Shown here in pieces: positions 1-64,000 of a DNA stretch of 64,000 nt. How positions within the stretch are numbered: the first letter of the stretch is position 1; the number at the start of each line of letters is the position of its first letter. Below the pieces are notes generated by a model. That model was not told the DNA's origin and ran no database searches. It saw nothing but the letters and a program-made list of their open reading frames with translations. The DNA is from a virus, in IMG/VR virus record IMGVR_UViG_3300032516_000007, positions 1 through 64,000 of that record; one strand, given 5' to 3'. The position numbers were made by a program, and so were the translations under genes.

Positions 1-1
1 G

Positions 2-1375
2 GCTCTCTGGGATCGCCTGGAGAAGGTGAAGGATTTGATCGAGGAAGCCAAGTCGCTTCCCGATTCGAAGGAGACGATCAAACAGGCCGAGAAGCTGATG
101 GTTAAGCTGGGAGAGGTGGAGGACCCCGAGCCCGAGGAGGAGCAGGGTCAGGAGCCCCAGAAGGAGCAGCGCAAGGGTGAGGCAGGGGAGGAAGATGAGG
201 AGGGGGATGAGGAAGAGGGAGTAGGGGGAGAGGGCGGGGACGAGGACGAGGAGGGGGAAACTGGTTCTGGAACCAGTGGGGATGGGGACGAGGAGGGGGA
301 GGAGGGTGAGCGGGAGGAGGGTGAGCCCAAGCGCACTTCGAAGCGTCCTACCAATGCCGACTTCGAGAATGTCAGCGAAGAGAGCATGAAGAAGGACGAG
401 CAGATCAGCTCACGCCACAACATGATTCGAACGGCGGCACGGGCAGAGTTTTCTTCTGAGGATCGATACCTCATCTACACGACCGAAGGTGACATGATCG
501 AGCGTATCACCAGCGGTGACAAGTTCGCGGCTCTCCAGTTCCTTCGGGAGAGCAGGGCGATGGTCAACGTGCTTCAGAAGAAGATGCGTCTCAATTTGCT
601 CAGCATCGCTCAGGCGAAGTGGGAGCCTGACAAGCGGCGAGGCAAACTCAACCCCAAGGCAATCTTTCGGGTTCCGCTGGGGACGAGCAAGAGAGTCTTC
701 CGGCAAAGGGTGGAGGCTCCTGGGTTCGATACGCGATGTTCTCTGTGGGTGGATCATTCGGGGAGCATGGCGGGTTACAAGATCGATCTTGCTGCCAAGG
801 CAGCCATGTTGTTCGGAGAGGTTCTGAACGAGTTGGGCATCCCGTTCGAGATTTGTGGGTACAGCACCCGTGATTACAGGACGGGGCAAACTCGATACGA
901 GAAAGCCACCTCAGAAGATCAGAAGATTTACTCGAGGTGGGGAGATCTGTGGGTGGGAATCTACAAGGCATTCGATGAGGATTGGAGACTGGTGAGACAT
1001 CGCTGCCATCAGATGTCTAGGAACCAGCGGGCCAATACCTACGATGGGGAGAGCATCAGGTTGGCGGCGGCACGGCTCAATCAGTACGAGGAGCGGCGTA
1101 GGATACTCTTTGTGTTCAACGATGGCTGCCCTTGTCCTAACGTGGGTTGCAAGATCGAGGAACACACTCGTTACTGCAAAGAGATGGCGAAAGAGGTAGA
1201 GAAGATCGTTGAGCTGTTCGCTGTCGGTATCTGCTCTCCGCAGGTCAAGGACTTCTACTCTAACAACGTGAATATCAACGCTGTGGAGGACTTGCCCAAG
1301 GTGATGCTGACTCAGCTCGACGCCATGCTTCGTGGTGGTAAGAACTTGATCCAGGGTAAGAAGAAGGCTTCATGA
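2..1375 (+). CDS. CobT-like vWA-domain protein (5' truncated by window)
   Basis: MIDAS motif VDHSGS, FEICGYST, NTYDGESI, LFVFNDGCP as in CobT C-terminal vWA domains; long acidic linker; frame open from window start. Confidence 0.8.
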   Translation, partial: ALWDRLEKVKDLIEEAKSLPDSKETIKQAEKLMVKLGEVEDPEPEEEQGQEPQKEQRKGEAGEEDEEGDEEEGVGGEGGDEDEEGETGSGTSGDGDEEGEEGEREEGEPKRTSKRPTNADFENVSEESMKKDEQISSRHNMIRTAARAEFSSEDRYLIYTTEGDMIERITSGDKFAALQFLRESRAMVNVLQKKMRLNLLSIAQAKWEPDKRRGKLNPKAIFRVPLGTSKRVFRQRVEAPGFDTRCSLWVDHSGSMAGYKIDLAAKAAMLFGEVLNELGIPFEICGYSTRDYRTGQTRYEKATSEDQKIYSRWGDLWVGIYKAFDEDWRLVRHRCHQMSRNQRANTYDGESIRLAAARLNQYEERRRILFVFNDGCPCPNVGCKIEEHTRYCKEMAKEVEKIVELFAVGICSPQVKDFYSNNVNINAVEDLPKVMLTQLDAMLRGGKNLIQGKKKAS

Positions 1376-1385
1376 AACGAGGTGC

Positions 1386-1934
1386 ATGGTGCTCTCGACG
1401 GCTGCCAGGATGGTCCAGTGGTTTACTCGGCGTACCGTGCGAGAGTGTCCCGGTTTGGATGCTGCGGAGGTCCAGGGTGAGATGTGGGTCGCCGCAGTAG
1501 AGGCGATGAAGTTCTGGAAACAGGATGGTGGAGCTGCATTTTCCACCATCCTGTTTCGGCGTCTCACGTGGTCAAAGGGGCACTTTCGAAGACGTTGGGT
1601 TCAAGACCACAGGATGAGGATAGCTCACTTCGAAGAGATGGTAGAGCAACCTGATCCGGGTTTTGAGGACCGATGGAAACGACTCGTTGGGAGGCTGAAG
1701 GAGGATGAGCAACAGGTTCTAGAACTGATGGTGAGCCCATCGCCTGTGTTCCTCCGCTATGTTCATCAGTGTTGGCATGAGCGGAGATCAAGGTGGCCGG
1801 GTAACAAGATCAGCTACACGGTGCAACAGGTTCACTACGCTCGCTTCCTTGGCCTATCAACGGTCAAGGTTGGCCGCACCATTCGTCACATTCAGCGGCT
1901 AACTCAGGAAGTGTTCAATGACAACGAAAGGTAA
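1386..1934 (+). CDS. Phage sigma-70-like factor
   Basis: Region-2-like EVQGEMWVAAVEAMKFWKQDGGAAFSTIL; region-4-like LKEDEQQVLEL...ARFLGLSTVKV. Confidence 0.6.
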   Translation: MVLSTAARMVQWFTRRTVRECPGLDAAEVQGEMWVAAVEAMKFWKQDGGAAFSTILFRRLTWSKGHFRRRWVQDHRMRIAHFEEMVEQPDPGFEDRWKRLVGRLKEDEQQVLELMVSPSPVFLRYVHQCWHERRSRWPGNKISYTVQQVHYARFLGLSTVKVGRTIRHIQRLTQEVFNDNER

Positions 1935-1941
1935 TAGAAAC

Positions 1942-2970
1942 ATGCCTCGCGTTGAGGAGAACAAAGAGGAAGAGTTTGACCCAATGCCGATCATGCCAGC
2001 TCCCAGCAGAAGGTTGGGAGAGGCAGCGGTTGATGAAGACGGGGAGATTGACAGCACCTTTGTGACTGGTTCTAGAAAAGGATCTACGATCACTCTGGAT
2101 GATCTGGATGATGATGAGAAGTCTTCAGGCCCAGATCAGTTCGAGGTGCTTACGTCGAAGTTGTTGAAGACAATCAGTCCCGATGTTCGGGATGCAATCA
2201 AGGGCACGGAGTGCTTCGGTCGTGCTTGGAAAGACGATACTGATGTGTGCCCCGAGGTGGAATGTGAGCTGAGGGATTACTGCCGGAACGTCTACGAGCA
2301 AGTGACGGGGGATGTGGAGGGGGATGAGGTTGAGGAGATCGAGGAGCCCGTTGCCAGACAACAGAAGATCATAACCCACCGAGCAGCACAGGGGACCATT
2401 GCAGCCCCTGCTGAGAATCGGAAGCTTCAGAAGGGCAAGAAGAAAAAGAAGCGGAAGTTGGGGGAGGCTCCAGAAGGGAAGCCCGTCAAGCAACCATGGG
2501 AGATCGAGAAGTACAAGCGGAGACCCTATGTGACACAGGGTCGCCCAATCGATTTCATCGTGGATGCTCTGTGGAAGGAAGTGGGTGAGCCCCCATCTCT
2601 TCCGGAGAAGTGGAAGTACGTTAAGTCCATCTCTTTCGAAGATCGACAGTACGCTGCATCCCATTTCATGAACCACTATGGTAGGGGGTTGGTGGTGTGT
2701 CGCCGAGCCAGCTACCACCTCTACTACAACAACGGGATGCACGTGTGCCGTATCTGGGTCAATGGTGCGGGGGGTGGTTTGATCGATATGTGCCCCACGT
2801 TGGCATCGGCAATGGAGGATGAGGGTTTCGAGCTGCATTCAGTGCCCGAGAAGAACAAGAGGCACGTCTTTCAGTTCTTCACCTCTCGATGCTGGTTGGG
2901 CACCACGGAGCAGGCCAAGACGGCTGCTGTGTGCATCAAAGCAATCCTGAACAAGATGCAGGTTCGATAG
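1942..2970 (+). CDS. Hypothetical protein with CFG-type Cys4 mini-domain
   Basis: Long ORF; CFGRAWKDDTDVCPEVECELRDYC; Lys-rich patch. Confidence 0.65.
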   Translation: MPRVEENKEEEFDPMPIMPAPSRRLGEAAVDEDGEIDSTFVTGSRKGSTITLDDLDDDEKSSGPDQFEVLTSKLLKTISPDVRDAIKGTECFGRAWKDDTDVCPEVECELRDYCRNVYEQVTGDVEGDEVEEIEEPVARQQKIITHRAAQGTIAAPAENRKLQKGKKKKKRKLGEAPEGKPVKQPWEIEKYKRRPYVTQGRPIDFIVDALWKEVGEPPSLPEKWKYVKSISFEDRQYAASHFMNHYGRGLVVCRRASYHLYYNNGMHVCRIWVNGAGGGLIDMCPTLASAMEDEGFELHSVPEKNKRHVFQFFTSRCWLGTTEQAKTAAVCIKAILNKMQVR

Positions 2971-2980
2971 GAGAGAAACG

Positions 2981-3331
2981 ATGCGAGTTGCAGATCTAGT
3001 TCAGGCCCACCAGGATGAGTGGTTGGCCAAAGTGATCTCCAATGGGGACTGTGAGGTCATGAGCTTGTTCCTCATTTACAATGATGGCAAGCTCACACAG
3101 ACACAGGCCCAGGAGATCTGGGACAAGGTGACGGGCGAGGACTTCGTGGCTGAGGAAAAGAGTGCTGTGCTCAGCAACGAACAGCTCATGAATGACAAGC
3201 AACGAGGGCATTGTCACCAAGCCCCCTCGGTTCCACAGGGAACGAATGAAACGCACCACTGGTGGGTCGAGTTGCTTCTCTTCGATACTGATCTTCAAGA
3301 TGTGGTAAAGATCAAGGACAAGTGCAAATGA
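2981..3331 (+). CDS. Hypothetical protein
   Basis: GGAG RBS, tiles with neighbours. Confidence 0.6.
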   Translation: MRVADLVQAHQDEWLAKVISNGDCEVMSLFLIYNDGKLTQTQAQEIWDKVTGEDFVAEEKSAVLSNEQLMNDKQRGHCHQAPSVPQGTNETHHWWVELLLFDTDLQDVVKIKDKCK

Positions 3332-3624
3332 AAGAGAAGCATCCAGATCAACCTCTAGTTTGGGTTGAGAATGTTGTCAGGTTCAAGCAAAACAAGGTGG
3401 TGGACTTTCTTCTTGGGCAAGCCAGTGCAGGTGTCAAGTGTGATCTCAACCAGATTTGGATTCTCTACCATAGGAAGCTCTTCTCCATCGAAGACATGGT
3501 ACAGCTATACCAGCTCATCGGTTATAGCGTGAGCGGATTTGGAGACATATCTAACTTCCCAAAGAAGACAATTCGAAAGTTTGACGAGTTGGCAGCCAAG
3601 ATGGTGGCAAAGAGGAAGCGATGA
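3328..3624 (+). CDS. Hypothetical protein
   Basis: ATGA overlaps at both ends. Confidence 0.6.
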   Translation: MKEKHPDQPLVWVENVVRFKQNKVVDFLLGQASAGVKCDLNQIWILYHRKLFSIEDMVQLYQLIGYSVSGFGDISNFPKKTIRKFDELAAKMVAKRKR

Positions 3625-4010
3625 GTGACAAGGACTACGAGGTAAAGATCACTGAAGAGGAGCTGGAGATTCTCAATCAGGCTCTTGGTGACTACATCAT
3701 GGGTCTGGAAATGAAGGAGGGTCCCCAATCTGAGGTTGACAAGGTTGAGGCTCTCCAGGGGAAGCTTAACCGAGAGAAGAACATTCGCCAGGATCTCTTG
3801 GATGCCTCCGAGGATGATTCTTGCGAGCATTGTGATCTTGAGGATTGTCCTGCACAGTGTTTGGAGTCTCTGGGAGCTAGGCGAGCGAGTGACCGGGGGG
3901 ATTCCCCTGTTGAGTTCACGGAGTCCCACAGGGGGGAAGGGGCTCGAGATCAATGGGCTAGAGCCTATGACGACCTCAATGGGGCTCCGGAATCGGATGA
4001 CGACCGATGA
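3621..4010 (+). CDS. Hypothetical protein
   Basis: ATGA overlaps, GAGG RBS. Confidence 0.55.
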   Translation: MSDKDYEVKITEEELEILNQALGDYIMGLEMKEGPQSEVDKVEALQGKLNREKNIRQDLLDASEDDSCEHCDLEDCPAQCLESLGARRASDRGDSPVEFTESHRGEGARDQWARAYDDLNGAPESDDDR

Positions 4011-4234
4011 AGCGTACATCTGATCTGAGTGCAGTCAGGAGGATGCTGATCCGAGCCAAGATCGAATACTCTGAGGAGGAGGAACTCCATTGTGATCGGG
4101 ACAGTCGGGACAGCCCTCACAATGGCAAGCCGGTCATCTGTCTTGATGTGGAGCGGGGTTACAGTGGATTCCATGTGGCGTTCGTCTTTCTGAAGGAGAC
4201 GGGAGAACTGTTGGACCTTGGAGCCTATGAATGA
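4007..4234 (+). CDS. Hypothetical protein
   Basis: ATGA overlaps. Confidence 0.55.
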   Translation: MKRTSDLSAVRRMLIRAKIEYSEEEELHCDRDSRDSPHNGKPVICLDVERGYSGFHVAFVFLKETGELLDLGAYE

Positions 4235-4635
4235 AAACTCCTGTCAAAAGAACGCCCGTCATCAGGACCCCGGTTCAGAGGCCCATCACTGTTGGTTCTA
4301 GAATCAAGCTAAAGGTGGGTGACAAGCAGCAGCTCAAGTGCTTGTTGGTGGGAAAGACGGGTAGGGTCTCAGAGATGTACCAGGATGGCACTTGCTACGT
4401 AATCCTGGATTGTGGTCACATGTGCGATGTGCCCCTGGCATCCATCGAGAAGAGCAACTTCAACAAATGTGTCAATTGCCATACATTGACGCATCGGTCA
4501 GAGCTGAAGATTCCATCGTTCTGGAATGGTAGTGGGGGTCTTTGCTCAGAGTGTTGGAAGGCTCTCAAGATTGACAAATACGAGAGGAAGGTAGATGAGG
4601 GATCAATTAGAGGTAAACGCAAATCTAGTTCGTGA
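4231..4635 (+). CDS. Hypothetical protein, SH3/KOW-like plus Zn finger, N-terminal (K/R)TPV x3
   Basis: VGSRIKL...GKTGRV; CxxC...CxxC. Confidence 0.6.
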   Translation: MKTPVKRTPVIRTPVQRPITVGSRIKLKVGDKQQLKCLLVGKTGRVSEMYQDGTCYVILDCGHMCDVPLASIEKSNFNKCVNCHTLTHRSELKIPSFWNGSGGLCSECWKALKIDKYERKVDEGSIRGKRKSSS

Positions 4636-5254
4636 GCTGGGGGACCGATTGGTCCTAGGTCAAACGGAGTTCAGCTTCGCACTAGTTCAGGAGATGTTCA
4701 CTCGATCTTGGAACTTCAAACGGGAGCAGGGCCACTACTGGTTCACTGCCACGATCATTGGGAACAGTGACAACAAGATCTTTGCAGTTCACATCATGGG
4801 GGACTGCGGGATCGATACCTATCGAGCTGGCGAGCCAATGCCCATCGAGGCATTTGGGGACTGGTTGGGAAATAGCCACAGGGACTACATTCTCAGCAAG
4901 GGGGCTGAGCCAAAGGAGTTCCAGTGGAAGGCAGCCGTGGGGGATCTGAAGGGGTATCTGGAGCGTGAGAACGATGTAGACGCTTCCAAGATGCTGGACC
5001 GAATTGGGGGTGAGTTCGCGTACCCCGACTGTTCCGATCAGGTTAGTTTCCACAAGTTGGTTCTGGAAACAGCGGAAGAGGTTGGGTACGAGATTTACGA
5101 TGCTGTGAGTGATTGCAGGTGGGGACTTCGTTGGTCAGCCTGGGCCGAGTCTCGTCATTATCAGATCACCTACTTTGGGAACTGGCTTAAGAAGCAGGAA
5201 CGGGATGAGGGGCGCACCTCAGCGGAAATGATCATTTCACTTCCTGCTCTGTGA
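4595..5254 (+). CDS. Hypothetical protein
   Basis: 219 aa ORF in operon. Confidence 0.6.
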   Translation: MRDQLEVNANLVRELGDRLVLGQTEFSFALVQEMFTRSWNFKREQGHYWFTATIIGNSDNKIFAVHIMGDCGIDTYRAGEPMPIEAFGDWLGNSHRDYILSKGAEPKEFQWKAAVGDLKGYLERENDVDASKMLDRIGGEFAYPDCSDQVSFHKLVLETAEEVGYEIYDAVSDCRWGLRWSAWAESRHYQITYFGNWLKKQERDEGRTSAEMIISLPAL

Positions 5255-5276
5255 ATCAGAGAGGGGAAAGAGGAAA

Positions 5277-5549
5277 ATGAATCGGTCAGTGAATCGAAGC
5301 AACACCAACTGGAAACAGGAGTGGGAGGAGGAGACAACTCTCACCCCAGCGGAGCAGAGAGAGACAGACTGCCTTCAGCGGGAGGAAGAGGCTCTCAACG
5401 CTCAGATCATGGACGACCTTCGGATGCTGGAGTTGGAGCGAGAATTGAACCCGAAGAGAGGGGTGTCTGGCTGGCAACATCAGGAAGAGTTGTATCGGAG
5501 ATTTGATCTAGATGATGGAGGGTGGTGTCTTGACGATCCTCTCCCTTGA
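5277..5549 (+). CDS. Hypothetical protein
   Basis: GAGG RBS. Confidence 0.55.
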   Translation: MNRSVNRSNTNWKQEWEEETTLTPAEQRETDCLQREEEALNAQIMDDLRMLELERELNPKRGVSGWQHQEELYRRFDLDDGGWCLDDPLP

Positions 5550-6300
5550 TTGGGATTTCTTTTGTCCCTCAGATCCAATGTGGGACCTGGGGCATCGTGA
5601 GGCAGAATTCTTTGTCAGCGCAATTTGGAGGGCGCGTGGGGGTCTAATTTCACAGATGAATACCTCTGGAGCGGAGGATGAGTTCTGGACTTGGATCCAG
5701 AACTATTGGAAGCTTGATACAAATCGGCTTCATGTCTCGGAGTCGCATCTGGATGTTCATACTCTCATGGAATCCCACTCCAGGTTGATTCTGGTGGACG
5801 CACATCATGATTGTTGGTCTTCCACGAAGGTCAAAACTGGGTGGAATATTGACTGTGCAACTTGGGCAACTTCGTGGTTGCGTAGATCACCGTTTCATCG
5901 CATGCTCTGGATTCGTCCCGATTGGCAGACAGGTGGAAGCATTACCAGCAAGATTGCCAAGGACATCAGAAAGCAGATCACCATCGTAGCTATGTCCAAG
6001 GTTGGTAAGCTTTCCTCTGTGAAGAAATGGCTAGGTCGAAGGATCGACGATGCTCACATCTGTCGATCAGGTTGCTGGTCTCCTCCCTGGTTGGATGAGA
6101 AATTCCTTAGCCTGGTGAAGAGCTATCCGAATTTGTCAAAGATCATCAACATGGAGAGGAGTGGGCGTTCGGAGGTGTGGAACCCCATGAAGATCCGATG
6201 GAAGGAGGAGGATCGAAAGGCTGTGTTGAAGGGATATGAAGACATGAGGAGAATGGTCGATCTTCTACAGGATCCAGATCAAAAGTGCTTGACAACTTAG
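5530..6300 (+). CDS. UPF0489-like / arginase-deacetylase-fold metallohydrolase
   Basis: ILSLDWDFF, ESH, LVDAHHD, ICRSGCWSPP motifs. Confidence 0.55.
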   Translation: MTILSLDWDFFCPSDPMWDLGHREAEFFVSAIWRARGGLISQMNTSGAEDEFWTWIQNYWKLDTNRLHVSESHLDVHTLMESHSRLILVDAHHDCWSSTKVKTGWNIDCATWATSWLRRSPFHRMLWIRPDWQTGGSITSKIAKDIRKQITIVAMSKVGKLSSVKKWLGRRIDDAHICRSGCWSPPWLDEKFLSLVKSYPNLSKIINMERSGRSEVWNPMKIRWKEEDRKAVLKGYEDMRRMVDLLQDPDQKCLTT

Positions 6301-6333
6301 ATTAACTAGATCAACATCCATTAAGATCAACAT
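6289..6333 (+). promoter_or_regulatory. Candidate promoter with AGATCAACAT direct repeat
   Basis: TTGACA 6289-6294, weak -10 CAACAT at 17 bp; AGATCAACAT at 6308 and 6324. Confidence 0.4.
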
Positions 6334-6354
6334 GCAACGTGCCTGGAGGACACA

Positions 6355-7023
6355 ATGGCAAAGGTAGTGAAGGTCGAGGGGTTCAGCAGCAAGGAGCAGA
6401 AGATTCTCAATGCGCTTTCCAACGGGGAGCAACACAACATTCGGGAGCTGAAGAAGCTCTTCTGGGAGGCTGCCAAGGCACACTGTGCCGAGATCTACGA
6501 GAAGGGATGGGGCGAGCATGAGGTCAATGGGCAGGCCCAGAGTTACGTGCGAAACAGCGTGCGTCGCCTGATCCGTGACGGCTGGGTTGAGGGGCCACAC
6601 ATGAACGAGAACCTTCCCAGGGGCACCTACAAGCTCACCCGCTCCGGTCGTGATCGGGTTGCCAAGGGTGTGTCGATCACGCCCTCTCTCAAGGAGAGAG
6701 ACGCTCGTCGGGAGGGGCGCAAGGCCAACACGGCTGCCAAGAAGGCCAAGAAGGCTCCCGAGGCCAAGAAGGAGAAGAAGGTCAAGGTGAAGGCAGCTCC
6801 CAAGGCCAAGAAGGCTCCCAAGGCCAAGAAGGCTTCCAAGACAGCCGCCCCCAAGAAGGCCAAGGCCAAGGTGAAGGCCAAGCCCGCGAATGGGGCTCAG
6901 GCGAAGGCTCAGGCAGCCAAGGCGAAGGTTTCGAAGGAGGCAGCCAGGGAGAAGGCTCAGGATGCAGCTCGCCGAGCTGCTGAGGAGCCGAAGTCAGAAA
7001 CGTCCACGCCCACCGCGAACTGA
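6355..7023 (+). CDS. Winged-helix DNA-binding protein with histone H1-like Lys/Ala/Pro tail
   Basis: VRNSVRRLIRDGWVE...GTYKLT winged-helix pattern; repeated KAKKAP tail; strong GGAGG RBS. Confidence 0.7.
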   Translation: MAKVVKVEGFSSKEQKILNALSNGEQHNIRELKKLFWEAAKAHCAEIYEKGWGEHEVNGQAQSYVRNSVRRLIRDGWVEGPHMNENLPRGTYKLTRSGRDRVAKGVSITPSLKERDARREGRKANTAAKKAKKAPEAKKEKKVKVKAAPKAKKAPKAKKASKTAAPKKAKAKVKAKPANGAQAKAQAAKAKVSKEAAREKAQDAARRAAEEPKSETSTPTAN

Positions 7024-7034
7024 AGGAGTCTCAG

Positions 7035-7343
7035 ATGAAAAAAGAAGATAAGGAAAAGGTTGACGCTTTGACGGTTCGTTACCAGGCGAGGCTGGAGAAG
7101 CGTGTGGCTGAGGGGCTCGGTCTCCCTGGTGATGGGGGGAGGCAGGGTCGGCTTCCGGTGGGCATCACGGAGGAGAACCGGGAAGCCTACGTCGCTCTTC
7201 GCGATCAGCTCAGGCAGCTCAAGGATCTGCGGAAGAACTCGGTGGTCAAGCTGCGTGAGATCATCGATGGCATGGAGGCTCTGAAGGGGGCCAAGGCCAA
7301 GCCCGGGAAGAAGGCAGGGGCCAAGAAGAAGAAGGCATCCTGA
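7035..7343 (+). CDS. Small basic coiled-coil protein
   Basis: AAGGAG RBS; Lys-rich C-terminus. Confidence 0.65.
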   Translation: MKKEDKEKVDALTVRYQARLEKRVAEGLGLPGDGGRQGRLPVGITEENREAYVALRDQLRQLKDLRKNSVVKLREIIDGMEALKGAKAKPGKKAGAKKKKAS

Positions 7344-7356
7344 TTCTAGAATCAGG
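7339..7356. repeat. Perfect 18-bp palindrome CCTGATTCTAGAATCAGG (copy of window-wide motif)
   Basis: Read directly; overlaps the TGA stop of 7035..7343. Confidence 0.9.
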
Positions 7357-7375
7357 GTAGATCAAGTTTCAAGAT

Positions 7376-7413
7376 AGGGGCAGCCCTGGGAAACCGGGGT
7401 TGCCCCTTTTTTT
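7376..7413 (+). terminator. Rho-independent terminator
   Basis: AGGGGCAGCCCTGG-GAAA-CCGGGGTTGCCCCT followed by T tract. Confidence 0.9.
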
Positions 7414-7460
7414 GTGTCTCGATGGCTGATACTCTTTGTGGCCAACCGGAGGTGGCCACA

Positions 7461-7736
7461 ATGCCCCATAAAGCTCTCAAGCTTGTTGATCTTCATTGCG
7501 AATCCTGTGACCATATCTGGGAAGCGTTGCTTTCTCCCGATGAGGACTTGCAAGGCTGCCCTGAGTGTGGTTCTCTCAAGGTCTGTCAGGTGCCTGGTGG
7601 AAACCCGACAACCTTGCATGACCCAAACGTGAGAACCAATGCGTTGAAGAAACGCAGTGAGGATCACTCTCGGAGAACGTTTGGTGAGAACGTCGAGAGA
7701 TTGAAATCTGAAGGTAGACTCCCACTCAAGCATTAG
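7461..7736 (+). CDS. FmdB-like zinc-ribbon protein
   Basis: DLHCESCDHIWE...CPECGS; GGAGG RBS. Confidence 0.7.
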   Translation: MPHKALKLVDLHCESCDHIWEALLSPDEDLQGCPECGSLKVCQVPGGNPTTLHDPNVRTNALKKRSEDHSRRTFGENVERLKSEGRLPLKH

Positions 7737-7746
7737 GAGGAAGAAG

Positions 7747-8058
7747 ATGCCCGAGCTGACAGAGAAACAGACGAAGGATCTCGAGAAGAAGAGGGAGAAG
7801 GCCACGAATGTCCAGCGTGCGTTGGACGATGACATTCCCTTTGAGGTCCTTGATGGGATGGAGAGCTTGCAGCACAGGGGCATCATCAAGAGGCTGAATC
7901 TCTGCTTCAAGCGTGGAGGGGTTGATGGGCTCGCCTTCCTGGGGTCTCTCGACAGCATGCTGCAAGAGTGGAAAGCACTCAGCAAGGTGATGGACGCCAC
8001 GAGGAAGATGGCTAGGAAGGAAGAGGAGAAGATCAGCAAGCTGCTCGGTACGGACTAG
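7747..8058 (+). CDS. Hypothetical protein
   Basis: AGGAGG RBS. Confidence 0.65.
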   Translation: MPELTEKQTKDLEKKREKATNVQRALDDDIPFEVLDGMESLQHRGIIKRLNLCFKRGGVDGLAFLGSLDSMLQEWKALSKVMDATRKMARKEEEKISKLLGTD

Positions 8059-8107
8059 CAGGAGACTGCATCAACAAGAGCTGCTTTGCAGCCACTAGGA
8101 AGGTCAT

Positions 8108-10180
8108 ATGCAAAAACCAGCGACCTGGCCCCTACTGCCTGTTACAGCCAAAACCTGGGATGGGATTGCTGGTGGAAAATACCATCTCATCGATACGCTT
8201 CCTCTCTGGCATAGTTTCTATGAACAGTTGAAGATCAAGAAGCAAGTTGCTTGTGATTTGGAGGCAACTGGACTTTCCTATATTGATTCCAAGATTATTG
8301 GATTTAGTTTTAGTTGGGGAGCTGAGAATTCTTATTACGTCCCTGTTAGGCATGAGACGAATGAGAAGCAACTTGATATAGATGTTATTCGTCCAGATCT
8401 GGAAGAGTTCTTTTTTGATCCATCTCGCGTTACGATTTGGCACAATGCTAAGTTTGATTGTCACTTCCTAAAGATGGAGAATCTGACTCCTCGAGGAGTA
8501 GTGCATTGTACCCGCCTCATGCACTCTCTTATTCGTGAAGAACAGTCCACGACAGCATTGAAGAAGCTCGCTGAGGTAGAGATTCATCCAGATGCAGCAA
8601 AGTGGGAAGTTGCTATTGATGAGTTTCGTGCAACTTATGCTCGCAAGAATAAGATTCCCAAGAAGATGGTCCACTATGGATTGATCCCTCTTTCATTGAT
8701 GGTACCCTATGCTGCTTCTGACGGGCACTACGCATGGATTCTATACAAGAAGAAGTTGTCTCAAATAACCTCTGATCCTTCCCTGCAAGAGTTGTATCTT
8801 ATGGAGTCTCAGCTTCTTTGGGTTCTCCTCAATATTGAACACAATGGAGTTTTCATAGATCGTCCTTATCTTGAGAGGGTTGGTCCAGAGTTAGATATTG
8901 AGATAGAGAGATTAAGAGGGGAAATCAAGCAGGCACTAGGTGATGTGAACCCAGATAGTAACATGGCTTTGGCTGAACCACTTCAGAAGATGGGAGTGAA
9001 ACTAACCAAGAGAACCAAATCTGGGAATCGATTTTCTCTTGACTCTGAGGTTCTTGAGAAGTTGGCCAGCAAGTACAAAGTTTGTGCTGATCTCAAAGAG
9101 TACAGAGGTGTGGTAAAGATCAAGTCAACTTACATAGAAGGTATTATCAACAAACTTACTGATCTATGGCAACTTCATTGTGAATACAATCAGGTGGTCA
9201 GTACAGGTCGCATGTCTGGAAAATCTCCTAATCTCATGAATATCCCCGCCAAAAATAAATCCATCCGTCGTGCCTTTATCCCACCCAAAAGCGTCGTCTG
9301 CGTTAGTTGCAGTTACGAGAGAAAACATCTCGTGATACCGGCGAAATGTCCCATCTGCGGGGCTAAAGTGATCACGAAGGAGGACTACATTCTGGTCTTC
9401 ATGGATTACAACCAAATGGAGATCAGAATGACGGCTCACTACTCTCGGGATCCTGTTCTTCTGGATGTGTACAACGTCACCCACCAGGATGTTCACCTTC
9501 GGACGATGTGTGAGATCTGGGGGGAATATGGTTATGACGATGGATTGGCTATTTTACATGATGAATCTCATTCTGATCACATTCATGTAGTTGAGATGCG
9601 AAAGATTGCCAAGATCACTAACTTCCTCATCATCTACGGTGGTGGTCCCAGCAATCTGGCTTCCAACATCAGCACCCCAGATAAGCAATACACTGAAGCT
9701 GAGTGTCGTCGATTTATCCTGAGCTACTTTGAACGGTTGAAGGGGGTGCGGCGTTGGATTACACGTACAAAGATGTCCCTGAGAGAGACGGGGTGGGTCC
9801 AGAACTACTTTGGTCGCTACCGAAGGTTCCCGGAGCTGGCCAATTTGCTCAAGCGGGTTAGTAGAAATGCACAGTGGATGATAGAGCGTTGTGAGCGGCA
9901 GGCAACCAATTTTCTGATCCAAGGAACTTGTGCTGATTTATTCAAGATCGCTATGGTTCGTGCTAACTCAGTTTTGAAGGATGCAAGATCAGCGGTCATC
10001 ATGCCCATTCACGACGAGCTGGTGTTCTACTGGCATGTGGACGAGTTTAAGCACCTGGGTGAAGTCAAGGCCAAAATGGAAGACTTCAACTTTGAAGTGC
10101 CCATGACCGTGGACGTATCCTACTCCTCTTCTACTTGGGCCGAAAAGCATGAGCTGAAGCTGGCTCAAGCGATACGGTAG
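8108..10180 (+). CDS. polA: Family A DNA polymerase with 3'-5' exonuclease
   Basis: Exo motifs DLEATG, HNAKFD, YAASD; motif A DYNQMEIR, motif B RKIAKITNFLIIYG, motif C IHDEL. Confidence 0.95.
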   Translation: MQKPATWPLLPVTAKTWDGIAGGKYHLIDTLPLWHSFYEQLKIKKQVACDLEATGLSYIDSKIIGFSFSWGAENSYYVPVRHETNEKQLDIDVIRPDLEEFFFDPSRVTIWHNAKFDCHFLKMENLTPRGVVHCTRLMHSLIREEQSTTALKKLAEVEIHPDAAKWEVAIDEFRATYARKNKIPKKMVHYGLIPLSLMVPYAASDGHYAWILYKKKLSQITSDPSLQELYLMESQLLWVLLNIEHNGVFIDRPYLERVGPELDIEIERLRGEIKQALGDVNPDSNMALAEPLQKMGVKLTKRTKSGNRFSLDSEVLEKLASKYKVCADLKEYRGVVKIKSTYIEGIINKLTDLWQLHCEYNQVVSTGRMSGKSPNLMNIPAKNKSIRRAFIPPKSVVCVSCSYERKHLVIPAKCPICGAKVITKEDYILVFMDYNQMEIRMTAHYSRDPVLLDVYNVTHQDVHLRTMCEIWGEYGYDDGLAILHDESHSDHIHVVEMRKIAKITNFLIIYGGGPSNLASNISTPDKQYTEAECRRFILSYFERLKGVRRWITRTKMSLRETGWVQNYFGRYRRFPELANLLKRVSRNAQWMIERCERQATNFLIQGTCADLFKIAMVRANSVLKDARSAVIMPIHDELVFYWHVDEFKHLGEVKAKMEDFNFEVPMTVDVSYSSSTWAEKHELKLAQAIR

Positions 10181-10250
10181 ACCCTCACCTGGTTATAACA
10201 AAGGATACAGGGCAAGCTCTGTGCCTTTGCTGTGGAAAGGATGATTCGGG

Positions 10251-10838
10251 ATGCCCAACAATTTCACTGGTTTAGAGGTGAATGTCACAATAGACGGGAT
10301 CAGCTATGAGGCAAGCCTTGAGGAAGACATCACAATTGACGGTCAGGACCTGGATGCAGAGTTCCTGACTCAGGCTCGCAAGTTCGCTTGGTGGGCTATG
10401 GTGTCAGAGCTGGCCAAGGATTTGATGAATCGTCGTAAGTACGATCTGGATCAACTATATGCTCGCCAAGATCACAGGGTTCGCATGGAAGCATCTTGCC
10501 CACCCTCTCCCGCCAAACCCGTCAAGCTCACTGAGAAGATGGTTGAGAACAGCGTGATCACTTCTCCTGAGTACAAAACTGCCTACGAATCTTACCTCGA
10601 TACCAAGAAGTATTACGGTATGCTTTCGGCTGGTCGAGAGGCATTTGTTCAAAGGAAGGAGATGTTGATTAGCTTAGGAGCCAATTATCGGGCTGAAGGA
10701 AATGCAGATCCAGTTCTTCTCCAAGAGAAGGCCAAGATCAAAGCGTCAGAGTTGGCTAGGCGTCGAGTTGTTGCATCAGTGACTAACCAACCCCCTCGTG
10801 ATTCTAGAAATACACGAACTCCAGTCCGTAAACCGTAA
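10251..10838 (+). CDS. UvsY-like recombination mediator
   Basis: Helical protein (LDAEFLTQARKFAWW, LTEKMVE, AFVQRKEML) immediately before SSB and RecA. Confidence 0.5.
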   Translation: MPNNFTGLEVNVTIDGISYEASLEEDITIDGQDLDAEFLTQARKFAWWAMVSELAKDLMNRRKYDLDQLYARQDHRVRMEASCPPSPAKPVKLTEKMVENSVITSPEYKTAYESYLDTKKYYGMLSAGREAFVQRKEMLISLGANYRAEGNADPVLLQEKAKIKASELARRRVVASVTNQPPRDSRNTRTPVRKP

Positions 10839-10855
10839 CACAAGGGAGATCAGAC

Positions 10856-12160
10856 ATGGCAACGTTCAAGACCTCAGTTGAAAAAGCCAAAGCGAAAGCA
10901 GCCGAAGAGGCAGCCAAGGCTGAGAATCGTTTCCAGAGGACAGCACGGACTTTCTGGAAGCCCAAGCAGGGACAGAACCGCATTCGCATCCTCCCGGCTT
11001 GGACGGGTGAAGGCCCCAACGCCAATCAGTTCTGGCGTGAGATGTACGTGCATTGGGGGATTGGTCCTGACGAGGAGAATCAGGTCAACCTCACGTGCCC
11101 TCGGCTCACTCCTGGGAGCGAGACCAAGGAGTGTCCGGTTTGTGATGAGTATAACCGCCTGCGGGGAACAAAAGACCCCAACGATCTGGAGATGGCAAAG
11201 GAGCTTCGAGCGAAGCAGCGTGCCTACAGCAACATCATTGATCTGACTGACCCTACGTGGTCACAGGAGGATCTTGATGAGTTTAAGCTTCAAGGTGTCG
11301 AGGAGATTCCTGGGGTGGATTCCCCCAAGATCCAGGTTTTCAACTATGGGCCTACCATTCTGAAGGAACTGTTGGACATCTTCTGTGACGAGATTGATCT
11401 GACGGATCTTACGGAAGGCCACAACGTGGTCATCACTCGCACGGGAAAAGATCTCCAGACTCAGTACAGGGTTCGCATCGAGACCAAATCGACACCTGCT
11501 CCGGTCGATTCAGAGCCTGATCTTCATGATCTGGATGCTATCATGCCTTTCAAGGAGCCCTATGTGATGAAGGCTCTGCTTGAGGGGGTCGATCCAGAGG
11601 AGATGAAGAAGCTGTATCTAGCCGAGGGAAAAATCATTGAGGGTGGCAATGGGGAGAGTAAGCCTGCTGCTAAGGCTGCCTCTAAGCCTGCTGCTAAGGC
11701 TGTCGCCAAGAAGCCTGCTCCCAAGCCCGAGCCTGTTGAGGAAGAGGCTGTCGAAGAGGAAGAGGTTGCAGAGGAAGAGGTTGCAGAGGAGGAAGAGGCT
11801 GTCGAGGAAGAGGCTGTCGAGGAAGAGGCTGTTGCAGAGGAAGAAGGGGAGGGTCCTCCTCCATGTTTCGGTGCGGAGTTGGATGCTGGTGATACCCAGT
11901 GCTCTGAGGATTGCGGTCTATTCGAGGACTGCAAGGTTGTTACGGAGGCAAGGTTGGCCAAGGAAAAGAGGAAGCCAGTTGGGAAACCAGCTAGCAAGCC
12001 TGCTCCTGTTGCTGCCAAACCTGCTGGCAAGCCAGCGGCTCCCGTGGCGGGAAAGAAGCCTGCTTCTCCAGCAACAGGGAAGGCTGCGGGGAAGATGGAC
12101 ACGGGCGATGTGGACGATCTGGCCAAACGGATGCGTGCGGCTATCGACGGCAACCGTTAG
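10856..12160 (+). CDS. gp32-like single-stranded DNA-binding protein
   Basis: FWKP..GQNRIRILP, H..CP..CPVC Zn site; acidic and PAK-rich tail. Confidence 0.75.
   Translation: MATFKTSVEKAKAKAAEEAAKAENRFQRTARTFWKPKQGQNRIRILPAWTGEGPNANQFWREMYVHWGIGPDEENQVNLTCPRLTPGSETKECPVCDEYNRLRGTKDPNDLEMAKELRAKQRAYSNIIDLTDPTWSQEDLDEFKLQGVEEIPGVDSPKIQVFNYGPTILKELLDIFCDEIDLTDLTEGHNVVITRTGKDLQTQYRVRIETKSTPAPVDSEPDLHDLDAIMPFKEPYVMKALLEGVDPEEMKKLYLAEGKIIEGGNGESKPAAKAASKPAAKAVAKKPAPKPEPVEEEAVEEEEVAEEEVAEEEEAVEEEAVEEEAVAEEEGEGPPPCFGAELDAGDTQCSEDCGLFEDCKVVTEARLAKEKRKPVGKPASKPAPVAAKPAGKPAAPVAGKKPASPATGKAAGKMDTGDVDDLAKRMRAAIDGNR
11736..11848 (+). repeat. Coding tandem GAGGAAGAGG repeats (EEEA/V)
   Basis: Seen directly in the SSB tail. 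Confidence 0.8.
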
Positions 12161-12170
12161 ATCTCGTAGA

Positions 12171-12211
12171 GGCAGGGGCAGCTTTTCTTCTTAGGCAGAG
12201 CTGCCCCTGTC
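12171..12211 (+). other. Intergenic GC-rich hairpin without U tract between ssb and recA
   Basis: GGCAGGGGCAGCT ... AGCTGCCCCTGTC. Confidence 0.7.
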
Positions 12212-12223
12212 CAGGAGGCAGTC

Positions 12224-13357
12224 ATGGCCAGGACCGCAGTCAAACGTAAGTCATCTACCCAGGCTGACGAAGATCAACTGGTTCATCTTGTCGTCAAGAA
12301 GATGGAGAACCAGTTTGGTTCCAGATCAGCTCTCATTCCTGATTCTGGAACCATTCTCTGCCAGATTGATCACTGGGTCAGCACACGCAACTTTCTCATC
12401 GATAGTGCCATTGCCGGTGGGCTTCCCATGCCCCGTCCCATCATTCCCTTTGGAAGGCTCACTGAGATTGCTGGGCTCAATGGAACAGGGAAGACAACGC
12501 TTCTGGGTCAGATCATCGCAGAGACACAGGCCACAGGTGGCATTGCTGCGGTCATTGACACAGAGCAGTCCATTGATCTTTCTTACTTCGAGAAGCTGGG
12601 AGTCAATCTAAGTCGGTTGATTGTGATCCAGTGTGAAACCATCGAAGATGTGTTCACACGTCTTGTTTCTCTCGTTGAAGCGATCAAGGAGTTCAGCACA
12701 GACCGTCTCATTTGCATGGGATGGGATTCACTAGGTGGAACCCCGACCAAGGCTCAGGCTACTGCTGAAGCTGATGATCATTTCTACGCTGAGGCAGCGA
12801 AGGTGGTGGGTAAGAACCTCCAACGTCTCATCCAGATGATCTCCCGAGAGCGTATTGCTCTTGTCTTCAACAACCACCTCTATCGGAAGATGAACGTGAA
12901 GTACGGGGACCCCTGGGAGACCTACGGAGGGGAGAAGGTCAAGTTCTACTCGACGTTGAGGATTCGCCTTGAGCGAGTGGGAGCTATCGGTGAGGGTATT
13001 AAGGACAAGGATGAGGAAAAAGTGATCATTGGGCATCGGGTCAAGGTGAAGGTGATCAAGAACAAGATGGCTCCAATGCTGAGATCTGTTGTGGTTCCTT
13101 GCATTGGGAATCATGGTTTCAGTCTCAACTACTCTGTTTTCGAGCATTCGATTCAGCAGGGGTTGATCACGGGAAAGACGTGGCGATCTTGGTCCACCTC
13201 ATCGGAAGAGGTGAAGTTCCTGGGTTGGAAAGGGTTTCAGGAGAAGGTCATGGTACATCCTGAGTATCCTGATCTGGTCCAGCAGGTGGTGTCAAATCAC
13301 TACCATAAGAATTCCGTTGCTGGGGAAGTAGAGACGGAAGTGGAGGATGAAGAGTGA
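12224..13357 (+). CDS. recA: RecA-like recombinase
   Basis: Walker A GLNGTGKT, IDTEQ, WDS, YGGEKVKFYSTLRI, KVIKNK. Confidence 0.93.
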   Translation: MARTAVKRKSSTQADEDQLVHLVVKKMENQFGSRSALIPDSGTILCQIDHWVSTRNFLIDSAIAGGLPMPRPIIPFGRLTEIAGLNGTGKTTLLGQIIAETQATGGIAAVIDTEQSIDLSYFEKLGVNLSRLIVIQCETIEDVFTRLVSLVEAIKEFSTDRLICMGWDSLGGTPTKAQATAEADDHFYAEAAKVVGKNLQRLIQMISRERIALVFNNHLYRKMNVKYGDPWETYGGEKVKFYSTLRIRLERVGAIGEGIKDKDEEKVIIGHRVKVKVIKNKMAPMLRSVVVPCIGNHGFSLNYSVFEHSIQQGLITGKTWRSWSTSSEEVKFLGWKGFQEKVMVHPEYPDLVQQVVSNHYHKNSVAGEVETEVEDEE

Positions 13358-13572
13358 GACGGGCACCCGCTGAGGGGAAGTGGCAAGGCACAGTGACAGT
13401 GCTTCATGCCACGGAGAAAGCTCTGAAGGTGGACTACGAAGGGGAAGAGATATGGATCCCCTATAGCCAGGTTGATGATGACTCTGAGATCTATAAGAAG
13501 GAACAAGTGGGGGAGACAGGTGAGCTTGTGATCTCAGAGTGGTTGGCCAAGGAGAAGGGTCTGATTACATGA
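13354..13572 (+). CDS. Small hypothetical protein
   Basis: TEKALKV...WIPYSQV...ISEWLAKEKGL; overlaps neighbours. Confidence 0.65.
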   Translation: MRRAPAEGKWQGTVTVLHATEKALKVDYEGEEIWIPYSQVDDDSEIYKKEQVGETGELVISEWLAKEKGLIT

Positions 13573-14648
13573 AGGTACTTCTCTTTAGTGATCTTCATGG
13601 CCACGCATTCAAACCCTACGCTCAGCTTCTACCCAACGGGATGAACTCCAGGCTTCGGGATGCTGTGGAAACACTGGATCAGATCAGAGCAGTGGCCAAA
13701 GAGGAGAAGGTTGATCTGATCCTCTTTGGTGGAGACATGTTCCACACTCGAGGTACTATTCACGTGCAAACATTCAATGCCATCTTCGAAGGAATCTCGA
13801 AGATGTCACTGGGAAGAATGGTGGGGTTGCTTGTGGGCAACCACGATCAGACCTCTCGGCGGGGGGATGTCCACAGTGTTTATGCTTTTGGAGCTGTGGC
13901 GACGGTGATGGACAAGCCAGGATGGGTCAAGTTCACAACCAAGGGTGAAGACCTTCACATTCTGGCTCTGCCTCACACTCCAGAAAAGGATGACATCCTT
14001 GTAGAGATCAATGAAGCACTCAAAAACCCTCCAGGTGATCCTGCAATACTTCTGGGACACTTTGGTGTTGATGGGGCTAGCATAGGATCAAATCTGGTTT
14101 TGATCGACAAGCATTGTCTGTCCATGAAGGACATCTCTCAATTCCAGCAAGCGTTTTCTCAGATCTTCCTAGGACACTATCACCATCCTCAGAAGCTCGC
14201 GAACAACGTGCGCTTCATTGGAGCCCCCCACCACCACAACTGGGGTGATGTGGGTTCACTTCGAGGGTGTTGGCTGTGGGTACCAGGGGAGACCCCTCGA
14301 TTCAAAGCATTGCCTGGTCCCACCTTCAAGAAATTCGATCTGCAAACCATTCGAGAGGGTGTTGGGCTCAAGGAGAGCGACATTAGGGGATGCTACATCA
14401 GGATCATGTGTGAGGAGTTTCCCACAGATCTCGAGCAGAGTGAGCTGCGGACCAACGTGATGGGCACCGGGGCCAGAGTAGTGGAGTTTGTGGTTCTAGA
14501 ACAGTCACAGGTCGCATCAGGACCGGTACCCATATTCCAGGTGGGAATGGACTTCGAGGAGATGCTAGAGTCCTACATTCACAGCCAAACTGATCCCCAG
14601 CTTGATGATGAGATGTTGTTCATGCTTGGGAAGGAATTGTTGGGATGA
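13569..14648 (+). CDS. sbcD: SbcD/Mre11-like metallophosphoesterase nuclease
   Basis: SDLH, GDMFH, GNHD, GHYH motifs; adjacent to SbcC. Confidence 0.9.
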   Translation: MKVLLFSDLHGHAFKPYAQLLPNGMNSRLRDAVETLDQIRAVAKEEKVDLILFGGDMFHTRGTIHVQTFNAIFEGISKMSLGRMVGLLVGNHDQTSRRGDVHSVYAFGAVATVMDKPGWVKFTTKGEDLHILALPHTPEKDDILVEINEALKNPPGDPAILLGHFGVDGASIGSNLVLIDKHCLSMKDISQFQQAFSQIFLGHYHHPQKLANNVRFIGAPHHHNWGDVGSLRGCWLWVPGETPRFKALPGPTFKKFDLQTIREGVGLKESDIRGCYIRIMCEEFPTDLEQSELRTNVMGTGARVVEFVVLEQSQVASGPVPIFQVGMDFEEMLESYIHSQTDPQLDDEMLFMLGKELLG

Positions 14649-14947
14649 CCTACGAACAGATCGGGGCTGAGGTTGGAAAGTTGGTGACAGAGAAGCAAAA
14701 GCAGTACGGAGACAGCTTCACCAAGGCGGGACAGATCATGAGGATTCTCTATGAGAAGGGAATCCCTACTGAAGCGATGGCTGAAGCTTTGACTGTGGTG
14801 CGAGTGTTGGACAAGCTTAATCGTATTGCCACTGCCCGTGGTGGTCCTGATCTTGGTGGTGAGAGCCCTTGGCGTGACATCGCAGGATACTCCCTATTGG
14901 AGCTGGGCAAACATGAATGTCATCTTCAAGACCCTGAGCATTCGTAA
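14645..14947 (+). CDS. Nucleotide-modification-associated domain (DUF1599-like) protein
   Basis: K..QYGDSF, KLNRI, ESPWRDIAGY. Confidence 0.6.
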   Translation: MTYEQIGAEVGKLVTEKQKQYGDSFTKAGQIMRILYEKGIPTEAMAEALTVVRVLDKLNRIATARGGPDLGGESPWRDIAGYSLLELGKHECHLQDPEHS

Positions 14948-16865
14948 CTTCCTCAGCATTGCTGAGGAGGTGTTGTGGCAACTGACTGGGAAGGGTTTGG
15001 TTCTTATTGAGGGTGAGAACCAAGACAGTCAAGTGGCAGACAGTAATGGGAGCGGTAAGAGCACATTATTTGAGGGGTTAGTGTGGTGCATTTGGGGCAA
15101 GATGGTTCGGGGCGGGTCTGGGGATGCTGTGATCAATCGGAAGGTGGGGAAGGACTGTTCTTGCTTCCTGGAATTCACTTACGGAGGTGTGGGGTACAGC
15201 ATTCTCCGGTGTAGGAAGCACGAGACAAAGAAAAACTCCCTCGAGTTGTGGTCTTTCGATCCACCCACCAATACCTCTTCTGATTTAACTCAGGCCACGA
15301 TGGCTCTGACCCAGGAGAAGATCGATGAGATTCTAGGGATCGACTACGATACTTTCATTCGTGGGCCGATGATGCCTCAGGGAAGCTTCAAACGGTTCAG
15401 CCAGATGACTGACATGGAAGTGAAGTCAGTTCTAGAACAAGCTCTTCAGATCGAGAAACTAGCCGAGGCTCGGGGACGAGTTCGTCAACTTCTTCGACAG
15501 GTGGAGATGAAGGAATCCACATTCAAGACAGCTTTGGATGGTGCAAAGACAAGTATCACACTATGTCGAGAGAGACTAAGCCAATACCAAACTGAAGGAC
15601 ATACATTTGAGAAGAATAGGATTCAGCGTGTTGCTGATTTGGAACAGCAGGTTGCTTCTGGTGAAGAGCAAAAGAAGGAAATCCTAAAACCCTGGGGTAC
15701 AATTGATCCCACTCTCATTGCTACGATTGGGGATGCGTTGAGGGACTCTAAGGAGAAGTCTGTCCAGATTGGTCAGATGATGCAGGAGCTTCGTCAGAAG
15801 TGGGTGGAGAAGGAGGATGCCCTGCGTCAGCATCTTAGTGGGAAGATCACTCTTCAGGCTACACTCGATCATGAGAAAGCAGATTTGGTCCATCGTCACG
15901 ATGCGATTGAAGAGCTGGTGGGCCAGTGCCCAACGTGTGAGAGGCCCATCACTCCGGATGGGGTGGCAGCATCTCTGGATGTGATTGACAGCATACTGAA
16001 GATGAACGTCAAGGCATTGAGGGAGGTTGTTGAGGAAGTGGGGGAGGCCAAGAGGGCATTGAAGGAACTGCAAGAGAAGCGGGATGAGTCTTTGGATGGG
16101 GCTGAGGTATTTGTGAGAGGGGCAGCAACGAAGATTCGGGCCTTCGAGAACCAGATCAATCATGTTCAACAGGCACAGCGAGAGCTTGAGCTAATTGACA
16201 AGCATATCCAATCTTTTCGAACTGCCGCAGTTGAAGCTACAAATGCTCAGTCACCGTTTGCCAATGTGATTGATCGTGAAAAGTTGACCATTTGTGACCA
16301 CCTTCGGAAGATTCAAGCACTGACAGCTCGTGTGGCTGCCTGTGAGAGGCAATTGCGTCATCTCAAGTTCTGGGAGGAGGGGTTCAGCAACCGGGGCATC
16401 AAGAGCTTGCTTCTAGAATCAGTGACCCCCTTCATGAACCAGCGGGCGGCACACTACAGCCAGGCTCTCTCTGATGGGGAAATCAAGATTGAGTTCTCTA
16501 CTCAGACTACCTTAAAGTCAGGCGAGGTCCGAGAGCAGTTCTCGGTGCAGGTGACTAATGAGAATGGAGCGGATACGTACGCTGGTAATTCAGGTGGAGA
16601 GAAGGGTCGAGCAGATTTGGCGATCAATTTCGTGCTGTCTGACCTGGTTGCTTCTCGGGCTCGGAAAGCTTTCCCTCAGCGTTTTTTCGATGAGCCCTTT
16701 GAGGGATTGGATGAATCTGGGGTTGATGCTGTCATGGCACTGCTTTCATCTATGGCAGTGGATGCAGGGTCCGTCTTTGTCATCACACATCAGCCTGGCA
16801 TGAAAGGACTCTTCGATGGAACACTGACGGTAGTAAAGGAGAGGGGGCGCAGTGTCATACGTTGA
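14913..16865 (+). CDS. sbcC: SbcC/Rad50 SMC-like ATPase
   Basis: NGSGKST, Zn hook CPTC, SGGEK, FFDEPFEGLD, ITH. Confidence 0.92.
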   Translation: MNVIFKTLSIRNFLSIAEEVLWQLTGKGLVLIEGENQDSQVADSNGSGKSTLFEGLVWCIWGKMVRGGSGDAVINRKVGKDCSCFLEFTYGGVGYSILRCRKHETKKNSLELWSFDPPTNTSSDLTQATMALTQEKIDEILGIDYDTFIRGPMMPQGSFKRFSQMTDMEVKSVLEQALQIEKLAEARGRVRQLLRQVEMKESTFKTALDGAKTSITLCRERLSQYQTEGHTFEKNRIQRVADLEQQVASGEEQKKEILKPWGTIDPTLIATIGDALRDSKEKSVQIGQMMQELRQKWVEKEDALRQHLSGKITLQATLDHEKADLVHRHDAIEELVGQCPTCERPITPDGVAASLDVIDSILKMNVKALREVVEEVGEAKRALKELQEKRDESLDGAEVFVRGAATKIRAFENQINHVQQAQRELELIDKHIQSFRTAAVEATNAQSPFANVIDREKLTICDHLRKIQALTARVAACERQLRHLKFWEEGFSNRGIKSLLLESVTPFMNQRAAHYSQALSDGEIKIEFSTQTTLKSGEVREQFSVQVTNENGADTYAGNSGGEKGRADLAINFVLSDLVASRARKAFPQRFFDEPFEGLDESGVDAVMALLSSMAVDAGSVFVITHQPGMKGLFDGTLTVVKERGRSVIR

Positions 16866-17589
16866 AGCAATGAATATCGACACTCTCCAGAAGATTATTG
16901 ATCGACTGATGCCATCACCGATTGCCATACCTTTGAAGGTACTGGAGATTAAGGAGTTATCTACGACGACTGACGCACACACATTCAGAGCAACGGCTCA
17001 GGTGGGACGGTCCCAGGAATATAAGAGTGAGTATTCGGTTTCTGAAATGGCTATTAGGGTTGTTTCGTTCGAGCGGAAGTACGAAGTGATCCTTCGGTGC
17101 TTCGAGACGCTGGGTCGTTCACTTCTCGATGATGCCTACATGGATTTGGTGGGTATGTACCTTTTTGATGTGTTGGATCGATACCATCGAGAGATGCACG
17201 AGGGATACGAGCGGGTTCTGAGAGCAATGCCCGCTGAGATTCAACTGGGTGGTTCTAACGGGGGTCTTCAGACTGTGACCATTGGTGGGATTCCCATCCA
17301 CGAGTCGCTTCCCATTACCATGATCATCAAGGGAGCAATGGAGAAGCAAAAACCTTCCTTCGACATGGAGTACCTTGGTTGTCCTGCTCCCATTACTCCA
17401 GCAGATCAGATTGATCAGGTTAGACGTTTTCATGATGCTGGGTTGATCTCCACGCTGAAAGCTACCGAATTGGTGGGCAAGATGTTTCCTGTGGTTAAGG
17501 ACATTGAAGCTTGTGCTCTACTGCCGGGTGCAAAGTTCAGGATGGCACGTGAGGCAAGACTTAGGATCGCTTTCTGGAGGAAGCTATGA
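16852..17589 (+). CDS. Hypothetical protein
   Basis: 245 aa ORF in operon. Confidence 0.6.
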   Translation: MSYVEAMNIDTLQKIIDRLMPSPIAIPLKVLEIKELSTTTDAHTFRATAQVGRSQEYKSEYSVSEMAIRVVSFERKYEVILRCFETLGRSLLDDAYMDLVGMYLFDVLDRYHREMHEGYERVLRAMPAEIQLGGSNGGLQTVTIGGIPIHESLPITMIIKGAMEKQKPSFDMEYLGCPAPITPADQIDQVRRFHDAGLISTLKATELVGKMFPVVKDIEACALLPGAKFRMAREARLRIAFWRKL

Positions 17590-17954
17590 AGGACAAGCTT
17601 GAGTTAGCAATGATTCGAGAAGGACTACCCAACTATAATGATCCTTCGGTTCCTGTGTGTCTAGAATCAGGAAGGCGCATCGAGGTTGAGTTCTGGTGTG
17701 GAGACTGCCAGCACTACATCTACCTCAAGCTCAACATAGCTCTTGAAGGGAATCATGTGGTGGTTTGTCCCCAGTGTAGTCACAAGCATTATCGAGTGGT
17801 CAAGAACGGAATCATCATGGGTGACCGCTATGAAGAGGGGAAGATTATCGCTGATGAGATTGTGCCTATGAAGTCAGCCGCTACGAAGGAGCGAAGGCAG
17901 CGTGGCGGTATCGCATTGATCAGAGAGATGGAAGCTGTAGGCATTCTCAAGTAG
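17586..17954 (+). CDS. Zinc-ribbon protein
   Basis: CGDC...CPQC. Confidence 0.6.
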   Translation: MKDKLELAMIREGLPNYNDPSVPVCLESGRRIEVEFWCGDCQHYIYLKLNIALEGNHVVVCPQCSHKHYRVVKNGIIMGDRYEEGKIIADEIVPMKSAATKERRQRGGIALIREMEAVGILK

Positions 17955-17965
17955 AGGAGATCATC

Positions 17966-18274
17966 ATGGCAAAGAAGAAGATCGAGCGTCAAACATTCAA
18001 AGTTGGGGACGAGGTGTTTTGGAATAGCCAAGCAGCAGGGACCTCAACAAGAAAGCAAGGTGTGGTGATTCGAGTGATTGGAAAGGGAGAGTATTGCCCC
18101 ATTGGTGGTGGTGATCTGATGAAGTATGCCGTGCAGCTTGGTTCTACGCATCCTCGGGATCATGAGAACTACCTCGTGGTGGTGCCAGGGAAATCGAAGA
18201 AGGCGAAAGAAATGCTCTACCGTCCTGTGGTGAGCAGTCTCAAGATGGTTGTAACCTACATCATAGGTGTGTGA
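17966..18274 (+). CDS. Hypothetical protein (SH3-like start FKVGDEV)
   Basis: GAGGAG RBS. Confidence 0.6.
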   Translation: MAKKKIERQTFKVGDEVFWNSQAAGTSTRKQGVVIRVIGKGEYCPIGGGDLMKYAVQLGSTHPRDHENYLVVVPGKSKKAKEMLYRPVVSSLKMVVTYIIGV

Positions 18275-18313
18275 GAGATGGGGGACCTGATCGGATGCTG
18301 GTGCAGGTATACC

Positions 18314-18925
18314 ATGCCGAGAACAATTCGGCGAAAGAAGAGCCCTCTGCGTCAAACGGTACAGCAAAGATCACTTCCTCGAGTGGAAGTGATCGACTAC
18401 TTTCCACCTGAGCATGATCCTGAACGTGAGTTGATCAGGGACAAGCTTGGGCAGCCAAGGAGGAAGAAGATGGGCGAGGCAAAAGAGATTGTGGGGAAGC
18501 CCTATGACGATCACTTCCCGGCTCCTGTGGGTGTTGCTGCGGGGTCAGTCATCCAGCGCATGAGTCTGATGGTTGATGACATCGATAGGGCTATCCAAGT
18601 CAAAGAGCACGATCTGTCAGTGGAAGGCAAGAATAACTTCGCTGAGAACCATTACAAGATCGGAATCCTCAAGGGAGCTGACAGTCTCATCCGTCGGGCG
18701 CGTGCGATGCTTCAGGACTATGGAACTGATCTCGATCAGGATTTCGACCCAAGCGAGGACATCAAGGCTGCCTCGGGTGAAGACCTGGAGAATGGTGTGG
18801 TCATCCCTCTCAACAGTGACAAGAAGGAATATGACCCCATTCCCATCATGGAAAATGTTGAAGAGGAAGATGAGGAGGATGGGAAGGATGACAAGGGTGG
18901 GGATGGGGGCAGCTTCAAGTTCTAG
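18314..18925 (+). CDS. Hypothetical protein
   Basis: ORF with basic N-terminus and acidic C-terminus. Confidence 0.55.
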   Translation: MPRTIRRKKSPLRQTVQQRSLPRVEVIDYFPPEHDPERELIRDKLGQPRRKKMGEAKEIVGKPYDDHFPAPVGVAAGSVIQRMSLMVDDIDRAIQVKEHDLSVEGKNNFAENHYKIGILKGADSLIRRARAMLQDYGTDLDQDFDPSEDIKAASGEDLENGVVIPLNSDKKEYDPIPIMENVEEEDEEDGKDDKGGDGGSFKF

Positions 18926-18938
18926 AAAGGAGATCACC

Positions 18939-19415
18939 ATGCCACTCTGTCTCAATGCCGACCCAGCAATGGATTTGAGGAAAAGGATCGTGTGGGACCC
19001 AGTGAAGTCAGAGGATGTTCTCGAAGCTCAACATCGCGTTGATGTCCTTCGCAACCAAGGGTTTACTGTGGTTGAGGGACCATTCCTTCCAGGGGAGATG
19101 GTTCTAGAACCACCGAAGCGAGCCGCTGACCTCTTCTTGCTGCGTATTCTGGATGATAGTGGGGACACACGCATTGTGTGGAGCCGCAAGAGCGAACAAG
19201 AAACCAAAGAGGCTCGCCAGAAGTTTGAAGAGCACATCAAGAAAGGATACAGAGCCTACGTGTGCCGGTTGGATGGTTCCAAGGGGCGGCGTATCGAGGA
19301 CTTCGATTCTCTGCTTGAAGAGATCGTGCTGACTCAAGGTAGGATGATTGGGGGGATGCAATATCCTAATCGACCAGCCGAAGCTGTGATGGTTCCCCCG
19401 ACTGCGCCTGGTTAG
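18939..19415 (+). CDS. Uncharacterised protein with internal domain duplication, ending PPTAPG
   Basis: AAGGAG RBS; RIVW motif twice. Confidence 0.65.
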   Translation: MPLCLNADPAMDLRKRIVWDPVKSEDVLEAQHRVDVLRNQGFTVVEGPFLPGEMVLEPPKRAADLFLLRILDDSGDTRIVWSRKSEQETKEARQKFEEHIKKGYRAYVCRLDGSKGRRIEDFDSLLEEIVLTQGRMIGGMQYPNRPAEAVMVPPTAPG

Positions 19416-19424
19416 GAGGCTTCG

Positions 19425-20342
19425 ATGCTTGCCCCCACTATGGATCGTTGGCAACAGAACTGTATTAAGCGAAAGCATCCCGGATACACACTTCCAGGAT
19501 CGAAGCGAGCTGCATTTCTGGAGTCCATCAATCCTCATCCCAAACAAGTGAAGAGCATAGTTCCTGGGATGGCTGAGGTGATGAAGGAGATCTATGTGCC
19601 TTCATGCTGGGGTTATTCTCCAACGGAGGGAACTCACACCTGGGGGAATATCACAGCACAATGGGCAGACAATAGTGGCCCCTACATTACTTCCAACAAC
19701 TGTGACATTGATGCAACGGGCACAATTGTCTCCAACGTTATCTATGTCACACGGAAGTGGGATGGTTTAACTGCCAACAGTGGCACTGCAACGTCTAATA
19801 TCCTGTGGCCTAATGAGAATCCGATCTACACTTACATTCAATCGAATTACCCTTACACTGTTGATCCCAAGAAGATGAAGGAAGAGCAGTTTCGTCAGAA
19901 GATGAAACAACAGATCACTGGTAGTGTTCCTCTTAATCATCGTGGGGCTCAGCCTAGGTTTGCTCACAGACTGGCTGATTTCAGCCAGGTGAGCCCCTCT
20001 GAGATTGTTGCGCTTAGACTTCTCAGGAGCATGTTGGATGGGGAGGAGTGGAAGCGTTACTTACGCTACGGATTCATTATTGTGAGGGGTGAGAGTGGAC
20101 TGGTTTACCAGATCGTCAGGGGTCAGAGCCATGTAAGGGTCTTCCGAAGCGGGAAGAAGGTGGCAGAACTGTGCATTTACGTACAGGGGAACGTACCATC
20201 GACGGACTCTGTGATCGCAAAGAAGGTGATGGTGGAGTGTAGTGAGAAAGATCTGTGGCACAAGGCCAACATTCATGGTCAGTCTAAGTGGCCAATGAAG
20301 TATCAACCCACGGAAGAAGAACTGGTACAGTTGGCCGCATGA
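19425..20342 (+). CDS. Uncharacterised protein, probable partner of the preceding gene
   Basis: AGGAGG RBS; C-terminal domain ALRLLRSML...G.SG.VYQI...LCI...P..D. Confidence 0.65.
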   Translation: MLAPTMDRWQQNCIKRKHPGYTLPGSKRAAFLESINPHPKQVKSIVPGMAEVMKEIYVPSCWGYSPTEGTHTWGNITAQWADNSGPYITSNNCDIDATGTIVSNVIYVTRKWDGLTANSGTATSNILWPNENPIYTYIQSNYPYTVDPKKMKEEQFRQKMKQQITGSVPLNHRGAQPRFAHRLADFSQVSPSEIVALRLLRSMLDGEEWKRYLRYGFIIVRGESGLVYQIVRGQSHVRVFRSGKKVAELCIYVQGNVPSTDSVIAKKVMVECSEKDLWHKANIHGQSKWPMKYQPTEEELVQLAA

Positions 20343-20872
20343 GCGAGAAACGCATAGAACCATTCTGGCAGCTTCCAGGCTGGGTGAAGAAGTTTGATGA
20401 TGGAGCGGAGCTTCGTGAGGAGAGCATTGGGGCAGACCATGTTTTGATCCATGTGACGGTCCCAAAAACAGTGGATTCGGAGCGTATGGCTGCCTTTGCG
20501 AGAAACTTCAGCAAGGAGCTGCCAAAGAATGCTCGTGCGATTTTTACTTGCGACGACATTCAGATCAAAGTGCATCGTCCTAGGTCCGTGTCCCTGTCAA
20601 TGGTGGGAAATAAGATTGAGGGTGATGCTTTAATAGATCAGATTAGGCAGCTTCTCGAAGACAGCAACATCACCAATATCAACCTGCACGTGCAGGACAA
20701 CATCATTGAGCAATCAGTGCCCAAGCCTCTTCCCATTCCGGTAGTGGAAGAGCCCAAGCTTAGAGGAAATAATGGCCACAGAGAAAGCAGGATTACTGGA
20801 CAGTCACAAGGTGAAAAAACTCGTCGAAGCCCACAAAAAAAAGGAGGAAACCGCAAAGTCAAGAGCACTTGA
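20339..20872 (+). CDS. Hypothetical protein
   Basis: ATGA overlap. Confidence 0.55.
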   Translation: MSEKRIEPFWQLPGWVKKFDDGAELREESIGADHVLIHVTVPKTVDSERMAAFARNFSKELPKNARAIFTCDDIQIKVHRPRSVSLSMVGNKIEGDALIDQIRQLLEDSNITNINLHVQDNIIEQSVPKPLPIPVVEEPKLRGNNGHRESRITGQSQGEKTRRSPQKKGGNRKVKST

Positions 20873-21227
20873 GATCTTCATGCAGCTCATGCAGCTCAAG
20901 CCATTCAAGAAATGGCTTGAGAAGAACATCATCATCCGTGATGAGGTAGATCACCTCAAGAAGCAGATCAATACCTACGTGGTCTACAGGGGAGACCTAC
21001 CTGAAGAGGAACAGAAGCATCTCGAGGTTCTGCGCCGGTCTCAATACGACTGGTGGTGTGAGACCTGCGATCAAGGTTTTGGGCTCACAGAGATTGATGA
21101 AAACGACATTCACCAAGCTACTTGTACTCAGTGTGGGTCCCTATTGGTCACGCCTGAGAAGCCACTTGATGTTGAGTTTCCAGACAAACCCAAAGAGGAA
21201 GGAGAAGATGGTGACAAGCCCGCTTAG
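20772..21227 (+). CDS. Hypothetical protein with C-terminal Zn ribbon
   Basis: CETC...CTQC. Confidence 0.6.
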   Translation: MATEKAGLLDSHKVKKLVEAHKKKEETAKSRALEIFMQLMQLKPFKKWLEKNIIIRDEVDHLKKQINTYVVYRGDLPEEEQKHLEVLRRSQYDWWCETCDQGFGLTEIDENDIHQATCTQCGSLLVTPEKPLDVEFPDKPKEEGEDGDKPA

Positions 21228-21585
21228 CATTATCGGATTCGAGGAAAATTCCAACCTGAGACATGTGACCTGGAACCAGAGGTATTTGGAAGAAGTGAAG
21301 GGAGAGTGGAAGCTCAAACATGGGCAGGCAGTGGTGTTTTGCAACAAAGCGCAGGATCGTTTCAGACTAGTAGCCGTGTTTTACGGCTTGGCGGTTCTTG
21401 TGCTTCCTCCAATCGATCCTGATGAAAGGCATAGTCTTTATCTCAAGATCAGCGAGTTCCTTCGCAAGTTTGAGCCACGTGACAATGTGGCAGCAAAGCT
21501 CGAGGAAGAGATTGAGCTGACCAAATCCAGGATCGAACGTCGTAGGAAGCTGGCTGCTGAGGCACAGCAGAGGAGGAAAGCATGA
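21208..21585 (+). CDS. Hypothetical protein
   Basis: AAGGAG RBS. Confidence 0.6.
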   Translation: MVTSPLSIIGFEENSNLRHVTWNQRYLEEVKGEWKLKHGQAVVFCNKAQDRFRLVAVFYGLAVLVLPPIDPDERHSLYLKISEFLRKFEPRDNVAAKLEEEIELTKSRIERRRKLAAEAQQRRKA

Positions 21586-21920
21586 CCTCAAAAGCGAAGC
21601 TTAGTAAGTACAATCCTGCGAAGGCGATGAAGGTGCATCAACTTCGTGTCGCTGGATTGTCGTGGCGAGAGATTCACGAACAGGTGGGGATTGCTGTCTC
21701 CACAGCCTGTGCTTGGGACAAGATCGTGGTGGCTAATCCTGAGCTTCTGAGGAAAGCAGAATCGGAGAAGCATCCAGGAGGAAATGGGAAGTCCAACGTG
21801 GATAGGGAAGCACTTCAGAATATTCAAGACACTGTGCAGGAGGAGAACAAGTACCTGAGGTGGTGGAACCAGGGTGAGCGACAAGGCTGGGTGGATCGTC
21901 TATTGAGAGAAGTACAGTGA
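21582..21920 (+). CDS. HTH DNA-binding protein
   Basis: LRVAGLSWREIHEQVGIAVSTA. Confidence 0.7.
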   Translation: MTSKAKLSKYNPAKAMKVHQLRVAGLSWREIHEQVGIAVSTACAWDKIVVANPELLRKAESEKHPGGNGKSNVDREALQNIQDTVQEENKYLRWWNQGERQGWVDRLLREVQ

Positions 21921-21929
21921 TGGGATAGA

Positions 21930-22553
21930 GTGGAGATCGAAATGCTAAGCTACATTTCCATAGGAATCGATGGTGGTCTCAGTGGTGCGATTGTGATCAT
22001 CGATCAGCGGTTCTCTGTGCTCTCGTGGTGGGATATGCCCACCATCTCGAGCACGAAGAAGACGACTCCACGCAAGGGTCCCAATGCTGGTAAAACCAAA
22101 ACCAGCATCAAGCGTAATTTTGATCTTCGATCTATCTTTACTTCTCTTCGAGACACGCTCAATGTGATTCGAAGTGATCCCGATCAGCTACAACAGCCAA
22201 TGGTCTTCTTTGAGAAGGCCCATGCAATGCCCCAGCAGGGGGTCTCCTCAACCTTCAAGACAGGTCAGGGTTTCGGGTTGATGGAGATGGCTCTAGTAGC
22301 ACTGGACGTTCCGTACCAGATCATCGATGCTAATGCTTGGACCAAGGAGATGCACAAGGGAGTGACTGGAGGAGAGCCCAAGGCCAAGTCCTTATTGCTG
22401 GCCAGTCGGTTGTTCCCGGCATTGCCCCTCAAGACGCCACGGGGCACCAAACTGACCATGGATGGGCGAGCAGATGCTGCCCTGATTGCTTACTACGGGC
22501 TCGTTCATGTCCTCAAGGCACAGTCACCCGAAGCAACAAGGGAGAAGCCATGA
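21930..22553 (+). CDS. RuvC-like Holliday junction resolvase
   Basis: IGIDGG, FFEKAH..P.QGVSSTF, DGRADAALIA. Confidence 0.85.
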   Translation: MEIEMLSYISIGIDGGLSGAIVIIDQRFSVLSWWDMPTISSTKKTTPRKGPNAGKTKTSIKRNFDLRSIFTSLRDTLNVIRSDPDQLQQPMVFFEKAHAMPQQGVSSTFKTGQGFGLMEMALVALDVPYQIIDANAWTKEMHKGVTGGEPKAKSLLLASRLFPALPLKTPRGTKLTMDGRADAALIAYYGLVHVLKAQSPEATREKP

Positions 22554-22960
22554 GGGCTTTCGAGAGAGGCCAGTCAAACGAGGCCATGCTCTATGCTGCG
22601 GAGGGAGGACAGGGCTTGCACGTCTATCCGGCGCTCGGGATGAATGCACCCTTGTGTTTCAAGCGTTCAAAACAGTGGGCGCACCTCTATGACATGGACA
22701 CAAAGCGACTGATCTCGACGGCTAAGCAGCTTGGCGTGCGAGTGATTGTGGTCCACTACCGTGGGCACCCAAATCAGCACATTGATCTCTGTGGGGGGCC
22801 GCTTAAGAAGGCTATGAACTCTATTCAGAAAGAAGATCACATGAAGAATCCGTCACAACCCAAGCCCCGACCCAAGCCTCCAGTGACAATTCCCACATGT
22901 ACTCAGTGTGGTAAGCCCCTCACTCAGTGTTTGTGCAAAGAGAACGATCTTCGTAAGTGA
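22550..22960 (+). CDS. DUF4031-like protein
   Basis: WAHL..D...L...AKQLG...HIDL. Confidence 0.45.
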   Translation: MRAFERGQSNEAMLYAAEGGQGLHVYPALGMNAPLCFKRSKQWAHLYDMDTKRLISTAKQLGVRVIVVHYRGHPNQHIDLCGGPLKKAMNSIQKEDHMKNPSQPKPRPKPPVTIPTCTQCGKPLTQCLCKENDLRK

Positions 22961-23532
22961 TGGCAGCTCACGAGAGAGTCTACCTAGCTGTAGACGTTAA
23001 CAACTTGTGGCACTCATGCCGTGAGGTGTACGGGATCACTGCACGTGTGAACTACGCTGGCTTGCTTGCCAAGATCAAGAAGGGTGGATTCACTCAGGTT
23101 CCAAGAGATGTGGTAGCAGTTGCCTATACCATCACTGCACCTCATCGAAGAGTGGCTGGTGATGGACGTGTGCGGGAGGAGGGTTCCAGAAACACTAGGT
23201 TCCTAAGCTCACTTGAACGCTTTGGCTACGAGGTTCGCACTCGGCATATGAAGTACGAAAAGGGGATTGAGAAGCCCTTTCACACAGACTGGGATGTGGG
23301 CATTGCTGTGGATGCACTCCAGCAGATTCACGCATTCGATACCTTTATCATTGCTAGTGGTGATGGGGACTATGCCCCACTTGTGGAGAAGATTCAAAGG
23401 GACGGAAAGCGAGTGGAGGTCTACACCTTCCGCAACTCAGCTTCAATGATCCTGTATCAGCAGGCAGATAGCATGGTTTTCCTGACTGAAGAGGATATCT
23501 ATCGAGAGTCAACATCAGGAACACAAGGATGA
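22957..23532 (+). CDS. NYN/LabA (PIN-like) domain protein
   Basis: VDVNN, DWDVGIAVD, SGDGDY. Confidence 0.88.
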   Translation: MMAAHERVYLAVDVNNLWHSCREVYGITARVNYAGLLAKIKKGGFTQVPRDVVAVAYTITAPHRRVAGDGRVREEGSRNTRFLSSLERFGYEVRTRHMKYEKGIEKPFHTDWDVGIAVDALQQIHAFDTFIIASGDGDYAPLVEKIQRDGKRVEVYTFRNSASMILYQQADSMVFLTEEDIYRESTSGTQG

Positions 23533-25388
23533 CCACACCAGCCCCCATCAAGAGGACTCCTGCTAAGCTTGGGGTCAAGATCCAACGTACTCCGGTCAAG
23601 GTGAAGAAGTCCATTTCCCCCCAGCAGCAATCCTTTCAGAGCATGTTCGGTTCATTGGCTCCACCTCAGCAACAAATCTTCAATGCCAACCTACAGGCAG
23701 TCAGTCCCAAGAATGTCACCCCTGACCAACTGAAAGCTCTCAGTGAGGCGAGCTTCCCACTGTGGGTTATCACTTCTGGCATCAGGGTTGATCATCGTGC
23801 CTTCGATTTTGATAAGCACAAGTATCTCATCCCGCTCTACATGGATCGTGCTCAAGAAGTGATCTTGATGAAGTCAGCTCAGATGGGTGCCACCATTTGG
23901 CTACTTCTCAGGTTGATTCATTTTTGTAAGACCAACTCTGCCAAGGCATGTTTGTTCTTTCCCACTGACGAAGGTGTGAAGCTTCTCTCAAAAGATCGGT
24001 TGGCTCCACTGATTGCTTCCAATGCAGAGCTGGCAGCTCTGATCAAGGACACAGATACGCTGGGGTATAAGCAAATTGGAGTGGACAGTTCTTTCTATCT
24101 TCGTCACCTAGGTGGTGTGGCCTCAAAGGACTCAACACCTTTTGACATGATTGCCTTTGATGAGGTTCGATTGCTTGACGCATCGGACATCTATCAAGCT
24201 CGAGAGCGTGTTAGTCATAGTAATTTCAAGAATGTTCTTCAAGTATCTACTGCCGGATATCCTAACCACGATATACATAGACAATTCTTAAGAGGTACAC
24301 AAAACTATTGGCACACACGATGCAATTGCTCAGATGGTGTTATTCTGAGTGAAGTCTTTCCTGATTGCATGGCAGTTGTGGGTAAGAAGGTTTACTATCG
24401 TTGCCCACGATGCAAGATGAGGATTGATGATCCTCAAAATGGTCAGTTCCTGCCCCACAGTCCAGGGGCTCCGGTTCAGAGCTATCACATTCATCAGATG
24501 TTATCGAAGTTCATCTCTCCTGCTGAAATCTGGGAGAACTACAAGACCACACAGAATATCAAAGAGTTCTTCAACGCCAAACTGGGTAAGCCTTATGTAG
24601 ATGAGGAGAACATTCCCATCACTGATGATGATCTTGAAGCTTGCACCAATACTGATGTGATGTGGATGGAGAAGACCCAGAAGGCAGCCGTGGCCATGGG
24701 CATTGATCAGATGGGTGGCCACAACTACATCATCATCGCCAAACGACTGCCAGGTGGAAAGAAGAGAGTCCTACACTTTGAGATCGTGGATGACCAGAAT
24801 CCAATCTACTGGGAGGCCGGAAAGAGGGTTACCCCTTTCAAACGTGGCTACCAACTGATGAAGGAGTACGATGTTGATCTGTGCATCATAGATGCGATGC
24901 CCAATGCCAACGAGGCAATGGAGTTCGCTCGTGCATTCCCCAAGAGAGTTTTTGTGGCCTGGTACGTTGAACAGCAACGTGAGATCGTCCATTGGGGAGA
25001 TCGCCCCAAGTACAAGATGCTCGTGAGGAAGGGTGGGCCTCAGGTCAAGTTCAAGTACACCTGCCTGCTGAGTCGATACCTCAGCATTGATCTGGCAATG
25101 CGGTCAATTGCAGAGCGTGAGGTGGAGTGGCCCAGTCCTCGGGCTCTGGTTCAAGAGTGTCGTCACCCTAAGACGGGATACTTCGAGCCTTTGTACATCT
25201 TCGAGACTCACTTTTACGAGCACATGAAAAGCATTGTGCGTCAGAAGACGGTTGTCAATGAGGCCACAGGGGCTTTCAAAATGGAGTGGGTTAACCTCGG
25301 TCTAGATCCACACTCTGTTCATTGTTGGAACTACTGTAACATAGCTTTGGAAAGATTGAGAAGAACCCCACTCATGACTTTTGCATAG
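23529..25388 (+). CDS. Terminase large subunit (GpA-like)
   Basis: KSAQMGAT, AFDE, VST, Cys pairs, LGKPY, nuclease GID and IIDAMP. Confidence 0.88.
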   Translation: MTTPAPIKRTPAKLGVKIQRTPVKVKKSISPQQQSFQSMFGSLAPPQQQIFNANLQAVSPKNVTPDQLKALSEASFPLWVITSGIRVDHRAFDFDKHKYLIPLYMDRAQEVILMKSAQMGATIWLLLRLIHFCKTNSAKACLFFPTDEGVKLLSKDRLAPLIASNAELAALIKDTDTLGYKQIGVDSSFYLRHLGGVASKDSTPFDMIAFDEVRLLDASDIYQARERVSHSNFKNVLQVSTAGYPNHDIHRQFLRGTQNYWHTRCNCSDGVILSEVFPDCMAVVGKKVYYRCPRCKMRIDDPQNGQFLPHSPGAPVQSYHIHQMLSKFISPAEIWENYKTTQNIKEFFNAKLGKPYVDEENIPITDDDLEACTNTDVMWMEKTQKAAVAMGIDQMGGHNYIIIAKRLPGGKKRVLHFEIVDDQNPIYWEAGKRVTPFKRGYQLMKEYDVDLCIIDAMPNANEAMEFARAFPKRVFVAWYVEQQREIVHWGDRPKYKMLVRKGGPQVKFKYTCLLSRYLSIDLAMRSIAEREVEWPSPRALVQECRHPKTGYFEPLYIFETHFYEHMKSIVRQKTVVNEATGAFKMEWVNLGLDPHSVHCWNYCNIALERLRRTPLMTFA

Positions 25389-25395
25389 GTGATAA

Positions 25396-25620
25396 ATGTT
25401 AGAGATGACTTTGAACGATTGGCATCAGTTGGCTGAGTTCATTCACGCAGCCAACGGTGTTCATTCAACGATACGAAGCGCATTCAAGCAAGGAAAGGCA
25501 CAGGTGAATATCAAAGATCAATCCATTGAATGCATTGCCCAGATGGATATTGACCCAGAGTTCTGGCTTCGAGTCGGAGCGTTTATTGGTAGCAAGCTTG
25601 GGACCAAGGAGGAAGGTTGA
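25396..25620 (+). CDS. Hypothetical protein
   Basis: AGGTG RBS. Confidence 0.55.
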   Translation: MLEMTLNDWHQLAEFIHAANGVHSTIRSAFKQGKAQVNIKDQSIECIAQMDIDPEFWLRVGAFIGSKLGTKEEG

Positions 25621-25621
25621 C

Positions 25622-26281
25622 ATGAAGCCACTGATTTGGGTTGAAGGCATCATTGGTTGCGGGAAGACTACATTTGCTCGCGAAGTTGGGAAACGTCTTG
25701 GGTTCTTGGTTCTAGAGGAGCCTGTGGAGGACAACCCATACCTGGGTCCGTTCTACCAGAACCCAGCCAAGTACGCCTTCGGCTTTCAGATCTTTATGCT
25801 CCATCGTCGATATGCCATGCAGCGAGCGGCTGCCTGTGTGTCCATTGGTGCTTTTGCTGGTGCTGGTGCGATTCTTGATCGTTCCATTGCTGGTGATTGT
25901 GTGTTCGCCAAGATGCACATGCAGTTGGGCAACATCGATCCTATCGATTGGAAGACCTATGAGATGGCTTACGAGATCATGTGCAACACGTTGCTCCCAC
26001 CCACGCTGTTGGTCTACCTGGATGCCCAGCCTGAAACAGCATTCAAGAGGATGCAGATGAGGAACCGAGAGGCAGAGTCCAAGGTCCCTCTCTCTTACCT
26101 GAAAGAGCTACGAGCTGGGTATACCAAGCTGATTGAAGAGGCAGAGCGTGGTCTCAGACCTTGGGGCCATGCTGTGAAGGTGCGCCAGCTCGTGTGGGAC
26201 CCAGTGAGTGCAATCCCCGATTGGGATGCAGTGGCTTCAACCATTGGTGATGCTTGTGGTGTGGAAAGGATCAAATCATGA
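25622..26281 (+). CDS. Deoxynucleoside kinase
   Basis: EGIIGCGKTT, EPV, FQIFML.RR, DRS, R.R..E. Confidence 0.9.
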   Translation: MKPLIWVEGIIGCGKTTFAREVGKRLGFLVLEEPVEDNPYLGPFYQNPAKYAFGFQIFMLHRRYAMQRAAACVSIGAFAGAGAILDRSIAGDCVFAKMHMQLGNIDPIDWKTYEMAYEIMCNTLLPPTLLVYLDAQPETAFKRMQMRNREAESKVPLSYLKELRAGYTKLIEEAERGLRPWGHAVKVRQLVWDPVSAIPDWDAVASTIGDACGVERIKS

Positions 26282-26526
26282 ACATCTCTTACGAGACTTT
26301 GAAGAGGATCGAAGCTCAACTAGATCGACTGGAAGGAAGACTAGCTCAAGAAAGAGATTATTGTTTTAGGTCTGATGTGGAACATCGAGAAGCTTGGCTC
26401 ATTGCGGGATTTAGACCATGCCAAGGTGACCAATGGATGCACTCAGATGGTCGTCATGTTACCTACACGTTGGTTATCACCACTATGCCTGATGAATACA
26501 TTGCTGCACAACGAAGTTTGGGATAA
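26278..26526 (+). CDS. Hypothetical protein
   Basis: ATGA overlap. Confidence 0.5.
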   Translation: MNISYETLKRIEAQLDRLEGRLAQERDYCFRSDVEHREAWLIAGFRPCQGDQWMHSDGRHVTYTLVITTMPDEYIAAQRSLG

Positions 26527-26534
26527 TAGTTACC

Positions 26535-26876
26535 ATGAAGATCGTTTATATTGCAGGTCCATACCGCGGTGAAACTCCATGGGATGTGGAGTGCAACGTT
26601 CGTCATGCTGAAGAGCTGGCGTTGCGTGTTGCTAAAGCAGGAGCAATCCCGCTTTGCCCTCACACGATGTTCCGTTTCTTCAACAAGCAATGTGATGATC
26701 CATTCTGGCTAAATGGAACGTTGGAGTTACTACGTCGTTGTGATGCAATCATTATGACTGATGATTGGATTCAATCTGAGGGTGCGGTCGGAGAATATGA
26801 TGAGGCTAAGAAGTTGGGCATGCCTACTTTCATAGAGATTGGTGATCTCAAGATATGGCTTCATCAATGTACATAG
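26535..26876 (+). CDS. DUF4406/DUF1937-like (nucleoside deoxyribosyltransferase fold) protein
   Basis: VYIAGPY, CPH, LRRCDAI, W.QSEGA..E. Confidence 0.75.
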   Translation: MKIVYIAGPYRGETPWDVECNVRHAEELALRVAKAGAIPLCPHTMFRFFNKQCDDPFWLNGTLELLRRCDAIIMTDDWIQSEGAVGEYDEAKKLGMPTFIEIGDLKIWLHQCT

Positions 26877-27361
26877 TGAACACAGATTGTAGTATAGAAC
26901 CTGTTAACCCAGGTGGCATTCTTGCTTGGGCTTTCATTGTCAAGAGACCAGGCAAGGGCATCGTTTACCAGGCAGCCTCTATCTCAATTCGGGGAGGATT
27001 ACTGGCAACCAACAACGTGGGTGAATACCAAGCGGTGGTCGCTGCAATGCTCTGGCTCATTGGACTGCCAGAGCATGAGCGAGAGCCTGTGATCTTGCAG
27101 TCAGATTCTCAGCTTATTGTTAATCAGGTCAATGGGCAGTGGCAGTGCAATGACCTCAAGCTTGTTCCTCTGAGGGACATGGTTCTAGAGGCACGAGATC
27201 AATACTCCAAGTCAATCACCTTCAAGTGGATTCCAAGAGCCAAGAACACTGAGGTAGATAACCTATCTCGCAGCGTCTACGATCAAGATGAACTGGCTCG
27301 CATGCGTGAGGGACTTTGCTCTCCAAAGACGACCTTTGGAGATGACGATCTTCCATTTTGA
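26867..27361 (+). CDS. Ribonuclease HI-like protein
   Basis: NTD, NPG, TNN.GEY, DSQLIV, WIPR.KN..VD. Confidence 0.85.
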   Translation: MYIVNTDCSIEPVNPGGILAWAFIVKRPGKGIVYQAASISIRGGLLATNNVGEYQAVVAAMLWLIGLPEHEREPVILQSDSQLIVNQVNGQWQCNDLKLVPLRDMVLEARDQYSKSITFKWIPRAKNTEVDNLSRSVYDQDELARMREGLCSPKTTFGDDDLPF

Positions 27362-27375
27362 AAAGGAGAAAAGGA

Positions 27376-27573
27376 ATGTCAGAGGATACGAAGTGTGGCC
27401 ATTCGGATTTGGAAGTTGATACGGATGGTGAGGGCATTGTGCAGATCCATTGTCACCAGTGTGGGGCAACAGGATCTCTTACGGCTGATATGATCTTCAG
27501 TTTGGGTGGGGATAGTGAGGATGATGAAGAAGATGGAGAAGACAGCAGTGACCAGGAAGAAACCAGAGCCTAG
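27376..27573 (+). CDS. Small Zn-ribbon acidic protein
   Basis: CGH...CHQCG; AAGGA RBS. Confidence 0.5.
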   Translation: MSEDTKCGHSDLEVDTDGEGIVQIHCHQCGATGSLTADMIFSLGGDSEDDEEDGEDSSDQEETRA

Positions 27574-27823
27574 AGCTATTGATCTGATATTCATGCCAGA
27601 TGAGGCCAAGGTGCAGGAGGCTCTACGACTGCACGACAGTTGCTCAATCTGCAAAGGAGCAGGTGGCAATACTTGCTACGACCCTGAGTGTGAGTGTGGG
27701 GGGTGCGGCTTCACAGTCTTTGACTCAGCACACGCTGAGGACATTCCTCGAGTACGCCATAACGAGAAAGGCACCCTGGTTGGGGTGCTTGCTTCGCCAT
27801 GGAACATCTACAAGAGAGGATGA
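27533..27823 (+). CDS. Cys-rich hypothetical protein
   Basis: CSIC, CECGGC. Confidence 0.45.
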   Translation: MEKTAVTRKKPEPRAIDLIFMPDEAKVQEALRLHDSCSICKGAGGNTCYDPECECGGCGFTVFDSAHAEDIPRVRHNEKGTLVGVLASPWNIYKRG

Positions 27824-28515
27824 GAGCAATGCGAGACAAGACAGAGGTGGTGTGCATTCTAGATCGGTCGGGCTCCATGGAGAACATCCCATGGAGTTTC
27901 ACCATTGGGGGTTACAACAGCTTCCTTGAGCAGCAGAAGCGGGAGCCAGGCGAGGCCAATCTCACGGTGGTGATGTTTGACACTGAGTACGAGATCAGGT
28001 ACTCAGGGGACATTCGTCGTGCCTCACTGATGGACAAGAGTACCTATGTTCCTCGAGGTGGAACAGCTCTCCTGGATGCAATGGGTCGCACCATTGATGA
28101 AGTGGGGCGCAGATTGGCGTCAACACCTGAACATGAGAGAGCCAACAAGATCATCGTGGTGATTGTCACAGATGGCGAGGAGAATTCAAGCAAGGAGTAC
28201 AACAAGGATCGAATCTTCAACATGATCACCCACCAACGTACCAAATACAACTGGGAGTTTATCTTCCTTGCTGCCAATCAGGATGCAATTGCTGAGGCAA
28301 CCAAGTACGGTATTGCTCCTCAATTGGCGATCAACTTTGTGGCCAATGCCATGGGTGCTCAGGCCAGCTATGCGGTGGCCAGTAGCCACATTTCCCACTA
28401 CAGACACAGAGGGATTGTAGATCAGAATCTCTGCAACGTAGATGTGGATGCCAACGGTGCAATTATCAATCGCGTTGTTGGCAGCTCAACATCAGGTAAG
28501 CCTGACGGGAACTGA
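27820..28515 (+). CDS. vWA domain protein
   Basis: LDRSGSM, GGTALLDA, VTDGEEN. Confidence 0.88.
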   Translation: MRAMRDKTEVVCILDRSGSMENIPWSFTIGGYNSFLEQQKREPGEANLTVVMFDTEYEIRYSGDIRRASLMDKSTYVPRGGTALLDAMGRTIDEVGRRLASTPEHERANKIIVVIVTDGEENSSKEYNKDRIFNMITHQRTKYNWEFIFLAANQDAIAEATKYGIAPQLAINFVANAMGAQASYAVASSHISHYRHRGIVDQNLCNVDVDANGAIINRVVGSSTSGKPDGN

Positions 28516-28736
28516 TGATCATTGCCAACAAATACGAGGTGCCTGACAAGTGTCCTGAGAGCTGCCCTGACTTTGGCAAGCCCTTCGACATGTGCTCACC
28601 ATGCTTCAGGTGTCCGATCTTGAATTGCTCACCTGTGTTTGATGAGGATGGAAACAACATGACACCGTTGGCACCTGAAGACTTCTGTGAAGATTTAGCT
28701 CAGGAGTGGTTTGAGTTCTTCAAAGAGTTGAAATGA
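28515..28736 (+). CDS. Cys-rich small protein
   Basis: Six Cys; overlaps neighbours. Confidence 0.5.
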   Translation: MIIANKYEVPDKCPESCPDFGKPFDMCSPCFRCPILNCSPVFDEDGNNMTPLAPEDFCEDLAQEWFEFFKELK

Positions 28737-28978
28737 TCATGTCTCGGGCTAATGGTAAAGGAAAAGGATACAGACCTCTGGTTTCTGGAGCAGAGCACAA
28801 GTTTCGAGCCAAGCTCGAGAAGGCAGCCAGGGAAATACGTGCTGAAGCAAGTGGTCATACATGTGGTGAATGTTTTCACTTCTGCGGTTCGTTCTGTGTG
28901 AGACCAGCTCTTGGTGAGGAGCACGTTGAGATCCATACCCCCAATGCAGTGGCATGCAACAGGTTCGAGCCCAAGTAA
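28733..28978 (+). CDS. Cys-rich small protein
   Basis: TCGECFHFC...C...AC. Confidence 0.5.
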   Translation: MIMSRANGKGKGYRPLVSGAEHKFRAKLEKAAREIRAEASGHTCGECFHFCGSFCVRPALGEEHVEIHTPNAVACNRFEPK

Positions 28979-28988
28979 CCATGAGTGG

Positions 28989-29018
28989 TTGCACAAATCC
29001 TCCCCCCAATGCTAAGGT
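28989..29018 (+). promoter_or_regulatory. Candidate sigma-70-type promoter
   Basis: TTGCAC-18bp-TAAGGT with extended TG, upstream of the TerS-like gene. Confidence 0.5.
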
Positions 29019-29049
29019 TACACCTGAGACATACTTGAGAGGGTAACCC

Positions 29050-29718
29050 ATGGCACGTACACCAGTTCAGAAGCCAAGTGGTTCTGCTGCTATAGCTGTG
29101 GCGGCCCCAGCCGCCACAAAGAGTATCGGCAAGCCTAGAACCAAGAAACCAGTGAAGGGTTCGCAGAATGAAATGGAAGACCGGCGCAAGCATGTGGTGC
29201 GGCTTCGCATGCGAGGGCTGGGTTACCGCTCAATTGGCAAGATCTTGGGCATTGGTTTCATGACCGTGAAGCGGGACCTTGAGGCAATCAGAGCTGCAAA
29301 CCAAAAGAGGGTTACGCAATTCGAACATGAGCAAACTATCGGTGAGTCTCTCTCAGTTTTCGAAGAAGTGGAGTTGAAGTCCTGGGAGCAATTTGATGCA
29401 ATGCCCCTCGGTTCACAGCATGGTGCAAAGTATCTTGAGCAGATTCAGGATGCACGCAACAATCAGATCAAGTTGCTCACAGATGTTGGCCTCATACGCA
29501 AGGAGCCTGCAAAGGTTGACCTGAGGGTGAGCACAGCAGCAATCTCCCATTGGACAATCGAGGCTCAAGACCTCGTAGCCATGGCAATCATCAAAGCCAA
29601 GCTTTCACCCCCGAGAGAACCAAGACCAGATAGGATCATTGAAGCTCATGCCGAATCAGAACCAACAGAGCCAGCTACCGCTGGTCAGCTCAACAAGGCT
29701 GTTGCCATGGGTCAGTGA
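29050..29718 (+). CDS. HTH protein, putative terminase small subunit
   Basis: LRMRGLGYRSIGKILGIGFMTVKRDL followed by a helical oligomerisation-like region. Confidence 0.55.
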   Translation: MARTPVQKPSGSAAIAVAAPAATKSIGKPRTKKPVKGSQNEMEDRRKHVVRLRMRGLGYRSIGKILGIGFMTVKRDLEAIRAANQKRVTQFEHEQTIGESLSVFEEVELKSWEQFDAMPLGSQHGAKYLEQIQDARNNQIKLLTDVGLIRKEPAKVDLRVSTAAISHWTIEAQDLVAMAIIKAKLSPPREPRPDRIIEAHAESEPTEPATAGQLNKAVAMGQ

Positions 29719-30202
29719 TCTGGTTACAGAGCTGAAGCTCGATACCTTTGGCCTGGTGGACATACAGGTATCCGAGTCAGCCCCAACATCAGTGACCTAC
29801 ATGGGAAGTCATGAGCCTGTGCATCAGGTTTGTGGGTTCCGACAGCGCATTGTGTTGACTGTGATCTGTGCTTCATGGCACCTGAATCCAGGAAGCAAAG
29901 CACCCATTGGTTCTTTGACTCATTGGCTACATACGATGGTTCTCGTGCGTAACAGCGCACGGATGGGCATGACAGTGATACTTCCAGATCAGTCACAATG
30001 GGCTGTGCAGAGCTATGATATCACCATGGATTCAACTCAAATCCCACGCATACATCTTGAACTTGTGGGATTGCGAATACCTAAGATCAAAGATATCGAT
30101 AAGTGGATGCCAACTAAGATTCAATTAGATAAGCATCAGCAACAAACAGTAGGTGAGTCCAAGAAGAAGATTGGACGCAAGGATGCCTTCTGGAGGAAAT
30201 GA
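29706..30202 (+). CDS. Hypothetical protein (start uncertain)
   Basis: Open frame 29639..30202. Confidence 0.45.
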
Positions 30203-30205
30203 ATC

Positions 30206-30385
30206 ATGATCAAGATTGAAACAGAGATGATGGAGTTGAGTTTCAACAAACCAAAGAATGCAGAGACCATACAAAGCAAGGTGCAAAATAGAGCTAAGGA
30301 TGGGTGGACTCTACGCTCTGCATTCGAGGGTTCTGATGCTTGCATATACATGATCTTCGCAAAGAAGGTCAAAGCTACTAAGTAG
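30206..30385 (+). CDS. 59-aa protein, DUF4177-like (not in ORF track)
   Basis: MIKIETEMMELSF...AKDGWTL...MIFAK; GGAGG upstream. Confidence 0.5.
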   Translation: MIKIETEMMELSFNKPKNAETIQSKVQNRAKDGWTLRSAFEGSDACIYMIFAKKVKATK

Positions 30386-30399
30386 GGTTCATACATACA

Positions 30400-30876
30400 A
30401 TGCCTGTACTCAAATCAGATTGCATTAGCAAAGGAGACACCATAAAGGTGTTAGGGGGAACAGCTTTTGCTGGTCAGTCAGGCATTGCTATGGAGGACAA
30501 TTTTGGTCGCCACGGAATGGTCTCGGTTCAATTCGAAGGATACCCCAATCCAAGGCGCATTGATGCCAACCGCTTGAAGGTGACCAGACACGATCCAAAC
30601 TCTCCACAGGTAGTGTCGAGGCATGTGCCCCCTACATACATTGGTCCTGTGGGAAAGCCTCCTCTTGGGAAGGTGCCTGCACACATCAACGAAGTAAGGA
30701 AGATCATCAGGGGCATCAAGACTAGCAAGGACAAAGCAATAGCCACAAGGCAAACTCTCGTGCAAAGCTTCCCAACACAAGAAGATCGGGACCAAGAGGA
30801 AGCCCTCATACATACAAGAGCCCATCGCTTCACTGAGCTTCGCAGGGCAAGGCTCACAGTCGCTTACTGGAAATGA
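30400..30876 (+). CDS. Hypothetical protein with KOW/SH3-like N-terminus
   Basis: KGDTIKVLGG..FAGQSG. Confidence 0.55.
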   Translation: MPVLKSDCISKGDTIKVLGGTAFAGQSGIAMEDNFGRHGMVSVQFEGYPNPRRIDANRLKVTRHDPNSPQVVSRHVPPTYIGPVGKPPLGKVPAHINEVRKIIRGIKTSKDKAIATRQTLVQSFPTQEDRDQEEALIHTRAHRFTELRRARLTVAYWK

Positions 30877-30908
30877 GCATGGTCACTCATCCCAGTGACC
30901 ATGCTCAT
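30873..30908. repeat. Perfect 15-bp inverted repeat
   Basis: ATGAGCATGGTCACT-catccc-AGTGACCATGCTCAT. Confidence 0.9.
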
Positions 30909-30978
30909 ACTCTTGATTCTAGAACCAAGAGCTATCGCCTAGGATAGCTTCACTAACCACTAGGAGCCGGGACCATAC

Positions 30979-31530
30979 ATGCTTGTAATCAAATCGCTTT
31001 TGGAGCCCATACCTGAACAGATGAGCGACCATGTTGCCCCGGTCTACTGGGATGGCAAAGCCTGGGGCAAGGGGCTCGAGTGGGCAGCCACATACACAAG
31101 CCTAGATGATCTTCCAATAAAGATAGGATCATCTTTATTGGACCGCAATAGCAACCCGCTTTGCTACCGCATACAAGGGAAGGAAGCAATGGGGGAAGCA
31201 ATTGCTTTGGTCGAGATTATCAGGACCAAGGAGGAGCTTCCGGCTAACCTACCCTGCTACTACATACATGCTGATCTTCACATTGCTACGCAATTAGAGA
31301 AGATCCAAATCCTTACCCTGGTCAACCAAGCTTTGAATGCCGTTATCTGTCCTGCTATGGAAGTCTTGAGCCTACATGTAGATGTGATCCCAGATAACAG
31401 AGCAAGAGTGAAGCCAAGATCATTGCAAGCTAGCTCAATTACAAGAACCCCCTTGATTCTAGAACCAAGAACCATGACCGACGTTATCGACCAAGCTAAG
31501 GACCCTACCCTACCCAAGAAGCCTAAGTGA
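30979..31530 (+). CDS. Hypothetical protein
   Basis: 183 aa ORF running into the repeat island. Confidence 0.45.
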   Translation: MLVIKSLLEPIPEQMSDHVAPVYWDGKAWGKGLEWAATYTSLDDLPIKIGSSLLDRNSNPLCYRIQGKEAMGEAIALVEIIRTKEELPANLPCYYIHADLHIATQLEKIQILTLVNQALNAVICPAMEVLSLHVDVIPDNRARVKPRSLQASSITRTPLILEPRTMTDVIDQAKDPTLPKKPK

Positions 31531-31633
31531 TCTTTAATATCTAAGAAGATCATCAAAGCAGCTCCCCAACCCCTCATACATACAAGCCCAAGCTAAGGAC
31601 CCTACCCTGCCCCTCATACATACATACAAGCCC
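31491..31633 (+). repeat. Interleaved direct repeats CCAAGCTAAGGACCCTACCCT (31491, 31588) and CCCCTCATACATACA (31570, 31610)
   Basis: Read directly. Confidence 0.85.
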
Positions 31634-32147
31634 TGCTCTCGCCAGGCCCTACCCTGCCCTGGGGATGCTTCTTGGAGCCCTCTGGCTTCGCTATGCTTCG
31701 GGCTCATACATACACATACATCAAGGATAATCGATCTTCAATTCCATTGCCTAAGCCCTTGGGATCACTCTTTCCCCTAGCTTCGCTACAATCAAGATGA
31801 TTGGGTATCAATGAGCCAATGAATGATCTTGCCTCTCATGATCATTTCTATCTATCTGAATATATAAACCTTTCACTCATTATATCCTGATTCTAGAATC
31901 ACATCACTCTTGAATTATCTAAGTGATCTTAGCATGTTGAATCGTTGTAACCGTGATTCTAGAACCATGAGTGATCCCGAGTATCCTACCCTACCCTAGA
32001 CTGGGGTAACCATGGGGTAATCCAGCCATTCAATCCAAAGCTAAAGCCACTCATACATACACATACATACATGAGAGAAAAACCCTACCCTACCCTGGGC
32101 TACCCCACCCTAGGGTATCTCCCTCGGCAAAAGAAAAGATCAATGCT

Positions 32148-32181
32148 CATACATACATACATACATACATACATACATACA
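32148..32181 (+). repeat. Microsatellite (CATA)8CA
   Basis: Read directly. Confidence 0.95.
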
Positions 32182-32228
32182 ATCAAGATGGGAATGACAA
32201 AGGGGTAGGGTAGCCAAGGGCAGGGATG

Positions 32229-32277
32229 GCTTGCTTTGCTTTGCTTTGGTTGCTTTGCTTTGGTTGCTTTGTTTTGG
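32229..32277 (+). repeat. Degenerate TTGCT/TTGGT pentamer tract
   Basis: Read directly. Confidence 0.9.
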
Positions 32278-32837
32278 GCCTGTGGTCATGAGAGATGAGA
32301 GTCTAGAGTCAAGGTCGAGAGGATAGGGATAGGGGGGATGATTGATAGGCCCTGTGATGATTGATGTCCTGTGGGGAGATGGATAGAGAGGGTGGATGGT
32401 AGAGGGAATGACAGGGTAGGGCCTAGACCCTAGAATCAAGCTCCCTAGGAGCCCCCAGCCCTTGCCTAGGCCCTGCCCTATAGGGACAAGGACTAGACTC
32501 AACCTAGTGAAGATGGGGCTCACCACAGAGCAGCCTACCTTGACCACAGAGCAGCCAGCGAGAGCCCCCCTTGAACAAGCAGGTAGACGACCGTGGGACC
32601 CCTTAGGAATAGGACTTCCCTAGGGCTTATGGATTTTATACTAGCCAAAGAGAAACCTAGTGAAGATGGGGGCCACCCCCTTGAAGATGGGGAGGGGTAA
32701 AATGGAGATGGGACCCCTTTAGGATTGGCGGGGGAGGAATGATAAAGGAGAGCACATGGAGGCCATCCTTTAGGACCACCAGGGGTAGTGGTCAAGAGAT
32801 CCTAAGACCACAAGCTCTGATGCTAGAACCAAGAGCA

Positions 32838-32921
32838 GGGCAAGATTGAGCATGCTGGGGTGGTATCAAGGCATGCTGGGGGCAAGATTGAGGATGCTGG
32901 GGGCAAGATTGAGGATGCTGG
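32838..32921 (+). repeat. Four tandem 21-bp units GGGCAAGATTGAGGATGCTGG (second unit divergent)
   Basis: Units at 32838, 32859, 32880, 32901. Confidence 0.9.
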
Positions 32922-32980
32922 GGTGAAGCTATGATAGGGTAGAGGGGCTTTGGGTTAGAACATTGAGGAGAGGGAAGCCA

Positions 32981-33178
32981 GTGAAGAAGACACGAATACA
33001 GAAGATCAAGGAGAGCGCACCGGCTGAGGCTGTTGAGCACATCACGTGCTCCTATTGTGGGGCACCGATGGCTCCGGACGATCCAAGGCTGACCTGCCCT
33101 GAGTGTGGCAGGGACGGCTGCGCTGAGTGCATTCCGGCTGAATGTGGCTGCATCTGCCCTGAGTGTGAGGGGGCCTGA
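32981..33178 (+). CDS. Cys-rich small protein
   Basis: CSYC, CPEC, CAEC, CGCICPEC. Confidence 0.55.
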   Translation: MKKTRIQKIKESAPAEAVEHITCSYCGAPMAPDDPRLTCPECGRDGCAECIPAECGCICPECEGA

Positions 33179-33193
33179 CGGAGGGAAGCGATC

Positions 33194-33415
33194 ATGATTC
33201 CAGTGAATCGAAGTAGCGACCGGCCAATCAAGCCCGTGAGGGGCGAGCGAGCCAGCCTGCTGCTGTCCACGGCTGCGGGGATGAGGGGTTGGTTCTACGC
33301 CTGGCAGATCCAGGCCGAGGTTGGTGAAGCGATCTGGTTGTCCCAGCTTCCTGGTTCACCTCTTGATGGGAAAAGAGAGTGGAGCAAGATTTTCTGTTTC
33401 AAGTGGGTCGGATGA
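33194..33415 (+). CDS. Hypothetical protein
   Basis: GAGGG RBS. Confidence 0.45.
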   Translation: MIPVNRSSDRPIKPVRGERASLLLSTAAGMRGWFYAWQIQAEVGEAIWLSQLPGSPLDGKREWSKIFCFKWVG

Positions 33416-33572
33416 GGAGAATTGGACCCCATTTAAGGGCGTGAGGGGTAGGGGCTGAGGCAGCCATTTTCAGCCCAAAATGGGCGGGAGGATAGGGGGG
33501 AGGGACTGGGGATTGAAGGGATCGGTATTGATGGTCTCTGTTCTGATAACTGTTCTGGAAAGTGGGATGGAT

Positions 33573-33808
33573 TCAACAGGTGCGTGAGATGAAGAGCAGG
33601 CACAATCCAGACAAGCCTCCCAACAGCTCCCAGATGTACGGGTCTGGGGAATGGTCCTGTCGGTACTTCGACGGTGAGTGCTGTGAGATGCTGATGGTAC
33701 ACAAAAGATATTTGACAAGTTGCAAGGGCATTTACTTCAACTGTCAGAAGCAGATGATACGTCATGTCAGAGACAAGTAACAAGTCAATCAACAGGTGCG
33801 TGAGATGA
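33573..33808 (+). repeat. 20-bp direct repeat TCAACAGGTGCGTGAGATGA
   Basis: Copies at 33573-33592 and 33789-33808. Confidence 0.9.
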
Positions 33809-34018
33809 GCAGCGTCAACGATGAGATGGCCAGGCGGCGTCAAGAAGAGGTAAGTTTGTGGTGCGGAAGTGGCGTGTGTCTGGGTTGGGCTCCATTGAGG
33901 CGGTTGTTGGTCCCTTTGCTGTGGTGGATACCCTCAAACAGGCGCGGGCATCTCTTGCCTCATTTCACTTGGTGAGGATGGGTGCGACCCCTGGTGATGA
34001 TCCTGTGATCAAGGAGGT

Positions 34019-34414
34019 GTGGTTGTGACAGTGCCACGTAAGACTTCAATCCAAGCCTACCAACAGATCAAGAATAGTGGTCTGTTGGCGAAGCGACGGC
34101 TGGAAGTCTATTCTTGGCTTTTCGATCATGGTCCAGCTACGGCTAGTGAGATTGAAAATGGAATGAAGAGAAGGCACGCTAACAAGAGACTTTCCGAACT
34201 TCGGGATCAAGGGGTTGTTGAAGAGGTAGGACAGAAAATCTGTATGGTGTCAGGTTATGAAGTCATCCTCTGGGATGTGACAGGTCTACTCCCCAAGCCC
34301 TTCAAGAAGTCTTCACAAACCAAGTCTTCTCGGCTGGAAGCTGAGAACAGGAGATTGAAGGGCTTGCTCCAACAGGCACTTGATTTGATAGAACATTTGA
34401 AGAGGACAGCATGA
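34019..34414 (+). CDS. Winged-helix DNA-binding protein
   Basis: HGPATASEI...KRLSELRDQG; AAGGAGG RBS. Confidence 0.7.
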   Translation: MVVTVPRKTSIQAYQQIKNSGLLAKRRLEVYSWLFDHGPATASEIENGMKRRHANKRLSELRDQGVVEEVGQKICMVSGYEVILWDVTGLLPKPFKKSSQTKSSRLEAENRRLKGLLQQALDLIEHLKRTA

Positions 34415-34635
34415 TAGATAATAGACGTGAGGCAGTGCGGCTTCTTATGAGAAAAGAGAAAGGTCTTGAGCCAAGGGTTCTCAAGCCCGAAGAGCTGAAG
34501 GATGGTGATCCTAGAATTGAGCCAGATTGGGAGAAGCCCTGCGAGGTTTGCGGAGCAGTCCCCACTATGCCCCTGACCGGCATGTGTGGACCCTGCACCT
34601 TTGGGGAAGCAGACACCAAGGACGGGAATTGGTGA
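34411..34635 (+). CDS. Small Zn-finger protein
   Basis: CEVCG...CGPC. Confidence 0.55.
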   Translation: MIDNRREAVRLLMRKEKGLEPRVLKPEELKDGDPRIEPDWEKPCEVCGAVPTMPLTGMCGPCTFGEADTKDGNW

Positions 34636-34814
34636 TGAGTATCAGGAGGTTTCCGGTCAAGAAGGGTTAGCAGTCCTTGTTCTAGAATCAAGGAGGCAGC
34701 AGGTGCGGCGTGACAGGCGGGAGTGCCTACTGGCCAGTAGTCCTACCAGTCAGTCTTCCCCTATCTGGCTGAAACTGTTACGCTGCACCTGGTGCCTCTT
34801 CAAGGAGATCAACC

Positions 34815-35045
34815 ATGAGAGCGGTCTTAGTGGTATTGGTTTTGTGTGCTGGCTGCGGATCCCCCTGTCAGCAGATCAAAGCTACTCGTTGCAACGTGCA
34901 GATCGTGGAGCTGTGTGGATCAAACAACAAGTGGCAGCGTGTTCTTGATTGTACTCAAGTGAAGTCGATCTCCAATCCCAATGCACCTAAGGACTGGGTG
35001 TGCGGGGAGACCACGACGGGTCACACTTGTGTACCCAAGAAGTGA
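34815..35045 (+). CDS. Cys-rich lipoprotein
   Basis: Hydrophobic signal with lipobox CAGC; AAGGAG RBS. Confidence 0.65.
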   Translation: MRAVLVVLVLCAGCGSPCQQIKATRCNVQIVELCGSNNKWQRVLDCTQVKSISNPNAPKDWVCGETTTGHTCVPKK

Positions 35046-35049
35046 TGCG

Positions 35050-35382
35050 ATGAGTGCTGTGGCCTGGGCACTTTTTGGTTCGATGTGTATATTCGAGTTG
35101 ATAGCTGATGTGCTTGGCAAGCAGTATGCGCTCTCCGGCACCCCCTTGTTGGGATGGTCAGCCTTGGGCGGCTACATGGCAGCCAATAGTTCGTGGGTGG
35201 TTGCCCTGCGCAAGGGGTTCCTGCTCAGCTTGGGTGGTGTCTACTTTGGTGTTATTACCGGAACATTCTGCGTAGTGATTGGGTGTGTTTTCTACAAGGA
35301 GCCCGTGTCTAGGTTGCAGATGCTGGGCATGACGCTAGGTATAGTAAGCAGTGGGCTGTTAGCAATGGGCGGAAAGACGTGA
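35050..35382 (+). CDS. SMR/DMT-like small membrane protein
   Basis: Four hydrophobic helices, Glu in TM1, YKEPVS..Q..G. Confidence 0.65.
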   Translation: MSAVAWALFGSMCIFELIADVLGKQYALSGTPLLGWSALGGYMAANSSWVVALRKGFLLSLGGVYFGVITGTFCVVIGCVFYKEPVSRLQMLGMTLGIVSSGLLAMGGKT

Positions 35383-35429
35383 CCGCTGTATGGACTTGCA
35401 GTCCAACGCTGAAGCTGGGAGGTGAAGCG

Positions 35430-35687
35430 ATGAGAGATGATCCCATCAAAAGGATCGTTATGGACAAGATCATCGGGCAGCACGTTGTGGCGGATGGGTA
35501 TCCTCTCTATGATGCTCCAGATTCGATTATGCTGGCCAGGTATATCGAGCATCAGCTTCGTCGATCTGAGGAGTCTGGACGAACCAGTTTCTGGGCTTCG
35601 CAGGTTGCTGTTCCTTGTTTGAACAGTGCAGCCGTTAAGATTCGCGAGTTGCAGAAGCAAATCGATGAACTGAAGTCTAGAAGTTAG
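35430..35687 (+). CDS. Hypothetical protein
   Basis: GGAGGTG RBS. Confidence 0.5.
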   Translation: MRDDPIKRIVMDKIIGQHVVADGYPLYDAPDSIMLARYIEHQLRRSEESGRTSFWASQVAVPCLNSAAVKIRELQKQIDELKSRS

Positions 35688-35689
35688 AT

Positions 35690-36011
35690 ATGAAAATGCC
35701 CGCCAAGCACCATTGCCTGACGGGCCGTAGTGTATGAACCTGACTCGACGATAACGTGCAGACACACATGCGTTCCCAAGAAGTGAGACTAGCATGGATC
35801 AGAGATCGTCTGAATGATATTTGGTTCAGCGGAAAAGGTCCTGCTGGAGGGGAGATTCTCGATAAGTATAAAGAAGAGTTTGAAGCTCTTTTGCAAGAAG
35901 AGTTGAACTTGCAATCCGAATACCAGAGGGGGTCATGGAGAATAGGCAGAAATGAAAATGCCCGCCAAGCACTATTGCCTGACGGGCCAGTAGAGTGTGG
36001 ACTTGACTCGA
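35690..36011 (+). repeat. About 60-bp imperfect direct repeat with hairpin
   Basis: 35690-35748 and 35952-36011, starting ATGAAAATGCCCGCCAAGCACYATTGCCTGACGGGCC. Confidence 0.9.
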
Positions 36012-36264
36012 AGGTAGCTCTCCCGGAGGAGGGATGCAAGATGCGCCGTTGGCGATATCGTGCGTGGCGTCTTCCCAATGGATCGAAAGTGGTCTGTGTG
36101 CTAGATCGCGAATTTCCGCCATCGCCTGATTACGATATTCAATGGGAGCATCAAACAAGTAATGGAAGATTTGGAGTTGATGTGATCTCACGTGAACAAG
36201 CTAAGATCTTGTTACGTGGCCCACGAACTCCATGCGAATGGGATGTTGATACGTTGAAAGGGGA

Positions 36265-36912
36265 ATGATCATGCTGACTCCAGAACTGACACGCGACTTC
36301 TGGGACCACATGCTGAAGGAGTTCGGCGCCGTGGCAACGCAGAAGGGTGATGCCGAGCTGATGAAGGTCGTGGCCACGGTCCTGGATGCGTTTGGTGTGC
36401 AGGACAAAGAGCAGTTCATGAAGGACTTCGTGACCACCCTGGGCCGTACCATCTACATCCCCTTCGAAGTAGGGATTGAGAGTGACAAGTGGCCTACTTG
36501 GACTGTCTGGGCTCAAGTTCGCGTGTGCGTCCACGAATGTGGTCATGTCGTGCAAGGCAACCGCGAGGGCTGGGCCACCTTCGATTCACGCTACGTGACT
36601 TCATCCTCCTTCCGCGCAGGTTACGAGGCCGAGTGCTACGGCTGCGATATGGAGATGGAGTTCTGGCGGCTGGGCTCGTCTGGCTTCGATCCGTTTCGGT
36701 TCGCTCAGGAGCGTCCGTTGAGTCTCAAGAACTATGGCTGCAAGGAAGCTGAGATCGAACAGGCTCAGCAGATGCTCACCATCCGTGCGGGGCTCGTGGC
36801 TCAAGGTGTGGTTGAGACCAGAGCCGCTCAGGTGGCAATTCCGTGGTTGGAGGCGAACGTGCCGGACCTTCGCCTCCTGGCTCGAGGCGTGTCAGGGCTG
36901 AGGGAGGTGTGA
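36265..36912 (+). CDS. Zincin-like HExxH metallopeptidase-domain protein
   Basis: VHECGHVVQ with downstream YEAECY. Confidence 0.65.
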   Translation: MIMLTPELTRDFWDHMLKEFGAVATQKGDAELMKVVATVLDAFGVQDKEQFMKDFVTTLGRTIYIPFEVGIESDKWPTWTVWAQVRVCVHECGHVVQGNREGWATFDSRYVTSSSFRAGYEAECYGCDMEMEFWRLGSSGFDPFRFAQERPLSLKNYGCKEAEIEQAQQMLTIRAGLVAQGVVETRAAQVAIPWLEANVPDLRLLARGVSGLREV

Positions 36913-37122
36913 GATTGAAGATCGAGTTTCCGGATAAGATGGTTTTAGAGGTAGTGTCAGAGTTGAATAAGATCAGAAACAAGGTGGGGGAGCTGGACAT
37001 GGGCCATAGCAAGGGAAGATATGCCATGGTCAAGTCGGTGGCTGAGGCCAGTAGGCAAGCTGAAGCGAGGCAGAAGGAGTGGGATCTGTCTCCGCTGGGC
37101 CAACTTCTCCAGGTTCTTCAGG

Positions 37123-37527
37123 ATGCCCAGAGAGACTCCTGATTGTCGTGCCTGTGGTCTTTGTTGTGTGTGTAATTGGGATCAGGATTCCTTTTGTGAT
37201 CTTTTAGAGGAGGATGAGAAGAGGCTTGGTTCCAGAATTCTCAGAGGGAAAGTTGTTCGCCCCACTCCCTTCGAACAGCTCGCGGCTGAGTTAGATGGGA
37301 AGTACGTTCCGGCTTCGATCAAGACTCATTGGGTGGAGCAGACTTCAGGTCCCTTGAAGGGAATCAGCATTTGCTCCTGTGTTTTCCTTCGGGGATCGTT
37401 GTTGAAGAAAGTGTCCTGCCAGGTGTACGAGAAGAGGCCCAGAGTTTGTCGTGTTGCTGTGAATCCAGGAGATCGGACATGCAAGATCATAAGGAAGATG
37501 ACGGAGAATTTGTTGAGAGACTCCTGA
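37123..37527 (+). CDS. YkgJ-family Cys-cluster protein
   Basis: CRACGLCC, CVFL, CQVYEKRPRVCR. Confidence 0.85.
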   Translation: MPRETPDCRACGLCCVCNWDQDSFCDLLEEDEKRLGSRILRGKVVRPTPFEQLAAELDGKYVPASIKTHWVEQTSGPLKGISICSCVFLRGSLLKKVSCQVYEKRPRVCRVAVNPGDRTCKIIRKMTENLLRDS

Positions 37528-37912
37528 AGGAGTTTGGTCATTCCTGGTTCACTGCGGGTCAGGCCAAGATGACCAAGAGTCAGTTGAAGGAGCTGGAGGC
37601 GAAGGGTTATTTGGACTCATCGAAGTCCACTGGACCGACCAACTTTCGAGTCAAGATTGGGGGGTGATCTACCTCCGACAGATGACTCGACGTAGAGCTG
37701 GCCACCTTTGGGATTTCTTGGTTCTAGAATCACCGTATACAACACCGTGGAAGAAGCTGGATGAGTTCTTTTCCTATGGGTTCCCACGAACTTAACTCAA
37801 CCTGGTTAAGATGGGGAGCGATATAGTAGACGCTATCTTGGCTATAACGTAGATGGGGAGAACCCCCATGCCATTGACTACCATGCCAACAAGATCGAAA
37901 GGGAGAAAGTAA

Positions 37913-38119
37913 ATGGCACAGATGCTAGTTGTTGTGTCCAAGGTCAAGGCAATGGGGAAGGCAGTTGATTTTCGTATCTCGCTGGAGTTTTGTGAGAGGC
38001 TGAGTGAGAAGCTGGGGGACATTGTGATTGCGGCTGTCAAGATTGCACATGCTGATGGGAGGGGGACCGTGAAGGCACGGGACATGCCTATCATCACTTT
38101 GGAGTCCAAGGAGGAGTGA
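37913..38119 (+). CDS. Bacterial-type histone-fold protein (Bd0055-like)
   Basis: LVVVSKVK...LS.KL....A...A.ADGRGTVKARD, with the histone-fold R-x-T-V-x-x-x-D signature. Confidence 0.85.
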   Translation: MAQMLVVVSKVKAMGKAVDFRISLEFCERLSEKLGDIVIAAVKIAHADGRGTVKARDMPIITLESKEE

Positions 38120-38120
38120 C

Positions 38121-38615
38121 ATGACCAAGCCCAAGGCTAAGTCCAAGAAGTTGAATCCCTGGAAATCCTTCGATAAGGCTCTCGAGATCAAGAAGGAGCC
38201 TGAGAAGGTGCTGACTAAGGAGGAGAAGGTTGAGGTCAAGAGGTTGGAAGTAGAGATCAAGATCCTGGTAAAGGAGAGGAAGAAGATCGTGAAACAGGAG
38301 GATGATCTGTGCTCTAGGTCATACCAACTGGAGGAGGAAGGTCCCAACTATGAAATATCGGATGCGATCATCAATGACATGAGAGAGATTCCCAGGGTGA
38401 GCAAGCAGGTAGGAATTGATCCCCGTCGATATATCGAGGCGTGCAAGCTCTACCTCAAAGCCTGGAAGGATCTGGACAAGAAGTTCGCTGCGGCGAAGAA
38501 GAAGGTAGACGAAGAAATAGAGAAGGTTCAGGAAAAGAAAGATAGTCAAGATGCCGTGATCGATGATCTCAAGGAGAAGCGTCAAGAGCTGAAGCCGAGT
38601 CCGTCCTTTTTCTAG
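38121..38615 (+). CDS. Coiled-coil protein
   Basis: K/E-rich; GGAGGAG RBS. Confidence 0.6.
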   Translation: MTKPKAKSKKLNPWKSFDKALEIKKEPEKVLTKEEKVEVKRLEVEIKILVKERKKIVKQEDDLCSRSYQLEEEGPNYEISDAIINDMREIPRVSKQVGIDPRRYIEACKLYLKAWKDLDKKFAAAKKKVDEEIEKVQEKKDSQDAVIDDLKEKRQELKPSPSFF

Positions 38616-38637
38616 GATCGGAGAAGAAGGAAAAGCA

Positions 38638-38901
38638 ATGGCTCTGAAAGTCTACTTTGCCTACTTGAAGCATGTGAGAAATCCTACGAAGGATGACGTG
38701 ATCAAGATCAAGTCTAAGTCGAGGACTCAGGCTGAGGAAATTGCAGAGCGAGAGGCCCATAAGAGGGAGTGGCAATTCATTGGTGCTCCCAAGGAGTACA
38801 CGATAGAGAGGATCATGAATCGAAAGCAACTCATGAGGTTTGATCTTAGGTGGCATAAATACTTGTGGCAAGCTCATGCGTACACATCTTTGGGGAGGTA
38901 G
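38638..38901 (+). CDS. Hypothetical protein
   Basis: AAGGA RBS. Confidence 0.55.
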   Translation: MALKVYFAYLKHVRNPTKDDVIKIKSKSRTQAEEIAEREAHKREWQFIGAPKEYTIERIMNRKQLMRFDLRWHKYLWQAHAYTSLGR

Positions 38902-38902
38902 A

Positions 38903-39073
38903 ATGGAACAAAATCACATTGAATATCTGGATGAGTTTGAGGATGGGGGGAGAGCGGGGTGGAGGGGCCTCGGGTGGTATTTCTGGGATGAGACTGAAGC
39001 TTATTGCTATGGTCCATTTCAGGATCGAGTTCTAGCGGAAGAAGCTTTGAAGAAGTACATTGAGACTCTATGA
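38903..39073 (+). CDS. Small protein with GWYFWDE...YGPF motif
   Basis: GGAGG RBS. Confidence 0.55.
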   Translation: MEQNHIEYLDEFEDGGRAGWRGLGWYFWDETEAYCYGPFQDRVLAEEALKKYIETL

Positions 39074-39408
39074 TCTGCCTTCGATGTGGGTACTGTTGTC
39101 AGAATTTGGCAGTGGTTCTTCCCGATGGGACGATCCATATGGGAGGGGGAGAAGACTGCAAGTTCCTGGAGTGGAAAGATGGCAAGGCAATTTGCACAGT
39201 TCATGGGAAGACATCGGTGATCAAAGATGAAGAAGGATTCGTCCATAGAACATCCTGGAAAAGGACTCCTTGTGGAAGTCATGGCCAGATCGAGCATCGA
39301 AACACCCACTGCCGAATGGGAGTCTATGTCCGAAAGAGGAGAGAAAGGGAGGGCAGCGATGTTCAACATGGTGAAGGTTTTCTCAGTGACCAAAGCAAGG
39401 GATCGTGA
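39070..39408 (+). CDS. YkgJ-like Cys-cluster protein
   Basis: CLRCGYCC, CKFL, CTVH. Confidence 0.65.
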   Translation: MICLRCGYCCQNLAVVLPDGTIHMGGGEDCKFLEWKDGKAICTVHGKTSVIKDEEGFVHRTSWKRTPCGSHGQIEHRNTHCRMGVYVRKRREREGSDVQHGEGFLSDQSKGS

Positions 39409-39535
39409 GGGTCTTGGTGAGAGGGTCACTGAGTTCCTTCAGTCATTCGAGGGTACATTGGTGAATCATGAGGTCAGACAGTCGTCTGATAACGAGTTTC
39501 ATTGTCTTACCATCATTCTTTTTTTGAAGGTGTGA
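39359..39535 (+). CDS. Small protein resembling a myxobacterial conserved family
   Basis: VKVFS.TKARDRE.LGE.VT...QSSD.EFHCL; family link is from recall only. Confidence 0.55.
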   Translation: MFNMVKVFSVTKARDREGLGERVTEFLQSFEGTLVNHEVRQSSDNEFHCLTIILFLKV

Positions 39536-39538
39536 GTC

Positions 39539-39781
39539 ATGGTCAATCCCTACGATGCGAAACGGTGGCATGAGATCACTGACTCTTCAATGATCAAGTC
39601 TGTTGGTTCTAGAGGTAAGGACTTGATCGTGGAGTTTCACTCTGGTGACTTCTATGCTTATCCAGGGTTGGCTGATGAAGTAGACTCCTTGCTTGCTGCT
39701 GAATCGGTGGGTAAGTATTTCCATCAGCAGATTCGACATCAACCATGTCTGAAGTTGGGATTGGAGTGGCCCGATGAGTAA
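39539..39781 (+). CDS. KTSC domain protein
   Basis: SSMIKSVG...L.VEF.SG..Y.Y...LLAAESVGKYF. Confidence 0.85.
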   Translation: MVNPYDAKRWHEITDSSMIKSVGSRGKDLIVEFHSGDFYAYPGLADEVDSLLAAESVGKYFHQQIRHQPCLKLGLEWPDE

Positions 39782-40058
39782 CGGAAACGGTGCGGGTCAG
39801 AGGTTGGTAGAAGATCAGAATCCCTTTATGATGGTGGATGAGTTACTTCAGGAGATCAGTCAGAAATTTCCTAGAATGGACTATTCTGATGTGGTGATGG
39901 CTTTGATGGCTGGGGCTGCCCGTCTCTCACTTCAGTTTGGTGACTCCCTGGAGTTGTTCAAGGCTCAGAGTGTTGTTGCCTATGAGAAGATGGGCAAGAT
40001 CATCTGTCATTCTGCGACAATTGCTGAGATGCCAGAGATCAAAATAGATGAGGAGTAG
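39774..40058 (+). CDS. Hypothetical protein
   Basis: ORF in operon. Confidence 0.55.
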   Translation: MSNGNGAGQRLVEDQNPFMMVDELLQEISQKFPRMDYSDVVMALMAGAARLSLQFGDSLELFKAQSVVAYEKMGKIICHSATIAEMPEIKIDEE

Positions 40059-40060
40059 CA

Positions 40061-40285
40061 ATGGGATCGATTGAGTTCATTGATCTGACCAATGTGGATG
40101 GGAAAAATCGGGCGCTCCTCCGGGCAGCACGACAGGTGTTCGACACTGCCTACGCTGTGACAACTTCAGTTGATGGATTCCCGAGTCAGATCTTTGATAT
40201 GATAGGGAGACCCATTGCAATGGGTTGGTTCGATCAGCGGGGTAATGTTTGTTTCCGTACCCTCTCCAACGAGCCCCTCAACTAG
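40061..40285 (+). CDS. Hypothetical protein
   Basis: GAGGAG RBS. Confidence 0.55.
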   Translation: MGSIEFIDLTNVDGKNRALLRAARQVFDTAYAVTTSVDGFPSQIFDMIGRPIAMGWFDQRGNVCFRTLSNEPLN

Positions 40286-40286
40286 G

Positions 40287-40316
40287 TTGCATTCTGTTCT
40301 AGAACCCTGGTATTCT
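40287..40316 (+). promoter_or_regulatory. Candidate sigma-70-type promoter with TTCTAGAA in the spacer
   Basis: TTGCAT-18bp-TATTCT, extended TG. Confidence 0.55.
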
Positions 40317-40325
40317 TGCCGATCA

Positions 40326-40828
40326 TGGCCAAGAGCACTGATCAAGAAAATGGCAGGAAGTCTGGGATCATCAGAGTAGCACAAGCCGTTGCGATCATCT
40401 TAGGTGCCGTTGGGACTGCGGTTGCTGCGGTTTACGGAGCCACCAAACCAACGGGCATCGAGGCTGAGGCGGTCTACCATGCCCAGAGCAAAGAGATTGT
40501 AGCTCTCCAGGAGTATGCCAAGTCTAGTTCAATTGTGATTCAGAAGGCTCGTGAAGAGTGCCTCCAGCAGTCCTCTCGAGCTGAGGCAGAAGTAGCTGCG
40601 GTGAAGACCTACGTGGCAGGTTACCTGCTGGGTCTTCAGGCTGGCACAACGAGGATTCAGGGTGAGAAGAGGGAACAAAAGGCTCTGGACGCTCTCATCG
40701 ATGCAATGGTGGTCAAGAAGAGGAGGGAGGGGAAGGAGAAAGTCCTCCCGGCTCCAGTTCCTCCTGATGTGTCTAAGTTGAAGCGTCCCTCCGACTATCA
40801 ATCGGTTATTCAGCAGAGTAAGAACTGA
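40326..40828 (+). CDS. Membrane-anchored coiled-coil protein
   Basis: N-terminal TM helix AVAIILGAVGTAVAAVY. Confidence 0.6.
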
Positions 40829-40829
40829 G

Positions 40830-41069
40830 ATGTTGTTTCCGTTCGATGATCCTATTGTTGATATCTCATTCACATGTAAACACTGTGGTCATGTTTGCTT
40901 CAACACGAATGGTCAGGTTCAAGCCTGCATGTGTTCTGGGGCTGAGCAAGGAAGAGTTGAGGACAAGGAACGGCAGAGAGCTTTCAGTCGTCAGCAGGAA
41001 TTCACTCAACCATCCTCGGTTGAGATCAGAGAGCAACGGAAATTGAGGACTGGAAAGAATCGTCACTAG
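40830..41069 (+). CDS. Small Cys protein
   Basis: CKHC, CMC. Confidence 0.5.
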   Translation: MLFPFDDPIVDISFTCKHCGHVCFNTNGQVQACMCSGAEQGRVEDKERQRAFSRQQEFTQPSSVEIREQRKLRTGKNRH

Positions 41070-41096
41070 TAGCATGGCCTGGTAAAGGAGACAGTC

Positions 41097-41906
41097 ATGA
41101 AAGTGGACGGGCTGCGGTACTTGGACAAGGATGTTGAAGAGGAGATGGAGAAGGAGAAACCGTCCAATGATCCTGCTTATTGGGCGAAGAAATCCTGCAA
41201 GCATTGCTGTGGTAGGGGAGTTATCGGAACGCAGACCACTACGATGAAGGGTAACAATACCATCTCTCAGAATATGATCTGCGTTTGCTGTAGGAAGAAC
41301 TATCGGAAGTGGCGGGAGGATTGGTTGGCGAAGAAGGATCAAGAGAAGATAGCTGCCAAGGGGACAAACGGGAGTGACAAGCCCAAGGAGCCTAGCACAG
41401 CACTGGTTGAGAGGTTGGAAAGGATTGGAGATCACATAGCTATTATGAATGCTGAGATCATTGGGTGCGATACCAGGATGAATGAGTTGCCTCAGCATTC
41501 TCAAATTGCTGCCTTCAATGAGACGATTCAACTTCTCCAGAACGAGATCATGACGACCCATGAGTCAATCAATGCCATGGTTGACAAGTGTATTGATCTG
41601 CACAATCAGGCTCAGGGTCTTCTGGAAGAGTCTCGGATGAAGACCAAGGAGGCTGTTCGAATTGAGTTAGAGGTCAAGGGAAGAAGGGACATGGAGATCC
41701 CCAAGATTCACGAGAAGATTCAGGGGATGGAACAGGCCAAGGGGGTAGCGGAGGCAGGTCTCAGTCGGGCAGAGCATCAGATTCGTCGTCGGAGGCGAGT
41801 AGCCCAGGACAAGCTGGATCGCCTGGAAGACCGCAAGTATCGACTTTTGAGGGAAGGTCAGGTAGAATCCACGCCGGATTCAGAGGACTTGTCTGAGACA
41901 GTTTGA
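41097..41906 (+). CDS. Zn-finger plus coiled-coil protein
   Basis: CKHCCGRG...CVC; long heptad region. Confidence 0.65.
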   Translation: MKVDGLRYLDKDVEEEMEKEKPSNDPAYWAKKSCKHCCGRGVIGTQTTTMKGNNTISQNMICVCCRKNYRKWREDWLAKKDQEKIAAKGTNGSDKPKEPSTALVERLERIGDHIAIMNAEIIGCDTRMNELPQHSQIAAFNETIQLLQNEIMTTHESINAMVDKCIDLHNQAQGLLEESRMKTKEAVRIELEVKGRRDMEIPKIHEKIQGMEQAKGVAEAGLSRAEHQIRRRRRVAQDKLDRLEDRKYRLLREGQVESTPDSEDLSETV

Positions 41907-41907
41907 A

Positions 41908-41944
41908 TTGACAGTTGCTTATCTACCTGTGATTCTAGAACCAA
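41908..41944 (+). promoter_or_regulatory. Candidate promoter whose -10 overlaps the palindrome
   Basis: TTGACA-17bp-GATTCT with extended TG; TGATTCTAGAACCA at 41930-41943. Confidence 0.6.
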
Positions 41945-41977
41945 CCTGATCCCTGGTGGACGATAGGAGGAAGTGTC

Positions 41978-42676
41978 ATGTCCTATAACCCCGCGCGAGC
42001 AAACGGTAGGCCAGTAGCAGCAAGTCTGAAAGCACGTCAACGACTCCCAATTCTTGGGAGTGGCATCAAACACAGTCAGATTGCCCAGAGAGAGGGTCCT
42101 CGTGGGATCAATGTGGCTGACATCCGAAACCGAGAGGAAACTGCTCGAGGTTGGAGGGTGTTGACCTTCAAGGGTGATGAGTTCGAGATGGTCTACGAGT
42201 ACATCTGTGCTCGGAATCACACAGGGCTGATCAAGAATGAAACCCAGGATCGATGTTTCCGGGTGTTGGCGGGTGTGGTTTTCGTGACCATCGGTGAGGA
42301 CACAGATCAGATTCAGACGGGGCAGGGATTCTCCATTCTCAAGGGAACGGAGTATGCTCTGGCTACAGCTGGGACGACAGATGCAGAGGTTCTGCTCTGT
42401 CAAGGTACCGACTATGATCAGAAGGTGATTCAGGTTTCTGATCCCCAGAAGGTCAGTGCCATTGCAGTTGTTTCAGAACCAGTGGCCGCTCCTCAGCGTG
42501 AGTCTCGTTCATCCAAGTCGGCAGAGCAGGCAGCCAAGATCGAATCTGACAGAACTGCACGAGAAAAGGTCAGAAGGACTCCAGTGGGTAGGAAAGAACG
42601 TGCTCCGCTAGCGTCACAGACTGTGACCGGCGTGAACCCGCGCCCAGTTGGTGCGGCTGGCTATAGTGAAGACTAA
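41978..42676 (+). CDS. Cupin-like domain protein
   Basis: FRVLAGVVFVTIG...GQGFSI.KG..Y. Confidence 0.55.
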   Translation: MSYNPARANGRPVAASLKARQRLPILGSGIKHSQIAQREGPRGINVADIRNREETARGWRVLTFKGDEFEMVYEYICARNHTGLIKNETQDRCFRVLAGVVFVTIGEDTDQIQTGQGFSILKGTEYALATAGTTDAEVLLCQGTDYDQKVIQVSDPQKVSAIAVVSEPVAAPQRESRSSKSAEQAAKIESDRTAREKVRRTPVGRKERAPLASQTVTGVNPRPVGAAGYSED

Positions 42677-42694
42677 CACCCACGGGGGTACAGC

Positions 42695-45103
42695 GTGGAC
42701 CCACGGATCTCCCGTCAGGTTGATCAGGGGCAACTCAAAAAGGGATTAGATCTCATTGGTCAGTTGATGAGGTTGTCCCTCATCAAAGCTGATGAGACCA
42801 AGGGACCCCTGCCTGGGCAGGCCAAGCTACCAGGAACAAGTCAGGAACCATTTACTTTTAAGCAGCCTGGCGGCGTTCGTCTGACTACTCGTCCGTCTTC
42901 ACCAACCAGGCCAGTAGCATCTGGACCTCAACTCAAGCTGCCAGGGCATGAACCCCATCAGTCAAATCTTCCTCAGACAGAGAAGATCACTCCCAAAGTT
43001 CTACCTGAGCCTCATGCTCCTGAGAAACGTGAGCATGAGGCTGGTCCGCTTCTGATCGGTGGTGGACAATCAAAGCAAGCAGATTGGGGAGGTCTCGAGG
43101 CAGCAGCAAAAAGGGCTCAGGCTGCTGGTCCTGCATTTAAGCAAGAATCTGGATCAAAGATTTTCACTCCTGAGGGTCGAATAGTTGATCCTTCAGGGAA
43201 AACTCCATCTCGTCAACGTTTGGGTCAAGAGACGATGATGGCTGCACCCAGATCTGCCACACCTAAGATTGTGGTTCCGGGTGCGGAAAAGCCATCGGCT
43301 GAGATCATAACTCCTGGACCTCAATCAAAACCAGGAGCGGAGATCATTAAGCCTGCTCCAACTGTTGAGCCTTCAATTGGAACAGAGGGGCGTCGTAAGG
43401 AGATGATTGGTGAGGGGCTCGAGGCTGTCAGTTCAAAGCCAGGAGAAGAACGGACAGCAGCGATGAAAAGGACAGCAGCTCTTCTTGGTTCTAGAGGAAG
43501 AGAACGAGCTGCTGAAGCCCCAGTTTCGACGGAAGCTCGTCTGGCAACTCCTCAAAGTTACTGGATGCCAGGTAAGCCAGGTAAAGATCAACCTGCTGAA
43601 GCGAAAGTTCTTGGTAAACCAGAGGGTGAGGGTGATCTTACTACTGGGGAGGGTGGTAAGGAGCCATCTGGTAAGAAGGGTGGGAAGGAACCATCCGGGC
43701 TTCCTCCTTCGGGTTGGGATCCCTTCAAGAAGCTCAGTCGGAGAAGCAAAAGAAGAGGACCAAATCTTATAGGAGGATATGGGTTTGGTCATGCTATGGG
43801 GGCTACAGCAGCGTCACCGGGAGGGGGAGCTGCCCAGCTTGGAATGTTGACTGGGAGGGCGGTTTCAACGGTTCATGGATTGCTCAATCGTCAGGGCTCT
43901 CGTTACGGATCTCGTTATGAGATGGCTCGGCTTGGTCGGGAAGGTGAGCTGACTCGTCGAGCCCAACTTGGAAGAATGCAGGGTGAGGCTGGGGGTGTCA
44001 TGACCCAAGGTTCCATGGTAAGATCATTGTTCATTAGGGTTGATGATGGAGGGAATGAGCTGGTAAAATCTAGGATCAAACCTAAGAAACCAAAGTCTCG
44101 TCTTTTTGTTTCTCTCTATTCCAATTCTGCTTTGTTTGGGCGTGGAAAGAAGGAGAAGGAAAAGGAGCCAACGGTTCAGCTTCCGACTCTCATGCCTAAG
44201 ACTTCAAAACCTCGCACCGTCACTCTTTTTGGAAAAGCCAAGGATGAGTTCATTCCTGATCCTCAGAATGAGGATATCCAGCCAGATGAGGAAGATGGTG
44301 TGGCATCTGTGTTGGTGGGCGATAGTGATCTGGTGAGCAAGGCAGCTCGAGGACCCCGACCCCGACGGAGGACCCGGCGCTTGATCTTACATCATGAGAA
44401 GAAGATGGTGGAGCATCAGAATCTCATGGTCACGAGTCCCACTGCGGAGGGTGCGAATCTTCACGCTAAGGCAATGGGCCTACACCTTCAAGCTAGGGGT
44501 AGGCATATGAGAGGGGATGCCAGAGCAGAAAAGACTAGCATAGAAGCAAATGTTGCTAGTGAGTCTGCACATAGTGGGATCAACAAGGCTGGGGCAGCTC
44601 AAGAATCAACTGGAAGGTGGACCCTCGAAGATCCAGTACAGGCCAAGCGGGAGCAAGAGCATGGTCTGTATCGTCAACCCACAGGTGTGAGTGGTGGGCC
44701 AACTCCTGATCTTCCGGAGAGAGGTAAGGATTGGCATGGTACGGTTCCTGGGGTTCCCGACGAACCTCAGGATGATGATGAGGAAGAGATTGAGGAAACT
44801 TGGGCGGCTCCAAAGCCAATTCTGGAATCAGAAAAGAAGAAGACTTCAGAGGTGAGTAAAGCACTTGCCTCCTACTGTAGAACTCAGCAAAGAGCACGGG
44901 ATGTATTGAAGTCTCTCCCTGATCTCCATATTGGCCCAGATCTCTCTCCTCGTGAGTTGGAGTTTTTGAAATCACAGGGTGTTGATGATGACGCTATCAT
45001 ACGAGGTAATCTCAGGATCACTCCTCGCATGAGAGTTGAGTTTCGACAGTTCATGACGGACAGAGTGTTCAAGTCTCTGTCTGGGTTGAGGAATCAGACA
45101 TGA
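42695..45103 (+). CDS. Large low-complexity head-module protein with many x-K-[A/S/G] motifs
   Basis: LIKA, LVKS, FGKA, VSKA, INKA, VSKA, VLKS, VFKS; directly upstream of portal. Confidence 0.65.
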   Translation: MDPRISRQVDQGQLKKGLDLIGQLMRLSLIKADETKGPLPGQAKLPGTSQEPFTFKQPGGVRLTTRPSSPTRPVASGPQLKLPGHEPHQSNLPQTEKITPKVLPEPHAPEKREHEAGPLLIGGGQSKQADWGGLEAAAKRAQAAGPAFKQESGSKIFTPEGRIVDPSGKTPSRQRLGQETMMAAPRSATPKIVVPGAEKPSAEIITPGPQSKPGAEIIKPAPTVEPSIGTEGRRKEMIGEGLEAVSSKPGEERTAAMKRTAALLGSRGRERAAEAPVSTEARLATPQSYWMPGKPGKDQPAEAKVLGKPEGEGDLTTGEGGKEPSGKKGGKEPSGLPPSGWDPFKKLSRRSKRRGPNLIGGYGFGHAMGATAASPGGGAAQLGMLTGRAVSTVHGLLNRQGSRYGSRYEMARLGREGELTRRAQLGRMQGEAGGVMTQGSMVRSLFIRVDDGGNELVKSRIKPKKPKSRLFVSLYSNSALFGRGKKEKEKEPTVQLPTLMPKTSKPRTVTLFGKAKDEFIPDPQNEDIQPDEEDGVASVLVGDSDLVSKAARGPRPRRRTRRLILHHEKKMVEHQNLMVTSPTAEGANLHAKAMGLHLQARGRHMRGDARAEKTSIEANVASESAHSGINKAGAAQESTGRWTLEDPVQAKREQEHGLYRQPTGVSGGPTPDLPERGKDWHGTVPGVPDEPQDDDEEEIEETWAAPKPILESEKKKTSEVSKALASYCRTQQRARDVLKSLPDLHIGPDLSPRELEFLKSQGVDDDAIIRGNLRITPRMRVEFRQFMTDRVFKSLSGLRNQT

Positions 45104-47052
45104 TGCCCGGTGTTGACTATTCTGCAATTCAGAAGTCCATCGCAGACAGCACTCGTCTTGAGGACATCTATTCTGATGCCCAGCAGCTCAAGGCGATGAC
45201 CTCTCATGTTCCTGTGGTTACCAAGCAAGATCCAGAAGCTCTCCAGAAGGCGTGGCGCACCATGTCTATGGAGAAGCCTGTAAAGGGTCCTAAGTCTGTC
45301 TTCTTTGATCCTTTATCTCTTCAGTATGCGATGGGGTACAAGGATCGTCGATATTCCTTGACCTATGATACGTTGAAAAGAATCGTCAACCAGCTCAGCA
45401 TTGTGGCTGCGATTGTTAACACACGTATCGCTCAAATTGCTGCCTTTGCAATGCCTTATAGAACTACCAAGTCTCTTGGCTTCATGGTTAAGCACAAGAG
45501 TCCAGAGCACATGACCACTCAGAGTGAGCGACGTTTCATTCAGATGCTTGAAGCGTTTGTCTCAAGTTGTGGTGAGCCTGGGCGGCGAAATCCGTACAGT
45601 AGGTTTGATCGAGACGACTTCGAGGCGTTTTTGAAGAAGATCGTCAGGGATACGATGACCTATGACCAGATCGGAATTGAGATTGTTCCCAGGAACAATA
45701 CCATTCCCTTTGAGTTTCTGGCAGTGGATGGTTCTACACTTCGTCTGGCATCGGCTGACCGATTTCCTGGAAGCGGGAGTGAGTACAGTTACCATGCTCG
45801 AAATGTGGTGGGAGGTTTTACACCTTATCGTTTCCAAGGACTCTACACGGGATCCTATGGCTTAAACAATCCGCGACAAACTGATCCCGAGTCCATTCAG
45901 TATGTGCAGGTTGTCAATGGTCAGATCGAGAATGTTTACACTCGAGATGAGTTGGCTTTTGGCGTTCGGAATCCTCGAACAGATATCTACATTCAGGGAT
46001 ATGGTTTCGGAGAGATTGAGCAGCTCATTACCATCATCACTTCTCTTCTTTATGCCGAGGAGTACAACAAAAGATATTTCACCCAGGGATCCCATCCTAA
46101 GGGAGTTCTCAACTTTAAGGGAGATAACTGGACTCCAGACCAGCTCGAAGCATTCAAGCGTCAATGGATTGCTCAAGTAGCTGGAACAGAGAACAGTTGG
46201 AAGACTCCTATCACTCAGTCAGAGGGGATTGAGTGGATCAACCTCCAGATGTCCAACAAAGAGATGGAGTTTGGACGTTGGATTGAATACTTGATCAAGA
46301 TCGTTTGTGGTGTGTTTCTCATTGATCCCGCTGAGATCAACTTTGACCTTCATGGTGGTGTTCAACAGACACCCCTTTTCGAATCAAGTCAGGAATGGAA
46401 GCTCAAGGCTTCTCGGGATCGAGGGCTCAAGCCTCTTCTTCGCTTCATTGCCAAACTGATCAATACTCATATCATCGACAAGATCGATGACCACTTTGTT
46501 TTTGAGTTTGTGGGTCTGGATGAGCTTTCAGAGCAAGAGAAGCATGAGATGCTCAAGGAGCAGACCGCAAGCTACATGACTCTCAATGAGGGACGACGGT
46601 CGCTGGATCTTCCTGATCTTCCCTACGGGGATGTTCCGATGAATCAAGCTTACCTCCAGGTTCTTCAGTTGAAGATGCAGGAGAATCAGCAGGCAGAACA
46701 GAAGGAGCAGCAGGAACAGCAGATGGCAGCCCAGCAGCAACAGGCAGCGGCTCAACAACCTGGCCAACCACCCTCGGGTCAAGAGGGAGCCCCACCTCAA
46801 GGCCCTGTGGGAGCCCCACCTCAAGGCCCTGTGGGAGCCTCACCTCAAGGAGTTCCTGGGGTGAATCCTGGTGGTCCTGAGGCTGCTGCTGGTGTTGGGG
46901 CGGTTCCAGAACCAACGGGAGAGCCCACACCAGAGGAAGCTGCTGCTGTGAATCCTCCTCCTCAGTACGCTGCCAATTTTGGCAAGTCAATGAAGGGTAG
47001 TAGGGAGATTGTTATTACCCTTGATCATTGGAAAGACATGAAGCGAGGCTAA
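45100..47052 (+). CDS. Portal protein
   Basis: YGFGEIE, NKRYFTQG..PKGVL, FKRQW, MEFGRWIEYL, IDPAEINF, GLKPLL; resembles SPO1/Twort-type portals. Confidence 0.88.
   Translation: MMPGVDYSAIQKSIADSTRLEDIYSDAQQLKAMTSHVPVVTKQDPEALQKAWRTMSMEKPVKGPKSVFFDPLSLQYAMGYKDRRYSLTYDTLKRIVNQLSIVAAIVNTRIAQIAAFAMPYRTTKSLGFMVKHKSPEHMTTQSERRFIQMLEAFVSSCGEPGRRNPYSRFDRDDFEAFLKKIVRDTMTYDQIGIEIVPRNNTIPFEFLAVDGSTLRLASADRFPGSGSEYSYHARNVVGGFTPYRFQGLYTGSYGLNNPRQTDPESIQYVQVVNGQIENVYTRDELAFGVRNPRTDIYIQGYGFGEIEQLITIITSLLYAEEYNKRYFTQGSHPKGVLNFKGDNWTPDQLEAFKRQWIAQVAGTENSWKTPITQSEGIEWINLQMSNKEMEFGRWIEYLIKIVCGVFLIDPAEINFDLHGGVQQTPLFESSQEWKLKASRDRGLKPLLRFIAKLINTHIIDKIDDHFVFEFVGLDELSEQEKHEMLKEQTASYMTLNEGRRSLDLPDLPYGDVPMNQAYLQVLQLKMQENQQAEQKEQQEQQMAAQQQQAAAQQPGQPPSGQEGAPPQGPVGAPPQGPVGASPQGVPGVNPGGPEAAAGVGAVPEPTGEPTPEEAAAVNPPPQYAANFGKSMKGSREIVITLDHWKDMKRG
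46786..46850 (+). repeat. 24-bp coding tandem repeat (GAPPQGPV) in portal tail
   Basis: GGAGCCCCACCTCAAGGCCCTGTG, about 2.7 copies. Confidence 0.85.
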
Positions 47053-47054
47053 CT

Positions 47055-49388
47055 GTGTTGAAGAAATCCATAGATAAGAAGTCTACGATGTTTGAGTTTG
47101 GTTCCAAAGACCAGCAGGAAGCTGAGCTGAAGAAACCTCGTGATCTTCCTCTTCTGATCAGCAAGGAACGTCTCCCCAAAAAGACAATTCCAGAACCACG
47201 ACTCTCAAAGGAGACGTGGGCCGAGGCCAAGCATCAGTCAGACACAGAAAAGGCAATGGAGGAGTTGGCTCAAAGGGCCAGGATGAAGAAGCCTTCGGAA
47301 CATGCTCTTCGGGTGAGGTCTGAGCGAAAAGCACGTCTTGCTGAACCTTCACAGCGTACTGTCAAAGTTCATCTTGGGAAGACAACGCGCTCCCCAAAAG
47401 CAAAGATCGAGAAGGCTGGGAAAGAGAAGCATTACGGGACCCATTATGGAACAAAGGACCCTAAAGGATCGACAAAGCGAATTGCTGAGTATAAGACAAA
47501 GGGCGGAAAGATCAAGTCACCTCCTGACAGCCCAAAGGGTCGTGAGGAGATGGCTTCAGAGATGATTGCTCACCACCAACATCATCTTGGTCGTCATCCA
47601 GGCGGGAGGGCTCAGGCTATTGCCATTGGGCTTAATCAAGCTGGGATGAGTCAAGATCAGACGAGGAAAGCCATGGGAAACGCATTCATTCAAGAGTCTG
47701 CTGAAGCTCGGCTTGGGGAGATGTTTGGTGTTGAGCTGGATCTGAGTCCTGTTGATCTGATGAAGTCCATGACGCTTGCAAGCGAAGCAGATGTCATCGA
47801 ATCGCTGCGGGGGATTGGGAAGGCGATAGGGGATGGCAACACAGTGAAGGCTTACGTTGACTTCAAGAATCTGACTCAGAAGATTGCTACACGGGGAGGT
47901 GTGGACAACCCGACTGCGGTGGCAACCACCCTCTTGAAGAAAGGAAATCCCGGTGGCATGTCTGGCTATGAGAAGGGTGTGGCCATGTACGGAACCGATG
48001 GGATGAAGAAGATGGCTCAGGGTCATCTCACTTCTGAAGAGATGAAGACCCAGAAGGCGTATCCTCTTGGCGAGGGTCCCAAAAAGGTAGGTGGATCAGA
48101 GTTGTGGCTTGATCCTATTAAATCGAAAAAAGAAAGTGGGGATAAGAAGATCGATCTTGGTACAGCTCCACCACATCTTGGGAAGTACACAGAAGCATCT
48201 CGAGCAGAGAAGGCTATGGGGAAGCAAGAAGAAGAGGAGTTCGTTCCCAAGGACAAGCCCGACATCTCCAAGATGGGTCCTGGTCCGTCAGTCGGTGCTG
48301 GGATTGGTGGAGCTTCTGGGGGTCGTCCTTCTGTTGGAACTGGTCTTGGAAAGGGTGTGGGGGAGCAGAAGAAAGGATACAAAGGGGAGTGGAAAACCGA
48401 GGGTGGTGTCGATACTTTTAGTGGTGGGGAGAAAGACAAGCCCCTTGGTACTCTGCCCCATGAGCAGCCGGGTTTTAAGGCTCCCTCCCTGGGAGGATCA
48501 AAGCCTCCTCCCATGCCTCATGAGATCAAGGTTGGAACCTCTGGTGGGTTCAAAACGGGTCAAGGAGAGGGCGGCCCCCACATGATCACGTCGGCGAAAC
48601 CAGAAGTTCCAGCAATGCCCAAAGTCAAGGAACCATCGATGGAGCCTGGATCAACCCTTTCGTTGACCTCACTGAAGGAACCTGGGAGCAAGAGCGTGAA
48701 GAAAGCGATGCGTGAACTGATGGAGATGAGCAAGGGACATGGTGGGAAGGGTCCCGCCAAGACAGGTGGTGGTGAGTGGCATTGTCCCAATGCTGGGCCA
48801 GCCTATCGTGGTGTGATCGAGTGGGATGAGGAAGAGAATCAGGCTGGTTCTGGTCGGGCTCAGACGGGAGCTGGAACACCACATCCCCCCAACAGGGGAC
48901 CGGCGAAGACTGGTGCTGGTGAGACTCACCACCCAAATGCTGGGCCAGCACAGACCGGTGTTGGTGAGAGGCATTGGGAGGGTCGCGAGGTGAGCAAGGC
49001 CATGAAGGCTTCATCTGTCCCAAGACTGCCTCGTGGGATGGCCGCAAGCATGGACACCTGGAGATCAGCAACCAGCGTTCTGACACGGACCAATGCACTG
49101 CTGCGTCCTCAGATTGCTCTCATCCCCGATTCTCTGGCAGATGGGAGTGGGAGACCATCTACGCACACCGAGTTCTACAAGTCAGATCTGATGTCTTGTG
49201 AGAACTGTGGGAGAACATTTGCCAAGAGTCACGGTGAGTGTCCCACATGCATCATGAGTAAGGCTTTGACTTGCAAGTCTTGTGGTTCTGCCATGCACAA
49301 GGGTCGGGACGGTGATCTTCGTTGTTCAGCCTGTGGGCAGGGTACCATGAAGGCGTTGGATCAGAAGTCAGACGGATCAATCGGCTAG
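47055..49388 (+). CDS. Prohead-core/internal-like protein with KA/KS motifs, Gly-rich repeats and C-terminal Zn ribbons
   Basis: TEKAM, TRKAM, LMKSM, AEKAM, VKKAM, VSKAM; CENC, CPTC, CKSC, CSAC. Confidence 0.6.
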   Translation: MLKKSIDKKSTMFEFGSKDQQEAELKKPRDLPLLISKERLPKKTIPEPRLSKETWAEAKHQSDTEKAMEELAQRARMKKPSEHALRVRSERKARLAEPSQRTVKVHLGKTTRSPKAKIEKAGKEKHYGTHYGTKDPKGSTKRIAEYKTKGGKIKSPPDSPKGREEMASEMIAHHQHHLGRHPGGRAQAIAIGLNQAGMSQDQTRKAMGNAFIQESAEARLGEMFGVELDLSPVDLMKSMTLASEADVIESLRGIGKAIGDGNTVKAYVDFKNLTQKIATRGGVDNPTAVATTLLKKGNPGGMSGYEKGVAMYGTDGMKKMAQGHLTSEEMKTQKAYPLGEGPKKVGGSELWLDPIKSKKESGDKKIDLGTAPPHLGKYTEASRAEKAMGKQEEEEFVPKDKPDISKMGPGPSVGAGIGGASGGRPSVGTGLGKGVGEQKKGYKGEWKTEGGVDTFSGGEKDKPLGTLPHEQPGFKAPSLGGSKPPPMPHEIKVGTSGGFKTGQGEGGPHMITSAKPEVPAMPKVKEPSMEPGSTLSLTSLKEPGSKSVKKAMRELMEMSKGHGGKGPAKTGGGEWHCPNAGPAYRGVIEWDEEENQAGSGRAQTGAGTPHPPNRGPAKTGAGETHHPNAGPAQTGVGERHWEGREVSKAMKASSVPRLPRGMAASMDTWRSATSVLTRTNALLRPQIALIPDSLADGSGRPSTHTEFYKSDLMSCENCGRTFAKSHGECPTCIMSKALTCKSCGSAMHKGRDGDLRCSACGQGTMKALDQKSDGSIG

Positions 49389-49393
49389 CCATC

Positions 49394-51400
49394 ATGTTTC
49401 TCACGTCTGGACAACTATATGATCTGCTGAGCAAGGCCAAGAAGAAGGCCACTCAGACAGGTTCTCGTGGGGGACGTTACTACGTCAGCACTGAGGGCTC
49501 CAAGATCTACACTGGGGAGCCCTCAGTTCCTGCCCCCTCAACTCGACCTCTCCCAACGCTTCATCATTTCGTCTCCATGGCTCCTCACTCTTCTCAGAAG
49601 ACACAGAGCCCAGTGAGTGTTGAGGCAGAGGTTGAGGTCACGAAGTTGCCCATGCGCCAGCGGGTGGTTCCGGCTGAGCAAAGATTTAGACCAAAGGCTA
49701 AGATCACTACTTCGAGTCGTGCATCTGTTCAGGAGGCCATGAAGAGATGGCCTGCCTACGTTTGTCGATCTTGTCGAGCAGTGATTCTTCCAACTTTTGC
49801 AAAGGATACGAAGCGGAATCAGGTTGATAAGATCGAATCAGAGGTTGATGAGAAGGGGGTGCCTAAGTCATGGCACGTGGTGACAGAGGAAGAGGGGGTC
49901 AAGGAGCGTTATCGTGCCGCTTCGAAGGCTGAAGCCACCCAGCTATCAGAGGATCTCAGGCAGCACTTTAGGGGAGAAGAACCCTGGCAGAGAAGGGATG
50001 ATCTGATCGCTGTTCATCAGACCAAGATCGAGGGAGAACAAAAGCATTCCACGCTTCTAGAACCAGGAGTTGTCCAACCCGAGATGGTTGGTCAGAAGCT
50101 TTGTCCTGATTGCTTTGGGAAGCATGAGGTGATCTCTCGGGAAGTGACGGGTCGGACTAAGATCAAGCATACAGCAGAGACAAGGCGGGTTGCTCATCAG
50201 AAGGAGAAGGAGCAGAAGCAAAAGGAAAGATCAATTCAGATTGCCCTGAAGAAGTTCCCTGGGAAGCGTACACAAGCTGAGAAGCAACTTGTGGATGAGC
50301 ATGAGGCAATCCAACGGACTCGTCAGCGAGCGGAGGACGAGAAGCGGAAGAAGGAAGATAGTTGGGGAAAGAAGATGGCGGGGGAAGTCTGGATCGAAGG
50401 TCAGGAGCAGGCTGCTTTGATGAAGCTTCGTCATCAGTATTGTGACAAGCTGATCCGTGAGGGAAAGGATCGATCTGAGGCTGGCCGCGAGGCAGCCAAC
50501 CTCACGAATGAAGAGCTGAGCAAGTTTCAGCAAGAGCAGGTTCGGGCTCATGGAAAACGTCGTGAGGATACGATCAAGGAGGTCGAAGCTGAGAGTGGTA
50601 GCCGTCATGTGATTCCAGTGTTCTATGGTCATGAGATTGAAGAGCACATGGAGCGACGGAGACATGAAGCTCCAGGGGGTGAGGAGCGGGGGGTGTACAG
50701 AGAGACAGTTAACCCTGTTCAGGCCAAAATAGCTGAACTTCTTCGTACCGCTCGAATGAGGGAGCGGATAGAGGAGAAGGAATCCCCAAAGGGGAGGAAG
50801 AGGAAGATCAAGAAGGGGCTATGTCTCTTTCTGAACAAGAGCATCTATCAGAGTGCCAAATCCCCTGAGGAAGCTGCTCAGCATAGGCAGTGGGCCAAGG
50901 AAGACTTTAGTGCTCCTTCTCCAGAAATTGAGAAGCCCAGGGAGCCTAAGGTTGAGAAGCCCAAGGAGCCTGAGAGAGACATTCATATGGAGGCGGCTCA
51001 CCACCTCACCCATGTGTTTCATCACGTAGATCAAGCTCGTCACTTTCAGGGTCATGAATTATCTTTTCATAAGCACTGGGAAGCAGCTCGTCAGTTGATC
51101 AAGCAGGGTGCTGATCCAAAATCTGAGCATTTTGATAAGGTTGGTAGGCACTACTATGGTAAGTACGTGGGCCTGAGACTTCGGGGGACCCGCAGGCTAG
51201 CAAGTCATGGTGAGAGGTATCCGGGCCGCCTGCCACTCCCAGGGTCTGATGGCTCTGGGGGTCAGAGGTTGCTGGGTAGGCTATCCTCCATGGCTGATCA
51301 TCTGTACCACACACCATCAGCAGTGAGGAGACTGAGAAACCGAATTGCAAACTCTTCTGGTACTCCCAATTTCAGAAGAGAACGTGGTGCTTGGGAGTAG
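49394..51400 (+). CDS. Putative internal head protein
   Basis: N-terminal LLSKA then GSRGGRYY; CRSC/CPDC; LNKSI. Confidence 0.6.
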   Translation: MFLTSGQLYDLLSKAKKKATQTGSRGGRYYVSTEGSKIYTGEPSVPAPSTRPLPTLHHFVSMAPHSSQKTQSPVSVEAEVEVTKLPMRQRVVPAEQRFRPKAKITTSSRASVQEAMKRWPAYVCRSCRAVILPTFAKDTKRNQVDKIESEVDEKGVPKSWHVVTEEEGVKERYRAASKAEATQLSEDLRQHFRGEEPWQRRDDLIAVHQTKIEGEQKHSTLLEPGVVQPEMVGQKLCPDCFGKHEVISREVTGRTKIKHTAETRRVAHQKEKEQKQKERSIQIALKKFPGKRTQAEKQLVDEHEAIQRTRQRAEDEKRKKEDSWGKKMAGEVWIEGQEQAALMKLRHQYCDKLIREGKDRSEAGREAANLTNEELSKFQQEQVRAHGKRREDTIKEVEAESGSRHVIPVFYGHEIEEHMERRRHEAPGGEERGVYRETVNPVQAKIAELLRTARMRERIEEKESPKGRKRKIKKGLCLFLNKSIYQSAKSPEEAAQHRQWAKEDFSAPSPEIEKPREPKVEKPKEPERDIHMEAAHHLTHVFHHVDQARHFQGHELSFHKHWEAARQLIKQGADPKSEHFDKVGRHYYGKYVGLRLRGTRRLASHGERYPGRLPLPGSDGSGGQRLLGRLSSMADHLYHTPSAVRRLRNRIANSSGTPNFRRERGAWE

Positions 51401-51422
51401 ATAGAGAAGGAGTCTGATCAAC

Positions 51423-51893
51423 ATGGCAAACAATCCATACGCTGGTGCAGTTCCCCTCAATCTTCGTCCTGAGGAGACAAGTGAGGTGGTGGCCAAGTCC
51501 ACCAGTTATCGTCCTGGGGAGGTCCATCCGATGACCTATCGCCATCCTGCCCAGAATCCATCTTTGGGTCGAGAGGATGGGAACACTCCTCTTCGTCGCT
51601 ACCCAAATGGTCTGCTGGATGTGGGCTATGTGGCGAGCTTCATCATTGAAGTGATCCACAAAGCTGAGTTGGGTGGCAATCTGACCAACTTCGAGAAGGC
51701 ACTGCTGACCCTCATCCTGCCTGGTCATTTCCAGTTGATCGATGCTCAGATTGCTGCATCCTTCGCTCACCTGACTGATGAGGAGAAGCTTCTTCTGTCA
51801 GTCAAGGTCATGCGGCACTTCAATGAGGAGCTGAATTACAACGCTGGAGCGGGAGGCGGTAGTGTGCCCTTCCGTCATGTCACAAAAAGTTAG
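51423..51893 (+). CDS. Head-module protein
   Basis: AAGGAG RBS; VAKS, IHKA, ends VTKS. Confidence 0.6.
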   Translation: MANNPYAGAVPLNLRPEETSEVVAKSTSYRPGEVHPMTYRHPAQNPSLGREDGNTPLRRYPNGLLDVGYVASFIIEVIHKAELGGNLTNFEKALLTLILPGHFQLIDAQIAASFAHLTDEEKLLLSVKVMRHFNEELNYNAGAGGGSVPFRHVTKS

Positions 51894-52107
51894 GCTTCAG
51901 ATCCCTGACGATGTTCCTCTTGAGGAAGTCGTCAAGGCTCTAGAGTCTGCCGCACGGGGGCTTCGCCAGGAACAGGAGGCGAAGCCCCTGTCAGGTATTG
52001 AAGATCGGAATCCAGCATCCAAGCACATGATGGAGTTCATCGATAGTTCCTACTTGACCATGGTGGATAGCTTGGCAAAGGAGATTGGGAAGGTTCTAGA
52101 ATCATGA
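51877..52107 (+). CDS. Small head-module protein
   Basis: VVKAL. Confidence 0.55.
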   Translation: MSQKVRLQIPDDVPLEEVVKALESAARGLRQEQEAKPLSGIEDRNPASKHMMEFIDSSYLTMVDSLAKEIGKVLES

Positions 52108-52277
52108 TCAGGAAGTTGCCATTGCGTCCCATCATGAAGTCCAAGCTCACCTCTGATGGTGAGCGGGTACTTCAGATTCTCCAGAGGGAATATCAGATGG
52201 AGCGTGAGGCGGCGGTTCGTTTGATGAGAGATGGCGGGGCCATGTTGGCCCTGGCTATTGTGACTCGGAGTCGATGA
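52104..52277 (+). CDS. 57-aa protein (not in ORF track)
   Basis: MIRKLPLRPIMKSKL...; ATGA overlaps at both ends. Confidence 0.55.
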   Translation: MIRKLPLRPIMKSKLTSDGERVLQILQREYQMEREAAVRLMRDGGAMLALAIVTRSR

Positions 52278-52999
52278 TGTTTCTTTTCGTAGCTATTCAC
52301 AAAAGTATCTATCCTGAGAGTTTGTTCATCAGGAAGGGAGAAGAGGAGGGAACTCTTAACCTGCGTGTTTCCAAACCTCAGAAGGTAGCCACACCCCCAA
52401 AGGTTAAGCAGCCTCGTGCTCCGACTGTGGGTGTTCCCTCTCAGGAAGTTCAGAAGCCATCAGCATCCCATCTGGAGAAGGTGTCAACGCCTCACCATCA
52501 GGCTGCCCAAGCTGAAGCTCTCATGAGGATGTCAACTCATGAGTACCAACGAACGGGACGTATGCAACATGCTTTGAAGGCACAGCGTTCCCAGGCGACT
52601 CTAGATCATTTTGCTTCCCAAGGTGTTGTACCAACACCCCAGCATCATGCTGATTGGGTTGATCACTATGGGGAGCATTCAGATAAATATGCAGGATCAA
52701 AAGTTCCTGTTATGTCCCGGTCCCGGTGGCACAAGATTTCTGGTGGGATTGAGTTTTCAGGACATGAACACGAACAGAAGCCAGCTTGGACAGAAGCTCA
52801 GCTACAGGCGGCTACTGCTCCTAAGCCTGAACCCCTACCCGCTTCTGATATTGGATTTGAGAGACCTGAGAAGGTATCTCGTCCGGAGGTTCAGGAAACC
52901 ATTGGGTACATGAAGAAGATTCACAGTTTCAAGAAGAGTCTCATCAATGCTTTGCTGTTAAAGGCATTGAACCTGAGAAGGAGCATTTTGAGTTATTGA
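52274..52999 (+). CDS. His-rich putative internal head protein
   Basis: IHKS and IRKG at N-terminus; FKKS and LLKA at C-terminus. Confidence 0.6.
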   Translation: MMFLFVAIHKSIYPESLFIRKGEEEGTLNLRVSKPQKVATPPKVKQPRAPTVGVPSQEVQKPSASHLEKVSTPHHQAAQAEALMRMSTHEYQRTGRMQHALKAQRSQATLDHFASQGVVPTPQHHADWVDHYGEHSDKYAGSKVPVMSRSRWHKISGGIEFSGHEHEQKPAWTEAQLQAATAPKPEPLPASDIGFERPEKVSRPEVQETIGYMKKIHSFKKSLINALLLKALNLRRSILSY

Positions 53000-53012
53000 A
53001 CAGGAGTGGAAC

Positions 53013-53648
53013 ATGAGACCCGACATGATTAGCCCCCGACGGCTTCGTCCTGCTAGTGACGGTTCACACAGTGAGCCCTTGTTTCGGATGACCAGGGAAG
53101 ATCCCCATCGAGTGCTCAAAGGGATTGTGATTCCCCAGACAGTGCGTGGTCAGGTCAATGGAGTGATGCCTGGGGCGTCGGCTCCCCCGAAACCTCAGCC
53201 CTCTCTGTGGGTGATGAGGAAAGCGGATCCATCTCAACAGGAGATGATCCCTGGGGGTCTGGCTTCTGGGAAGGCTGATACAGCTTTCGATCCTGAAGCT
53301 CTCAAGGTGGGGATGAAGGTTGAGCTGGAGCATTCAGGCAACGCCAAGCTGGCTCGGGAGATTGCCAAAGATCATCTGACCGAGGACCCTGATTACTACA
53401 AGAAGCTGGCCAAGATGGAAGCCAAGAAGGCTATGGGTGGGTTGGTGACGAAGTCCAAGGAAATGGAGGGCAAGAAGAGAAGTTGGATGCCCCCCACCGA
53501 GTACAGTCCCGAAGCCTATGGGAAGCCTCCTCATCCAGAGGGTCATGGGTTCATCAGTGGTGAGCCAATCGAGAAGATCAAGGAAAGGTTGGCAAAGTTG
53601 CAACCTCACCGTCCGAAGGGTACAGGGCAATTCAACCTCGACGATTAG
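53013..53648 (+). CDS. DUF5661-like domain head protein
   Basis: IPGGLA...GMKVELEH...AREIAKDHLTEDPDYYKKL, flanked by MRKA and KKAM. Confidence 0.7.
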   Translation: MRPDMISPRRLRPASDGSHSEPLFRMTREDPHRVLKGIVIPQTVRGQVNGVMPGASAPPKPQPSLWVMRKADPSQQEMIPGGLASGKADTAFDPEALKVGMKVELEHSGNAKLAREIAKDHLTEDPDYYKKLAKMEAKKAMGGLVTKSKEMEGKKRSWMPPTEYSPEAYGKPPHPEGHGFISGEPIEKIKERLAKLQPHRPKGTGQFNLDD

Positions 53649-53665
53649 GATGTTGGTTCTAGAAC

Positions 53666-54574
53666 ATGCCGATTCTGACGAGGCAGCAAGTTGAGAAGCT
53701 TGCTGAGATCATTGACCAGCACACCACCTGGTTCGTCTGGCGAGCTTTCGGTTCCCAGTACGTCAAGAAAGAAGATCTAGACAAGCTGAAGGCTAGTGGA
53801 CTCCTGCCTATGGATGTGCAGGTGTCCACGATCAAGAATGCCTACGTTTTGGGTCGGCTGGAATCTCTGCTCAAGGAAAACGATTTCAGGAAGTTGACCT
53901 GGGTTCAGCTCCAAGAGGCAGCCAAGGGTCGCTTTACCTCTGTTGACAAGTTCCAGATCGAAGCGGCTGAGATGAGTGCCTTTACGAAGTTTCGTGGATT
54001 GGCTGACGACATCAAGAGTCGTCTCTACGATCGTTTGGCTCAGGCGACGAACAGCACTGTGACTGAAGCTCATGTGCGAGGGACGATCAAGGACATTGTT
54101 AAGGTTGGGGTTGAACTCAGCCAATCCTTCCAGAAGGTGGCCAGAGAGTTGGTGGAGGAGCTGAAGGAACCAACTCGAAATTGGACTCGTGTGGCTGCCA
54201 CGGAGCTTCACACAGCGTGGCAACGGGGTGTGGTCAACACGATCATTCAGAAGGTAGATCTGTACGAGGATTCTGAGGGCATTGATAGCAACGTCTTTGT
54301 TGATCATGACGATGATGCCTGTGAGGACTGCAAGAGGATCTACAACGATCCCAAGACTGGTCATCCCAAGATCATGAAGTTGAGAGACCTTCTCGAGAAC
54401 GAGGGATCCAACTATCAACGGCCATGGCGTCAGAATGCTAAGCCGGTTGTCCCTCCTCTGCATCCCCACTGCTATGGGCGTGTGATCTATGTTCCCCCAG
54501 GTTGGGGGTTCAAGGATGATGGTACGTTCACTCTGATCGATCCCAAGGAAGCTTACCCGGAGCTGAACGAATGA
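53666..54574 (+). CDS. MuF-like head morphogenesis protein
   Basis: RNWTRVAATE, DACEDC, PPLHPHC. Confidence 0.8.
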   Translation: MPILTRQQVEKLAEIIDQHTTWFVWRAFGSQYVKKEDLDKLKASGLLPMDVQVSTIKNAYVLGRLESLLKENDFRKLTWVQLQEAAKGRFTSVDKFQIEAAEMSAFTKFRGLADDIKSRLYDRLAQATNSTVTEAHVRGTIKDIVKVGVELSQSFQKVARELVEELKEPTRNWTRVAATELHTAWQRGVVNTIIQKVDLYEDSEGIDSNVFVDHDDDACEDCKRIYNDPKTGHPKIMKLRDLLENEGSNYQRPWRQNAKPVVPPLHPHCYGRVIYVPPGWGFKDDGTFTLIDPKEAYPELNE

Positions 54575-57387
54575 ATCACTTCATCAGCAAGACTATTAGG
54601 TACTATCATCCTTACTTACCAACTCACACCCTTCGTAAGGCTGAAGAGCCCGGTGAGTTCCGTGGTGGGGACCCCGAGGAGATGCGTCTGAAGAAGGAAG
54701 AAAAGCAAACTGAGCTAGGTGAATCTGGGGATGCTGGAGAAGATCAGGGTGGGGAAGAGCCAGATCCTGCCGATGTGGAGGAGGCTCAGCAGGCAGATCA
54801 GGATAAGTCAGAAGGGAAATCTGTCAGTATTGGGAAAGCGATTACCACAGCCATGGGTGCGGTTGAGGCTTCTCCATGGCCACCCAACACAACGGATTAT
54901 CCTTCCAAGGATCGGAATGGTAATCCAGTTCATGACAATGTGGACTTTCACTTTCGTGGGGTCAAACAGCCCTGGATTGAAGTGGGTCCCCCTCGTCAGG
55001 GTCCCAATCAGAAGAAGCCCTGGTCAGAGGTTCTGGGTCTTCCCCCATTGATGGCTCCTTCTGGACCTCCCTATTGGCGTCAGAAGCTTCTACAGGAACG
55101 AAGGGATGAGCTTGGGATGAGTCCCAGACCCAGGCTCATCGAACCTACTGATATGTACGCTATGCAGTCTGTGGCAAAGGCTTTCGATGATCTTCTAGAG
55201 AAGGCAAAGGCGACGCTTGGCGGGGAGTCTGCTGAACACCACCCATATATTCCTGGATATAAGGATAAGATCAAAACACCTGTTTCTTTGAATGTTGATA
55301 GCTTAGATCATGTTCCTGAGCATATAAATAAACATGTCTCTAAGATTGTTGGTCCTCATTGGAAAGATCATATTCATAGATATGTCAAAGAAGTTAACAG
55401 TGGGGAGGGTTTAAGTTTTACTCCTTCTCCTGTTCTTCGAGCTATGGAAGATTGGATGGGAGGTGGTGGTAAGTTTCCACATAAACGAGGGGCAGGGCAG
55501 GCTATTGTGTCCAATGATGTAAAAGCTTTGAATCATCTGACACAACGTGCAGGTCATGCTGGGTGGCATCGGTCTGGTGTAGTTGCTGGAGTTTTATCCA
55601 GGATGCCTTTGAATCATGAAGCTATCAAACATCAAACTGGTGGTAGTATTCCAACGCATCTTTATCGTGGTAGTATGTATGTTCCCCATGCGGCAAAGGT
55701 TGGTGATGTTTTTCATCTTTCTCCATCTTCATTTAGTTCCGGTAAACTTGTGGAGCCATTCAAAGACTATCCAGGGCTTATGAAGATGAGGTTACCGTCC
55801 AGAGGATTTAGTTTGGGTAATCACAGTTTGTGGCCAGAACGGGAGGTACTTGTTTCTGGTCATTATAGAATCCATAATATATCTTATCCTCGTGGTCGTA
55901 CTATGTTTCATGTTGAAGAGATTCCTCATGGTGAAGTTAATAAAGCTATTGAGAATCAATCTCAGCATGAAATGAACCAATTTATAGCTTCTCATCCTTC
56001 TGAGATGGTGTCTGCTAAAGGAGCAGAGGATATTGAGCATGTGGGGAGGGGACTTGGAAAGAGAATGGCTCCCTGTCCCTACGGAGGGGGAATCGAATGC
56101 CTTCGGCATGGTGGAGATGGTGCTGATGCTCATTACCCATCATTCCACCATAAACATGAAGATCAATCCCTGAGTCACGAAGATGTTCTCCATCAGGAAG
56201 CTGGAAAAGATCCTGGGGAACGAACACATAGCCTTAACCAGATGCAGAAGAAGGCTCTTGTTGGGCATGTGATGTCCAGGTACGAAAGTGAAGGTACAGA
56301 TCTAGATAACCCTGATACAAGATCGAAGTACATGAAGACACTTCGGCATATTCACGGTTATTTGGGTAAAGACGCAGAGTCAAACGCATGGAGAAAGAAA
56401 GCCATTTCGGAGTGGAAGTCCAAGATTAGTCAGTATCATGGTTCAGAGGATCAAAAGCCAGAGGGTCACCTGGCCATGGAAGCTGCTGAGAAGCAGATCG
56501 ATGTGACTTGTGATTTTTCAAGGGAAGTCGGTTGGGGTTCTACAGATAGTAAAGAGTCAGATCTTCCAGAGAAGATGTTGGAGCAAGCATTTGGTAGGCA
56601 AATGAGGATTAGTGACTTTGAGAGGGCGTATACTGTCGATGATGATAATCTAAAACTTCCAACTCCTGATGGTGGATATGGGGCAAATATTCATCACATC
56701 AACATTGTCGAAAAGGAACAGGGCCAGTACGAGATCAATGTGATGGGGTCTATTGATTATAGTTATGGTGAGGGTAGTGAGCGGGCAGCTACATTCGTTC
56801 GAGTGATTCACTGTTCTGTTGGTGGTAAGAAGAAGCAAGATCGTTTCATTATGGTTCACCATGACAAGATATTTGTGCTAGATGCTGATCATAGTAAGGT
56901 TGGTGGGCATCAGAACTCTGGATTGAGTACGGATTTTCTCAAGCATAGTGTTATTGAATACCAGAAATGGGGGGTTAATCAGATCACAACAAGTCCGCAC
57001 TGGGTGGGTAAGTACACTTGGGCTCGAATGGGATTCCAGTGGAATGAGGAGGCTGCTGCCACTGTGGGTCGCCATATGACCAAATTTTTGATCAGTCATT
57101 ATGGGATGGAGAAGAAGGCTGCTGCAAAATTGGCGGCTAAATTTGCTGATATGCCATCCAGATTTGCTGTCAAGACGCTTTCTAATCCTCAATTGACTGA
57201 AGATGGTCAGGCATTGTTTAGATCTTTCGAGAAGAGCGAGTACAGATGCAAGCCAGAGGAGGTTGGGAAGGCATTCCTTCTTAGTGATGGTGGTAACCAA
57301 GTTTGGATGAATGGGGGCATGGTGGACATGTCTCGGAAAACCAGTCCTAGTTACCGTCAATTGAGGAAGTATCTGGGTTTGAAGTAG
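54571..57387 (+). CDS. Multidomain protein: ADP-ribosyltransferase plus GNAT acetyltransferase
   Basis: ART R-S-E motifs LYRG, SSFS, EREVL; GNAT-like HQNSGLSTDFL...GKYTWARMGF. Confidence 0.75.
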   Translation: MNHFISKTIRYYHPYLPTHTLRKAEEPGEFRGGDPEEMRLKKEEKQTELGESGDAGEDQGGEEPDPADVEEAQQADQDKSEGKSVSIGKAITTAMGAVEASPWPPNTTDYPSKDRNGNPVHDNVDFHFRGVKQPWIEVGPPRQGPNQKKPWSEVLGLPPLMAPSGPPYWRQKLLQERRDELGMSPRPRLIEPTDMYAMQSVAKAFDDLLEKAKATLGGESAEHHPYIPGYKDKIKTPVSLNVDSLDHVPEHINKHVSKIVGPHWKDHIHRYVKEVNSGEGLSFTPSPVLRAMEDWMGGGGKFPHKRGAGQAIVSNDVKALNHLTQRAGHAGWHRSGVVAGVLSRMPLNHEAIKHQTGGSIPTHLYRGSMYVPHAAKVGDVFHLSPSSFSSGKLVEPFKDYPGLMKMRLPSRGFSLGNHSLWPEREVLVSGHYRIHNISYPRGRTMFHVEEIPHGEVNKAIENQSQHEMNQFIASHPSEMVSAKGAEDIEHVGRGLGKRMAPCPYGGGIECLRHGGDGADAHYPSFHHKHEDQSLSHEDVLHQEAGKDPGERTHSLNQMQKKALVGHVMSRYESEGTDLDNPDTRSKYMKTLRHIHGYLGKDAESNAWRKKAISEWKSKISQYHGSEDQKPEGHLAMEAAEKQIDVTCDFSREVGWGSTDSKESDLPEKMLEQAFGRQMRISDFERAYTVDDDNLKLPTPDGGYGANIHHINIVEKEQGQYEINVMGSIDYSYGEGSERAATFVRVIHCSVGGKKKQDRFIMVHHDKIFVLDADHSKVGGHQNSGLSTDFLKHSVIEYQKWGVNQITTSPHWVGKYTWARMGFQWNEEAAATVGRHMTKFLISHYGMEKKAAAKLAAKFADMPSRFAVKTLSNPQLTEDGQALFRSFEKSEYRCKPEEVGKAFLLSDGGNQVWMNGGMVDMSRKTSPSYRQLRKYLGLK

Positions 57388-57395
57388 GGTGATCT

Positions 57396-58688
57396 ATGCT
57401 TAATTTGTTCGATGATCTAATGAAGGCGGCCCGTCGGGTATCTCCATTCCCCGTTCCTCAAGGAATGACCCATGGAGATGTGCTTCGTCATCAAGCAATA
57501 CATGTTCACCGTGCCGGGGGTCTTCCATCCTCCAGGGAGCATCGATTAGCTCTACAGGCGAAACCATCACCTCTTACATCGGAGCATGTGGCAGAAACAG
57601 TATCAAAGAATAAACTTCTTCATCCTAAACATGTAACAGCATTGATTGATCATGCTCATGATCATTTTAGTAGATTGTTGAGGACGCCTGGAAGGATGAA
57701 TGAAGAATCTTACCATAAGGTAATGGAAACTCTTGGTGATGCTGTTAATGTTGCTCATGAGACTAAGCACCCAAAAAGAAATTCATTAAGGAACTTGCAG
57801 GCCAAAGCAATTAGGAATCATGTTGGTTCTTATTCTTATCCAGTAGTAAATACTAGATTCAAAAATATGGAAGGTGTTGTTTCGCATGTTACTCCAAATG
57901 GTTGGGCAGAAGCTAGAGAGAATACTCCAGCACACAAGTCAACTCTTGGTCATTACACTTTGCATAATGTATTCAAAGATAAAGTAAATGATGCTGATCA
58001 TTATTTACATGATTCTTTTAAGATGGATCATCCAGACTATACGTCTAAGGTTAACGATTCTGCTTTGGAATTTGAATCAGATATTAGTTCAAAAGAACAT
58101 CAAAGACGGAGTATTCAAAGTACACATTCTTGGCCACATAGGGTAACTGTATCGGGGGATATCGTTCACCATAGTGGAGGTTTGATTGGTCAATTTAGTA
58201 GAACTTTTGGAAGAGATGTCAATGGTGATCTTCGTGTAAATCATGATGGTCTGAGCTTAGATAAAGAACATCAGGGATATGGTATTTCTAAGGCTCTTAT
58301 GAAATCATCATTGGAGCACTATAGACAGATGGGAGTTAAGACTGTTCACGTTGGGCCAGCCGATGTTGGAAGATACACGTGGGCCAAGATGGGATTCCAT
58401 TGGGGTGAAGATGGGACAAGGCATGTCAAAAGGACGTTACCAAAGTTCTTAGTGGAGCATGGAGAGGATCCCAAGTCTGCTCAAGAGATTACTGATAGGC
58501 ATGCTGACAAGCCATGGGAGATAGCTTCTCTTCATATCGGCGGGAGGCATGTTGGGAAGAAGTATTTGTTAAGAGGAGATGTTTCTGGGCAGAGTGGACC
58601 ATGGGGGTACACTGGAGGTTCTTTGGAGTTGCATCCCGATAACCCTGGATACCAACATATCAGCAAATACGTTGGATTGAATAGGTGA
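57396..58688 (+). CDS. GNAT-domain putative internal head protein
   Basis: LDKEHQGYGISKAL...GRYTWAKMGF; N-terminal DLMKA. Confidence 0.75.
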   Translation: MLNLFDDLMKAARRVSPFPVPQGMTHGDVLRHQAIHVHRAGGLPSSREHRLALQAKPSPLTSEHVAETVSKNKLLHPKHVTALIDHAHDHFSRLLRTPGRMNEESYHKVMETLGDAVNVAHETKHPKRNSLRNLQAKAIRNHVGSYSYPVVNTRFKNMEGVVSHVTPNGWAEARENTPAHKSTLGHYTLHNVFKDKVNDADHYLHDSFKMDHPDYTSKVNDSALEFESDISSKEHQRRSIQSTHSWPHRVTVSGDIVHHSGGLIGQFSRTFGRDVNGDLRVNHDGLSLDKEHQGYGISKALMKSSLEHYRQMGVKTVHVGPADVGRYTWAKMGFHWGEDGTRHVKRTLPKFLVEHGEDPKSAQEITDRHADKPWEIASLHIGGRHVGKKYLLRGDVSGQSGPWGYTGGSLELHPDNPGYQHISKYVGLNR

Positions 58689-58693
58689 ATTGA

Positions 58694-59449
58694 ATGAAAC
58701 GTCCAATGAAAGAATCGGCTTACGATTTAACTGATCTTGTTGATCAGGATAAATCTGGTGATATTCACTATTCTACTGATGGTACTAGAACCATGAATCA
58801 TGAAGGGATGATTGATTGGGATCAAAGTACCGAAGCGATGGACCTTGGTGACAGTCATCCAGAGGACAAAGTTGTTTTCGATTACGATGGCAATGTGATT
58901 CATGATCCTGAAATGGAGGGTCAGGTAGATGGTGGAGACGAGGAGCCGGAAGCTTCACCAGAAGAGGAGCTTCCTGGTGATTCTAGAACCACGGGAGAAC
59001 CCACCAAGGAGCCTGCCATGGGAACTGAATCTCCAAATCCCCAGCCTACTCAACCGTTAATGGGGATAGCCGCTCAGGGGGGCCAAGAGGAGCCTCAGGA
59101 AGCTCAGGGGGAGCCCCAAGGGGGCCAGGAGACAACTCAGGGGGCTCAGGAAGAAGAGCAGACCCAGGAGGGTCAGGAGCCATCCCAGGAGGGTTCTGAG
59201 GAGCAGGGAGACCTTCTCTCAGTGGATGACCCTGCCCAGGCCCAGCAGCTCCTCCAGAACGCCGATAAGATGGACCGGCCTCACATGCTTCAGGTGGCTA
59301 AACTCATCTGGGGGGATGACTACGAGTTTGAGGACTGGATGACGGACGATTACGTGCGAGCAGACCTGAAGGGGTCACTCGAGGATGTTCTCGAGAGCCA
59401 TGAAGAGGGAGTTGCTCCTGTCGAAGGGGAAGACGAGGAAGAGGAGTAG
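58694..59449 (+). CDS. Highly acidic protein (scaffold-like?)
   Basis: D/E/Q-rich low complexity. Confidence 0.55.
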   Translation: MKRPMKESAYDLTDLVDQDKSGDIHYSTDGTRTMNHEGMIDWDQSTEAMDLGDSHPEDKVVFDYDGNVIHDPEMEGQVDGGDEEPEASPEEELPGDSRTTGEPTKEPAMGTESPNPQPTQPLMGIAAQGGQEEPQEAQGEPQGGQETTQGAQEEEQTQEGQEPSQEGSEEQGDLLSVDDPAQAQQLLQNADKMDRPHMLQVAKLIWGDDYEFEDWMTDDYVRADLKGSLEDVLESHEEGVAPVEGEDEEEE

Positions 59450-59456
59450 ACCGAAG

Positions 59457-62400
59457 ATGATGCTTCCTCTGTGGATCGATCTTGTCAAGGCACGCAAAGG
59501 TGAGCGTGTTGGGGGAAAGTATATCCACAGATGGTGGAACTCTGGTCAGAACAAGTGGAACTACAAGTATTCTGATAAGCCTCACCCCCAGCATGGAATT
59601 CCCTATGTGGCTACTTCCAGCCACACGATTGAGGTTCACCCATCAGTGAAATCTGAAGCCTCACCAGAAGAGGCGTTCCACCAGTCGGCCAGGGCAGAGC
59701 TGAAGCATGGGGAGGAGCAGAAGGCCACATTCAAAAACCCCAGTGGGGAGGTTCTGTTCACGGTCCACGTCAAGCCTGGGCTCGACAATCCTATCCATGT
59801 TGCCCCTCCTGGAACCCAATCAGCTCGGGGGGCTCAGAGGATGGGCAGTTTGCGCCGATTCGAGAATTGGTTTCGTCGGCGTATGACCACACAGACAGTT
59901 TATGATGCTCATGGTGATCCTTGGTTTGATGTGCGGCTTCGTGGTCAGAGTGGTGAGTATCATCGTGAGGGTAAGATTCTGAATCCCAGCGATCGTTTGT
60001 CAGTTCGCTACTACCCTGACAGTCCCTACAATCCCTATCCGAAAGAAGAGACAGCCTGGGTTCCAGGCCCATTTCGTCAGGGCAGCATGAATGAGTGGGT
60101 CAGAGGGGAACATCGAAAACAAAGAGTATCTGGGCAGCGTGTGAAACCTGCCAAAGTTTTTTCAAAGGATGCAAAGCGGCCAGCCACCACGATGCTGGAG
60201 CAGGGGACCATCACTTGGAAGCAGGTTTTTCAACCTAAGAAGGGAAGGGGTGGAAAGTGGTGGAAACGAGTTGCGACGAATCTTAGGAGTAAAGATCAAT
60301 TCTATTCTCGCATTATTCAGGAGCACTTTGGGTTGATTGTGAATCAGGCTATTCGTCAGTTGAAGATCTACTACATCACTGACAAAGATGGTCATCCAGA
60401 TCGAAGAGCAGTGGCTCAGCTACTTGGATACTATGGGGGACCTGGACGCAAGATGAAGGTTCAGGTTGATTCGGATTCTCCTACTCATCGGGCTGTTGAG
60501 AGAGCAGTCAATTCTTATGATCCTGAGAAGGGATGGAGATTCAATACCTACTTGGGTCACTGTGTGTGGTGGGAGCAATTCAAAGAGACCAAGAGGATTC
60601 TGGATCAGATAACTGCCCATAGAAAGCTGATCTCTAGAACTTCAGACAATGCTGGAAACATTCTGGATGAGATTAGTCTGACCCAGGCTGCTCCCGGTCA
60701 TGAAGCGATCATTGGGGCTGGGGTTCATTACCAGACAGCCGAGGAGCACGTATCCCAAGATCAGGAAGTAGTTCAGAATTGGTTGAATCGGCAAGAGGAT
60801 AAGTTGTCACGCTACGTTGTGGCTGAAGATGATCCTGATCGTCAGATGATAGCGTTCAATGCACTTCAGCATCTTGATGCAGTCAAGAACATCCAGCAGG
60901 CCATGGCTTTTGTGGTTCACTATCAGTCCTCGGGTGGTGATGGGTTCGCAGAGCCATTAGAGTCTCCTGAGGATCGCTCAGTGGAGATTGCAACGCCTAG
61001 GCTGACCAAGCAGGAGAAGCTTAACTGGGTGAATCTTGTCACTGAGCACCCAACTCTCACGAATCGAGAGAGGCATGCCCTCCTGGTGCTGGCTCCTACT
61101 GGTGATCTAACTGACATGGTTCCGTTCGATGAAGTTGCATCGAAACTAAACAAAGATCATCCAAAGGAGTTCCCGAGGGAGCCTAGGGTGAATGAGGTGG
61201 TGGACCTTTTCTTGGATGCCTACACGAAACTGGTTGGCTCACCGGAGTTTGAAGCCATGCAGAGGAAGCTGTTCGCTGTTGCCAAGGCTATTGGTATCCT
61301 GAGCAAGGGGATCAAACGGGGAGGGAAGGCTCAGGACTATGAGTACCTTCGCAGAGAGGGCCTGCCTGGTGGCTACAAGTATTTCTACAAGGAGCCTGGA
61401 ACCGAAAACATCATTCGGGGCACAAATGCTCCAGTGGATCATCCTCACCACGATGCGTCCCTTGGGGTGTCTCAAAAGCATCCTCGTGAGCCTGACCCCG
61501 TGAAAGACCCTCAGTATTTTGATCCTCGTAATGGCAGAAAACTCCACCGAGCTGCCCCTGAACATGCTGAGTGGAACAAGAACTACGGTCTGGAGCGTCC
61601 CCTTTCTGCGTGGGTAGCAAAGTGGCCCAAGGCAGATCCGAACAATCCTGATCCCGAATACGCCTACTACCATTCAGATCAGGAAGGTAGAGGGGATCTG
61701 AAGTTCCACGTTAGCAATCGTCATTTCGCTGTGCAGTTGCCCAAGGTGAGGAAACTCTATAGTACCTTGATGAAGAGTAAGGAATTCTCAAGTCGAGTTC
61801 TGGGATTGATGATCTCTCTTCTGGATCAGGTGTATATGCGTCCTGGTAAGAAACAGCATGAGGAGAAGACTGGACATGTTGGGCTGGTTACATTGAAAGT
61901 ATCCAACGTTGTGATGAAGGGTAATGTAGCTACTTTCTCTTATGTGGGTAAGAGGGGAGTGAACATTGTTCACAGTATCACTCTAGATCATCCAACTGCA
62001 AAGATCATGAAGGATCTGATCAAAGCTCCCGGTAAATCACCCAAGGACTATTTGTTCTCTGTTCCGGTCCAAGTTGGTAGGAGAGTCAAATTCCGGGATG
62101 TTGGTTACAACAAGTTGTCCAGGACCCTTGATGAGGCGGTTGGTGTCACTCCCAAGCAATTCAGGATCTATCATGGGACAGAGGCGTTCTCGAGGACGTT
62201 TGAGCAGCTCCTCGAGGGGGTCAAGGGAAGAGTAACCCCCAAGGTTCTAGAAGCACTCACTGAGCAGTCGGCCCTCGAGGTGGCAAGGATGCTGGATCAT
62301 TATGTTGGCAAGGGGGCAGAACAGAAACTTCACAGTCAGACGGCTTTGAAGAGCTATATTGATCCTGTAGTGGTGAGGTCTCTTTATCTCAATGCCCTTA

Positions 62401-62873
62401 CTCCAGATGTGAGCAAGGCATTCAAGCTTCAGGGAACTACAGAATTCCAGGGTCTCCCCATCAGCATTGAAAACAAGAAAGGATCAATTCGTAGGTGGTA
62501 TGATCCCCACGAGAAGAGGAATGGGGTTACTCCCATGCACTTTGATTATGGGTACATTCGTAGGACAGAGGGCATGGATGGAGATCATGTGGATGTCTAT
62601 ATTGGCCCCCACCCTGAGTCCACAATAGCGTTTGTGGTGCATCAGATGAAGGGTCCAGATTTCTTCGAGTTTGATGAAGATAAGGTGATGTTGGGATTCT
62701 CCTCTGCTGATGAGGCCCGATTGGCATACCTCAAACAGTACGACAAGCCTGGGTTCTTTGGTGGGATCACTGCTATTCCGATGGATCAATTCAAGGAGAA
62801 GCTGGCTCAAACCAAAGATCATCCGATGATGCTGAAATCGTTTGTGTGGTTTGGGAATGAGGTGCTTCAGTGA
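59457..62873 (+). CDS. Polyprotein: sigma-70-like factor, topoisomerase IB, inorganic pyrophosphatase
   Basis: Sigma2 AVNSYDPEKGWRFNTY, sigma4 LTNRER...FDEVA; TopIB MRPG, GKRG, KQFR, LDH, KSYIDP; PPase IEN..GS.R, YGYI, DGDHVDV, DEDKVMLG. Confidence 0.82.
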   Translation: MMLPLWIDLVKARKGERVGGKYIHRWWNSGQNKWNYKYSDKPHPQHGIPYVATSSHTIEVHPSVKSEASPEEAFHQSARAELKHGEEQKATFKNPSGEVLFTVHVKPGLDNPIHVAPPGTQSARGAQRMGSLRRFENWFRRRMTTQTVYDAHGDPWFDVRLRGQSGEYHREGKILNPSDRLSVRYYPDSPYNPYPKEETAWVPGPFRQGSMNEWVRGEHRKQRVSGQRVKPAKVFSKDAKRPATTMLEQGTITWKQVFQPKKGRGGKWWKRVATNLRSKDQFYSRIIQEHFGLIVNQAIRQLKIYYITDKDGHPDRRAVAQLLGYYGGPGRKMKVQVDSDSPTHRAVERAVNSYDPEKGWRFNTYLGHCVWWEQFKETKRILDQITAHRKLISRTSDNAGNILDEISLTQAAPGHEAIIGAGVHYQTAEEHVSQDQEVVQNWLNRQEDKLSRYVVAEDDPDRQMIAFNALQHLDAVKNIQQAMAFVVHYQSSGGDGFAEPLESPEDRSVEIATPRLTKQEKLNWVNLVTEHPTLTNRERHALLVLAPTGDLTDMVPFDEVASKLNKDHPKEFPREPRVNEVVDLFLDAYTKLVGSPEFEAMQRKLFAVAKAIGILSKGIKRGGKAQDYEYLRREGLPGGYKYFYKEPGTENIIRGTNAPVDHPHHDASLGVSQKHPREPDPVKDPQYFDPRNGRKLHRAAPEHAEWNKNYGLERPLSAWVAKWPKADPNNPDPEYAYYHSDQEGRGDLKFHVSNRHFAVQLPKVRKLYSTLMKSKEFSSRVLGLMISLLDQVYMRPGKKQHEEKTGHVGLVTLKVSNVVMKGNVATFSYVGKRGVNIVHSITLDHPTAKIMKDLIKAPGKSPKDYLFSVPVQVGRRVKFRDVGYNKLSRTLDEAVGVTPKQFRIYHGTEAFSRTFEQLLEGVKGRVTPKVLEALTEQSALEVARMLDHYVGKGAEQKLHSQTALKSYIDPVVVRSLYLNALTPDVSKAFKLQGTTEFQGLPISIENKKGSIRRWYDPHEKRNGVTPMHFDYGYIRRTEGMDGDHVDVYIGPHPESTIAFVVHQMKGPDFFEFDEDKVMLGFSSADEARLAYLKQYDKPGFFGGITAIPMDQFKEKLAQTKDHPMMLKSFVWFGNEVLQ

Positions 62874-63865
62874 TCACCACAACTTCAGTTGGAGAGAAGT
62901 TTCAGAAGCCAATCCGAAGATTTGGCAGGTACGTTGCTCTGACTCCAAGTCATCTACATCGGAAGTTGAAGAATGGCCACTACTCAATCATCTCTGCTGG
63001 TGCGAATAGATCTGATCCCAAAGAGAAAGATTTGCCCTGGGATCATCCCATGTTCAAGGAGCGACACGAGAAGCTGAGGCAAGATTTGATCCATCATGGG
63101 CTTGATCACACAGAAGGGATGGGTCACTACGAGGGGAAAGAGCATTCGTTTGTTGTGTACCATGGTCCAGGTGGGAGGACTCCACCGGATGTTTCTGGAA
63201 CCAAATCCTTTATGGTGCATCACGAACATCCCAGTGAGCATGCAACAGTCAGGGACCTTGGGAAAAAGTACAATCAGCAGAGTGTGATTCATTCCTTGGG
63301 TGGTAAGCATGAACTTCATTTTGTGACAGGTGATCATGCAGGGACTCACCACAAGGGAGTGGGCCACGAGATCAAGCCCCATGCCGAAGACTACTATACT
63401 GAGATCAAACACAAGGAACCTCGCTCAACTAAGTTCTCTCTGAACTTAAATTGGGGTACCCATCATCCAGAGCATGAGGCAGTGCTGAAGGCTATGGTTC
63501 CAGAATCAGGAGAGGAAGGGGATGGGGAAGAAGAAGGGAGTTCTCACATCCACCACGTGACTGCTGATCCTCCCGATCAGTTCCCTCATGAGATAGAGTT
63601 TAACCGATGGTTGCACTCTCATCCAATCCATGAGAGTGATCATGAGTGGAATTCAGTCAAGACAATGGGGGGCTTCAAAGATCTCCACATCCCAAGTCCC
63701 GAAGGGGAAGATGATGAGCAATCGTCTGCCGAGTCTGATCGTGCTGGATTCCAAGGTGGTGAACCTGATCAAGGGTCTGATGGGGAGCCCGAGTCCGCAG
63801 AGCCTGAGGACTACTCCTACCTCGACTCTTACCAGCATGGAGATCGAAAGCCTGCTGAAAAGTGA
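62870..63865 (+). CDS. SAM lyase (T3 SAMase-like) domain protein with acidic tail
   Basis: SIISA, RH..L..DL, GHY...EHSF, LGKKYNQQSVI. Confidence 0.55.
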   Translation: MITTTSVGEKFQKPIRRFGRYVALTPSHLHRKLKNGHYSIISAGANRSDPKEKDLPWDHPMFKERHEKLRQDLIHHGLDHTEGMGHYEGKEHSFVVYHGPGGRTPPDVSGTKSFMVHHEHPSEHATVRDLGKKYNQQSVIHSLGGKHELHFVTGDHAGTHHKGVGHEIKPHAEDYYTEIKHKEPRSTKFSLNLNWGTHHPEHEAVLKAMVPESGEEGDGEEEGSSHIHHVTADPPDQFPHEIEFNRWLHSHPIHESDHEWNSVKTMGGFKDLHIPSPEGEDDEQSSAESDRAGFQGGEPDQGSDGEPESAEPEDYSYLDSYQHGDRKPAEK

Positions 63866-64000
63866 CCAGCTTGGTTTTGACTACCCCATCCCTGTAGGGG
63901 ATGAGCTGATCAAGGGAAGTCGGCATTCCAAGACTCAACAGCATGCTTGGCAGAAACTTGTTCAAGCTGTGGCCAATATAAAAGGTGCTCCCAATATCGT

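Follow-up and report, generated by a model that had tools for sequence, protein, structure and literature searches.

Why should one short palindrome recur throughout the genome of a phage, and what might bind it? The question is raised by the window analysed here, a 64,000-nt stretch from an uncultured large phage represented in IMG/VR by a 115,041-bp contig (estimated to be 68% complete), in which the core TTCTAGAA occurs 23 times, against dinucleotide shuffles that average 0.97 and never exceed 4. All 23 starts collected by eye in a preliminary description of the window are exact on recount, and its expectation of about one copy agrees with the shuffle mean. A k-mer comparison over the whole contig, proposed there as a check, gives 36 copies of TTCTAGAA versus 1.8 expected under an order-3 Markov model (z=25), making it by far the most enriched 8-mer. 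CTAG overall is mildly depleted (214 versus 265 expected). The core belongs to a 14-bp dyad, TGRTTCTAGAAYCA, which is present in perfect form 10 times in the window, the number given previously, and 12 times in the contig. With 0, 1 and 2 mismatches the contig holds 12, 14 and 20 copies versus 0, 0.05 and 1.35 expected, that is, 26 with at most one mismatch (0.06 expected in the window) and ~45 altogether. Outside the 14 bp, information content drops to background at once and no flank is conserved, and the R/Y variants favour neither strand (6 A..C versus 3 G..T). Copies are found both within and between genes, as had been noted, and follow a Poisson-like distribution over the contig with no regular spacing; 9 of the 12 perfect ones, however, lie outside called genes, even though the genome is 92% coding.

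Such an excess could in principle be a by-product of composition or coding, with V/I-L-E or G-S-R peptides or a bias in codon pairs as its source. Indeed, the coding copies of TTCTAGAA fall only in the two frames that are free of stops, with 16 read as xTT-CTA-GAA and 5 as TCT-AGA. However, these 21 copies compare with 1.38 on average, and 5 at most, when synonymous codons are shuffled within genes, with 0.9 when codon order is shuffled and with 4.8 under a codon-level Markov (dicodon) model; thus, the enrichment persists in the codon-preserving shuffle that had been suggested and in the dicodon control in which it might have disappeared. Furthermore, CTAGAA encodes Leu-Glu in 20 of 199 cases versus 4.5 expected, and the best copies are non-coding. 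The coding explanation is refuted by these shuffles, and its probability is virtually nil. The excess of the 14-bp palindrome is therefore confirmed as genuine, beyond chance or codon usage, and the palindrome is shown to be kept inside genes by the choice of synonymous codons.

The copies in the window are as follows, with the strand given where one is assigned. The perfect 14-mers are:

4293..4306, TGGTTCTAGAATCA, in or just upstream of a weakly scoring ORF (4231-4635), with TA at +3 (TAAAGG)
7339..7356, perfect 18-bp palindrome CCTGATTCTAGAATCAGG (14-mer at 7341), overlapping the TGA stop of gene 7035-7343, with TAGATC at N3 and a strong terminator hairpin at 7376-7407
19099..19112, TGGTTCTAGAACCA, within ORF 18888-19415, read as V-L-E-P
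30914..30927, within an 18-bp palindrome CTTGATTCTAGAACCAAG, intergenic, flanked by two hairpins, at the left edge of a repeat-rich island
31454..31467, within the same 18-bp palindrome CTTGATTCTAGAACCAAG, at the 3' end of ORF 30979-31530
31888..31901, minus strand, TGATTCTAGAATCA, with TATAAT at N3, a leftward promoter-like site in the island
31954..31967, intergenic, in the island
37719..37732, plus strand, with TATACA at N3, 181 nt upstream of the histone-like gene 37913-38119
41930..41943, plus strand, in a conserved TTGACA-N17 promoter (41908-41936), where it overlaps the -10 (GATTCT) and the start region
58978..58991, of uncertain coding status (ORF 58694-59449 is not called)

The copies with mismatches are:

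262..275, one mismatch, TGGTTCTGGAACCA, coding
12340..12353, one mismatch, within the RecA-like gene
16408..16421, one mismatch, within the SbcC-like gene
32818..32831, one mismatch, arms extended (GCTCT...AGAGC), intergenic, directly 5' of a 21-bp tandem array
34677..34690, one mismatch, intergenic, right after the operon with the wHTH gene 34025-34414
52091..52104, one mismatch, at the junction of 51862-52107 and 52104-52277, its last base being the A of ATG
58780..58793, one mismatch, TGGTACTAGAACCA
63495..63508, one mismatch, TGGTTCCAGAATCA
53654..53667, two mismatches, filling the 17 nt that separate the stop at 53648 from the ATG at 53666

The remaining copies of the core are:

40294..40307, plus strand, CTGTTCTAGAACCC, in the spacer of TTGCAT-N18-TATTCT (40287-40316)
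1717..1724, TTCTAGAA, coding (V-L-E)
2070..2077, TTCTAGAA, coding (G-S-R)
10802..10809, TTCTAGAA, coding, 44 nt ahead of the SSB gene start
14494..14501, TTCTAGAA, coding
15430..15437, TTCTAGAA, coding
18920..18927, TTCTAGAA, its TAG being the stop codon of gene 18470-18925
50055..50062, TTCTAGAA, coding
62245..62252, TTCTAGAA, coding (TopIB/PPase polyprotein)

Of the one-mismatch copies reported in the preliminary description, those at 262, 12340, 32818 and 63495 are correct, whereas 46901 carries two mismatches and 16408, 34677, 52091 and 58780 had been omitted; its perfect 18-bp palindrome at 7339-7356 and its cluster at 30.9-32.8 kb (five copies) are both genuine. The longest motif-free gap, 19.1-30.9 kb, coincides with the terminase region.

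Several copies stand in a specific register with promoters. About eight lie 3 bp upstream of a -10 hexamer, in which case the motif spans -29 to -16 with its centre near -22.5: motif-N3-TAnnnT is seen at 37719, 40294, 81975, 85223 and 91748 and, in weaker form, at 4293 and 7341, the site at 31888 has the N3 register on the minus strand, and 69858 has N1 instead of N3. TA is found at offset +3 in 7 of 55 sites, versus a background of 3%. Only five strong sigma-70-like promoters are present on the plus strand of the 115 kb, and the two best intergenic ones (69850 and 91741) have the motif in the spacer; the two best motif-bearing promoters possess a perfect TTGACA -35. A leader terminator follows the motif-spacer promoter at 69858 and 91748, both outside the window, and at 7341. 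Copies in register precede structural operons (protease-scaffold-capsid at 69858; 81975, 85223 and 91748, tail), and the copy at 41930, which covers the -10 and start site of its conserved promoter, lies before gene 41978 and the head module. Some copies sit within junctions of 17-48 nt (53654, 112144, 40294 and 81975); at 40294, 8 nt separate the end of the -10 from the ATG at 40325, which makes a leaderless transcript probable. Overall, 27 of the 55 sites are located within 300 nt of a gene start, versus 33% expected (p=0.01), and ~30 intragenic copies have no -10 signal downstream.

Dyad symmetry, the sharp 14-bp information boundary, the mostly non-coding location of perfect copies and selection at synonymous sites together support the reading of the palindrome as a putative site for a DNA-binding protein, selected genome-wide, and to this extent the interpretation offered earlier stands. 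Among the functions listed there, a master repressor or regulator fits best, since copies occur in promoter spacers, over a -10 and in short junctions, whereas partition and packaging are unsupported. We consider it somewhat probable (roughly 55%) that a dimeric protein, probably phage-encoded, binds DNA sequence-specifically at TGRTTCTAGAAYCA and acts as a global transcription regulator of the phage. The bound dimer would gate RNA polymerase at core promoters, repressing where the palindrome overlaps the -10, and might replace the missing -35 at promoters such as 85223; the direction of regulation may be repression or activation. Copies in junctions and within genes could represent auxiliary operators or roadblocks to elongation, which would impose timing or silencing of transcription genome-wide.

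Three features of the distribution speak against this operator model. An ordinary operator does not require the ~30 genic copies that lack a -10, and the bias towards gene starts is only modest. In addition, a 14-bp motif could end up in promoter spacers and junctions just because a tightly packed genome leaves no other stretch free of constraint.

By analogy, the arrangement most closely resembles the stoperators of mycobacteriophage L5, the C1 and Lpa sites of P1 and the KorA/KorB operators of RK2. The L5 repressor has more than 20 sites in promoters and short intergenic spaces, and was proposed to block both initiation and elongation (PMC9283540). As in L5 and cluster A, one short motif is repeated more than 20 times, here also within promoter spacers and narrow gene junctions (17-48 nt) and across a -10; however, a monomer binds the L5 sites, which are asymmetric, 13 bp long and aligned with the direction of transcription, whereas the predicted site here is a 14-bp dyad with many intragenic copies. 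The 115-kb contig, from which about a third of the genome is missing, yielded neither a tyrosine or serine recombinase nor a repressor homologue or lysogeny gene. KorA and KorB of RK2/RP4 bind palindromic 12-13-bp operators around the replicon, both at and far from promoters, but theirs is a plasmid system with only 7 and 12 sites, and KorB belongs to the ParB family, whose N-terminal domain has no match in the 115-kb contig. In the lambda-type Q system, too, a strong constitutive late promoter carries the site in its -35/-10 spacer and has a leader terminator downstream, as at 69858, 91748 and 7341. Q sites, however, are single and asymmetric, relatives of this phage keep the leader terminators without the palindrome, and ~45 mostly promoterless copies do not fit such a role.

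P1 offers a precedent for a different reading, in which the palindrome would be a purely positive element, a '-22 box' for an activator of late or middle promoters that replaces the -35 contact. At P1 late promoters, Lpa acts through a 9-bp inverted repeat (PMC10695390), labelled '-22 region' in the annotation of NC_005856. In both phages, many promoters (11 in P1) carry a short inverted repeat in the interval from the -35 position to the -10, and the C1 operators of P1 are dispersed over its ~94 kb genome as the copies are here. The fixed motif-N3-(-10) register ahead of structural operons is what an activator box would predict, as is the site at 85223, where the motif is present and a -35 is lacking, while the relative G4 has a -35-like TTGCCT. 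On the other hand, P1 differs in the sequence, length (9 versus 14 bp) and distance of its repeat to the -10, with ~14 bp from the dyad centre in LPhot versus 10.5 bp here, and P1 boxes are not reported inside genes, whereas many copies here are intragenic. Moreover, the two best examples, with their perfect TTGACA, should need no activator, the motif at 41930 covers the -10 itself, most copies (coding, junction or ATG-abutting) lack any -10, and no similarity to Lpa was seen in one pairwise comparison (Lpa versus 34025-34414, E=14). A purely activating role is therefore doubtful.

The same register bears on the idea that the palindrome is acted on by an enzyme that modifies or cuts DNA (a methyltransferase, or a nicking or restriction-like enzyme) or marks a recombination hotspot. 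TCTAGA is part of the core and GANTC of its A/T variants, both being typical enzyme sites, and the phage carries SbcCD- and RecA-like genes. Yet restriction sites are normally avoided, not enriched 20-fold, no N6/N4, C5 or Dam methyltransferase domain (PF01555, PF00145, PF05869) was matched in the 115 kb, and the phage nick sites and Chi sites known to us are asymmetric. Since an enzyme target also leaves the -10 register of the best copies unexplained, we regard it as very improbable.

Related phages help to separate the palindrome from the promoters that it accompanies. In one relative, G1, the core TTCTAGAA is enriched (10 versus 1.7), with one copy at the position matching 37719, whereas G4 has none. 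In the orthologous promoters of G1 and G4 the palindrome is missing, whereas the -35, the -10, their spacing and the leader terminator are retained; for example, the G1 counterpart of the promoter at 41930 is TTGACA-N17-AATCCT, palindrome absent. As these promoters are intact without it, the palindrome would represent an added regulatory layer, separate from the polymerase recognition elements. None of the G1 copies is in the N3/-10 register, suggesting that the link to promoters may be secondary.

This last observation would suit sites with an architectural or genome-marking role, anchoring or nucleating a nucleoid or chromatin protein or serving partition, condensation and packaging, with promoter overlap being incidental. 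The Poisson-like spread over genic and intergenic DNA of the whole contig, the selection on intragenic copies and the presence of H1-tailed winged-helix and histone-like proteins in the phage point the same way. However, the perfect copies stand in a specific register with -10 hexamers, regular spacing is absent, and the H1-tailed protein retains its recognition helix in G4, which lacks TTCTAGAA and also has a histone-like gene. The partition function suggested earlier is not supported: the ParB N-terminal domain (ParB_N, PF02195) has no match in the 115-kb contig, itself 68% complete by estimate, the similarity of the half-site TGRTTC to the parS half-site TGTTTC is superficial though both are dyads, and parS is a 16-bp site present as a small cluster close to the origin or partition locus, unlike ~45 dispersed, partly intragenic copies of 14 bp. 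Packaging, likewise proposed, lacks support too: the terminase genes lie within the largest motif-free gap, with no clustering at the small-terminase gene as for pac/cos. An architectural role is accordingly unlikely. As a rather improbable variant, the palindrome might be a self-marking sequence, spread over the genome and into its genes by way of synonymous codons, from which a dedicated phage protein nucleates a genome-wide coat, or phage chromatin, together with the histone-like and H1-tailed proteins; such a coat would silence transcription, or organise or protect the genome, and the copies in promoter spacers would be its visible tip.

Returning to the global regulator, the preliminary description had named four candidate binders, at 6355, 34019, 29050 and 21582. 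Their distribution among relatives disfavours the first three and is compatible, weakly, with the last. G4, which lacks TTCTAGAA, conserves the recognition helix of the H1-tailed wHTH protein at 6355, which counts against this candidate; the protein at 34019 is disfavoured because it is missing from the motif-bearing relative and 21 loci of its family (308 kb) hold one copy. The protein at 29050 is a conserved TerL neighbour in many motif-free relatives. No HTH protein among those tested follows the motif convincingly, and the sole named candidate whose presence among relatives is compatible with it is:

21582..21920, plus strand, weak candidate binding protein, a 112-aa HTH protein with a long C-terminal helix

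Its weak fold matches include KorA and ArdK chains but are not significant.

That no phage-encoded binder could be assigned is compatible with the recruitment of a host regulator, whose operator would couple phage expression to host physiology. Phages carrying LexA or CtrA boxes are precedents, the palindrome has the shape of a classical dimeric operator, and related phages, presumably of other hosts, lack it. To our knowledge, however, ~45 copies, some of them intragenic, far exceed the host-regulator boxes of any phage, and we know of no host operator consensus that the motif fits. A host operator is therefore improbable; indeed, the exact 14-mer gives single matches only among the 116 stretches listed from IMG/VR.

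All 23 positions at which the preliminary description had listed the 8-mer palindromic core TTCTAGAA are exact in the window, where dinucleotide shuffles expect 0.97 occurrences, and ten window copies are, as claimed there, perfect examples of the full 14-bp dyad TGRTTCTAGAAYCA. Eight further window copies differ from the dyad by one base; the copy at 46901, listed as a single-mismatch site, carries two mismatches. Across the whole contig, TTCTAGAA is found 36 times (z=25 relative to an order-3 Markov model); no other 8-mer comes near this enrichment, and it also ranks first among palindromic 8-mers. Copies of the 14-mer with zero, one and two mismatches number 12, 14 and 20, respectively, against 0, 0.05 and 1.35 expected, and the motif occupies about 45 places in all. 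Information content drops to background outside these 14 bp, implying that the unit is a discrete dyad rather than part of a longer repeat. Since the flanks are uninformative, a longer repeat or a mobile element can be ruled out, and a few copies in the non-coding island extend to palindromes of 18–24 bp. RNA structure was rejected as well, the stem comprising just 4–5 A/U-rich pairs and Rfam giving no match in the window.

The over-representation also withstands codon-level controls. Genes on the + strand contain 21 copies of TTCTAGAA. Within-gene shuffling of synonymous codons averages 1.38 and never exceeds 5 over 200 rounds, randomised codon order gives 0.88, and a codon-level Markov expectation, which absorbs dicodon bias, gives 4.8. 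Together with the dinucleotide shuffles, these controls rule out a compositional artefact and indicate that selection for the enrichment acts on the DNA itself, in part by way of synonymous codon choice. Indeed, Leu-Glu is encoded by CTAGAA in 20 of 199 cases (4.5 expected), and every coding copy is read in one of the two frames free of stops, xTT-CTA-GAA (n=16) or TCT-AGA (n=5). Selection for operator-like sites of this kind within coding sequence is strong and unusual.

According to our own gene calls, 92% of the genome is coding. The closer a copy is to TGRTTCTAGAAYCA, the likelier it is to be non-coding: 9 of 12 perfect, 5 of 14 one-mismatch and 3 of 20 two-mismatch copies lie outside called genes. 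Distances between copies fit random placement along the contig, which rules out a regular arrangement, and the bias toward gene starts is modest. The longest motif-free gap (19.1–30.9 kb) corresponds to the terminase region. The cluster reported at 30.9–32.8 kb is real, with five copies in a repeat-rich non-coding island of 1.5–2 kb.

In a subset of copies, the coding strand has a -10 hexamer in constant register, so that the dyad spans roughly -29 to -16:

37719, + strand: motif-N3-TAnnnT, hexamer TATACA
40294, + strand: motif-N3-TAnnnT, hexamer TATTCT
81975, coding strand: motif-N3-TAnnnT, hexamer TATACT
85223, coding strand: motif-N3-TAnnnT, hexamer TATAAT
91748, + strand: motif-N3-TAnnnT, hexamer TAGACT
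7341 and 4293: weaker motif/-10 register
69858, + strand: motif and -10 separated by N1, hexamer TAGTTT
31888, - strand: single case of the register on the opposite strand, hexamer TATAAT

Just five good sigma-70-type promoters turned up in a scan of the + strand of the 115 kb, and the two best intergenic ones, at 69850 and 91741 (TTGACA-N17/18-TAnnnT), contain the motif within the spacer. At 41930, the motif covers the -10 and the start site of TTGACA-N17-GATTCT, a position that implies occlusion. A single 14-bp word marks most recognisable promoters of the phage. The reading of the motif's own TAGAAT as the -10 was rejected, because the commonest variant would orient this hexamer against all genes. 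Other copies (52091, 53654 and 112144) fill gene junctions of 17–48 nt or touch start codons and cannot be promoter elements, and no -10 signal was found downstream of the approximately 30 intragenic copies.

Two further features of these promoter regions are worth recording. At 40287–40327, the TATTCT hexamer ends 8 nt upstream of the ATG of gene 40325–40828 with no Shine-Dalgarno sequence between them; judging from this arrangement, the mRNA is probably leaderless. The strong promoter-like sites at 69850–69940 and 91741–91845, both past the end of the window, and at 7341–7407 are followed within 30–60 nt by a terminator hairpin, ahead of the first gene, and both these hairpins and a segment of the leader (cctgttgtccRccaggccacagg) are kept in the two large relatives described below. 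This suggests that late operons are under attenuation or antitermination control, independent of the palindrome.

The phage is one of a large lineage of uncultured phages. Its contig (115,041 bp, linear, estimated 68% complete, 51% GC; the window is its first 64 kb) has nearly all genes on the + strand, recognisable ones encoding CobT-like, DNA polymerase, SSB, RecA-like, SbcCD-like, large terminase and portal proteins and a TopIB/pyrophosphatase polyprotein. Megablast found no match to isolate phages at the DNA level, no isolate has a TerL more than 32% identical to that of this phage, and a single-protein TerL scan of IMG/VR for close relatives gave no match. Metagenomes contain a big family of relatives, with contigs of up to ~170 kb, and homologous proteins at 57–99% identity, among them some at 90–99%, are encoded on other contigs; the metagenome scan itself returned one near-identical piece only, of 3.8 kb and over a motif-free stretch. 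Among the matches listed in IMG/VR scans with a 17-mer and the 14-mer (at least 116 stretches for the latter), only single copies were seen. From IMG/VR, 79 TerL-related loci were recovered, and two large relatives, G1 (77.5 kb, 72% TerL identity) and G4 (109.6 kb, 65%), were taken in full.

In G1, TTCTAGAA occurs 10 times against 1.7 expected and is the top palindromic 8-mer, with looser flanks and no -10 register. A shorter locus, L014 (7.6 kb, TerL 62%), has a perfect 14-mer within a 22-bp palindrome. G4 contains neither TTCTAGAA nor a dominant palindrome (maximum z 4.1), leaving the idea that each relative has a palindrome of its own unsupported there. TerL relatives at ~44% identity (L233–L238) lie on contigs in two Myxococcales MAG bins and lack the motif; with bins of 70% GC, they are uninformative about the host. 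Five such contigs sit in one of these MAGs, pointing to several related phages or to mis-binning. Being strong here, weak at 72% TerL identity and absent at 65%, the motif makes the lineage a natural series for the rise and spread of a regulator and its site network. Moreover, orthologous promoters retain their -35 and -10 elements without the palindrome: the protease-gene promoter in G1 (TTGACG-N17-TAGGTT, with its leader terminator), the head-module promoter in G1 (TTGACA-N17-AATCCT) and the tail-gene promoter in G4 (TTGACA-N18-TACGCT, with the conserved leader segment and hairpin). Hence, the elements recognised by the polymerase are ancestral, with the dyad a layer added in this lineage. 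The site at 85223 has the dyad but no -35, whereas G4 has a -35-like hexamer at the matching place, a difference that offers one hint of activation.

The motif is symmetric and sharply bounded, favours unconstrained DNA and lies over core promoter elements, all of which points to a site of a dimeric DNA-binding regulator, which would occupy the dyad and may repress or activate, perhaps depending on position. A genome-wide architectural role is a real alternative, in which spacers and junctions are occupied just as free stretches of a packed genome. By combining copies at promoters with many others in junctions and inside genes, the set comes closest to the operator/stoperator network of mycobacteriophage L5 (PMC9283540). 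Lpa-dependent late promoters of P1 likewise have an inverted repeat between -35 and -10 (PMC10695390). The P1 record annotates ‘-22 regions’. KorA/KorB of RK2 is a further analogue. Should the sites prove to be roadblocks or auxiliary operators, the stoperator principle would reach beyond actinophages and hold for a dyad-symmetric, dimer-type site too. The 14-bp word also provides a handle on the regulatory circuit, as pull-down bait, for mapping the regulon and as a portable operator for synthetic control.

Four proteins had been proposed as binders:

6355–7023: winged helix with an H1-like tail
21582–21920: HTH with a long C-terminal helix (AlphaFold pLDDT 64)
29050–29718: region-4-like HTH
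34025–34414: winged helix and coiled coil, phrog_1123

Three of them are now disfavoured. The putative recognition helix of 6355–7023 is nearly identical in motif-less G4; 29050–29718 adjoins TerL in many motif-less relatives; and 34025–34414 (the HTH protein first placed at 34019) has no homologue in G1, and the 21 IMG/VR loci (~308 kb) encoding members of its family with an invariant RLSELR helix contain one TTCTAGAA. The distribution of 21582–21920 is compatible with that of the motif, with homologues in motif-bearing G1 and L014 and none in G4, but the pattern is weak and confounded by relatedness, and homologues are likewise present in L006 and L007, where 6.6 and 14 kb show no motif. Its model gave no significant Foldseek match, and Pfam, PHROGs and NCBIfam searches with ~30 proteins gave generic, non-significant HTH matches only. 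ParB_N, sigma region 2, integrase, resolvase and DNA methyltransferase domains were not found in the 115 kb of this ~68% complete contig.

Several other features were observed. In the island and nowhere else, CATACATACA (often CTCATACATACAAGCC) recurs seven times on one strand (30390–32181), a series that ends in a (CATA)8.5 microsatellite (32148–32181); the syntenic G1 island (35.1–36.3 kb) also has seven copies and G4 none. These boxes are candidates for origin iterons or for binding sites of a second regulator. Other repeats of the island, at 32082–32923, are CCCTACCCT-type boxes, three copies of TTGCTTTGCTTTGG (32236–32277) and a 21-bp unit repeated 4.1 times (32838–32923). GC skew drops to zero near 28–32 kb, and the island could be a replication origin. 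A 68-aa protein (37913–38119) with a weak DUF1931 (histone-fold-like) match is conserved in G1 and G4, and the gene's own upstream region contains a copy of the palindrome. The 1162-aa ORF at 59385–62873 combines a eukaryotic-type topoisomerase IB with a polyvalent-protein pyrophosphatase domain; its residues 342–410 give weak but consistent matches to sigma-70 region 2 (E=0.07 for RpoS chains and 0.002–0.06 for NCBIfam sigma models) and none to Pfam Sigma70_r2. Finally, the large-terminase gene differs at its 5' end in L232, a metagenome contig that is 99–100% identical, where ~856 bp (1183–2038) replace 47 bp (window 23533–23579), and several TerL homologues of 750–1000 aa have intein domains (PF14890), which together indicate an intein or homing element variably present in the lineage.

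Follow-up and report, generated by a model that had tools for sequence, protein, structure and literature searches.

A histone encoded by a tailed phage might organise the phage's own DNA, package that DNA or attack the chromatin of the host, and it is the choice between these roles that is touched by the small gene described here. Histone-fold proteins were long believed to be absent from bacteria and bacterial viruses, and the only bacterial histones with bench data that we found are HBb (2023–24) and HLp (2025); no bench test of a phage-encoded histone was found in the literature. Phage histones of this kind were catalogued computationally in 2024–2025, so that the class is not new. The preliminary description of this DNA had called histones in tailed phages little characterised, which holds for their function but not for the class, which was already in the catalogues (PMC13681535; PMC11390915).

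The stretch of DNA analysed (64,000 nucleotides, referred to below as the window) comprises the first 64 kb of a linear IMG/VR record of 115 kb, judged about 68% complete, and among the sequencing runs checked the DNA of this record is present only in sediment metagenomes. Nearly all genes of the record lie on the same strand, and TerL, portal, head protease, major head protein and tail fibre genes identify it as a tailed phage (the head protease, major head protein and tail fibre protein are encoded past the end of the window). DNA polymerase, SSB, RecA/UvsX and SbcCD are also among the phage genes, and TerL is at most 32% identical to that of any isolated phage. Neither a second histone gene nor a match to the HU family was found in the 115-kb record, but this absence of another nucleoid protein is provisional because part of the genome is missing from the record.

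Identity of the gene at 37913–38119

The features of the locus that are used below are as follows.

37719–37732, no strand assigned: palindrome copy TGGTTCTAGAATCA (of the TGRTTCTAGAAYCA family), with TTCTAGAA at 37722; 181 nt before the ATG of the histone gene
37736–37741, + strand: −10-like hexamer TATACA, exactly 6 nt past TTCTAGAA; candidate promoter element
37900–37905, + strand: Shine–Dalgarno-like AGGGAG, 7 nt before the histone ATG
37913–38119, + strand: histone gene of the α3-truncated HBb/Bd0055 type; ATG start, 68 aa, stop codon included
38121–38615, + strand: open reading frame of a 164-aa gene product with a lysine-rich N-terminus (KPKAKSKK) followed by a long helical hairpin

The 68-aa open reading frame was recovered at 37913–38119 on the + strand with exactly the termini given in the preliminary description. 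When the protein was compared with all PDB chains (phmmer) the best match was HBb/Bd0055 of Bdellovibrio (8fvx, 8cmp; E 8e-6, residues 1–60), and the alignment brings LVVxSKVK and AxADGRxTVxARD together with their HBb counterparts, which bears out the Bd0055 pattern noticed earlier; the next matches were HTkC (9f2c, 4e-5), HLp (9qt0, 9e-3) and HMfB (0.04). A family profile built from a 25-row alignment of single-fold relatives (A1) gave E 1.9e-19 against HBb, ahead of HTkC, HLp and HMf (4e-15 and 8e-13 for the face-to-face (FtF) histones HTkC and HLp, respectively), and six of the A1 members match CBFD_NFYB_HMF individually. Searching Pfam with the phage protein gave only a sub-threshold hit to DUF1931 (PF09123; 18.7 bits against a cut-off of 21.8), PHROGs held no family for it, and the matches in BFVD were weak (best E 3.8e-3), a 64-aa protein of an uncultured Caudovirales phage aligning at TM 0.74. 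Identification as a DUF1931 pseudodimeric doublet was rejected, as the score lies below the gathering threshold and the protein has a single fold rather than two fused ones.

The reading frame is not a chance one, as homology and dN/dS rule this out, and the longer antisense open reading frames at 37792–38109 and 37925–38347 are without support and were taken as shadows of the + strand gene. Comparison with the 78%-identical copy on contig L008 (below) gave a dN/dS of about 0.07 (pN 0.14, pS 0.71), by which measure the histone gene is under strong purifying selection. A Shine–Dalgarno sequence stands at the same place in the orthologues (AAGGAGG in L008, AAGGAG in the related phage L004), while folding of the 5' leader was no better than that of shuffled sequences (z −1.6) and Rfam gave no match in the window. 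Immediately downstream, the ATG of the 164-aa gene lies 1 nt past the histone stop (TGAcATG), a junction that is identical in L008. This neighbour is rich in lysine and glutamate, and it is conserved only in the closest relative, the L008 copy being 41% identical and no copy being present in L004 or L005; it has no Pfam or PHROG family, and the Atlas gave only generic coiled-coil look-alikes for it.

Predicted fold, dimer and DNA contacts

The AlphaFold2 model of the protein (built on A1, pLDDT 92.8) has the three helices of a histone fold, without which, according to the preliminary description, the assignment would fail. Helix α1 spans residues 8–17, α2 residues 24–47 and α3 only the three residues 55–57; no helix follows residue 57 (DSSP on the model), and residues 61–68 have a mean pLDDT of 77. 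With its shortened α2 the model thus has the α3-truncated fold described as a category by Schwab et al. (PMC11390915). In a Foldseek search of the PDB the best matches are HBb structures (TM 0.80–0.88, rmsd 1.2–1.7 Å, 42% identity), so that both of the comparisons with Bd0055 named earlier as checks, by profile and by structure, favour the assignment. HLp and HTkC follow at TM 0.70–0.73, and nucleosomal histones lie at about 0.5 (HMfB 0.55); in HMfA/B α3 has about 10 residues as against three here, and by this and the weak match to HMfB the protein is not a nucleosomal archaeal histone.

Modelling of two copies gave an ipSAE of 0.66 against 0.00 for the best control and so passes the control test, the mark of which was attained by 20 out of 30 solved homodimers and by one of 23 single chains, although this pass may reflect likeness only, because the HBb dimer has already been solved. 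At least 97% of contacts were common to the dimer runs and the pLDDT of the partner was at least 82. The closest contacts are between residues 20–23 of one chain and 51–55 of the other, and the model also pairs residues 60–63 of both chains. The homodimer is thus predicted to be a histone handshake in which loop L1 lies against loop L2 of the partner, and the hydrophobic handshake interface is conserved. Taken with the tailed-phage genes of the record, the support from sequence, profile, predicted fold and predicted dimer identifies the protein as a phage-encoded histone of the Bd0055/HBb type. This much of the earlier interpretation stands; the two roles that it offered, coating of phage DNA and interference with the host histone, are not distinguishable from the present sequence data.

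HBb is a ‘bacterial dimer’ α3-truncated histone (8fvx, 8cmp, 9ezz, 9f0e; PMC11317129; PMC11390915), and the phage protein resembles it in the short α2, the three-residue α3, the LVVxSKVK motif, the α1 lysines, the R–D clamp and the predicted handshake dimer; neither protein has the face-to-face tetramer residues. The DNA contacts described for HBb by Hu et al. are N22, R57, S9, T53, T8, S24, K10, K12, K52 and K16 (PMC11317129), and seven of these 10 are identical in the phage protein when aligned by phmmer (S9, K10, K12, K16, S23, T52 and R56). Among the 25 relatives in A1, S9, K10 and K12 are invariant, T52 is nearly so and at least 90% have K16; the α1 lysines K10, K12 and K16 (HMM positions 11, 13 and 17) align with the HBb lysines of the same numbers. 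R50, T52 and D57 are all present and the intramolecular R50–D57 clamp is kept. On the strength of the seven retained contact residues we infer that the protein would bind and bend DNA non-specifically.

The phage protein departs from the cell-encoded HBb at the three other contacts, where N22 is replaced by R21, T8 by V8 and K52 by G51. The K52 contact is lost because RKT has become RGT, and at the position of the RKT lysine the relatives have G, S or K. The phage protein also differs from HBb in a 10-residue C-terminal extension that ends in the acidic sequence ESKEE and in its near-neutral net charge (+1, pI 7.9), which makes it less basic than typical nucleoid proteins.

Other histones share parts of this architecture. 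The FtF histones HLp (Leptospira perolatii, 9qt0-2) and HTkC (Thermococcus kodakarensis, 9f2c) have the α3-truncated fold in common with the phage protein, but the tetramer-interface residues R49, S52 and N53 of HLp (PMC12701072) correspond to I44, A47 and D48 in a profile alignment with 9qt0_A. Position 44 is R in close relatives such as P0002. As the FtF interface residues are absent, the phage protein is probably a dimer and not a DNA-wrapping tetramer. The ‘phage histones’ of Schwab et al. (2024) are likewise encoded by tailed phages and have an α3-type histone fold, but they carry a C-terminal helical tetramerisation domain and lack the RxTxxxD motif (PMC11390915), whereas the protein described here has no tetramerisation domain, keeps R50, T52 and D57 and ends in its tail of 10 residues. 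A further comparison is with 84 ‘bacterial-like’ proteins catalogued in IMG/VR Caudoviricetes as Bd0055-like monomers with a predicted dimer (PMC13681535). They agree with the phage protein in source database, in virus class, in fold and in the predicted dimer, and it very probably belongs to this set or lies close to it, although a C-terminal helix is described for the set (PMC13681535) and our model has none past residue 57. For this class the catalogue reports neither genomic context nor an analysis of selection nor a test of function (PMC13681535).

Relatives, gene order and upstream region

A search of 1.8 billion representatives gave 28 relatives at E ≤1e-3. We also noted that seven distant relatives of 118–133 aa (P0013, P0016, P0018, P0021, P0022, P0028 and P0032) have two histone-fold stretches each; judged from their sequences, fused doublet forms of the miniature histone exist in metagenomes. 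By tblastn nothing was found at E ≤0.01 in 50,697 GenBank phage records, a single-sequence pattern scan of viral contigs gave no relative, and neither single-sequence nor alignment-based pattern scans found one in 185,579 GTDB species genomes. The alignment-based scan of viral contigs yielded six loci (L002–L007), and a scan of metagenomes added L008, a contig deposited as a MAG, which is syntenic with the window from 37.9 to 45 kb and has a histone 78% identical to that of the window.

Three of the viral loci (L002, L003 and L004) represent a related phage with 67% identity in TerL, 54% in DNA polymerase and 54% in the histone, the gene for which has thus been retained. The order in L004 is DNA polymerase, SSB, histone, RecA/UvsX, SbcD and SbcC. 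A small open reading frame between histone and RecA/UvsX in this locus (6206–6591) has an EELGDLFWY motif recognised by eye only and reads like a MazG-type nucleotide pyrophosphohydrolase. L005 has a histone of 64% identity and shares several small genes with the window. L006 and L007 are phage records of 168–179 kb in which neither a TerL match nor any further protein of the window was found, apart from a weak partial polymerase match (32%) in L007; their histones are of 59 aa each and have LVVTSKVK and RKT as in HBb.

A maximum-likelihood tree separates these proteins into two groups (support 86/81). Group 1 comprises the window protein, L004, L005 and metagenome-only representatives, and group 2 comprises L006, L007 and more HBb-like proteins, where ‘HBb-like’ refers to visible motifs only (LVVTSKVK, GRKT), the tree having neither an HBb nor an HTkC row. 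Group 1 is marked by RGT or MGT where HBb has RKT, by R21, which is invariant, and by an acidic tail, the last ranging from EE to about 25 acidic residues and being present in almost all members of group 1 and mostly absent in group 2. Group 1 representatives are rare, come only from metagenomes and lie on contigs of no more than 46 kb, and those members with readable flanks all lie on DNA with genes in common with this phage. The subgroup with the acidic tail is therefore, as far as its sequences and flanks indicate, probably phage-only. The nearest ESM Atlas clusters occur most often in Bdellovibrionota, Planctomycetota and Myxococcota, all of them phyla with histones of this kind (PMC11390915).

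In the window and in L008 the histone gene is one of a block of small unknown genes, and the portal-containing block lies about 4.6 kb further downstream; in L004, by contrast, the histone gene is in the replication module, and because of this difference in position the signals from the neighbourhood are mixed. The large terminase gene (23529–25388) and the portal gene (45100–47052) are about 20 kb apart, separated mostly by small unknown genes including that of the histone, an arrangement that is unusual in a head module.

The preliminary description had placed a palindrome copy at 37722 and a candidate phage promoter upstream of the histone gene. The palindrome is beyond doubt: allowing no more than one mismatch, TGRTTCTAGAAYCA occurs 18 times in the window (262–63508) where 0.06 copies are expected, an excess of about 300-fold, and the whole record has 36 TTCTAGAA sites spanning 1717–112147. 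Support for the promoter is divided. At five of the 15 intergenic TTCTAGAA sites a match of at least four of six positions to TATAAT stands exactly six nucleotides downstream and at none of them at a spacing of 2–5 (p about 1e-5). These five sites, at 37722, 40297, 81978, 85226 and 91751, have the form GG/TG-TTCTAGAA-N6-TAnAnN, and that at 85226 precedes a virion structural protein gene while that at 81978 precedes a gene without a family match. On the other side, no promoter was called by a σ70 scan in front of the histone gene, the hexamer at the histone site has no −35 element and does not end in T, the palindrome is missing before the histone gene of L008 (the single 14-nt copy of L008 lies elsewhere) and the 12-kb locus of L004 has no TTCTAGAA. 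It is plausible from the spacing that the TTCTAGAA-N6 sites are a phage-specific class of promoter or operator.

Some further observations were made on the record. A poorly coding stretch of about 2.5 kb (30300–32900) is rich in repeats, with runs of CATACATA and repeated CCCTACCCT and GCTTTG, and contains five copies of the palindrome; GC skew in the window is negative only at 30–32 kb, and the region could be an origin or a regulatory hub. A 41-nt direct repeat (95% identity) is found at 35686–35726 and 35948–35988, 262 nt apart, inside or between small open reading frames. Beyond the window, a LAGLIDADG homing endonuclease gene (G000 92120–93028, equivalent to L017 4120–5025; PHROG E 6e-14) sits in the structural region, 3' of one of the promoter-like palindrome sites.

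Possible roles of the protein

We consider it rather likely that the protein is a dimeric, non-specific, DNA-bending nucleoid protein that acts on phage DNA. The dimer would bind the DNA backbone at minor grooves with no sequence preference, as HBb does, and would bend the bound DNA. The phage would thus make the histone as a nucleoid-associated protein of its own, and this would organise the phage DNA during replication, recombination or readiness for packaging, while the acidic C-terminal tail (ESKEE) may damp DNA binding or contact partner proteins. The placement of the gene within the replication–recombination module of L004 leans towards action on phage DNA. A functional analogy is offered by TF1, the HU-family DNA-bending protein of Bacillus phage SPO1, a large lytic phage that makes this small architectural dimer for use on its own DNA, although the HU fold is unrelated to the histone fold.

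Phages are known to target H-NS and HU, and the dimer might in the same way serve host take-over, by compacting or silencing the host nucleoid or by poisoning a host histone of the HBb type through mixed dimers. A host with its own histone is plausible because the phyla of the nearest Atlas clusters carry such histones, and conservation of the hydrophobic handshake interface also speaks for this role. We nevertheless regard this role as unlikely, as the pattern scan of 185,579 species genomes found no close cellular relative, the group is known only from metagenome contigs of at most 46 kb and all its members with readable context are in related phages. This looks like long vertical descent in phages and not recent capture from a host, and a position beside SSB and RecA, as in L004, fits phage DNA transactions better.

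More doubtful still is a virion or packaging histone, by analogy with the histones of giant viruses or adenovirus protein VII, which would be made late and would condense the DNA for packaging or ride in the capsid and be ejected with the DNA. Consistent with this the gene is, in the window and L008, on the same strand as the portal-containing block, which begins at 42.7 kb (portal at 45100), about 4.6 kb downstream, and its TTCTAGAA-N6-TATACA architecture is that of the virion-region sites at 81978 and 85226; but the protein has no propeptide, its match to a hydrophobic-x-K|A/S/G motif (M14-G15-K16-A17) is probably coincidental, being within the conserved α1 helix, where K16 is a DNA contact also found in cellular HBb and cleavage would ruin the fold, the promoter class is only putative and the L004 orthologue is in a replication module and lacks such a palindrome. 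Finally, a sequence-specific regulator whose two-fold dimer recognises TGRTTCTAGAAYCA, including the copy before its own gene, would suit the symmetry and over-representation of the palindrome and its presence upstream of the histone gene but is highly improbable, as HBb contacts only the DNA backbone (PMC11317129) and histone and palindrome do not travel together, L004 keeping the histone with no TTCTAGAA in 12 kb and L008 having its single 14-nt palindrome away from the histone gene.

Returning to a nucleoid protein that acts on phage DNA, a narrower and speculative form of this reading, which we think has little chance of being correct, is that group 1 is a phage-only lineage of HBb-type histones, vertically inherited in large sediment phages as part of their replication–recombination machinery, with an acidic tail that recruits partners or gates DNA binding. 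The tail would then have a part like that of the C-terminal tails in SSB or T7 gp2.5, and the protein, if this were true, would be a ‘replisome histone’ and not a chromatin protein of a general kind. What the present analysis adds to the catalogued class is modest: a subgroup with an acidic tail that is probably confined to phages, vertical retention of the gene in one phage clade under strong purifying selection, and movement of the gene between a replication module and the block that directly precedes the portal-containing one. Being short, with a confident predicted fold, strong selection, orthologues in a definable clade and, in one relative, a suggestive link to SSB and RecA, this phage histone is a clean candidate for a first bench test of such a protein.

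Follow-up and report, generated by a model that had tools for sequence, protein, structure and literature searches.

A short lysine motif, [ILVMF]-x-K-[S/A/G], recurs in the proteins encoded at positions 42695-63865 of a 64,000-nucleotide window (positions 1 to 64,000 of IMG/VR record IMGVR_UViG_3300032516_000007), which raises the question of whether it marks the points at which a head-maturation protease cuts packaged proteins into separate enzymes. Such a role was proposed in the initial annotation, where the motif was described as delimiting the swappable modules of a capsid cargo system. The window is part of the genome, about 170 kb in size, of an uncultured phage, and the contig is 68% complete according to the CheckV estimate. 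Isolated phages gave no Megablast match to the 21-kb region; the clade has no cultured member, and its closest isolates share about 41% identity with it in the portal and the major capsid protein (MCP).

The motif is enriched much more strongly than chance would allow, and specifically in the head module. Using expectations drawn from each protein's own composition, 64 instances are found in the proteins of 42695-63865 against 27.3 expected (Poisson p 1.5e-9), and they comprise all the true instances quoted in the initial annotation (the 'KKAM' cited for the DUF5661 protein is not one). The comparison with other proteins that had been suggested there gave expected values for the early genes of the same genome (41 vs 46) and for the tail genes, from 73.4 kb on (43 vs 41), and a strong excess for the protease, scaffold, and MCP (21 vs 4.0). 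Among 23 relatives, 601 motifs vs 236 expected are found downstream of the portal, and 211 vs 179 upstream, while in two near-complete (94-96%) genomes, enrichment above 1.9x is restricted to the 10-kb bins of the head module. A crude log-odds comparison of lysine contexts was confounded by composition, and the per-protein expectations were used instead. About 40% of the motif instances in the region (~27 of 64) are expected by chance, and sites located inside folded domains, for example, 299/303 in motif A of the GNAT-like protein or 797/845/880 in the topoisomerase IB (TopIB) domain, are probably uncut.

In the specificity profile, lysine is the only residue enriched at P1 (2.4x, compared with 0.95 for arginine); at P3, the enriched residues are I, V, L, and M (2.2-2.6x) and F (1.7x), and at P1', S (3.3x), A (2.2x), and G (1.6x), with no excess for other residues at these two positions and controls at about 1. 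Additional preferences were observed for acidic residues at P4/P5 and a hydrophobic residue at P2'. The motif is most likely the cut site of the phage's own head-maturation (prohead) protease.

The prohead protease and MCP genes, which had not been recognized before, were both located just past the window, with the scaffold gene alongside. The protease (genome 69956-70837; phrog_1028 3e-47) shares 30-39% identity with Herelleviridae proteins annotated as prohead proteases, and it had no match among PDB sequences. The MCP lies at genome 71850-73298. The portal is encoded within the window (45100..47052, + strand; Pfam Phage_portal 3e-22, phrog_12 9e-54). The only families to receive a name from PHROGs were those of the portal, protease, scaffold, MCP, and InPase-bearing proteins. 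The terminase model PF03237 has no match in the contig, which means little since the contig is 68% complete. The head module (portal, prohead protease, scaffold, and MCP) is best explained as a distant relative of that of SPO1/Herelleviridae. The motif falls, here by homology, on the MCP maturation site known experimentally in Herelleviridae: LHK29↓A30 (the arrow marks the predicted cut) aligns with VVK24↓S25 of Staphylococcus phage 812, of which the deposited mature chain (9row) begins at S25 and the full-length chain (5lii) counts 463 aa, and also with LNK↓A of SPO1 gp6.1. The scaffold contains 13 sites vs 1.9 expected, those of two relatives 12 and 15, and that of SPO1 11 vs 1.3, with 8 vs 1.5 in the SPO1 protease. 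Enrichment is weak in the head module of Listeria phage P200, so the cleavage code shows more clearly in some Herelleviridae than in others; a literature check for a published Herelleviridae code returned nothing usable. The portal sites (IQK12↓S, LQK50↓A, FGK629↓S) predict N-terminal trimming to K50 and C-terminal trimming after K629; of 15 orthologues, 14 keep site 50 and 13 keep site 629.

The other proteins of the region are all encoded on the + strand. Directly upstream of the portal, an 802-aa protein (42695..45103; 10 sites vs 3.3 expected), without a Pfam or PHROG family, is a probable head-module substrate; in relatives, it corresponds to two separate genes, or only its C-terminal ~200 aa are retained beside the portal. 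Between the portal and capsid genes lies an enzyme-bearing cargo block of ~25 kb, the clade as a whole having a variable 9-22-kb block between portal and protease. It begins with a 786-aa protein (47028..49388) with a Cys-rich C-terminus, 13 sites vs 4.6 expected, a leader ending at K13, and mosaic homology to shorter L004 and L005 proteins. The next, a 692-aa protein (49322..51400), has homologues aligning from residue 25, and its true start is probably at 49394, which would give a 14-aa leader ending LSK↓A. A small 156-aa head-module protein (51423..51893) is conserved in all relatives, with its site VAK25↓S kept in 19/19. A 241-aa protein (52274..52999; 4 sites vs 1.1) carries a 10-aa leader (IHK10↓S), and its N-part recurs within fusion proteins of L004 and L011. 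The 211-aa protein (53013..53648) consists of an N-module followed by a DUF5661 domain, with the sites MRK70↓A and VTK147↓S on either side of that domain; two modules found apart from each other in relatives meet precisely at residue 70.

The 302-aa MuF-like minor head protein (53666..54574) was recognized from atlas look-alikes, with a feature score of 0.95 to Phage_Mu_F clusters and TM values of 0.55-0.67 to MuF, MuF-ART, InPase-MuF, and portal-MuF clusters; the Pfam MuF model PF04233 has no match anywhere in the contig. In 8 relatives, it forms the N-domain of 920-1256-aa proteins encoded downstream of the portal, and these fusions bear a motif site around residue ~300-305, precisely the point at which the 302-aa protein ends. 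In this genome, it and the following protein are separate genes. The latter, a 938-aa multi-module protein (54571..57387; 7 sites vs 3.7, including VAK203↓A, LEK211↓A, and VNK458↓A), consists of a leader (K23), an N-module, which P0006-8 carry as a fusion with the TopIB/InPase protein, an ART-like insert (212-458), a middle part, and a GNAT-like C-part. It is followed by a 430-aa GNAT-like protein with a 10-aa leader (57396..58688; LMK10↓A) and a very acidic 251-aa protein (58694..59449; 0.3 sites expected) whose C-terminal 55 aa are common to L004 and L011 proteins.

The 1162-aa protein (59385..62873), with a probable true start at 59457, comprises an 11-aa leader, a ~600-aa N-domain, TopIB, the pyrophosphatase InPase, and an 11-aa tail, and its sites include LVK35↓A, VAK634↓A, LSK641↓G, VSK1011↓A, and MLK1151↓S. 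Site 976 precedes the catalytic Tyr of TopIB, so a cut there could inactivate the enzyme. In the next protein (331 aa; 62870..63865), a SAM-lyase-like domain (17-210), which constitutes the C-terminus of a 446-aa L004 protein, ends at VLK207↓A and is followed by an acidic tail, of which residues 228-293 have a homologue in the tail that follows InPase in L011. Few or no sites are found in three cargo-block proteins: none in the MuF-like and acidic 251-aa proteins, and one in the SAM-lyase-like protein. A giant protein of ~1,870-1,899 aa, with an uncertain start codon (63630..64000, running to genome 69329), has its sites clustered at its ends (25, 48, 77, 95 ... 1880; none in 848-1879). SF2-helicase-like motifs (GGGKT, DEPQ, TATP, QAHGRVDR) were seen in it by eye, and it has no Pfam or PHROG match.

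The enzyme identities given in the initial annotation are sustained to different degrees. TopIB is well established, with a Pfam Topoisom_I match at 2e-23, Foldseek matches of the model to bacterial and poxvirus enzymes (2f4q, TM 0.59), and the catalytic R, K, R and SYIDP-Tyr motifs kept in the alignment. The same holds for InPase (PF18823 at 2.4e-37, with Foldseek pyrophosphatase matches) and for DUF5661 (1.7e-13, residues 95-138). The GNAT and SAM-lyase calls have matches, but sub-threshold ones: Pfam GNAT families at E 5e-4 to 5e-3 for the 430-aa protein, below cut-offs, and S-AdoMet_lyase at 2.9e-5 for the 331-aa protein, with 24.5 bits under a cut-off of 28. The ART call is an unproven lead: the R-S-E pattern (HLYRG, SSFSS, PEREV) can be read by eye, and P0009, the single homologue found by exhaustive profile search, keeps the R, S-x-S, and second Glu, but the module has no Pfam match and the AF2 model of the 938-aa protein, at pLDDT 37, is too low for fold assignment. 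The N-domain of the 1162-aa protein is possibly sigma-like, likewise an unproven lead. It rests on a weak atlas lead at 0.85 and on a borderline Sigma70_r2 match in the aligned region of homologue P0006 (24.5 bits vs a cut-off of 24), but here residues 36-634 have no Pfam match and Foldseek gave nothing credible for them. Pfam searches at E up to 1 on motif-cut segments found nothing for the 802-aa, 786-aa, 692-aa, ART-like, and sigma-like parts.

Of 197 head or cargo proteins, 110 have a site in their first 30 aa, compared with 21 of 189 controls, and the motif is conserved in position across relatives. Of 39 non-redundant fission/fusion joints, 18 are at most 5 residues from a motif site, where 3.9 would be expected by chance (p 9e-9). 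For instance, TopIB and InPase are separate genes in relatives, starting or ending at these sites, and, whatever the context, the motif is present at the TopIB and InPase junctions and where the MuF-like domain ends. Relative P0002, 98% identical, has no counterpart of residues ~214-503 of the 938-aa protein, and 2 aa separate LEK211↓A from the start of the insert. Motif sites enclose the ART-like module in two unrelated host proteins; in P0009, it sits between the leader and body of the 692-aa protein, with LQK17↓S and VHK294↓S on its two sides. In the AF2 model of the 1162-aa protein, the low-confidence linkers (1-45, 639-649, 1008-1013, 1152-1162) hold 5/10 sites (14, 35, 641, 1011, 1151; p 0.008). 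In silico, the earlier interpretation is supported in part: the sites mark N-terminal leaders, predicted linkers, and the very positions at which modules are split, fused, or inserted in relatives, and cargo modules are indeed swapped among relatives. Relatives also carry RelA_SpoT and InPase+GNAT modules.

A virion context for this cargo is provided by the MuF-like protein, the InPase family, and the location of the block between portal and protease. The cargo proteins are, in our judgement, probably polyvalent/MuF-type virion proteins processed by an SPO1-type prohead protease; their cleavage, packaging, and delivery into the host are what we infer. The protease would cut after Lys in (D/E)(D/E)-[I/V/L/M/F]-x-K↓[S/A/G]-[L/I/F], thereby fragmenting the scaffold, taking off a 29-aa capsid propeptide, and trimming the portal and itself. 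The clade would have inserted a variable virion cargo block between portal and protease, here with a set consisting of the MuF-like, TopIB + pyrophosphatase, DUF5661, GNAT-like, and SAM-lyase-like proteins, the ART-like module, and the helicase-like giant. These proteins would lose short C-terminal tails and N-terminal leaders of 7-17 aa, the latter probably serving for capsid targeting as they do in T4, and their enzyme modules would be separated. No N-terminal leader is present in the InPase proteins that stand alone in relatives, so targeting through leaders cannot be universal. As a module flanked by two sites would be freed whatever its neighbours, modules could be inserted, fused, or split at sites, as is seen in the relatives.

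One may object that the protease removes only terminal leaders and tails, and that the internal joint sites are relics of gene fusion, cut poorly or never, the multi-enzyme proteins acting intact as polyvalent proteins. The internal joints do match the termini of stand-alone homologues, as relics would; nearly all mapped SPN3US cuts take off N-terminal propeptides (PMC10052503), and transfer at full length is possible for plasmid polyvalent proteins (PMC5512222). Nevertheless, unselected relic sites should decay, whereas the junction sites are kept, in predicted flexible linkers, across relatives at 25-50% identity, and in a close relative an inserted module has sites at both of its ends, which makes this explanation unlikely. 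It is more improbable still that the proteins are cut at the motif without being injected effectors, being inner-body or scaffolding material or late cytoplasmic enzymes, with fragments that are lost or kept in the capsid. The scaffold-like site density of the 786-aa and 802-aa proteins and the many modules without a known fold or function would fit such a role, but the catalytic motifs of TopIB are intact, InPase is well conserved, and the MuF-effector architecture, together with the RelA/SpoT, GNAT, and InPase modules of relatives, matches known repertoires of injected effectors (PMC5512222). That the motif, short and loose as it is and with cuts that are predicted only, is no cleavage site at all, being a linker, packaging, or recombination signature of head-module genes or a compositional artefact, is very hard to reconcile with composition-based expectations, same-genome controls at 1.0, the lack of excess of Arg at P1 or of other residues at P3/P1', and its place on a homologous, experimentally matured MCP site.

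Beyond processing of the virion proteins by the prohead protease, a bolder proposal treats the lysine site as a universal plug-in socket: whatever domain is placed between two head-module sites of the type hydrophobic-x-K↓S/A would automatically be loaded, excised, and delivered. The resulting kit, changing rapidly, would combine two groups of enzymes. One would be a pre-made DNA-topology and transcription set (sigma-like domain, TopIB, and pyrophosphatase) that works on the incoming genome in the manner of poxvirus cores, and the other would be ART, GNAT, SAM-lyase, RelA/SpoT, and helicase counter-defence enzymes. This proposal is conceivable, though we would sooner doubt it than adopt it.

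The claim of a new system was overstated, as the logic is that of the T4 CTS/gp21 system, phiKZ/SPN3US head proteolysis, and polyvalent/MuF virion effectors. T4 gp21 cuts at L/I-x-E sites, reducing the scaffold to many fragments; virion components shed 7-65-aa N-terminal propeptides, and Alt, a packaged ADP-ribosyltransferase, is cut at both ends (PMC9026906). Internal proteins IPI-III carry a capsid targeting sequence, and a leader of ~10 aa is enough for loading, which was proposed as an evolutionary route to load varied proteins (PMC9026906). Both codes have three positions, with a hydrophobic P3, any P2, and a charged P1, the present one being known from sequence. Nevertheless, P1 is Lys here and Glu in T4, the protease and capsid are SPO1-type, and small single-domain internal proteins give way to a block of 25 kb encoding multi-module enzymes, between whose modules cuts are predicted. 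In giant phages, phiKZ gp175 and SPN3US gp245 use A-x-E sites, process many internal/ejection proteins, the portal, MCP, and themselves, and act on propeptides holding multiple motif copies (PMC10052503). They share with this phage a prohead protease with a defined motif, predicted in its case to act on many head proteins, but differ in motif and protease lineage, their cuts mainly remove N-terminal propeptides, and module-swapping at sites is not described there.

Polyvalent proteins are mosaic multi-domain virion-delivered effectors, with InPase, GNAT, ART, RelA/SpoT, and MuF fusions (Iyer et al. 2017, PMC5512222). InPase (PF18823), present here, is a hallmark of this class, having been described from virion polyvalent proteins (PMC5512222); the 1162-aa protein combines at least two unrelated domains, as members of the class do, and the 938-aa protein is multi-module. 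TopIB is no listed hallmark. Polyvalent proteins must be processed into units, and an embedded zincin-like MPTase domain was proposed for this task (PMC5512222). Pfam scans of the cargo proteins found neither MPTase nor another peptidase family, a divergent domain being possible; the enzyme predicted to do the processing here is instead the prohead protease, guided by a defined code in the linkers. MuF-family polymorphic effectors are encoded downstream of the portal (Jamet et al. 2017, PMC5576092), and the relatives show the same arrangement of a MuF-like N-domain with variable C-terminal modules after the portal. Here, the domain is divergent, negative with the Pfam model, and encoded by a separate gene, and the fusion point of relatives bears the protease motif. 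With SPO1/Herelleviridae, the phage shares a homologous portal, protease, and MCP (about 30-43% identity), a predicted MCP cleavage site at the corresponding position, and motif crowding, seen in the SPO1 scaffold and protease. In SPO1 and P200, however, the protease directly follows the portal, without the 9-22 kb of cargo that this clade has there.

The cleavage code of a head protease can thus be read from sequence alone, and, as it is common to the cultured phage SPO1, it is testable. From it, mature products can be predicted for about 15 proteins, and it would explain how modules are exchanged without loss of function. It also suggests that, in polyvalent virion effectors, the prohead protease and not an embedded peptidase can define the joints between modules. 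If this is true, sets of injected effectors would become predictable from metagenomic phage genomes, a natural design rule (leader, site, payload, site) would be available for loading foreign proteins in SPO1-type capsids, and a virion-borne TopIB would join the list of phage proteins delivered with DNA. Some tail-region proteins also exceed their expected motif counts, such as that encoded at genome 86102-86686 (6 motifs vs 1.3).

The tetrapeptide [ILVMF]-x-K-[ASG], described in the initial annotation as common in the proteins encoded between 42695 and 63865, was counted in 123 called proteins, the expectation for each protein being derived from its own composition. In that range, 64 occurrences were observed against 27.3 expected (p 1.5e-9), which means that about 27 of the 64 correspond to chance expectation; some sites clearly fall inside folds, such as those at 299 and 303 in GNAT motif A or at 797, 845, and 880 in the topoisomerase IB (TopIB). 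The protease, scaffold, and major capsid protein (MCP) together contain 21 sites vs. 4.0 expected, and the scaffold alone 13 vs. 1.9. The motif is not equally frequent in non-structural proteins, as both the early genes (1-42676; 41 observed vs. 46.1 expected) and the genes located at 73.4 kb and beyond (43 vs. 41.0) remain near expectation, and no comparable excess was seen for controls in which P1 was set to R or E, or P1' to D/E, I/L/V, or T/N/Q. The motif excess in head-module proteins is, therefore, confirmed as real. Two tail-region proteins also exceed expectation, at genome positions 86102-86686 (L002:6102-6686, a later stretch of the same contig; 6 vs. 1.3) and 88001-90571 (L002:8001-10571; 6 vs. 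2.5), either by chance among about 45 proteins or as protease substrates outside the head module.

In 23 related IMG/VR loci (portal 52-69% identical), which are not phylogenetically independent, the motif occurs 601 times downstream of the portal vs. 236 expected, and 211 times upstream vs. 179. When two near-complete relatives were tiled in 10-kb bins, enrichment was found only in the portal-to-MCP bins (1.9-3.9x), the remaining full-length bins ranging from 0 to 1.4x. A specificity profile was obtained from pooled data by varying one motif position per test. Lys alone is enriched at P1 (2.4x; Arg 0.95), and enrichment at P3 is restricted to I, V, L, and M (2.2-2.6x) plus F (1.7x), while P1' accommodates S (3.3x), A (2.2x), and G (1.6x); values in control proteins are near 1. 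Additional preferences concern acidic residues at P4/P5 and a hydrophobic one at P2'.

The genome is represented by a single linear contig of 115,041 bp (IMG/VR virus), estimated by CheckV to be 68% complete, of which the window covers positions 1-64000; since two relatives, themselves 94-96% complete, have lengths of 163 and 171 kb, the full length of the genome is probably about 170 kb. Genes, called with a simple codon-usage caller, are nearly all on the + strand, and no terminase gene was found across this 115-kb, 68% complete contig. The portal gene (45100-47052, + strand; Pfam Phage_portal, phrog_12) is preceded by that of an 802-aa protein (42695-45103, + strand) with 10 motif sites and no family match, which is split into two genes in some relatives and reduced to its C-terminal ~200 aa in others. 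Fourteen genes follow the portal up to 63865, few of them with family matches. The protease and major capsid genes, which the initial annotation had not recognised in the window, are located together with the scaffold gene just past its end: head-maturation protease at genome positions 69956-70837 (phrog_1028 at 3e-47), scaffold at 70875-71819 (phrog_15087), and MCP at 71850-73298 (phrog_752 at 1e-88). Just 5' of the protease, an 81-aa Cys-rich, zinc-ribbon-like protein (genome 69571-69816, L001:6571-6816) is conserved in nine relatives, with motif site K15 retained in 8/9. Identity to SPO1-like Herelleviridae reaches about 41% for the portal, 30-39% for the protease, and 41-44% for the MCP. 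The portal gene of SPO1 and of Listeria phage P200 has the protease gene directly 3' of it, whereas in this genome the two are separated by about 23 kb of additional genes; in relatives, portal and MCP are between 11.7 and 24.8 kb apart.

The classical precedent for such a motif is Lys-Ser maturation in the capsid proteins of A511 and HK97, and scaffolds are canonical multi-cut substrates. The motif is read here as the predicted cleavage site of the phage's own prohead protease because of MCP site homology, scaffold crowding, and positional conservation. The MCP site LHK29/A30 (the slash marking the candidate cut) aligns column for column with VVK24/S25 of Staphylococcus phage 812, whose MCP is available in the PDB both as a 463-aa full-length chain (5lii) and as a 439-aa mature chain starting at S25 (9row); it also aligns with LNK/A of SPO1 gp6.1. 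The scaffold carries 13 sites, and those of two relatives 12 and 15, the majority of scaffold sites being kept in 3-4 of 4. Site positions are kept at low sequence identity in other head-module proteins, too. Among portal orthologues, K50 is conserved in 14/15 and K629 in 13/15, and K25 of a small protein encoded at 51423 is conserved in 19/19. Protease sites K21 and K163 are both conserved in 6/6; K163, located after the catalytic domain, predicts C-terminal self-processing of the protease, as for T4 gp21 and SPN3US gp245. In SPO1 (NC_011421 41157-44097), the scaffold gp3.3 contains 11 sites of the Ser form vs. 1.3 expected and the protease gp3.2 contains 8 vs. 1.5; its portal has sites at positions 9 and 33, and its MCP carries LNK23/A. 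As a cultured phage with the same motif signature, SPO1 can serve as a stand-in for experiments on the cleavage rule.

Sites are concentrated at N-termini. When this phage and its relatives are combined, 110/197 head or putative cargo proteins have one within the first 30 residues, vs. 21/189 controls (p 2e-21); a site is found, in this genome, within the first 50 residues of 13/16 head or cargo proteins vs. 15/79 controls. Start codons are inferred; given the likely true starts 49394 for a 692-aa protein (called at 49322-51400) and 59457 for a 1162-aa protein (called at 59385-62873), at least nine proteins open with a 7-14-residue leader, for example, M-L-N-L-F-D-D-L-M-K/A, M-M-L-P-L-W-I-D-L-V-K/A, or, in the protease, M-I-L-D-L-L-K/S.

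The motif was also compared with domain boundaries, by collecting all instances in which a cargo protein has a terminus that aligns inside a homologue from another phage. After de-duplication at 80% identity, 18 of 39 such joints are no more than 5 residues away from a site, vs. 3.9 expected by chance (p 9e-9). The pyrophosphatase (InPase) domain of the 1162-aa protein begins directly after VSK1011/A, and in 11 relatives InPase is a separate protein, or the N-terminus of another, beginning at the matching residue; its C-terminal edge bears a site (G-K-L-I-K/S and similar) in 14/16 contexts, irrespective of the following module. The TopIB module of the same protein is preceded by VAK634/A-I-G-I-L-S-K641/G. 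Fused relatives show L-S-K/A-A-L-G-I-L and similar at this place and stand-alone genes open with M-W-D-L-N-K/A-V-G-L-P, so that the predicted mature N-terminus is identical in both forms. The end of a 302-aa MuF-like protein corresponds to an I-S-K/A position in the 920-1256-aa MuF fusions of eight relatives, and residue 70 of the DUF5661 protein parts two modules found separately elsewhere. AF2 modelling of the 1162-aa protein gave a mean pLDDT of 77, and the low-confidence linkers 1-45, 639-649, 1008-1013, and 1152-1162 contain sites 14, 35, 641, 1011, and 1151 (p 0.008).

Comparison of the cargo between motifs revealed modules inserted, split, and fused at sites. The related-phage protein P0002, whose flanks are 98% identical to the 938-aa protein (54571-57387), lacks residues ~214-503. 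The ART-like insert of the latter starts two residues past L-E-K211/A and includes V-N-K458/A; its only other homologue, P0009, places it between a 17-aa leader (ending L-Q-K17/S), which is the 692-aa protein's own leader, and V-H-K294/S, followed by F-F-K308/A and the body of the 692-aa-protein homologue. In P0006-8, the 938-aa N-module is fused ahead of a sigma-like/TopIB/InPase protein, with a site at every joint.

Regarding module identities, the earlier TopIB, pyrophosphatase, and DUF5661 calls are upheld by Pfam (2e-23, 2e-37 for a polyvalent-type InPase, and 2e-13). TopIB also matches the Deinococcus and variola enzymes in Foldseek and retains the R, K, R motifs and the S-Y-I-D-P tyrosine. 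The GNAT and S-AdoMet lyase calls have matches, but weak ones below cut-offs (E ~5e-4; 24.5 bits vs. a cut-off of 28). Those of ART and sigma stand as leads: residues 212-458 of the 938-aa protein show a possible R / S-x-S / E-x-E pattern by eye, with no profile match, and the putative sigma-like part of the 1162-aa protein scores 0.85 in the atlas, with a borderline Sigma70_r2 match in homologue P0006. The MuF-like assignment comes from atlas features and structure, the Pfam MuF model giving no match. The C-part of the 938-aa protein (residues ~685-938) is linked via P0004 (30% identity, similar C-terminal ends) to the GNAT-like domain of 57396-58688 (residues 189-429), to which it appears paralogous, and the tandem genes may thus carry two GNAT-like modules. 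A cargo protein of ~1,900 aa (genome 63630-69329, i.e., window 63630-64000 and L001:630-6329) displays SF2-helicase-like motifs by eye (GGGKT, DEPQ, TATP, QAHGRVDR), a lead to a possible helicase reminiscent of P1 DarB, with no Pfam or PHROG match. Its motif sites are near both ends only, with none in residues 848-1879, and its gene start overlaps a 331-aa gene by 30-236 nt, according to the start codon.

The initial annotation's idea of a new system is not upheld, as T4, phiKZ/SPN3US, and polyvalent/MuF precedents share its logic or payloads. In T4, gp21 cuts after L/I-x-E, fragmenting the scaffold and removing N-terminal propeptides of 7-65 aa, while proteins are loaded by means of a 10-aa capsid-targeting sequence and Alt, a packaged ART, is cleaved at each of its two ends (PMC9026906); the same logic of code-directed cuts, leaders, and scaffold fragmentation is predicted here from sequence. 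In phiKZ and SPN3US, the ejection proteins, portal, MCP, and protease are all cleaved at A-x-E sites (PMC10052503). Polyvalent proteins (PMC5512222) and MuF-fused effectors (PMC5576092) match the payload classes; processing by an embedded MPTase peptidase was proposed for polyvalent proteins (PMC5512222), whereas no such peptidase is detectable here in Pfam scans of the cargo proteins. What is new is a Lys-specific code for an SPO1-type protease, read purely from sequence; its apparent placement between enzyme modules as well as at leaders; the comparative evidence of modules inserted, split, and fused exactly at sites; and the extent and make-up of the putative cargo block, TopIB included.

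Other payloads of relatives include an InPase-GNAT fusion, an intein-bearing InPase, and a RelA_SpoT alarmone-synthetase domain (2e-18) in a 319-aa protein of the cargo block (L033:11266-12225, - strand, in relative G001), a payload that is not in the genome studied here. One relative's protease measures 568 aa. Three relatives' portal genes (L021:9944-12928, L023:9899-12958, and L024:9956-12958) encode ~1,000 aa vs. the usual ~650, with an intein-like insertion of ~350 aa; in L024:16488-19058, the InPase domain is likewise interrupted, by a LAGLIDADG_3 match.

Follow-up and report, generated by a model that had tools for sequence, protein, structure and literature searches.

We found that one open reading frame (ORF) in the analyzed window, the whole stretch of 64,000 nucleotides at positions 1 to 64,000 of IMG/VR virus record IMGVR_UViG_3300032516_000007, encodes a protein of 1138 aa in which a divergent sigma-70-like module appears to be fused to a topoisomerase IB (TopIB) and a polyvalent-type inorganic pyrophosphatase (InPase). 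The record (115 kb) is a 68% complete myovirus genome of about 170 kb with an SPO1-type capsid. Of this three-part composition, which had been proposed by a sequence-only reading of the window, the TopIB and InPase parts are firm; the sigma part is backed by fold, profile-profile comparison and key residues, and lies below the curated HMM cut-offs. The joined modules, the conserved capsid-protease-type motifs and the location between the portal and prohead protease genes suggest that the capsid of the phage may contain a transcription starter kit. It is a serious possibility, though short of probable, that the 1138-aa protein is a capsid-packaged, protease-cut cargo which delivers sigma factor, topoisomerase and pyrophosphatase (PPase) together with the DNA.

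Gene structure and homologues

The ORF occupies positions 59457-62873 (1138 aa plus stop; all features with window coordinates lie on the plus strand). Its ATG at 59457 is preceded by GAGGAG, a Shine-Dalgarno-like element, and by the upstream gene, whose stop at 59449 lies 8 nt away. The initial reading as a single ORF is borne out by one reading frame with an architecture identical in 13 homologues (43-100% identity), and the order of sigma-like, TopIB and InPase modules is constant in 13/13 of them, down to 43% identity. Four relatives (P0006, P0010, P0012 and P0014) run past the last border motif, M-(L/I)-K1127|S, into extra fused modules. The C-terminal extra module of P0006 and P0014 is a SAM-lyase-like domain (precomputed PF23780), a domain encoded in our record by the next gene (62870-63865), which overlaps the ORF by 4 nt and matches PF23780 with an E-value of 2.9e-5, below cut-off.

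The protein begins with an 11-residue leader (59457-59489; pLDDT <50) ending at the candidate protease site L-x-K11|A12, whose K11 and A12 are present in all 12 homologues that cover the leader. The N-terminal alpha/beta domain that follows (residues 12-271, 59490-60269; AF2 pLDDT 75, pTM 0.63) starts with a basic-aromatic 'KY..R..W.Y.Y' element and gave neither an informative fold match nor an Atlas match.

A contig scan of 185,579 prokaryote genomes yielded no relative of the 1138-aa protein, and in the phage collection matches were limited to pieces of InPase or TopIB, with no relative over the full length. A phmmer search of residues 272-615 against 1.84 billion representatives returned 5 matches, none of them a recognised sigma factor; the strong ones are members or fragments of the same protein family. 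Among proteins of 184-604 aa, the A2 profile retrieved nothing, and hence no stand-alone sigma-like module at those lengths.

Sigma-like module

Residues 272-610 are best described as a divergent sigma-70-family module, an assignment that draws on the predicted fold, on profile-profile comparison and on the conservation of key residues. In the VIA comparison of the AF2 model (pLDDT 70 and pTM 0.36 for the sigma segment), domains 2 and 4 were matched separately and in the correct order, and about 44 of the best 50 Foldseek matches are sigma factors. The two sigma regions first noticed in the letters alone coincide with these matches: region 2, placed at 60300-60580 (residues 282-375), with both the sigma2 fold match and the sequence-profile match, and region 4, placed at 61050-61270 (residues 532-605), with the sigma4 fold match.

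The sigma domain 2-like part (residues 272-395, 60270-60641) contains the region 2.2-2.4 motif (residues 345-383, nt 60489-60605). Its VIA matches, obtained with model segment residues 1-114, include 1sig (Z 7.5, rmsd 2.3, 71 aa), the SigE N-terminal domain 8b3z (Z 7.4, 80/80), 3ugo, 4x8k, 5h6x and T4 gp55 (7d7d_F, Z 6.4). These Z-scores are below 8, so the fold is supportive only when joined with sequence evidence. Such evidence comes from the A2 profile, for which 19/19 PDB matches are sigma factors (best E 0.0035), and from hhalign, which aligned 40 columns to E. coli RpoS with a probability of 93.3 and placed G-W-R-F-x-T-Y...W-W opposite G-F-R-F-S-T-Y-A-T-W-W of RpoS. The sequence-level match spans only about 40 residues, and an alignment of RpoS, FliA and RpoH again recovered region 2 and left sigma4 unmatched. 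W360, F362, T364, Y365, W371 and W372 are each retained in 12-13 of the 13 sequences; the conserved aromatics are the equivalents of sigma Y425, F427 and Y430 plus the W-dyad, which is preceded by a 3-residue insert.

Curated models gave lower scores. The full-length Pfam scan of the 1138-aa protein reported no sigma family, PF04542 (Sigma70_r2) reaching 12.4 bits on the sigma part vs a cut-off of 24. The weak NCBIfam matches are all to sigma families, with an E-value as low as 5e-6 in one homologue; the best score 18-26 bits vs cut-offs of 250-1000. For the sigma part, Atlas gave nothing beyond weak leads (0.86).

Downstream of domain 2, a middle helical segment (residues 396-485, 60642-60911), partly disordered in the model, has generic helical-bundle fold matches only and is a possible sigma3 equivalent. 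Between it and sigma4 lies an acidic loop, Q-S-x-G-G-D-x-F-x-E-P (residues 486-516, 60912-61004), of low pLDDT and with invariant Q490, S491, G493, G494, F497, E499 and P500, which may occupy the place of the sigma region 3.2 'finger'. The sigma domain 4-like helix-turn-helix (residues 517-605, 61005-61271) carries the 4.1-like motif 'L-T-x-x-E-R-x-A-L' and an enlarged turn. Its best VIA match is the SigF sigma4 8jzt (Z 6.5, rmsd 2.0, 57/57 aa), followed by SigD4 3vep, CnrH 4cxf, SigR r4 5fgm and BldN 6dxo (Z 6.1-6.5). Note that these values are modest (about 6-6.5), and small helical domains reach middling Z by chance. Neither Pfam nor hhalign matched sigma4 at the HMM or sequence level.

No phage-specific promoter motif was found in the record as cognate promoter for the sigma module, and k-mer enrichment in the intergenic gaps revealed nothing convincing as a phage promoter. 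The palindrome TTCTAGAA was considered as a target and dropped: TTCTAGAA-N6-TAnnnT occurs in just 5/72 site orientations, and for that reason we do not connect the palindrome with the sigma module. A search for phage RNA polymerase (RNAP; PF00940, PF00623) in the incomplete record was without match, as was the PF00940 control.

These results bear on an alternative that we hold to be unlikely, in which the protein is packaged and its sigma-like module serves for RNAP docking or as a decoy, not as a promoter-specificity factor. The module would then sequester or inhibit the host core polymerase, or tether the N-terminal domain to RNAP, and TopIB and InPase would have incoming DNA or nucleotide signals as independent targets. 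The confinement of sequence-level support to sigma2, the enlarged turn of a sigma4 without HMM match and the cognate promoter not found all fit such a role. So does L003, the most divergent homologue, in which the F-x-T-Y/W-W residues of sigma2 are lost yet TopIB and InPase are kept, and counter-defence or nucleotide-signal roles have been proposed for the InPase by Iyer et al. (PMC5512222). However, the conserved residues are the very set with which sigma captures the -10 strand and stabilises the fork, and a mere docking domain would have no need of melting aromatics and a W-dyad. The sigma4-like helix-turn-helix and the finger-like acidic loop are conserved too.

TopIB and InPase modules

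The TopIB module (residues 611-987, 61287-62417) opens with a second basic-aromatic element. Its core matches PF01028 at residues 749-949 (nt 61701-62303; E 2.1e-23, 83.4 bits vs a cut-off of 23.7), and its PDB matches are 2f4q (E 6.6e-10), 6z01 and human and poxvirus TopIB. The matched interval agrees with the range of about 61700-62400 given at the outset. The R-K-R-H-Y set, then described as apparently intact, was recovered as R795, K832, R903, H948 and Y967, invariant in 13 sequences. R795, K832 and R903 align to R/K/R of the Deinococcus and human enzymes; Y967 lies within S-Y-I-D-P, aligned to the Tyr motif of 6z01 ('YIDP'), and H948 was assigned by position without explicit alignment.

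The InPase module (residues 988-1127, 62418-62837) is likewise of the type originally suggested, that of polyvalent proteins. PF18823 matches residues 992-1116 (nt 62430-62804) with an E-value of 2.3e-37 and 128.3 bits vs a cut-off of 26.8, in agreement with the expected range. E1005, D1041, D1043, D1046, D1073, D1075 and K1076 are conserved, forming D-G-D-x-x-D and D-E-D-K motifs. The module also matches the C-terminus of the Pa193 portal (PDB 9b41; E 1.8e-13); this portal, gp19, is a virion protein with the same InPase subtype PF18823 (PDB 9B41, PMC11456595). The InPase of polyvalent proteins has been proposed to be packaged (Iyer 2017, PMC5512222).

Border motifs and head-gene block

The KA/KS linkers seen between the modules proved to be invariant Lys residues at domain borders (K11|A, K610|A, K987|A and K1127|S), and a motif h-x-K-[A/S/G] is invariant at all four borders of the 1138-aa protein. 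Besides the leader site, the candidate protease sites are K610|A611 at the sigma/TopIB border (61284-61289; both residues invariant in 13/13, hydrophobic at -2, disordered in the model), K987|A988 at the TopIB/InPase border (62415-62420; K987 invariant, A/S next, V/I/M/L at -2) and M-(L/I)-K1127|S (62835-62840; M1125 and K1127 invariant). Two of the four border motifs lie in disordered model segments. The motif is permissive, with four further copies inside the TopIB fold.

The major capsid protein (MCP) of the phage carries L-H-K29|A30; in 9row, the capsid chain of 439 aa begins at the residue aligned to A30. MCP of phi812 has V-V-K-S at the place of K29|A30. We infer that K29|A30 is the MCP maturation site, marked by the h-x-K-[A/S/G] motif; the basis is the PDB chain start together with N-terminal sequencing of A511/K, which reportedly supports this site. 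Published proof of the Herelleviridae MCP cleavage site was not found in the literature searched. The 1138-aa protein thus appears to share the putative capsid maturation motif, at candidate accessible sites. Cleavage of capsid cargo by prohead protease is known from the internal proteins of T4.

The gene sits in a 22-kb block of 12 ORFs, with the portal gene (45100-47052; PF04860, E 3e-22) as upstream border and prohead protease (genome positions 69956-70837), scaffold and MCP as downstream border (genome positions 69956-73298 in all, outside the window). This slot between portal and protease is common to four related phages. The block is tightly spaced, and its promoter and terminator signals are not above chance. 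Within it, h-x-K-[ASG] occurs 84 times vs 37.6+-6.0 in shuffles (0/200), an enrichment of about 2.2-fold that recurs in four relatives; outside the block, the genome has 92 vs 87+-8.7 in shuffles, and a control motif with R is flat, without enrichment. MuF and ART domains were not detected in the block by Pfam even at E 5. In this head context, the three modules and the N-terminal domain make up a protein with at least two effector domains, as in polyvalent proteins. Virion delivery, part of the original reading, has indirect support from the conserved slot, from the occurrence of this InPase subtype in portal fusions and from a border motif enriched in the block; packaging itself we infer from them.

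The location could also be fortuitous, the protein being an unpackaged intracellular factor of middle or late transcription and replication that is encoded in the head cluster by chance. Its sigma module would direct late transcription, and TopIB and PPase would support replication and packaging of the large genome. Middle and late sigma factors are common in phages (SPO1, T4, phiEco32), free-standing TopIB occurs in jumbo phages, and PF04542 found no second sigma across the 115-kb record, so that the phage may need this module for its own late genes. We nevertheless judge this explanation improbable. Relatives keep the gene in its place between portal and protease, all borders have the invariant capsid-protease motif, which is enriched in the block only, InPases of this subtype are associated with virion proteins, and a late-gene sigma inside the late operon would be circular. 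A sigma gene inside a late head operon would be useful mainly if its product travels to the next cell, in the manner of the N4 virion RNA polymerase and T4 Alt.

Other modules of the block, namely the SAM-lyase-like and GNAT-like ones, switch position or fusion partner among relatives. As these modules shuffle freely, the fusion may reflect packaging logistics, not joint function. Such an explanation, in which interchangeable cargo modules were fused for convenient capsid loading and have separate, possibly anti-defence targets, agrees with the protease motif at each border and with the general logic of polyvalent proteins (PMC5512222), yet we consider it the least credible, for the sigma-TopIB-InPase order holds throughout the 13 homologues, the TopIB-InPase pairing persists in L003, and vaccinia virion TopIB is tied to early transcription.

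Proposed role

Under the packaged-cargo explanation, the polyprotein would be expressed late alongside the head genes and built into the prohead, where the prohead protease would cleave behind the Lys of h-x-K|[A/S] motifs. Three products are predicted: the N-terminal domain with the sigma-70-like factor (12-610), TopIB (611-987) and a family-I-like pyrophosphatase (988-1127). In the following infection they would exit the capsid together with the DNA. The sigma-like product may then associate with the host RNAP core and open promoters of the incoming genome, TopIB would serve as a swivel easing the torsional stress from transcribing still-tethered DNA, and the pyrophosphatase would clear PPi. 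Packaging, cleavage, ejection, core binding and promoter-specific initiation are all putative steps of this scheme. In its full form, a tailed phage packages a protease-released sigma and ejects it with TopIB and PPase, so that the host core is diverted to phage-specific promoters ahead of all phage gene expression; this we put forward tentatively, as somewhat doubtful in its entirety.

If true, phages could seize transcription at time zero by importing the promoter-recognition subunit itself, a third strategy beside the injected polymerase of N4 and the injected RNAP modifier of T4. The locus would also provide a bacterial-virus counterpart of the encapsidated TopIB of poxviruses, and the capsid maturation protease would double as the enzyme that processes a cargo polyprotein with several enzymes. 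Since cargo and capsid protein have the motif in common, such loci should be predictable from sequence. As the three parts are small and can be separated and assayed, the hypothesis is directly testable even without a cultured phage.

Comparison with known systems

The N4 virion RNA polymerase is a complete single-subunit polymerase carried in the capsid. The T4 Alt ADP-ribosyltransferase is delivered by the virion and modifies host RNAP (cited in PMC5512222). Both are late-made capsid cargo acting on transcription at the next infection, and the same logic is proposed here. However, N4 brings a polymerase and Alt modifies RNAP, whereas the cargo proposed here would be a promoter-specificity subunit joined to topoisomerase and PPase.

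A close architectural parallel is provided by polyvalent proteins, which likewise have several enzymatic domains per phage polypeptide (Iyer, Burroughs, Anand, de Souza, Aravind 2017, PMC5512222). These proteins and the portal-InPase fusions share with our protein the PF18823 subtype and the head-gene neighbourhood (PMC5512222, PMC11456595). Packaging and delivery with DNA, with InPase clearing PPi for early transcription, were proposed for them in terms similar to ours (PMC5512222). In contrast to the 1138-aa protein, which has a sigma-like module and a TopIB, that account contains 0 occurrences of 'sigma' and no TopIB in its domain list. Our protein has no zincin (MPTase) processing domain; its borders instead bear a motif tentatively attributed to the prohead protease.

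SPO1 gp28 and gp33/34, T4 gp55 and gp36 of phiEco32/SU10 are divergent sigma-70-family proteins too, and redirect the host core (PMC7824862, PMC4281155). These free-standing sigmas, unlike the module described here, are separate early or middle genes, act in the same infection, are not established virion components and are never fused to enzymes (PMC7824862, PMC4281155). SU10 proteomics detected one sigma peptide, beside DNA polymerase and other non-structural proteins (PMC7824862, PMC4281155). Our literature searches agree with the earlier statement that no virion-packaged sigma of such a kind has been described.

Vaccinia TopIB is encapsidated and acts mainly in early transcription (Shaffer & Traktman 1987; Da Fonseca & Moss 2003, cited in PMC12188299). 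It belongs to the same family, has the R-K-R-H-Y set and is in the particle, as is proposed for our protein; differently from the phage polyprotein with its sigma-like module, the vaccinia enzyme is free-standing and comes from a virus of eukaryotes that packages an RNAP of its own. TopIB of jumbo phages is also a tyrosine-recombinase-fold enzyme of large phages, although described among replication and topology genes and not as part of a head-module polyprotein (Iyer et al. 2021, PMC7824862). The best phage tblastn match to the TopIB part is Burkholderia phage BCSR5 (28% identity). In L004, an unrelated small phage, TopIB is found between portal and MCP.

Domain composition of the fusion protein

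The ORF at 59457-62873 (+ strand) encodes a protein of 1138 aa. At its longest the frame would begin at 59385, yet the upstream gene stops at 59449; the ATG at 59457 is preceded by a Shine-Dalgarno-like GAGGAG and is the common start in all homologues, which bears out the single ORF proposed earlier at these positions. When 5.8 billion proteins were searched with a word index, thirteen clusters turned up that share the architecture of this protein and are 43-100% identical to it. Loci of the family were retrieved from viral and metagenome collections on contigs of up to 152 kb, and no relative was found among 185,579 prokaryote genomes. The N-terminal alpha/beta domain (residues 12-271) has a confident predicted fold (pLDDT 75), with no informative match in fold or Atlas searches.

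The two C-terminal enzymes exceed the Pfam cut-offs: topoisomerase IB (TopIB; Topoisom_I PF01028, residues 749-949, E 2.1e-23) and a polyvalent-type inorganic pyrophosphatase (InPase; PF18823, residues 992-1116, E 2.3e-37). By PDB sequence search, the former matches Deinococcus, archaeal, human and poxvirus TopIB, and the latter the C-terminal part of the portal protein from Pseudomonas phage Pa193. The catalytic Arg/Lys/Arg of the Deinococcus and human enzymes align with R795, K832 and R903, and Y967, within S-Y-I-D-P, aligns with the Tyr motif of 6z01. In an alignment of 13 sequences, R795, K832, R903, H948 and Y967 are invariant or nearly so, as are the InPase metal ligands E1005, D1041, D1043, D1046, D1073, D1075 and K1076. 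The intact R-K-R-H-Y set and the polyvalent-type pyrophosphatase recognized by the sequence-only reading are both confirmed. A strong TopIB domain (E 2e-34) is also present in a 692-aa protein of an unrelated small phage contig (L004:6174-8249), whose gene has a Mu-type portal gene on one side and a capsid gene of lambda-E type on the other, so that TopIB recurs in a head-gene slot.

The sigma-like module

At E<10, a profile of residues 272-615 built from nine phages retrieved 19 PDB sequences, every one a sigma factor, with RpoS as the best (0.0035). The module aligned with E. coli RpoS over 40 columns at an hhalign probability of 93.3%, and the weak NCBIfam matches of four family members are to sigma families only, down to E 5e-6. 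Over the whole record, Pfam Sigma70_r2 hits nowhere but this protein, scoring 12.4 bits where the cut-off is 24. The segment aligned to sigma factors is region 2.2-2.4, where Y425, F427, T429, Y430 and the W433/W434 dyad of sigma-70 correspond to W360, F362, T364, Y365 and W371/W372. All of these are conserved, and a 3-residue insert precedes the W dyad.

The AF2 model of the segment (pLDDT 69.9) has no Foldseek match at E<1e-3, and about 44 of its best 50 matches are sigma factors. With an aligner independent of Foldseek, positions 1-114 of the model resemble sigma2 of 1sig (Z 7.5, rmsd 2.3 over 71 aa) and of the SigE NTD (Z 7.4, 80/80), with T4 gp55 matched too, while positions 246-332 resemble sigma4 of SigF (Z 6.5, rmsd 2.0, 57/57) and also of SigD, CnrH, SigR and BldN. 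The model of the N-terminal part resembles both folds, and whole sigma factors cover the two parts in the same order. The two are separated by a helical segment and by an acidic loop, Q-S-x-G-G-D-x-F-x-E-P, which is invariant and may occupy the place of the sigma finger. Sequence profiles and predicted fold together indicate that residues 272-610 are very probably a divergent sigma-70-family module. Of the two sigma regions named earlier, region 2 is recovered by profile and fold and region 4 by predicted fold only, but curated thresholds were not reached. A stand-alone form of the module was not found by phmmer in 1.84 billion representatives, nor with the profile among proteins of 184-604 aa.

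In the most divergent relative, the 1734-aa ORF (L003:6459-11663) keeps TopIB and InPase, and its sigma2 motif is degenerate. It begins with an additional fused stretch that is related to the protein at 54571-57387 of the window.

Genomic setting

The IMG/VR virus contig that makes up the record measures 115,041 bp (estimated completeness 68%) and encodes PolA, a gp32-like SSB, a RecA/UvsX-like protein, Mre11/Rad50-like proteins and TerL. Its major capsid protein (MCP) shares 40-44% identity with the capsid proteins of SPO1/CP-51 (PDB SPO1 Gp6.1, E 1e-107). The portal gene (45100-47052, + strand) is followed by 12 closely packed ORFs in the same orientation, reaching to 69329, and then by prohead protease, scaffold, MCP, tail terminator and sheath. 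The fusion gene lies within this 22-kb portal-to-protease block, in which no promoter or terminator signals above chance were found, and the same slot holds a homologue in four related phages.

Neighbouring SAM-lyase-like and GNAT-like modules move or fuse between relatives. The SAM-lyase-like gene (62870-63865, + strand; PF23780 below cut-off) overlaps the stop of the fusion gene by 4 nt; its domain is a C-terminal fusion in two homologues (P0006 and P0014) and is encoded upstream in three other phage loci (L007, L010 and L011). It is followed by a 1899-aa protein (63630-64000 of the window, continuing to 69329 of the genome; L015:1630-7329), kept in relatives at about 50% identity, for which the family search gave a weak SF2-helicase signal (ResIII/DEAD, residues 1133-1201, E 0.02) and otherwise no match. 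Of two other block proteins, one (57396-58688) has a GNAT acetyltransferase match that stays below the cut-off (residues 276-335, E 5e-4), and the other (53013-53648) a DUF5661 domain (E 1.7e-13).

About 20 kb, occupied mostly by small ORFs, lie between the large terminase gene (23529-25388) and the portal gene. A separation of this size is unusual among tailed phages. A terminase far from the portal has been reported for SPO1-like phages (PMC3601020).

Candidate prohead protease sites

The MCP carries L-H-K29|A30, and the 439-aa capsid chain 9row (PDB) starts exactly at the residue aligned to A30; the phi812 MCP has V-V-K-S at this position. The motif h-x-K-[A/S/G] (h, hydrophobic) was set a priori and compared with within-protein shuffles (n=200), with an Arg version as control. 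In the stretch from portal to MCP (window 47028-64000, genome 64001-73298), the proteins contain 84 motifs vs 37.6±6.0 after shuffling (about 2.2-fold), a count reached by 0 of 200 shuffles, and the remaining genome contains 92 vs 87±8.7. The Arg control was flat, with no enrichment, and the Lys enrichment was seen again in the loci of four relatives. The motif is nevertheless permissive, which is a counter-point. The 314-aa scaffold alone holds 13 copies, and the MCP one, at K29|A30.

In the fusion protein, K11, K610, K987 and K1127 are invariant, each having a hydrophobic residue at -2 and being followed by A/S, and fall exactly at its four module borders, in accordance with the KA/KS linkers noticed from the sequence. 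Two of the four sites lie in disordered segments of the models, and some homologues run on past K1127 into further modules. A basic-aromatic element, K-Y-x-x-R...W/Y-x-Y-x-Y with K-G before it, occurs twice (59517-59570 and 61338-61388; residues 21-38 and 628-644), each time shortly downstream of a K|A site, and is absent from all other proteins of the record.

Predicted packaging and possible function

Phage proteins of the polyvalent, virion-delivered kind are already known, and so are InPase fusions (Iyer 2017, PMC5512222), phage sigma factors and jumbo-phage TopIB (PMC7824862). Our literature searches brought up neither a sigma factor nor a TopIB described as part of polyvalent or virion cargo, in agreement with the earlier remark that no virion-packaged sigma factor of this kind had been described. 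The SU10 proteome contains one sigma peptide, among clearly non-structural proteins (PMC4281155).

Packaging in the capsid with proteolytic release is the best-supported account of this predicted product, because of gene position, the protease motif and the virion-linked InPase subtype. The Pa193 portal carries the same subtype; its residues 529-765 are in the protein and not resolved in the map. The encoding of a putative sigma factor in a late operon is most readily understood if the protein travels on to the next host. The prohead protease would free the modules in the capsid, the sigma-like product would enter the next cell with the DNA, bind the RNA polymerase core there and select promoters, and TopIB could act as a swivel, a role that fits transcription of DNA unable to rotate freely during entry. 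An encapsidated TopIB serving early transcription is described for vaccinia virus (cited in PMC12188299). The phage TopIB would share with it a place in the particle and a role in early transcription.

Besides the permissive motif, two points count against the packaged-sigma account: the degenerate sigma2 of the most divergent relative, and the cognate promoter, which was not found by intergenic k-mer enrichment or a palindrome-plus-TAnnnT test. The transcription starter kit envisaged by the sequence-only reading is partly supported: its sigma-like, TopIB and pyrophosphatase make-up holds, with the sigma module below curated thresholds; delivery in the virion has indirect support from gene position, protease motif and InPase subtype; and redirection of host RNAP ahead of phage gene expression is hypothetical.

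A palindromic 8-mer

The palindrome TTCTAGAA is the most frequent 8-mer of the record, with 36 copies in 115 kb vs about 1.6 expected (in the window, for example, at 7344, 30917, 31891, 31957, 37722, 40297, 41933 and 53657), and is often lengthened to TG(A/G)TTCTAGAA(T/C)CA. A role as sigma promoter is disfavoured, with 24 of the 36 copies within genes and just 5 followed at 6 nt by a TAnnnT hexamer. The palindrome rather resembles the site of a dimeric protein or a modification site.
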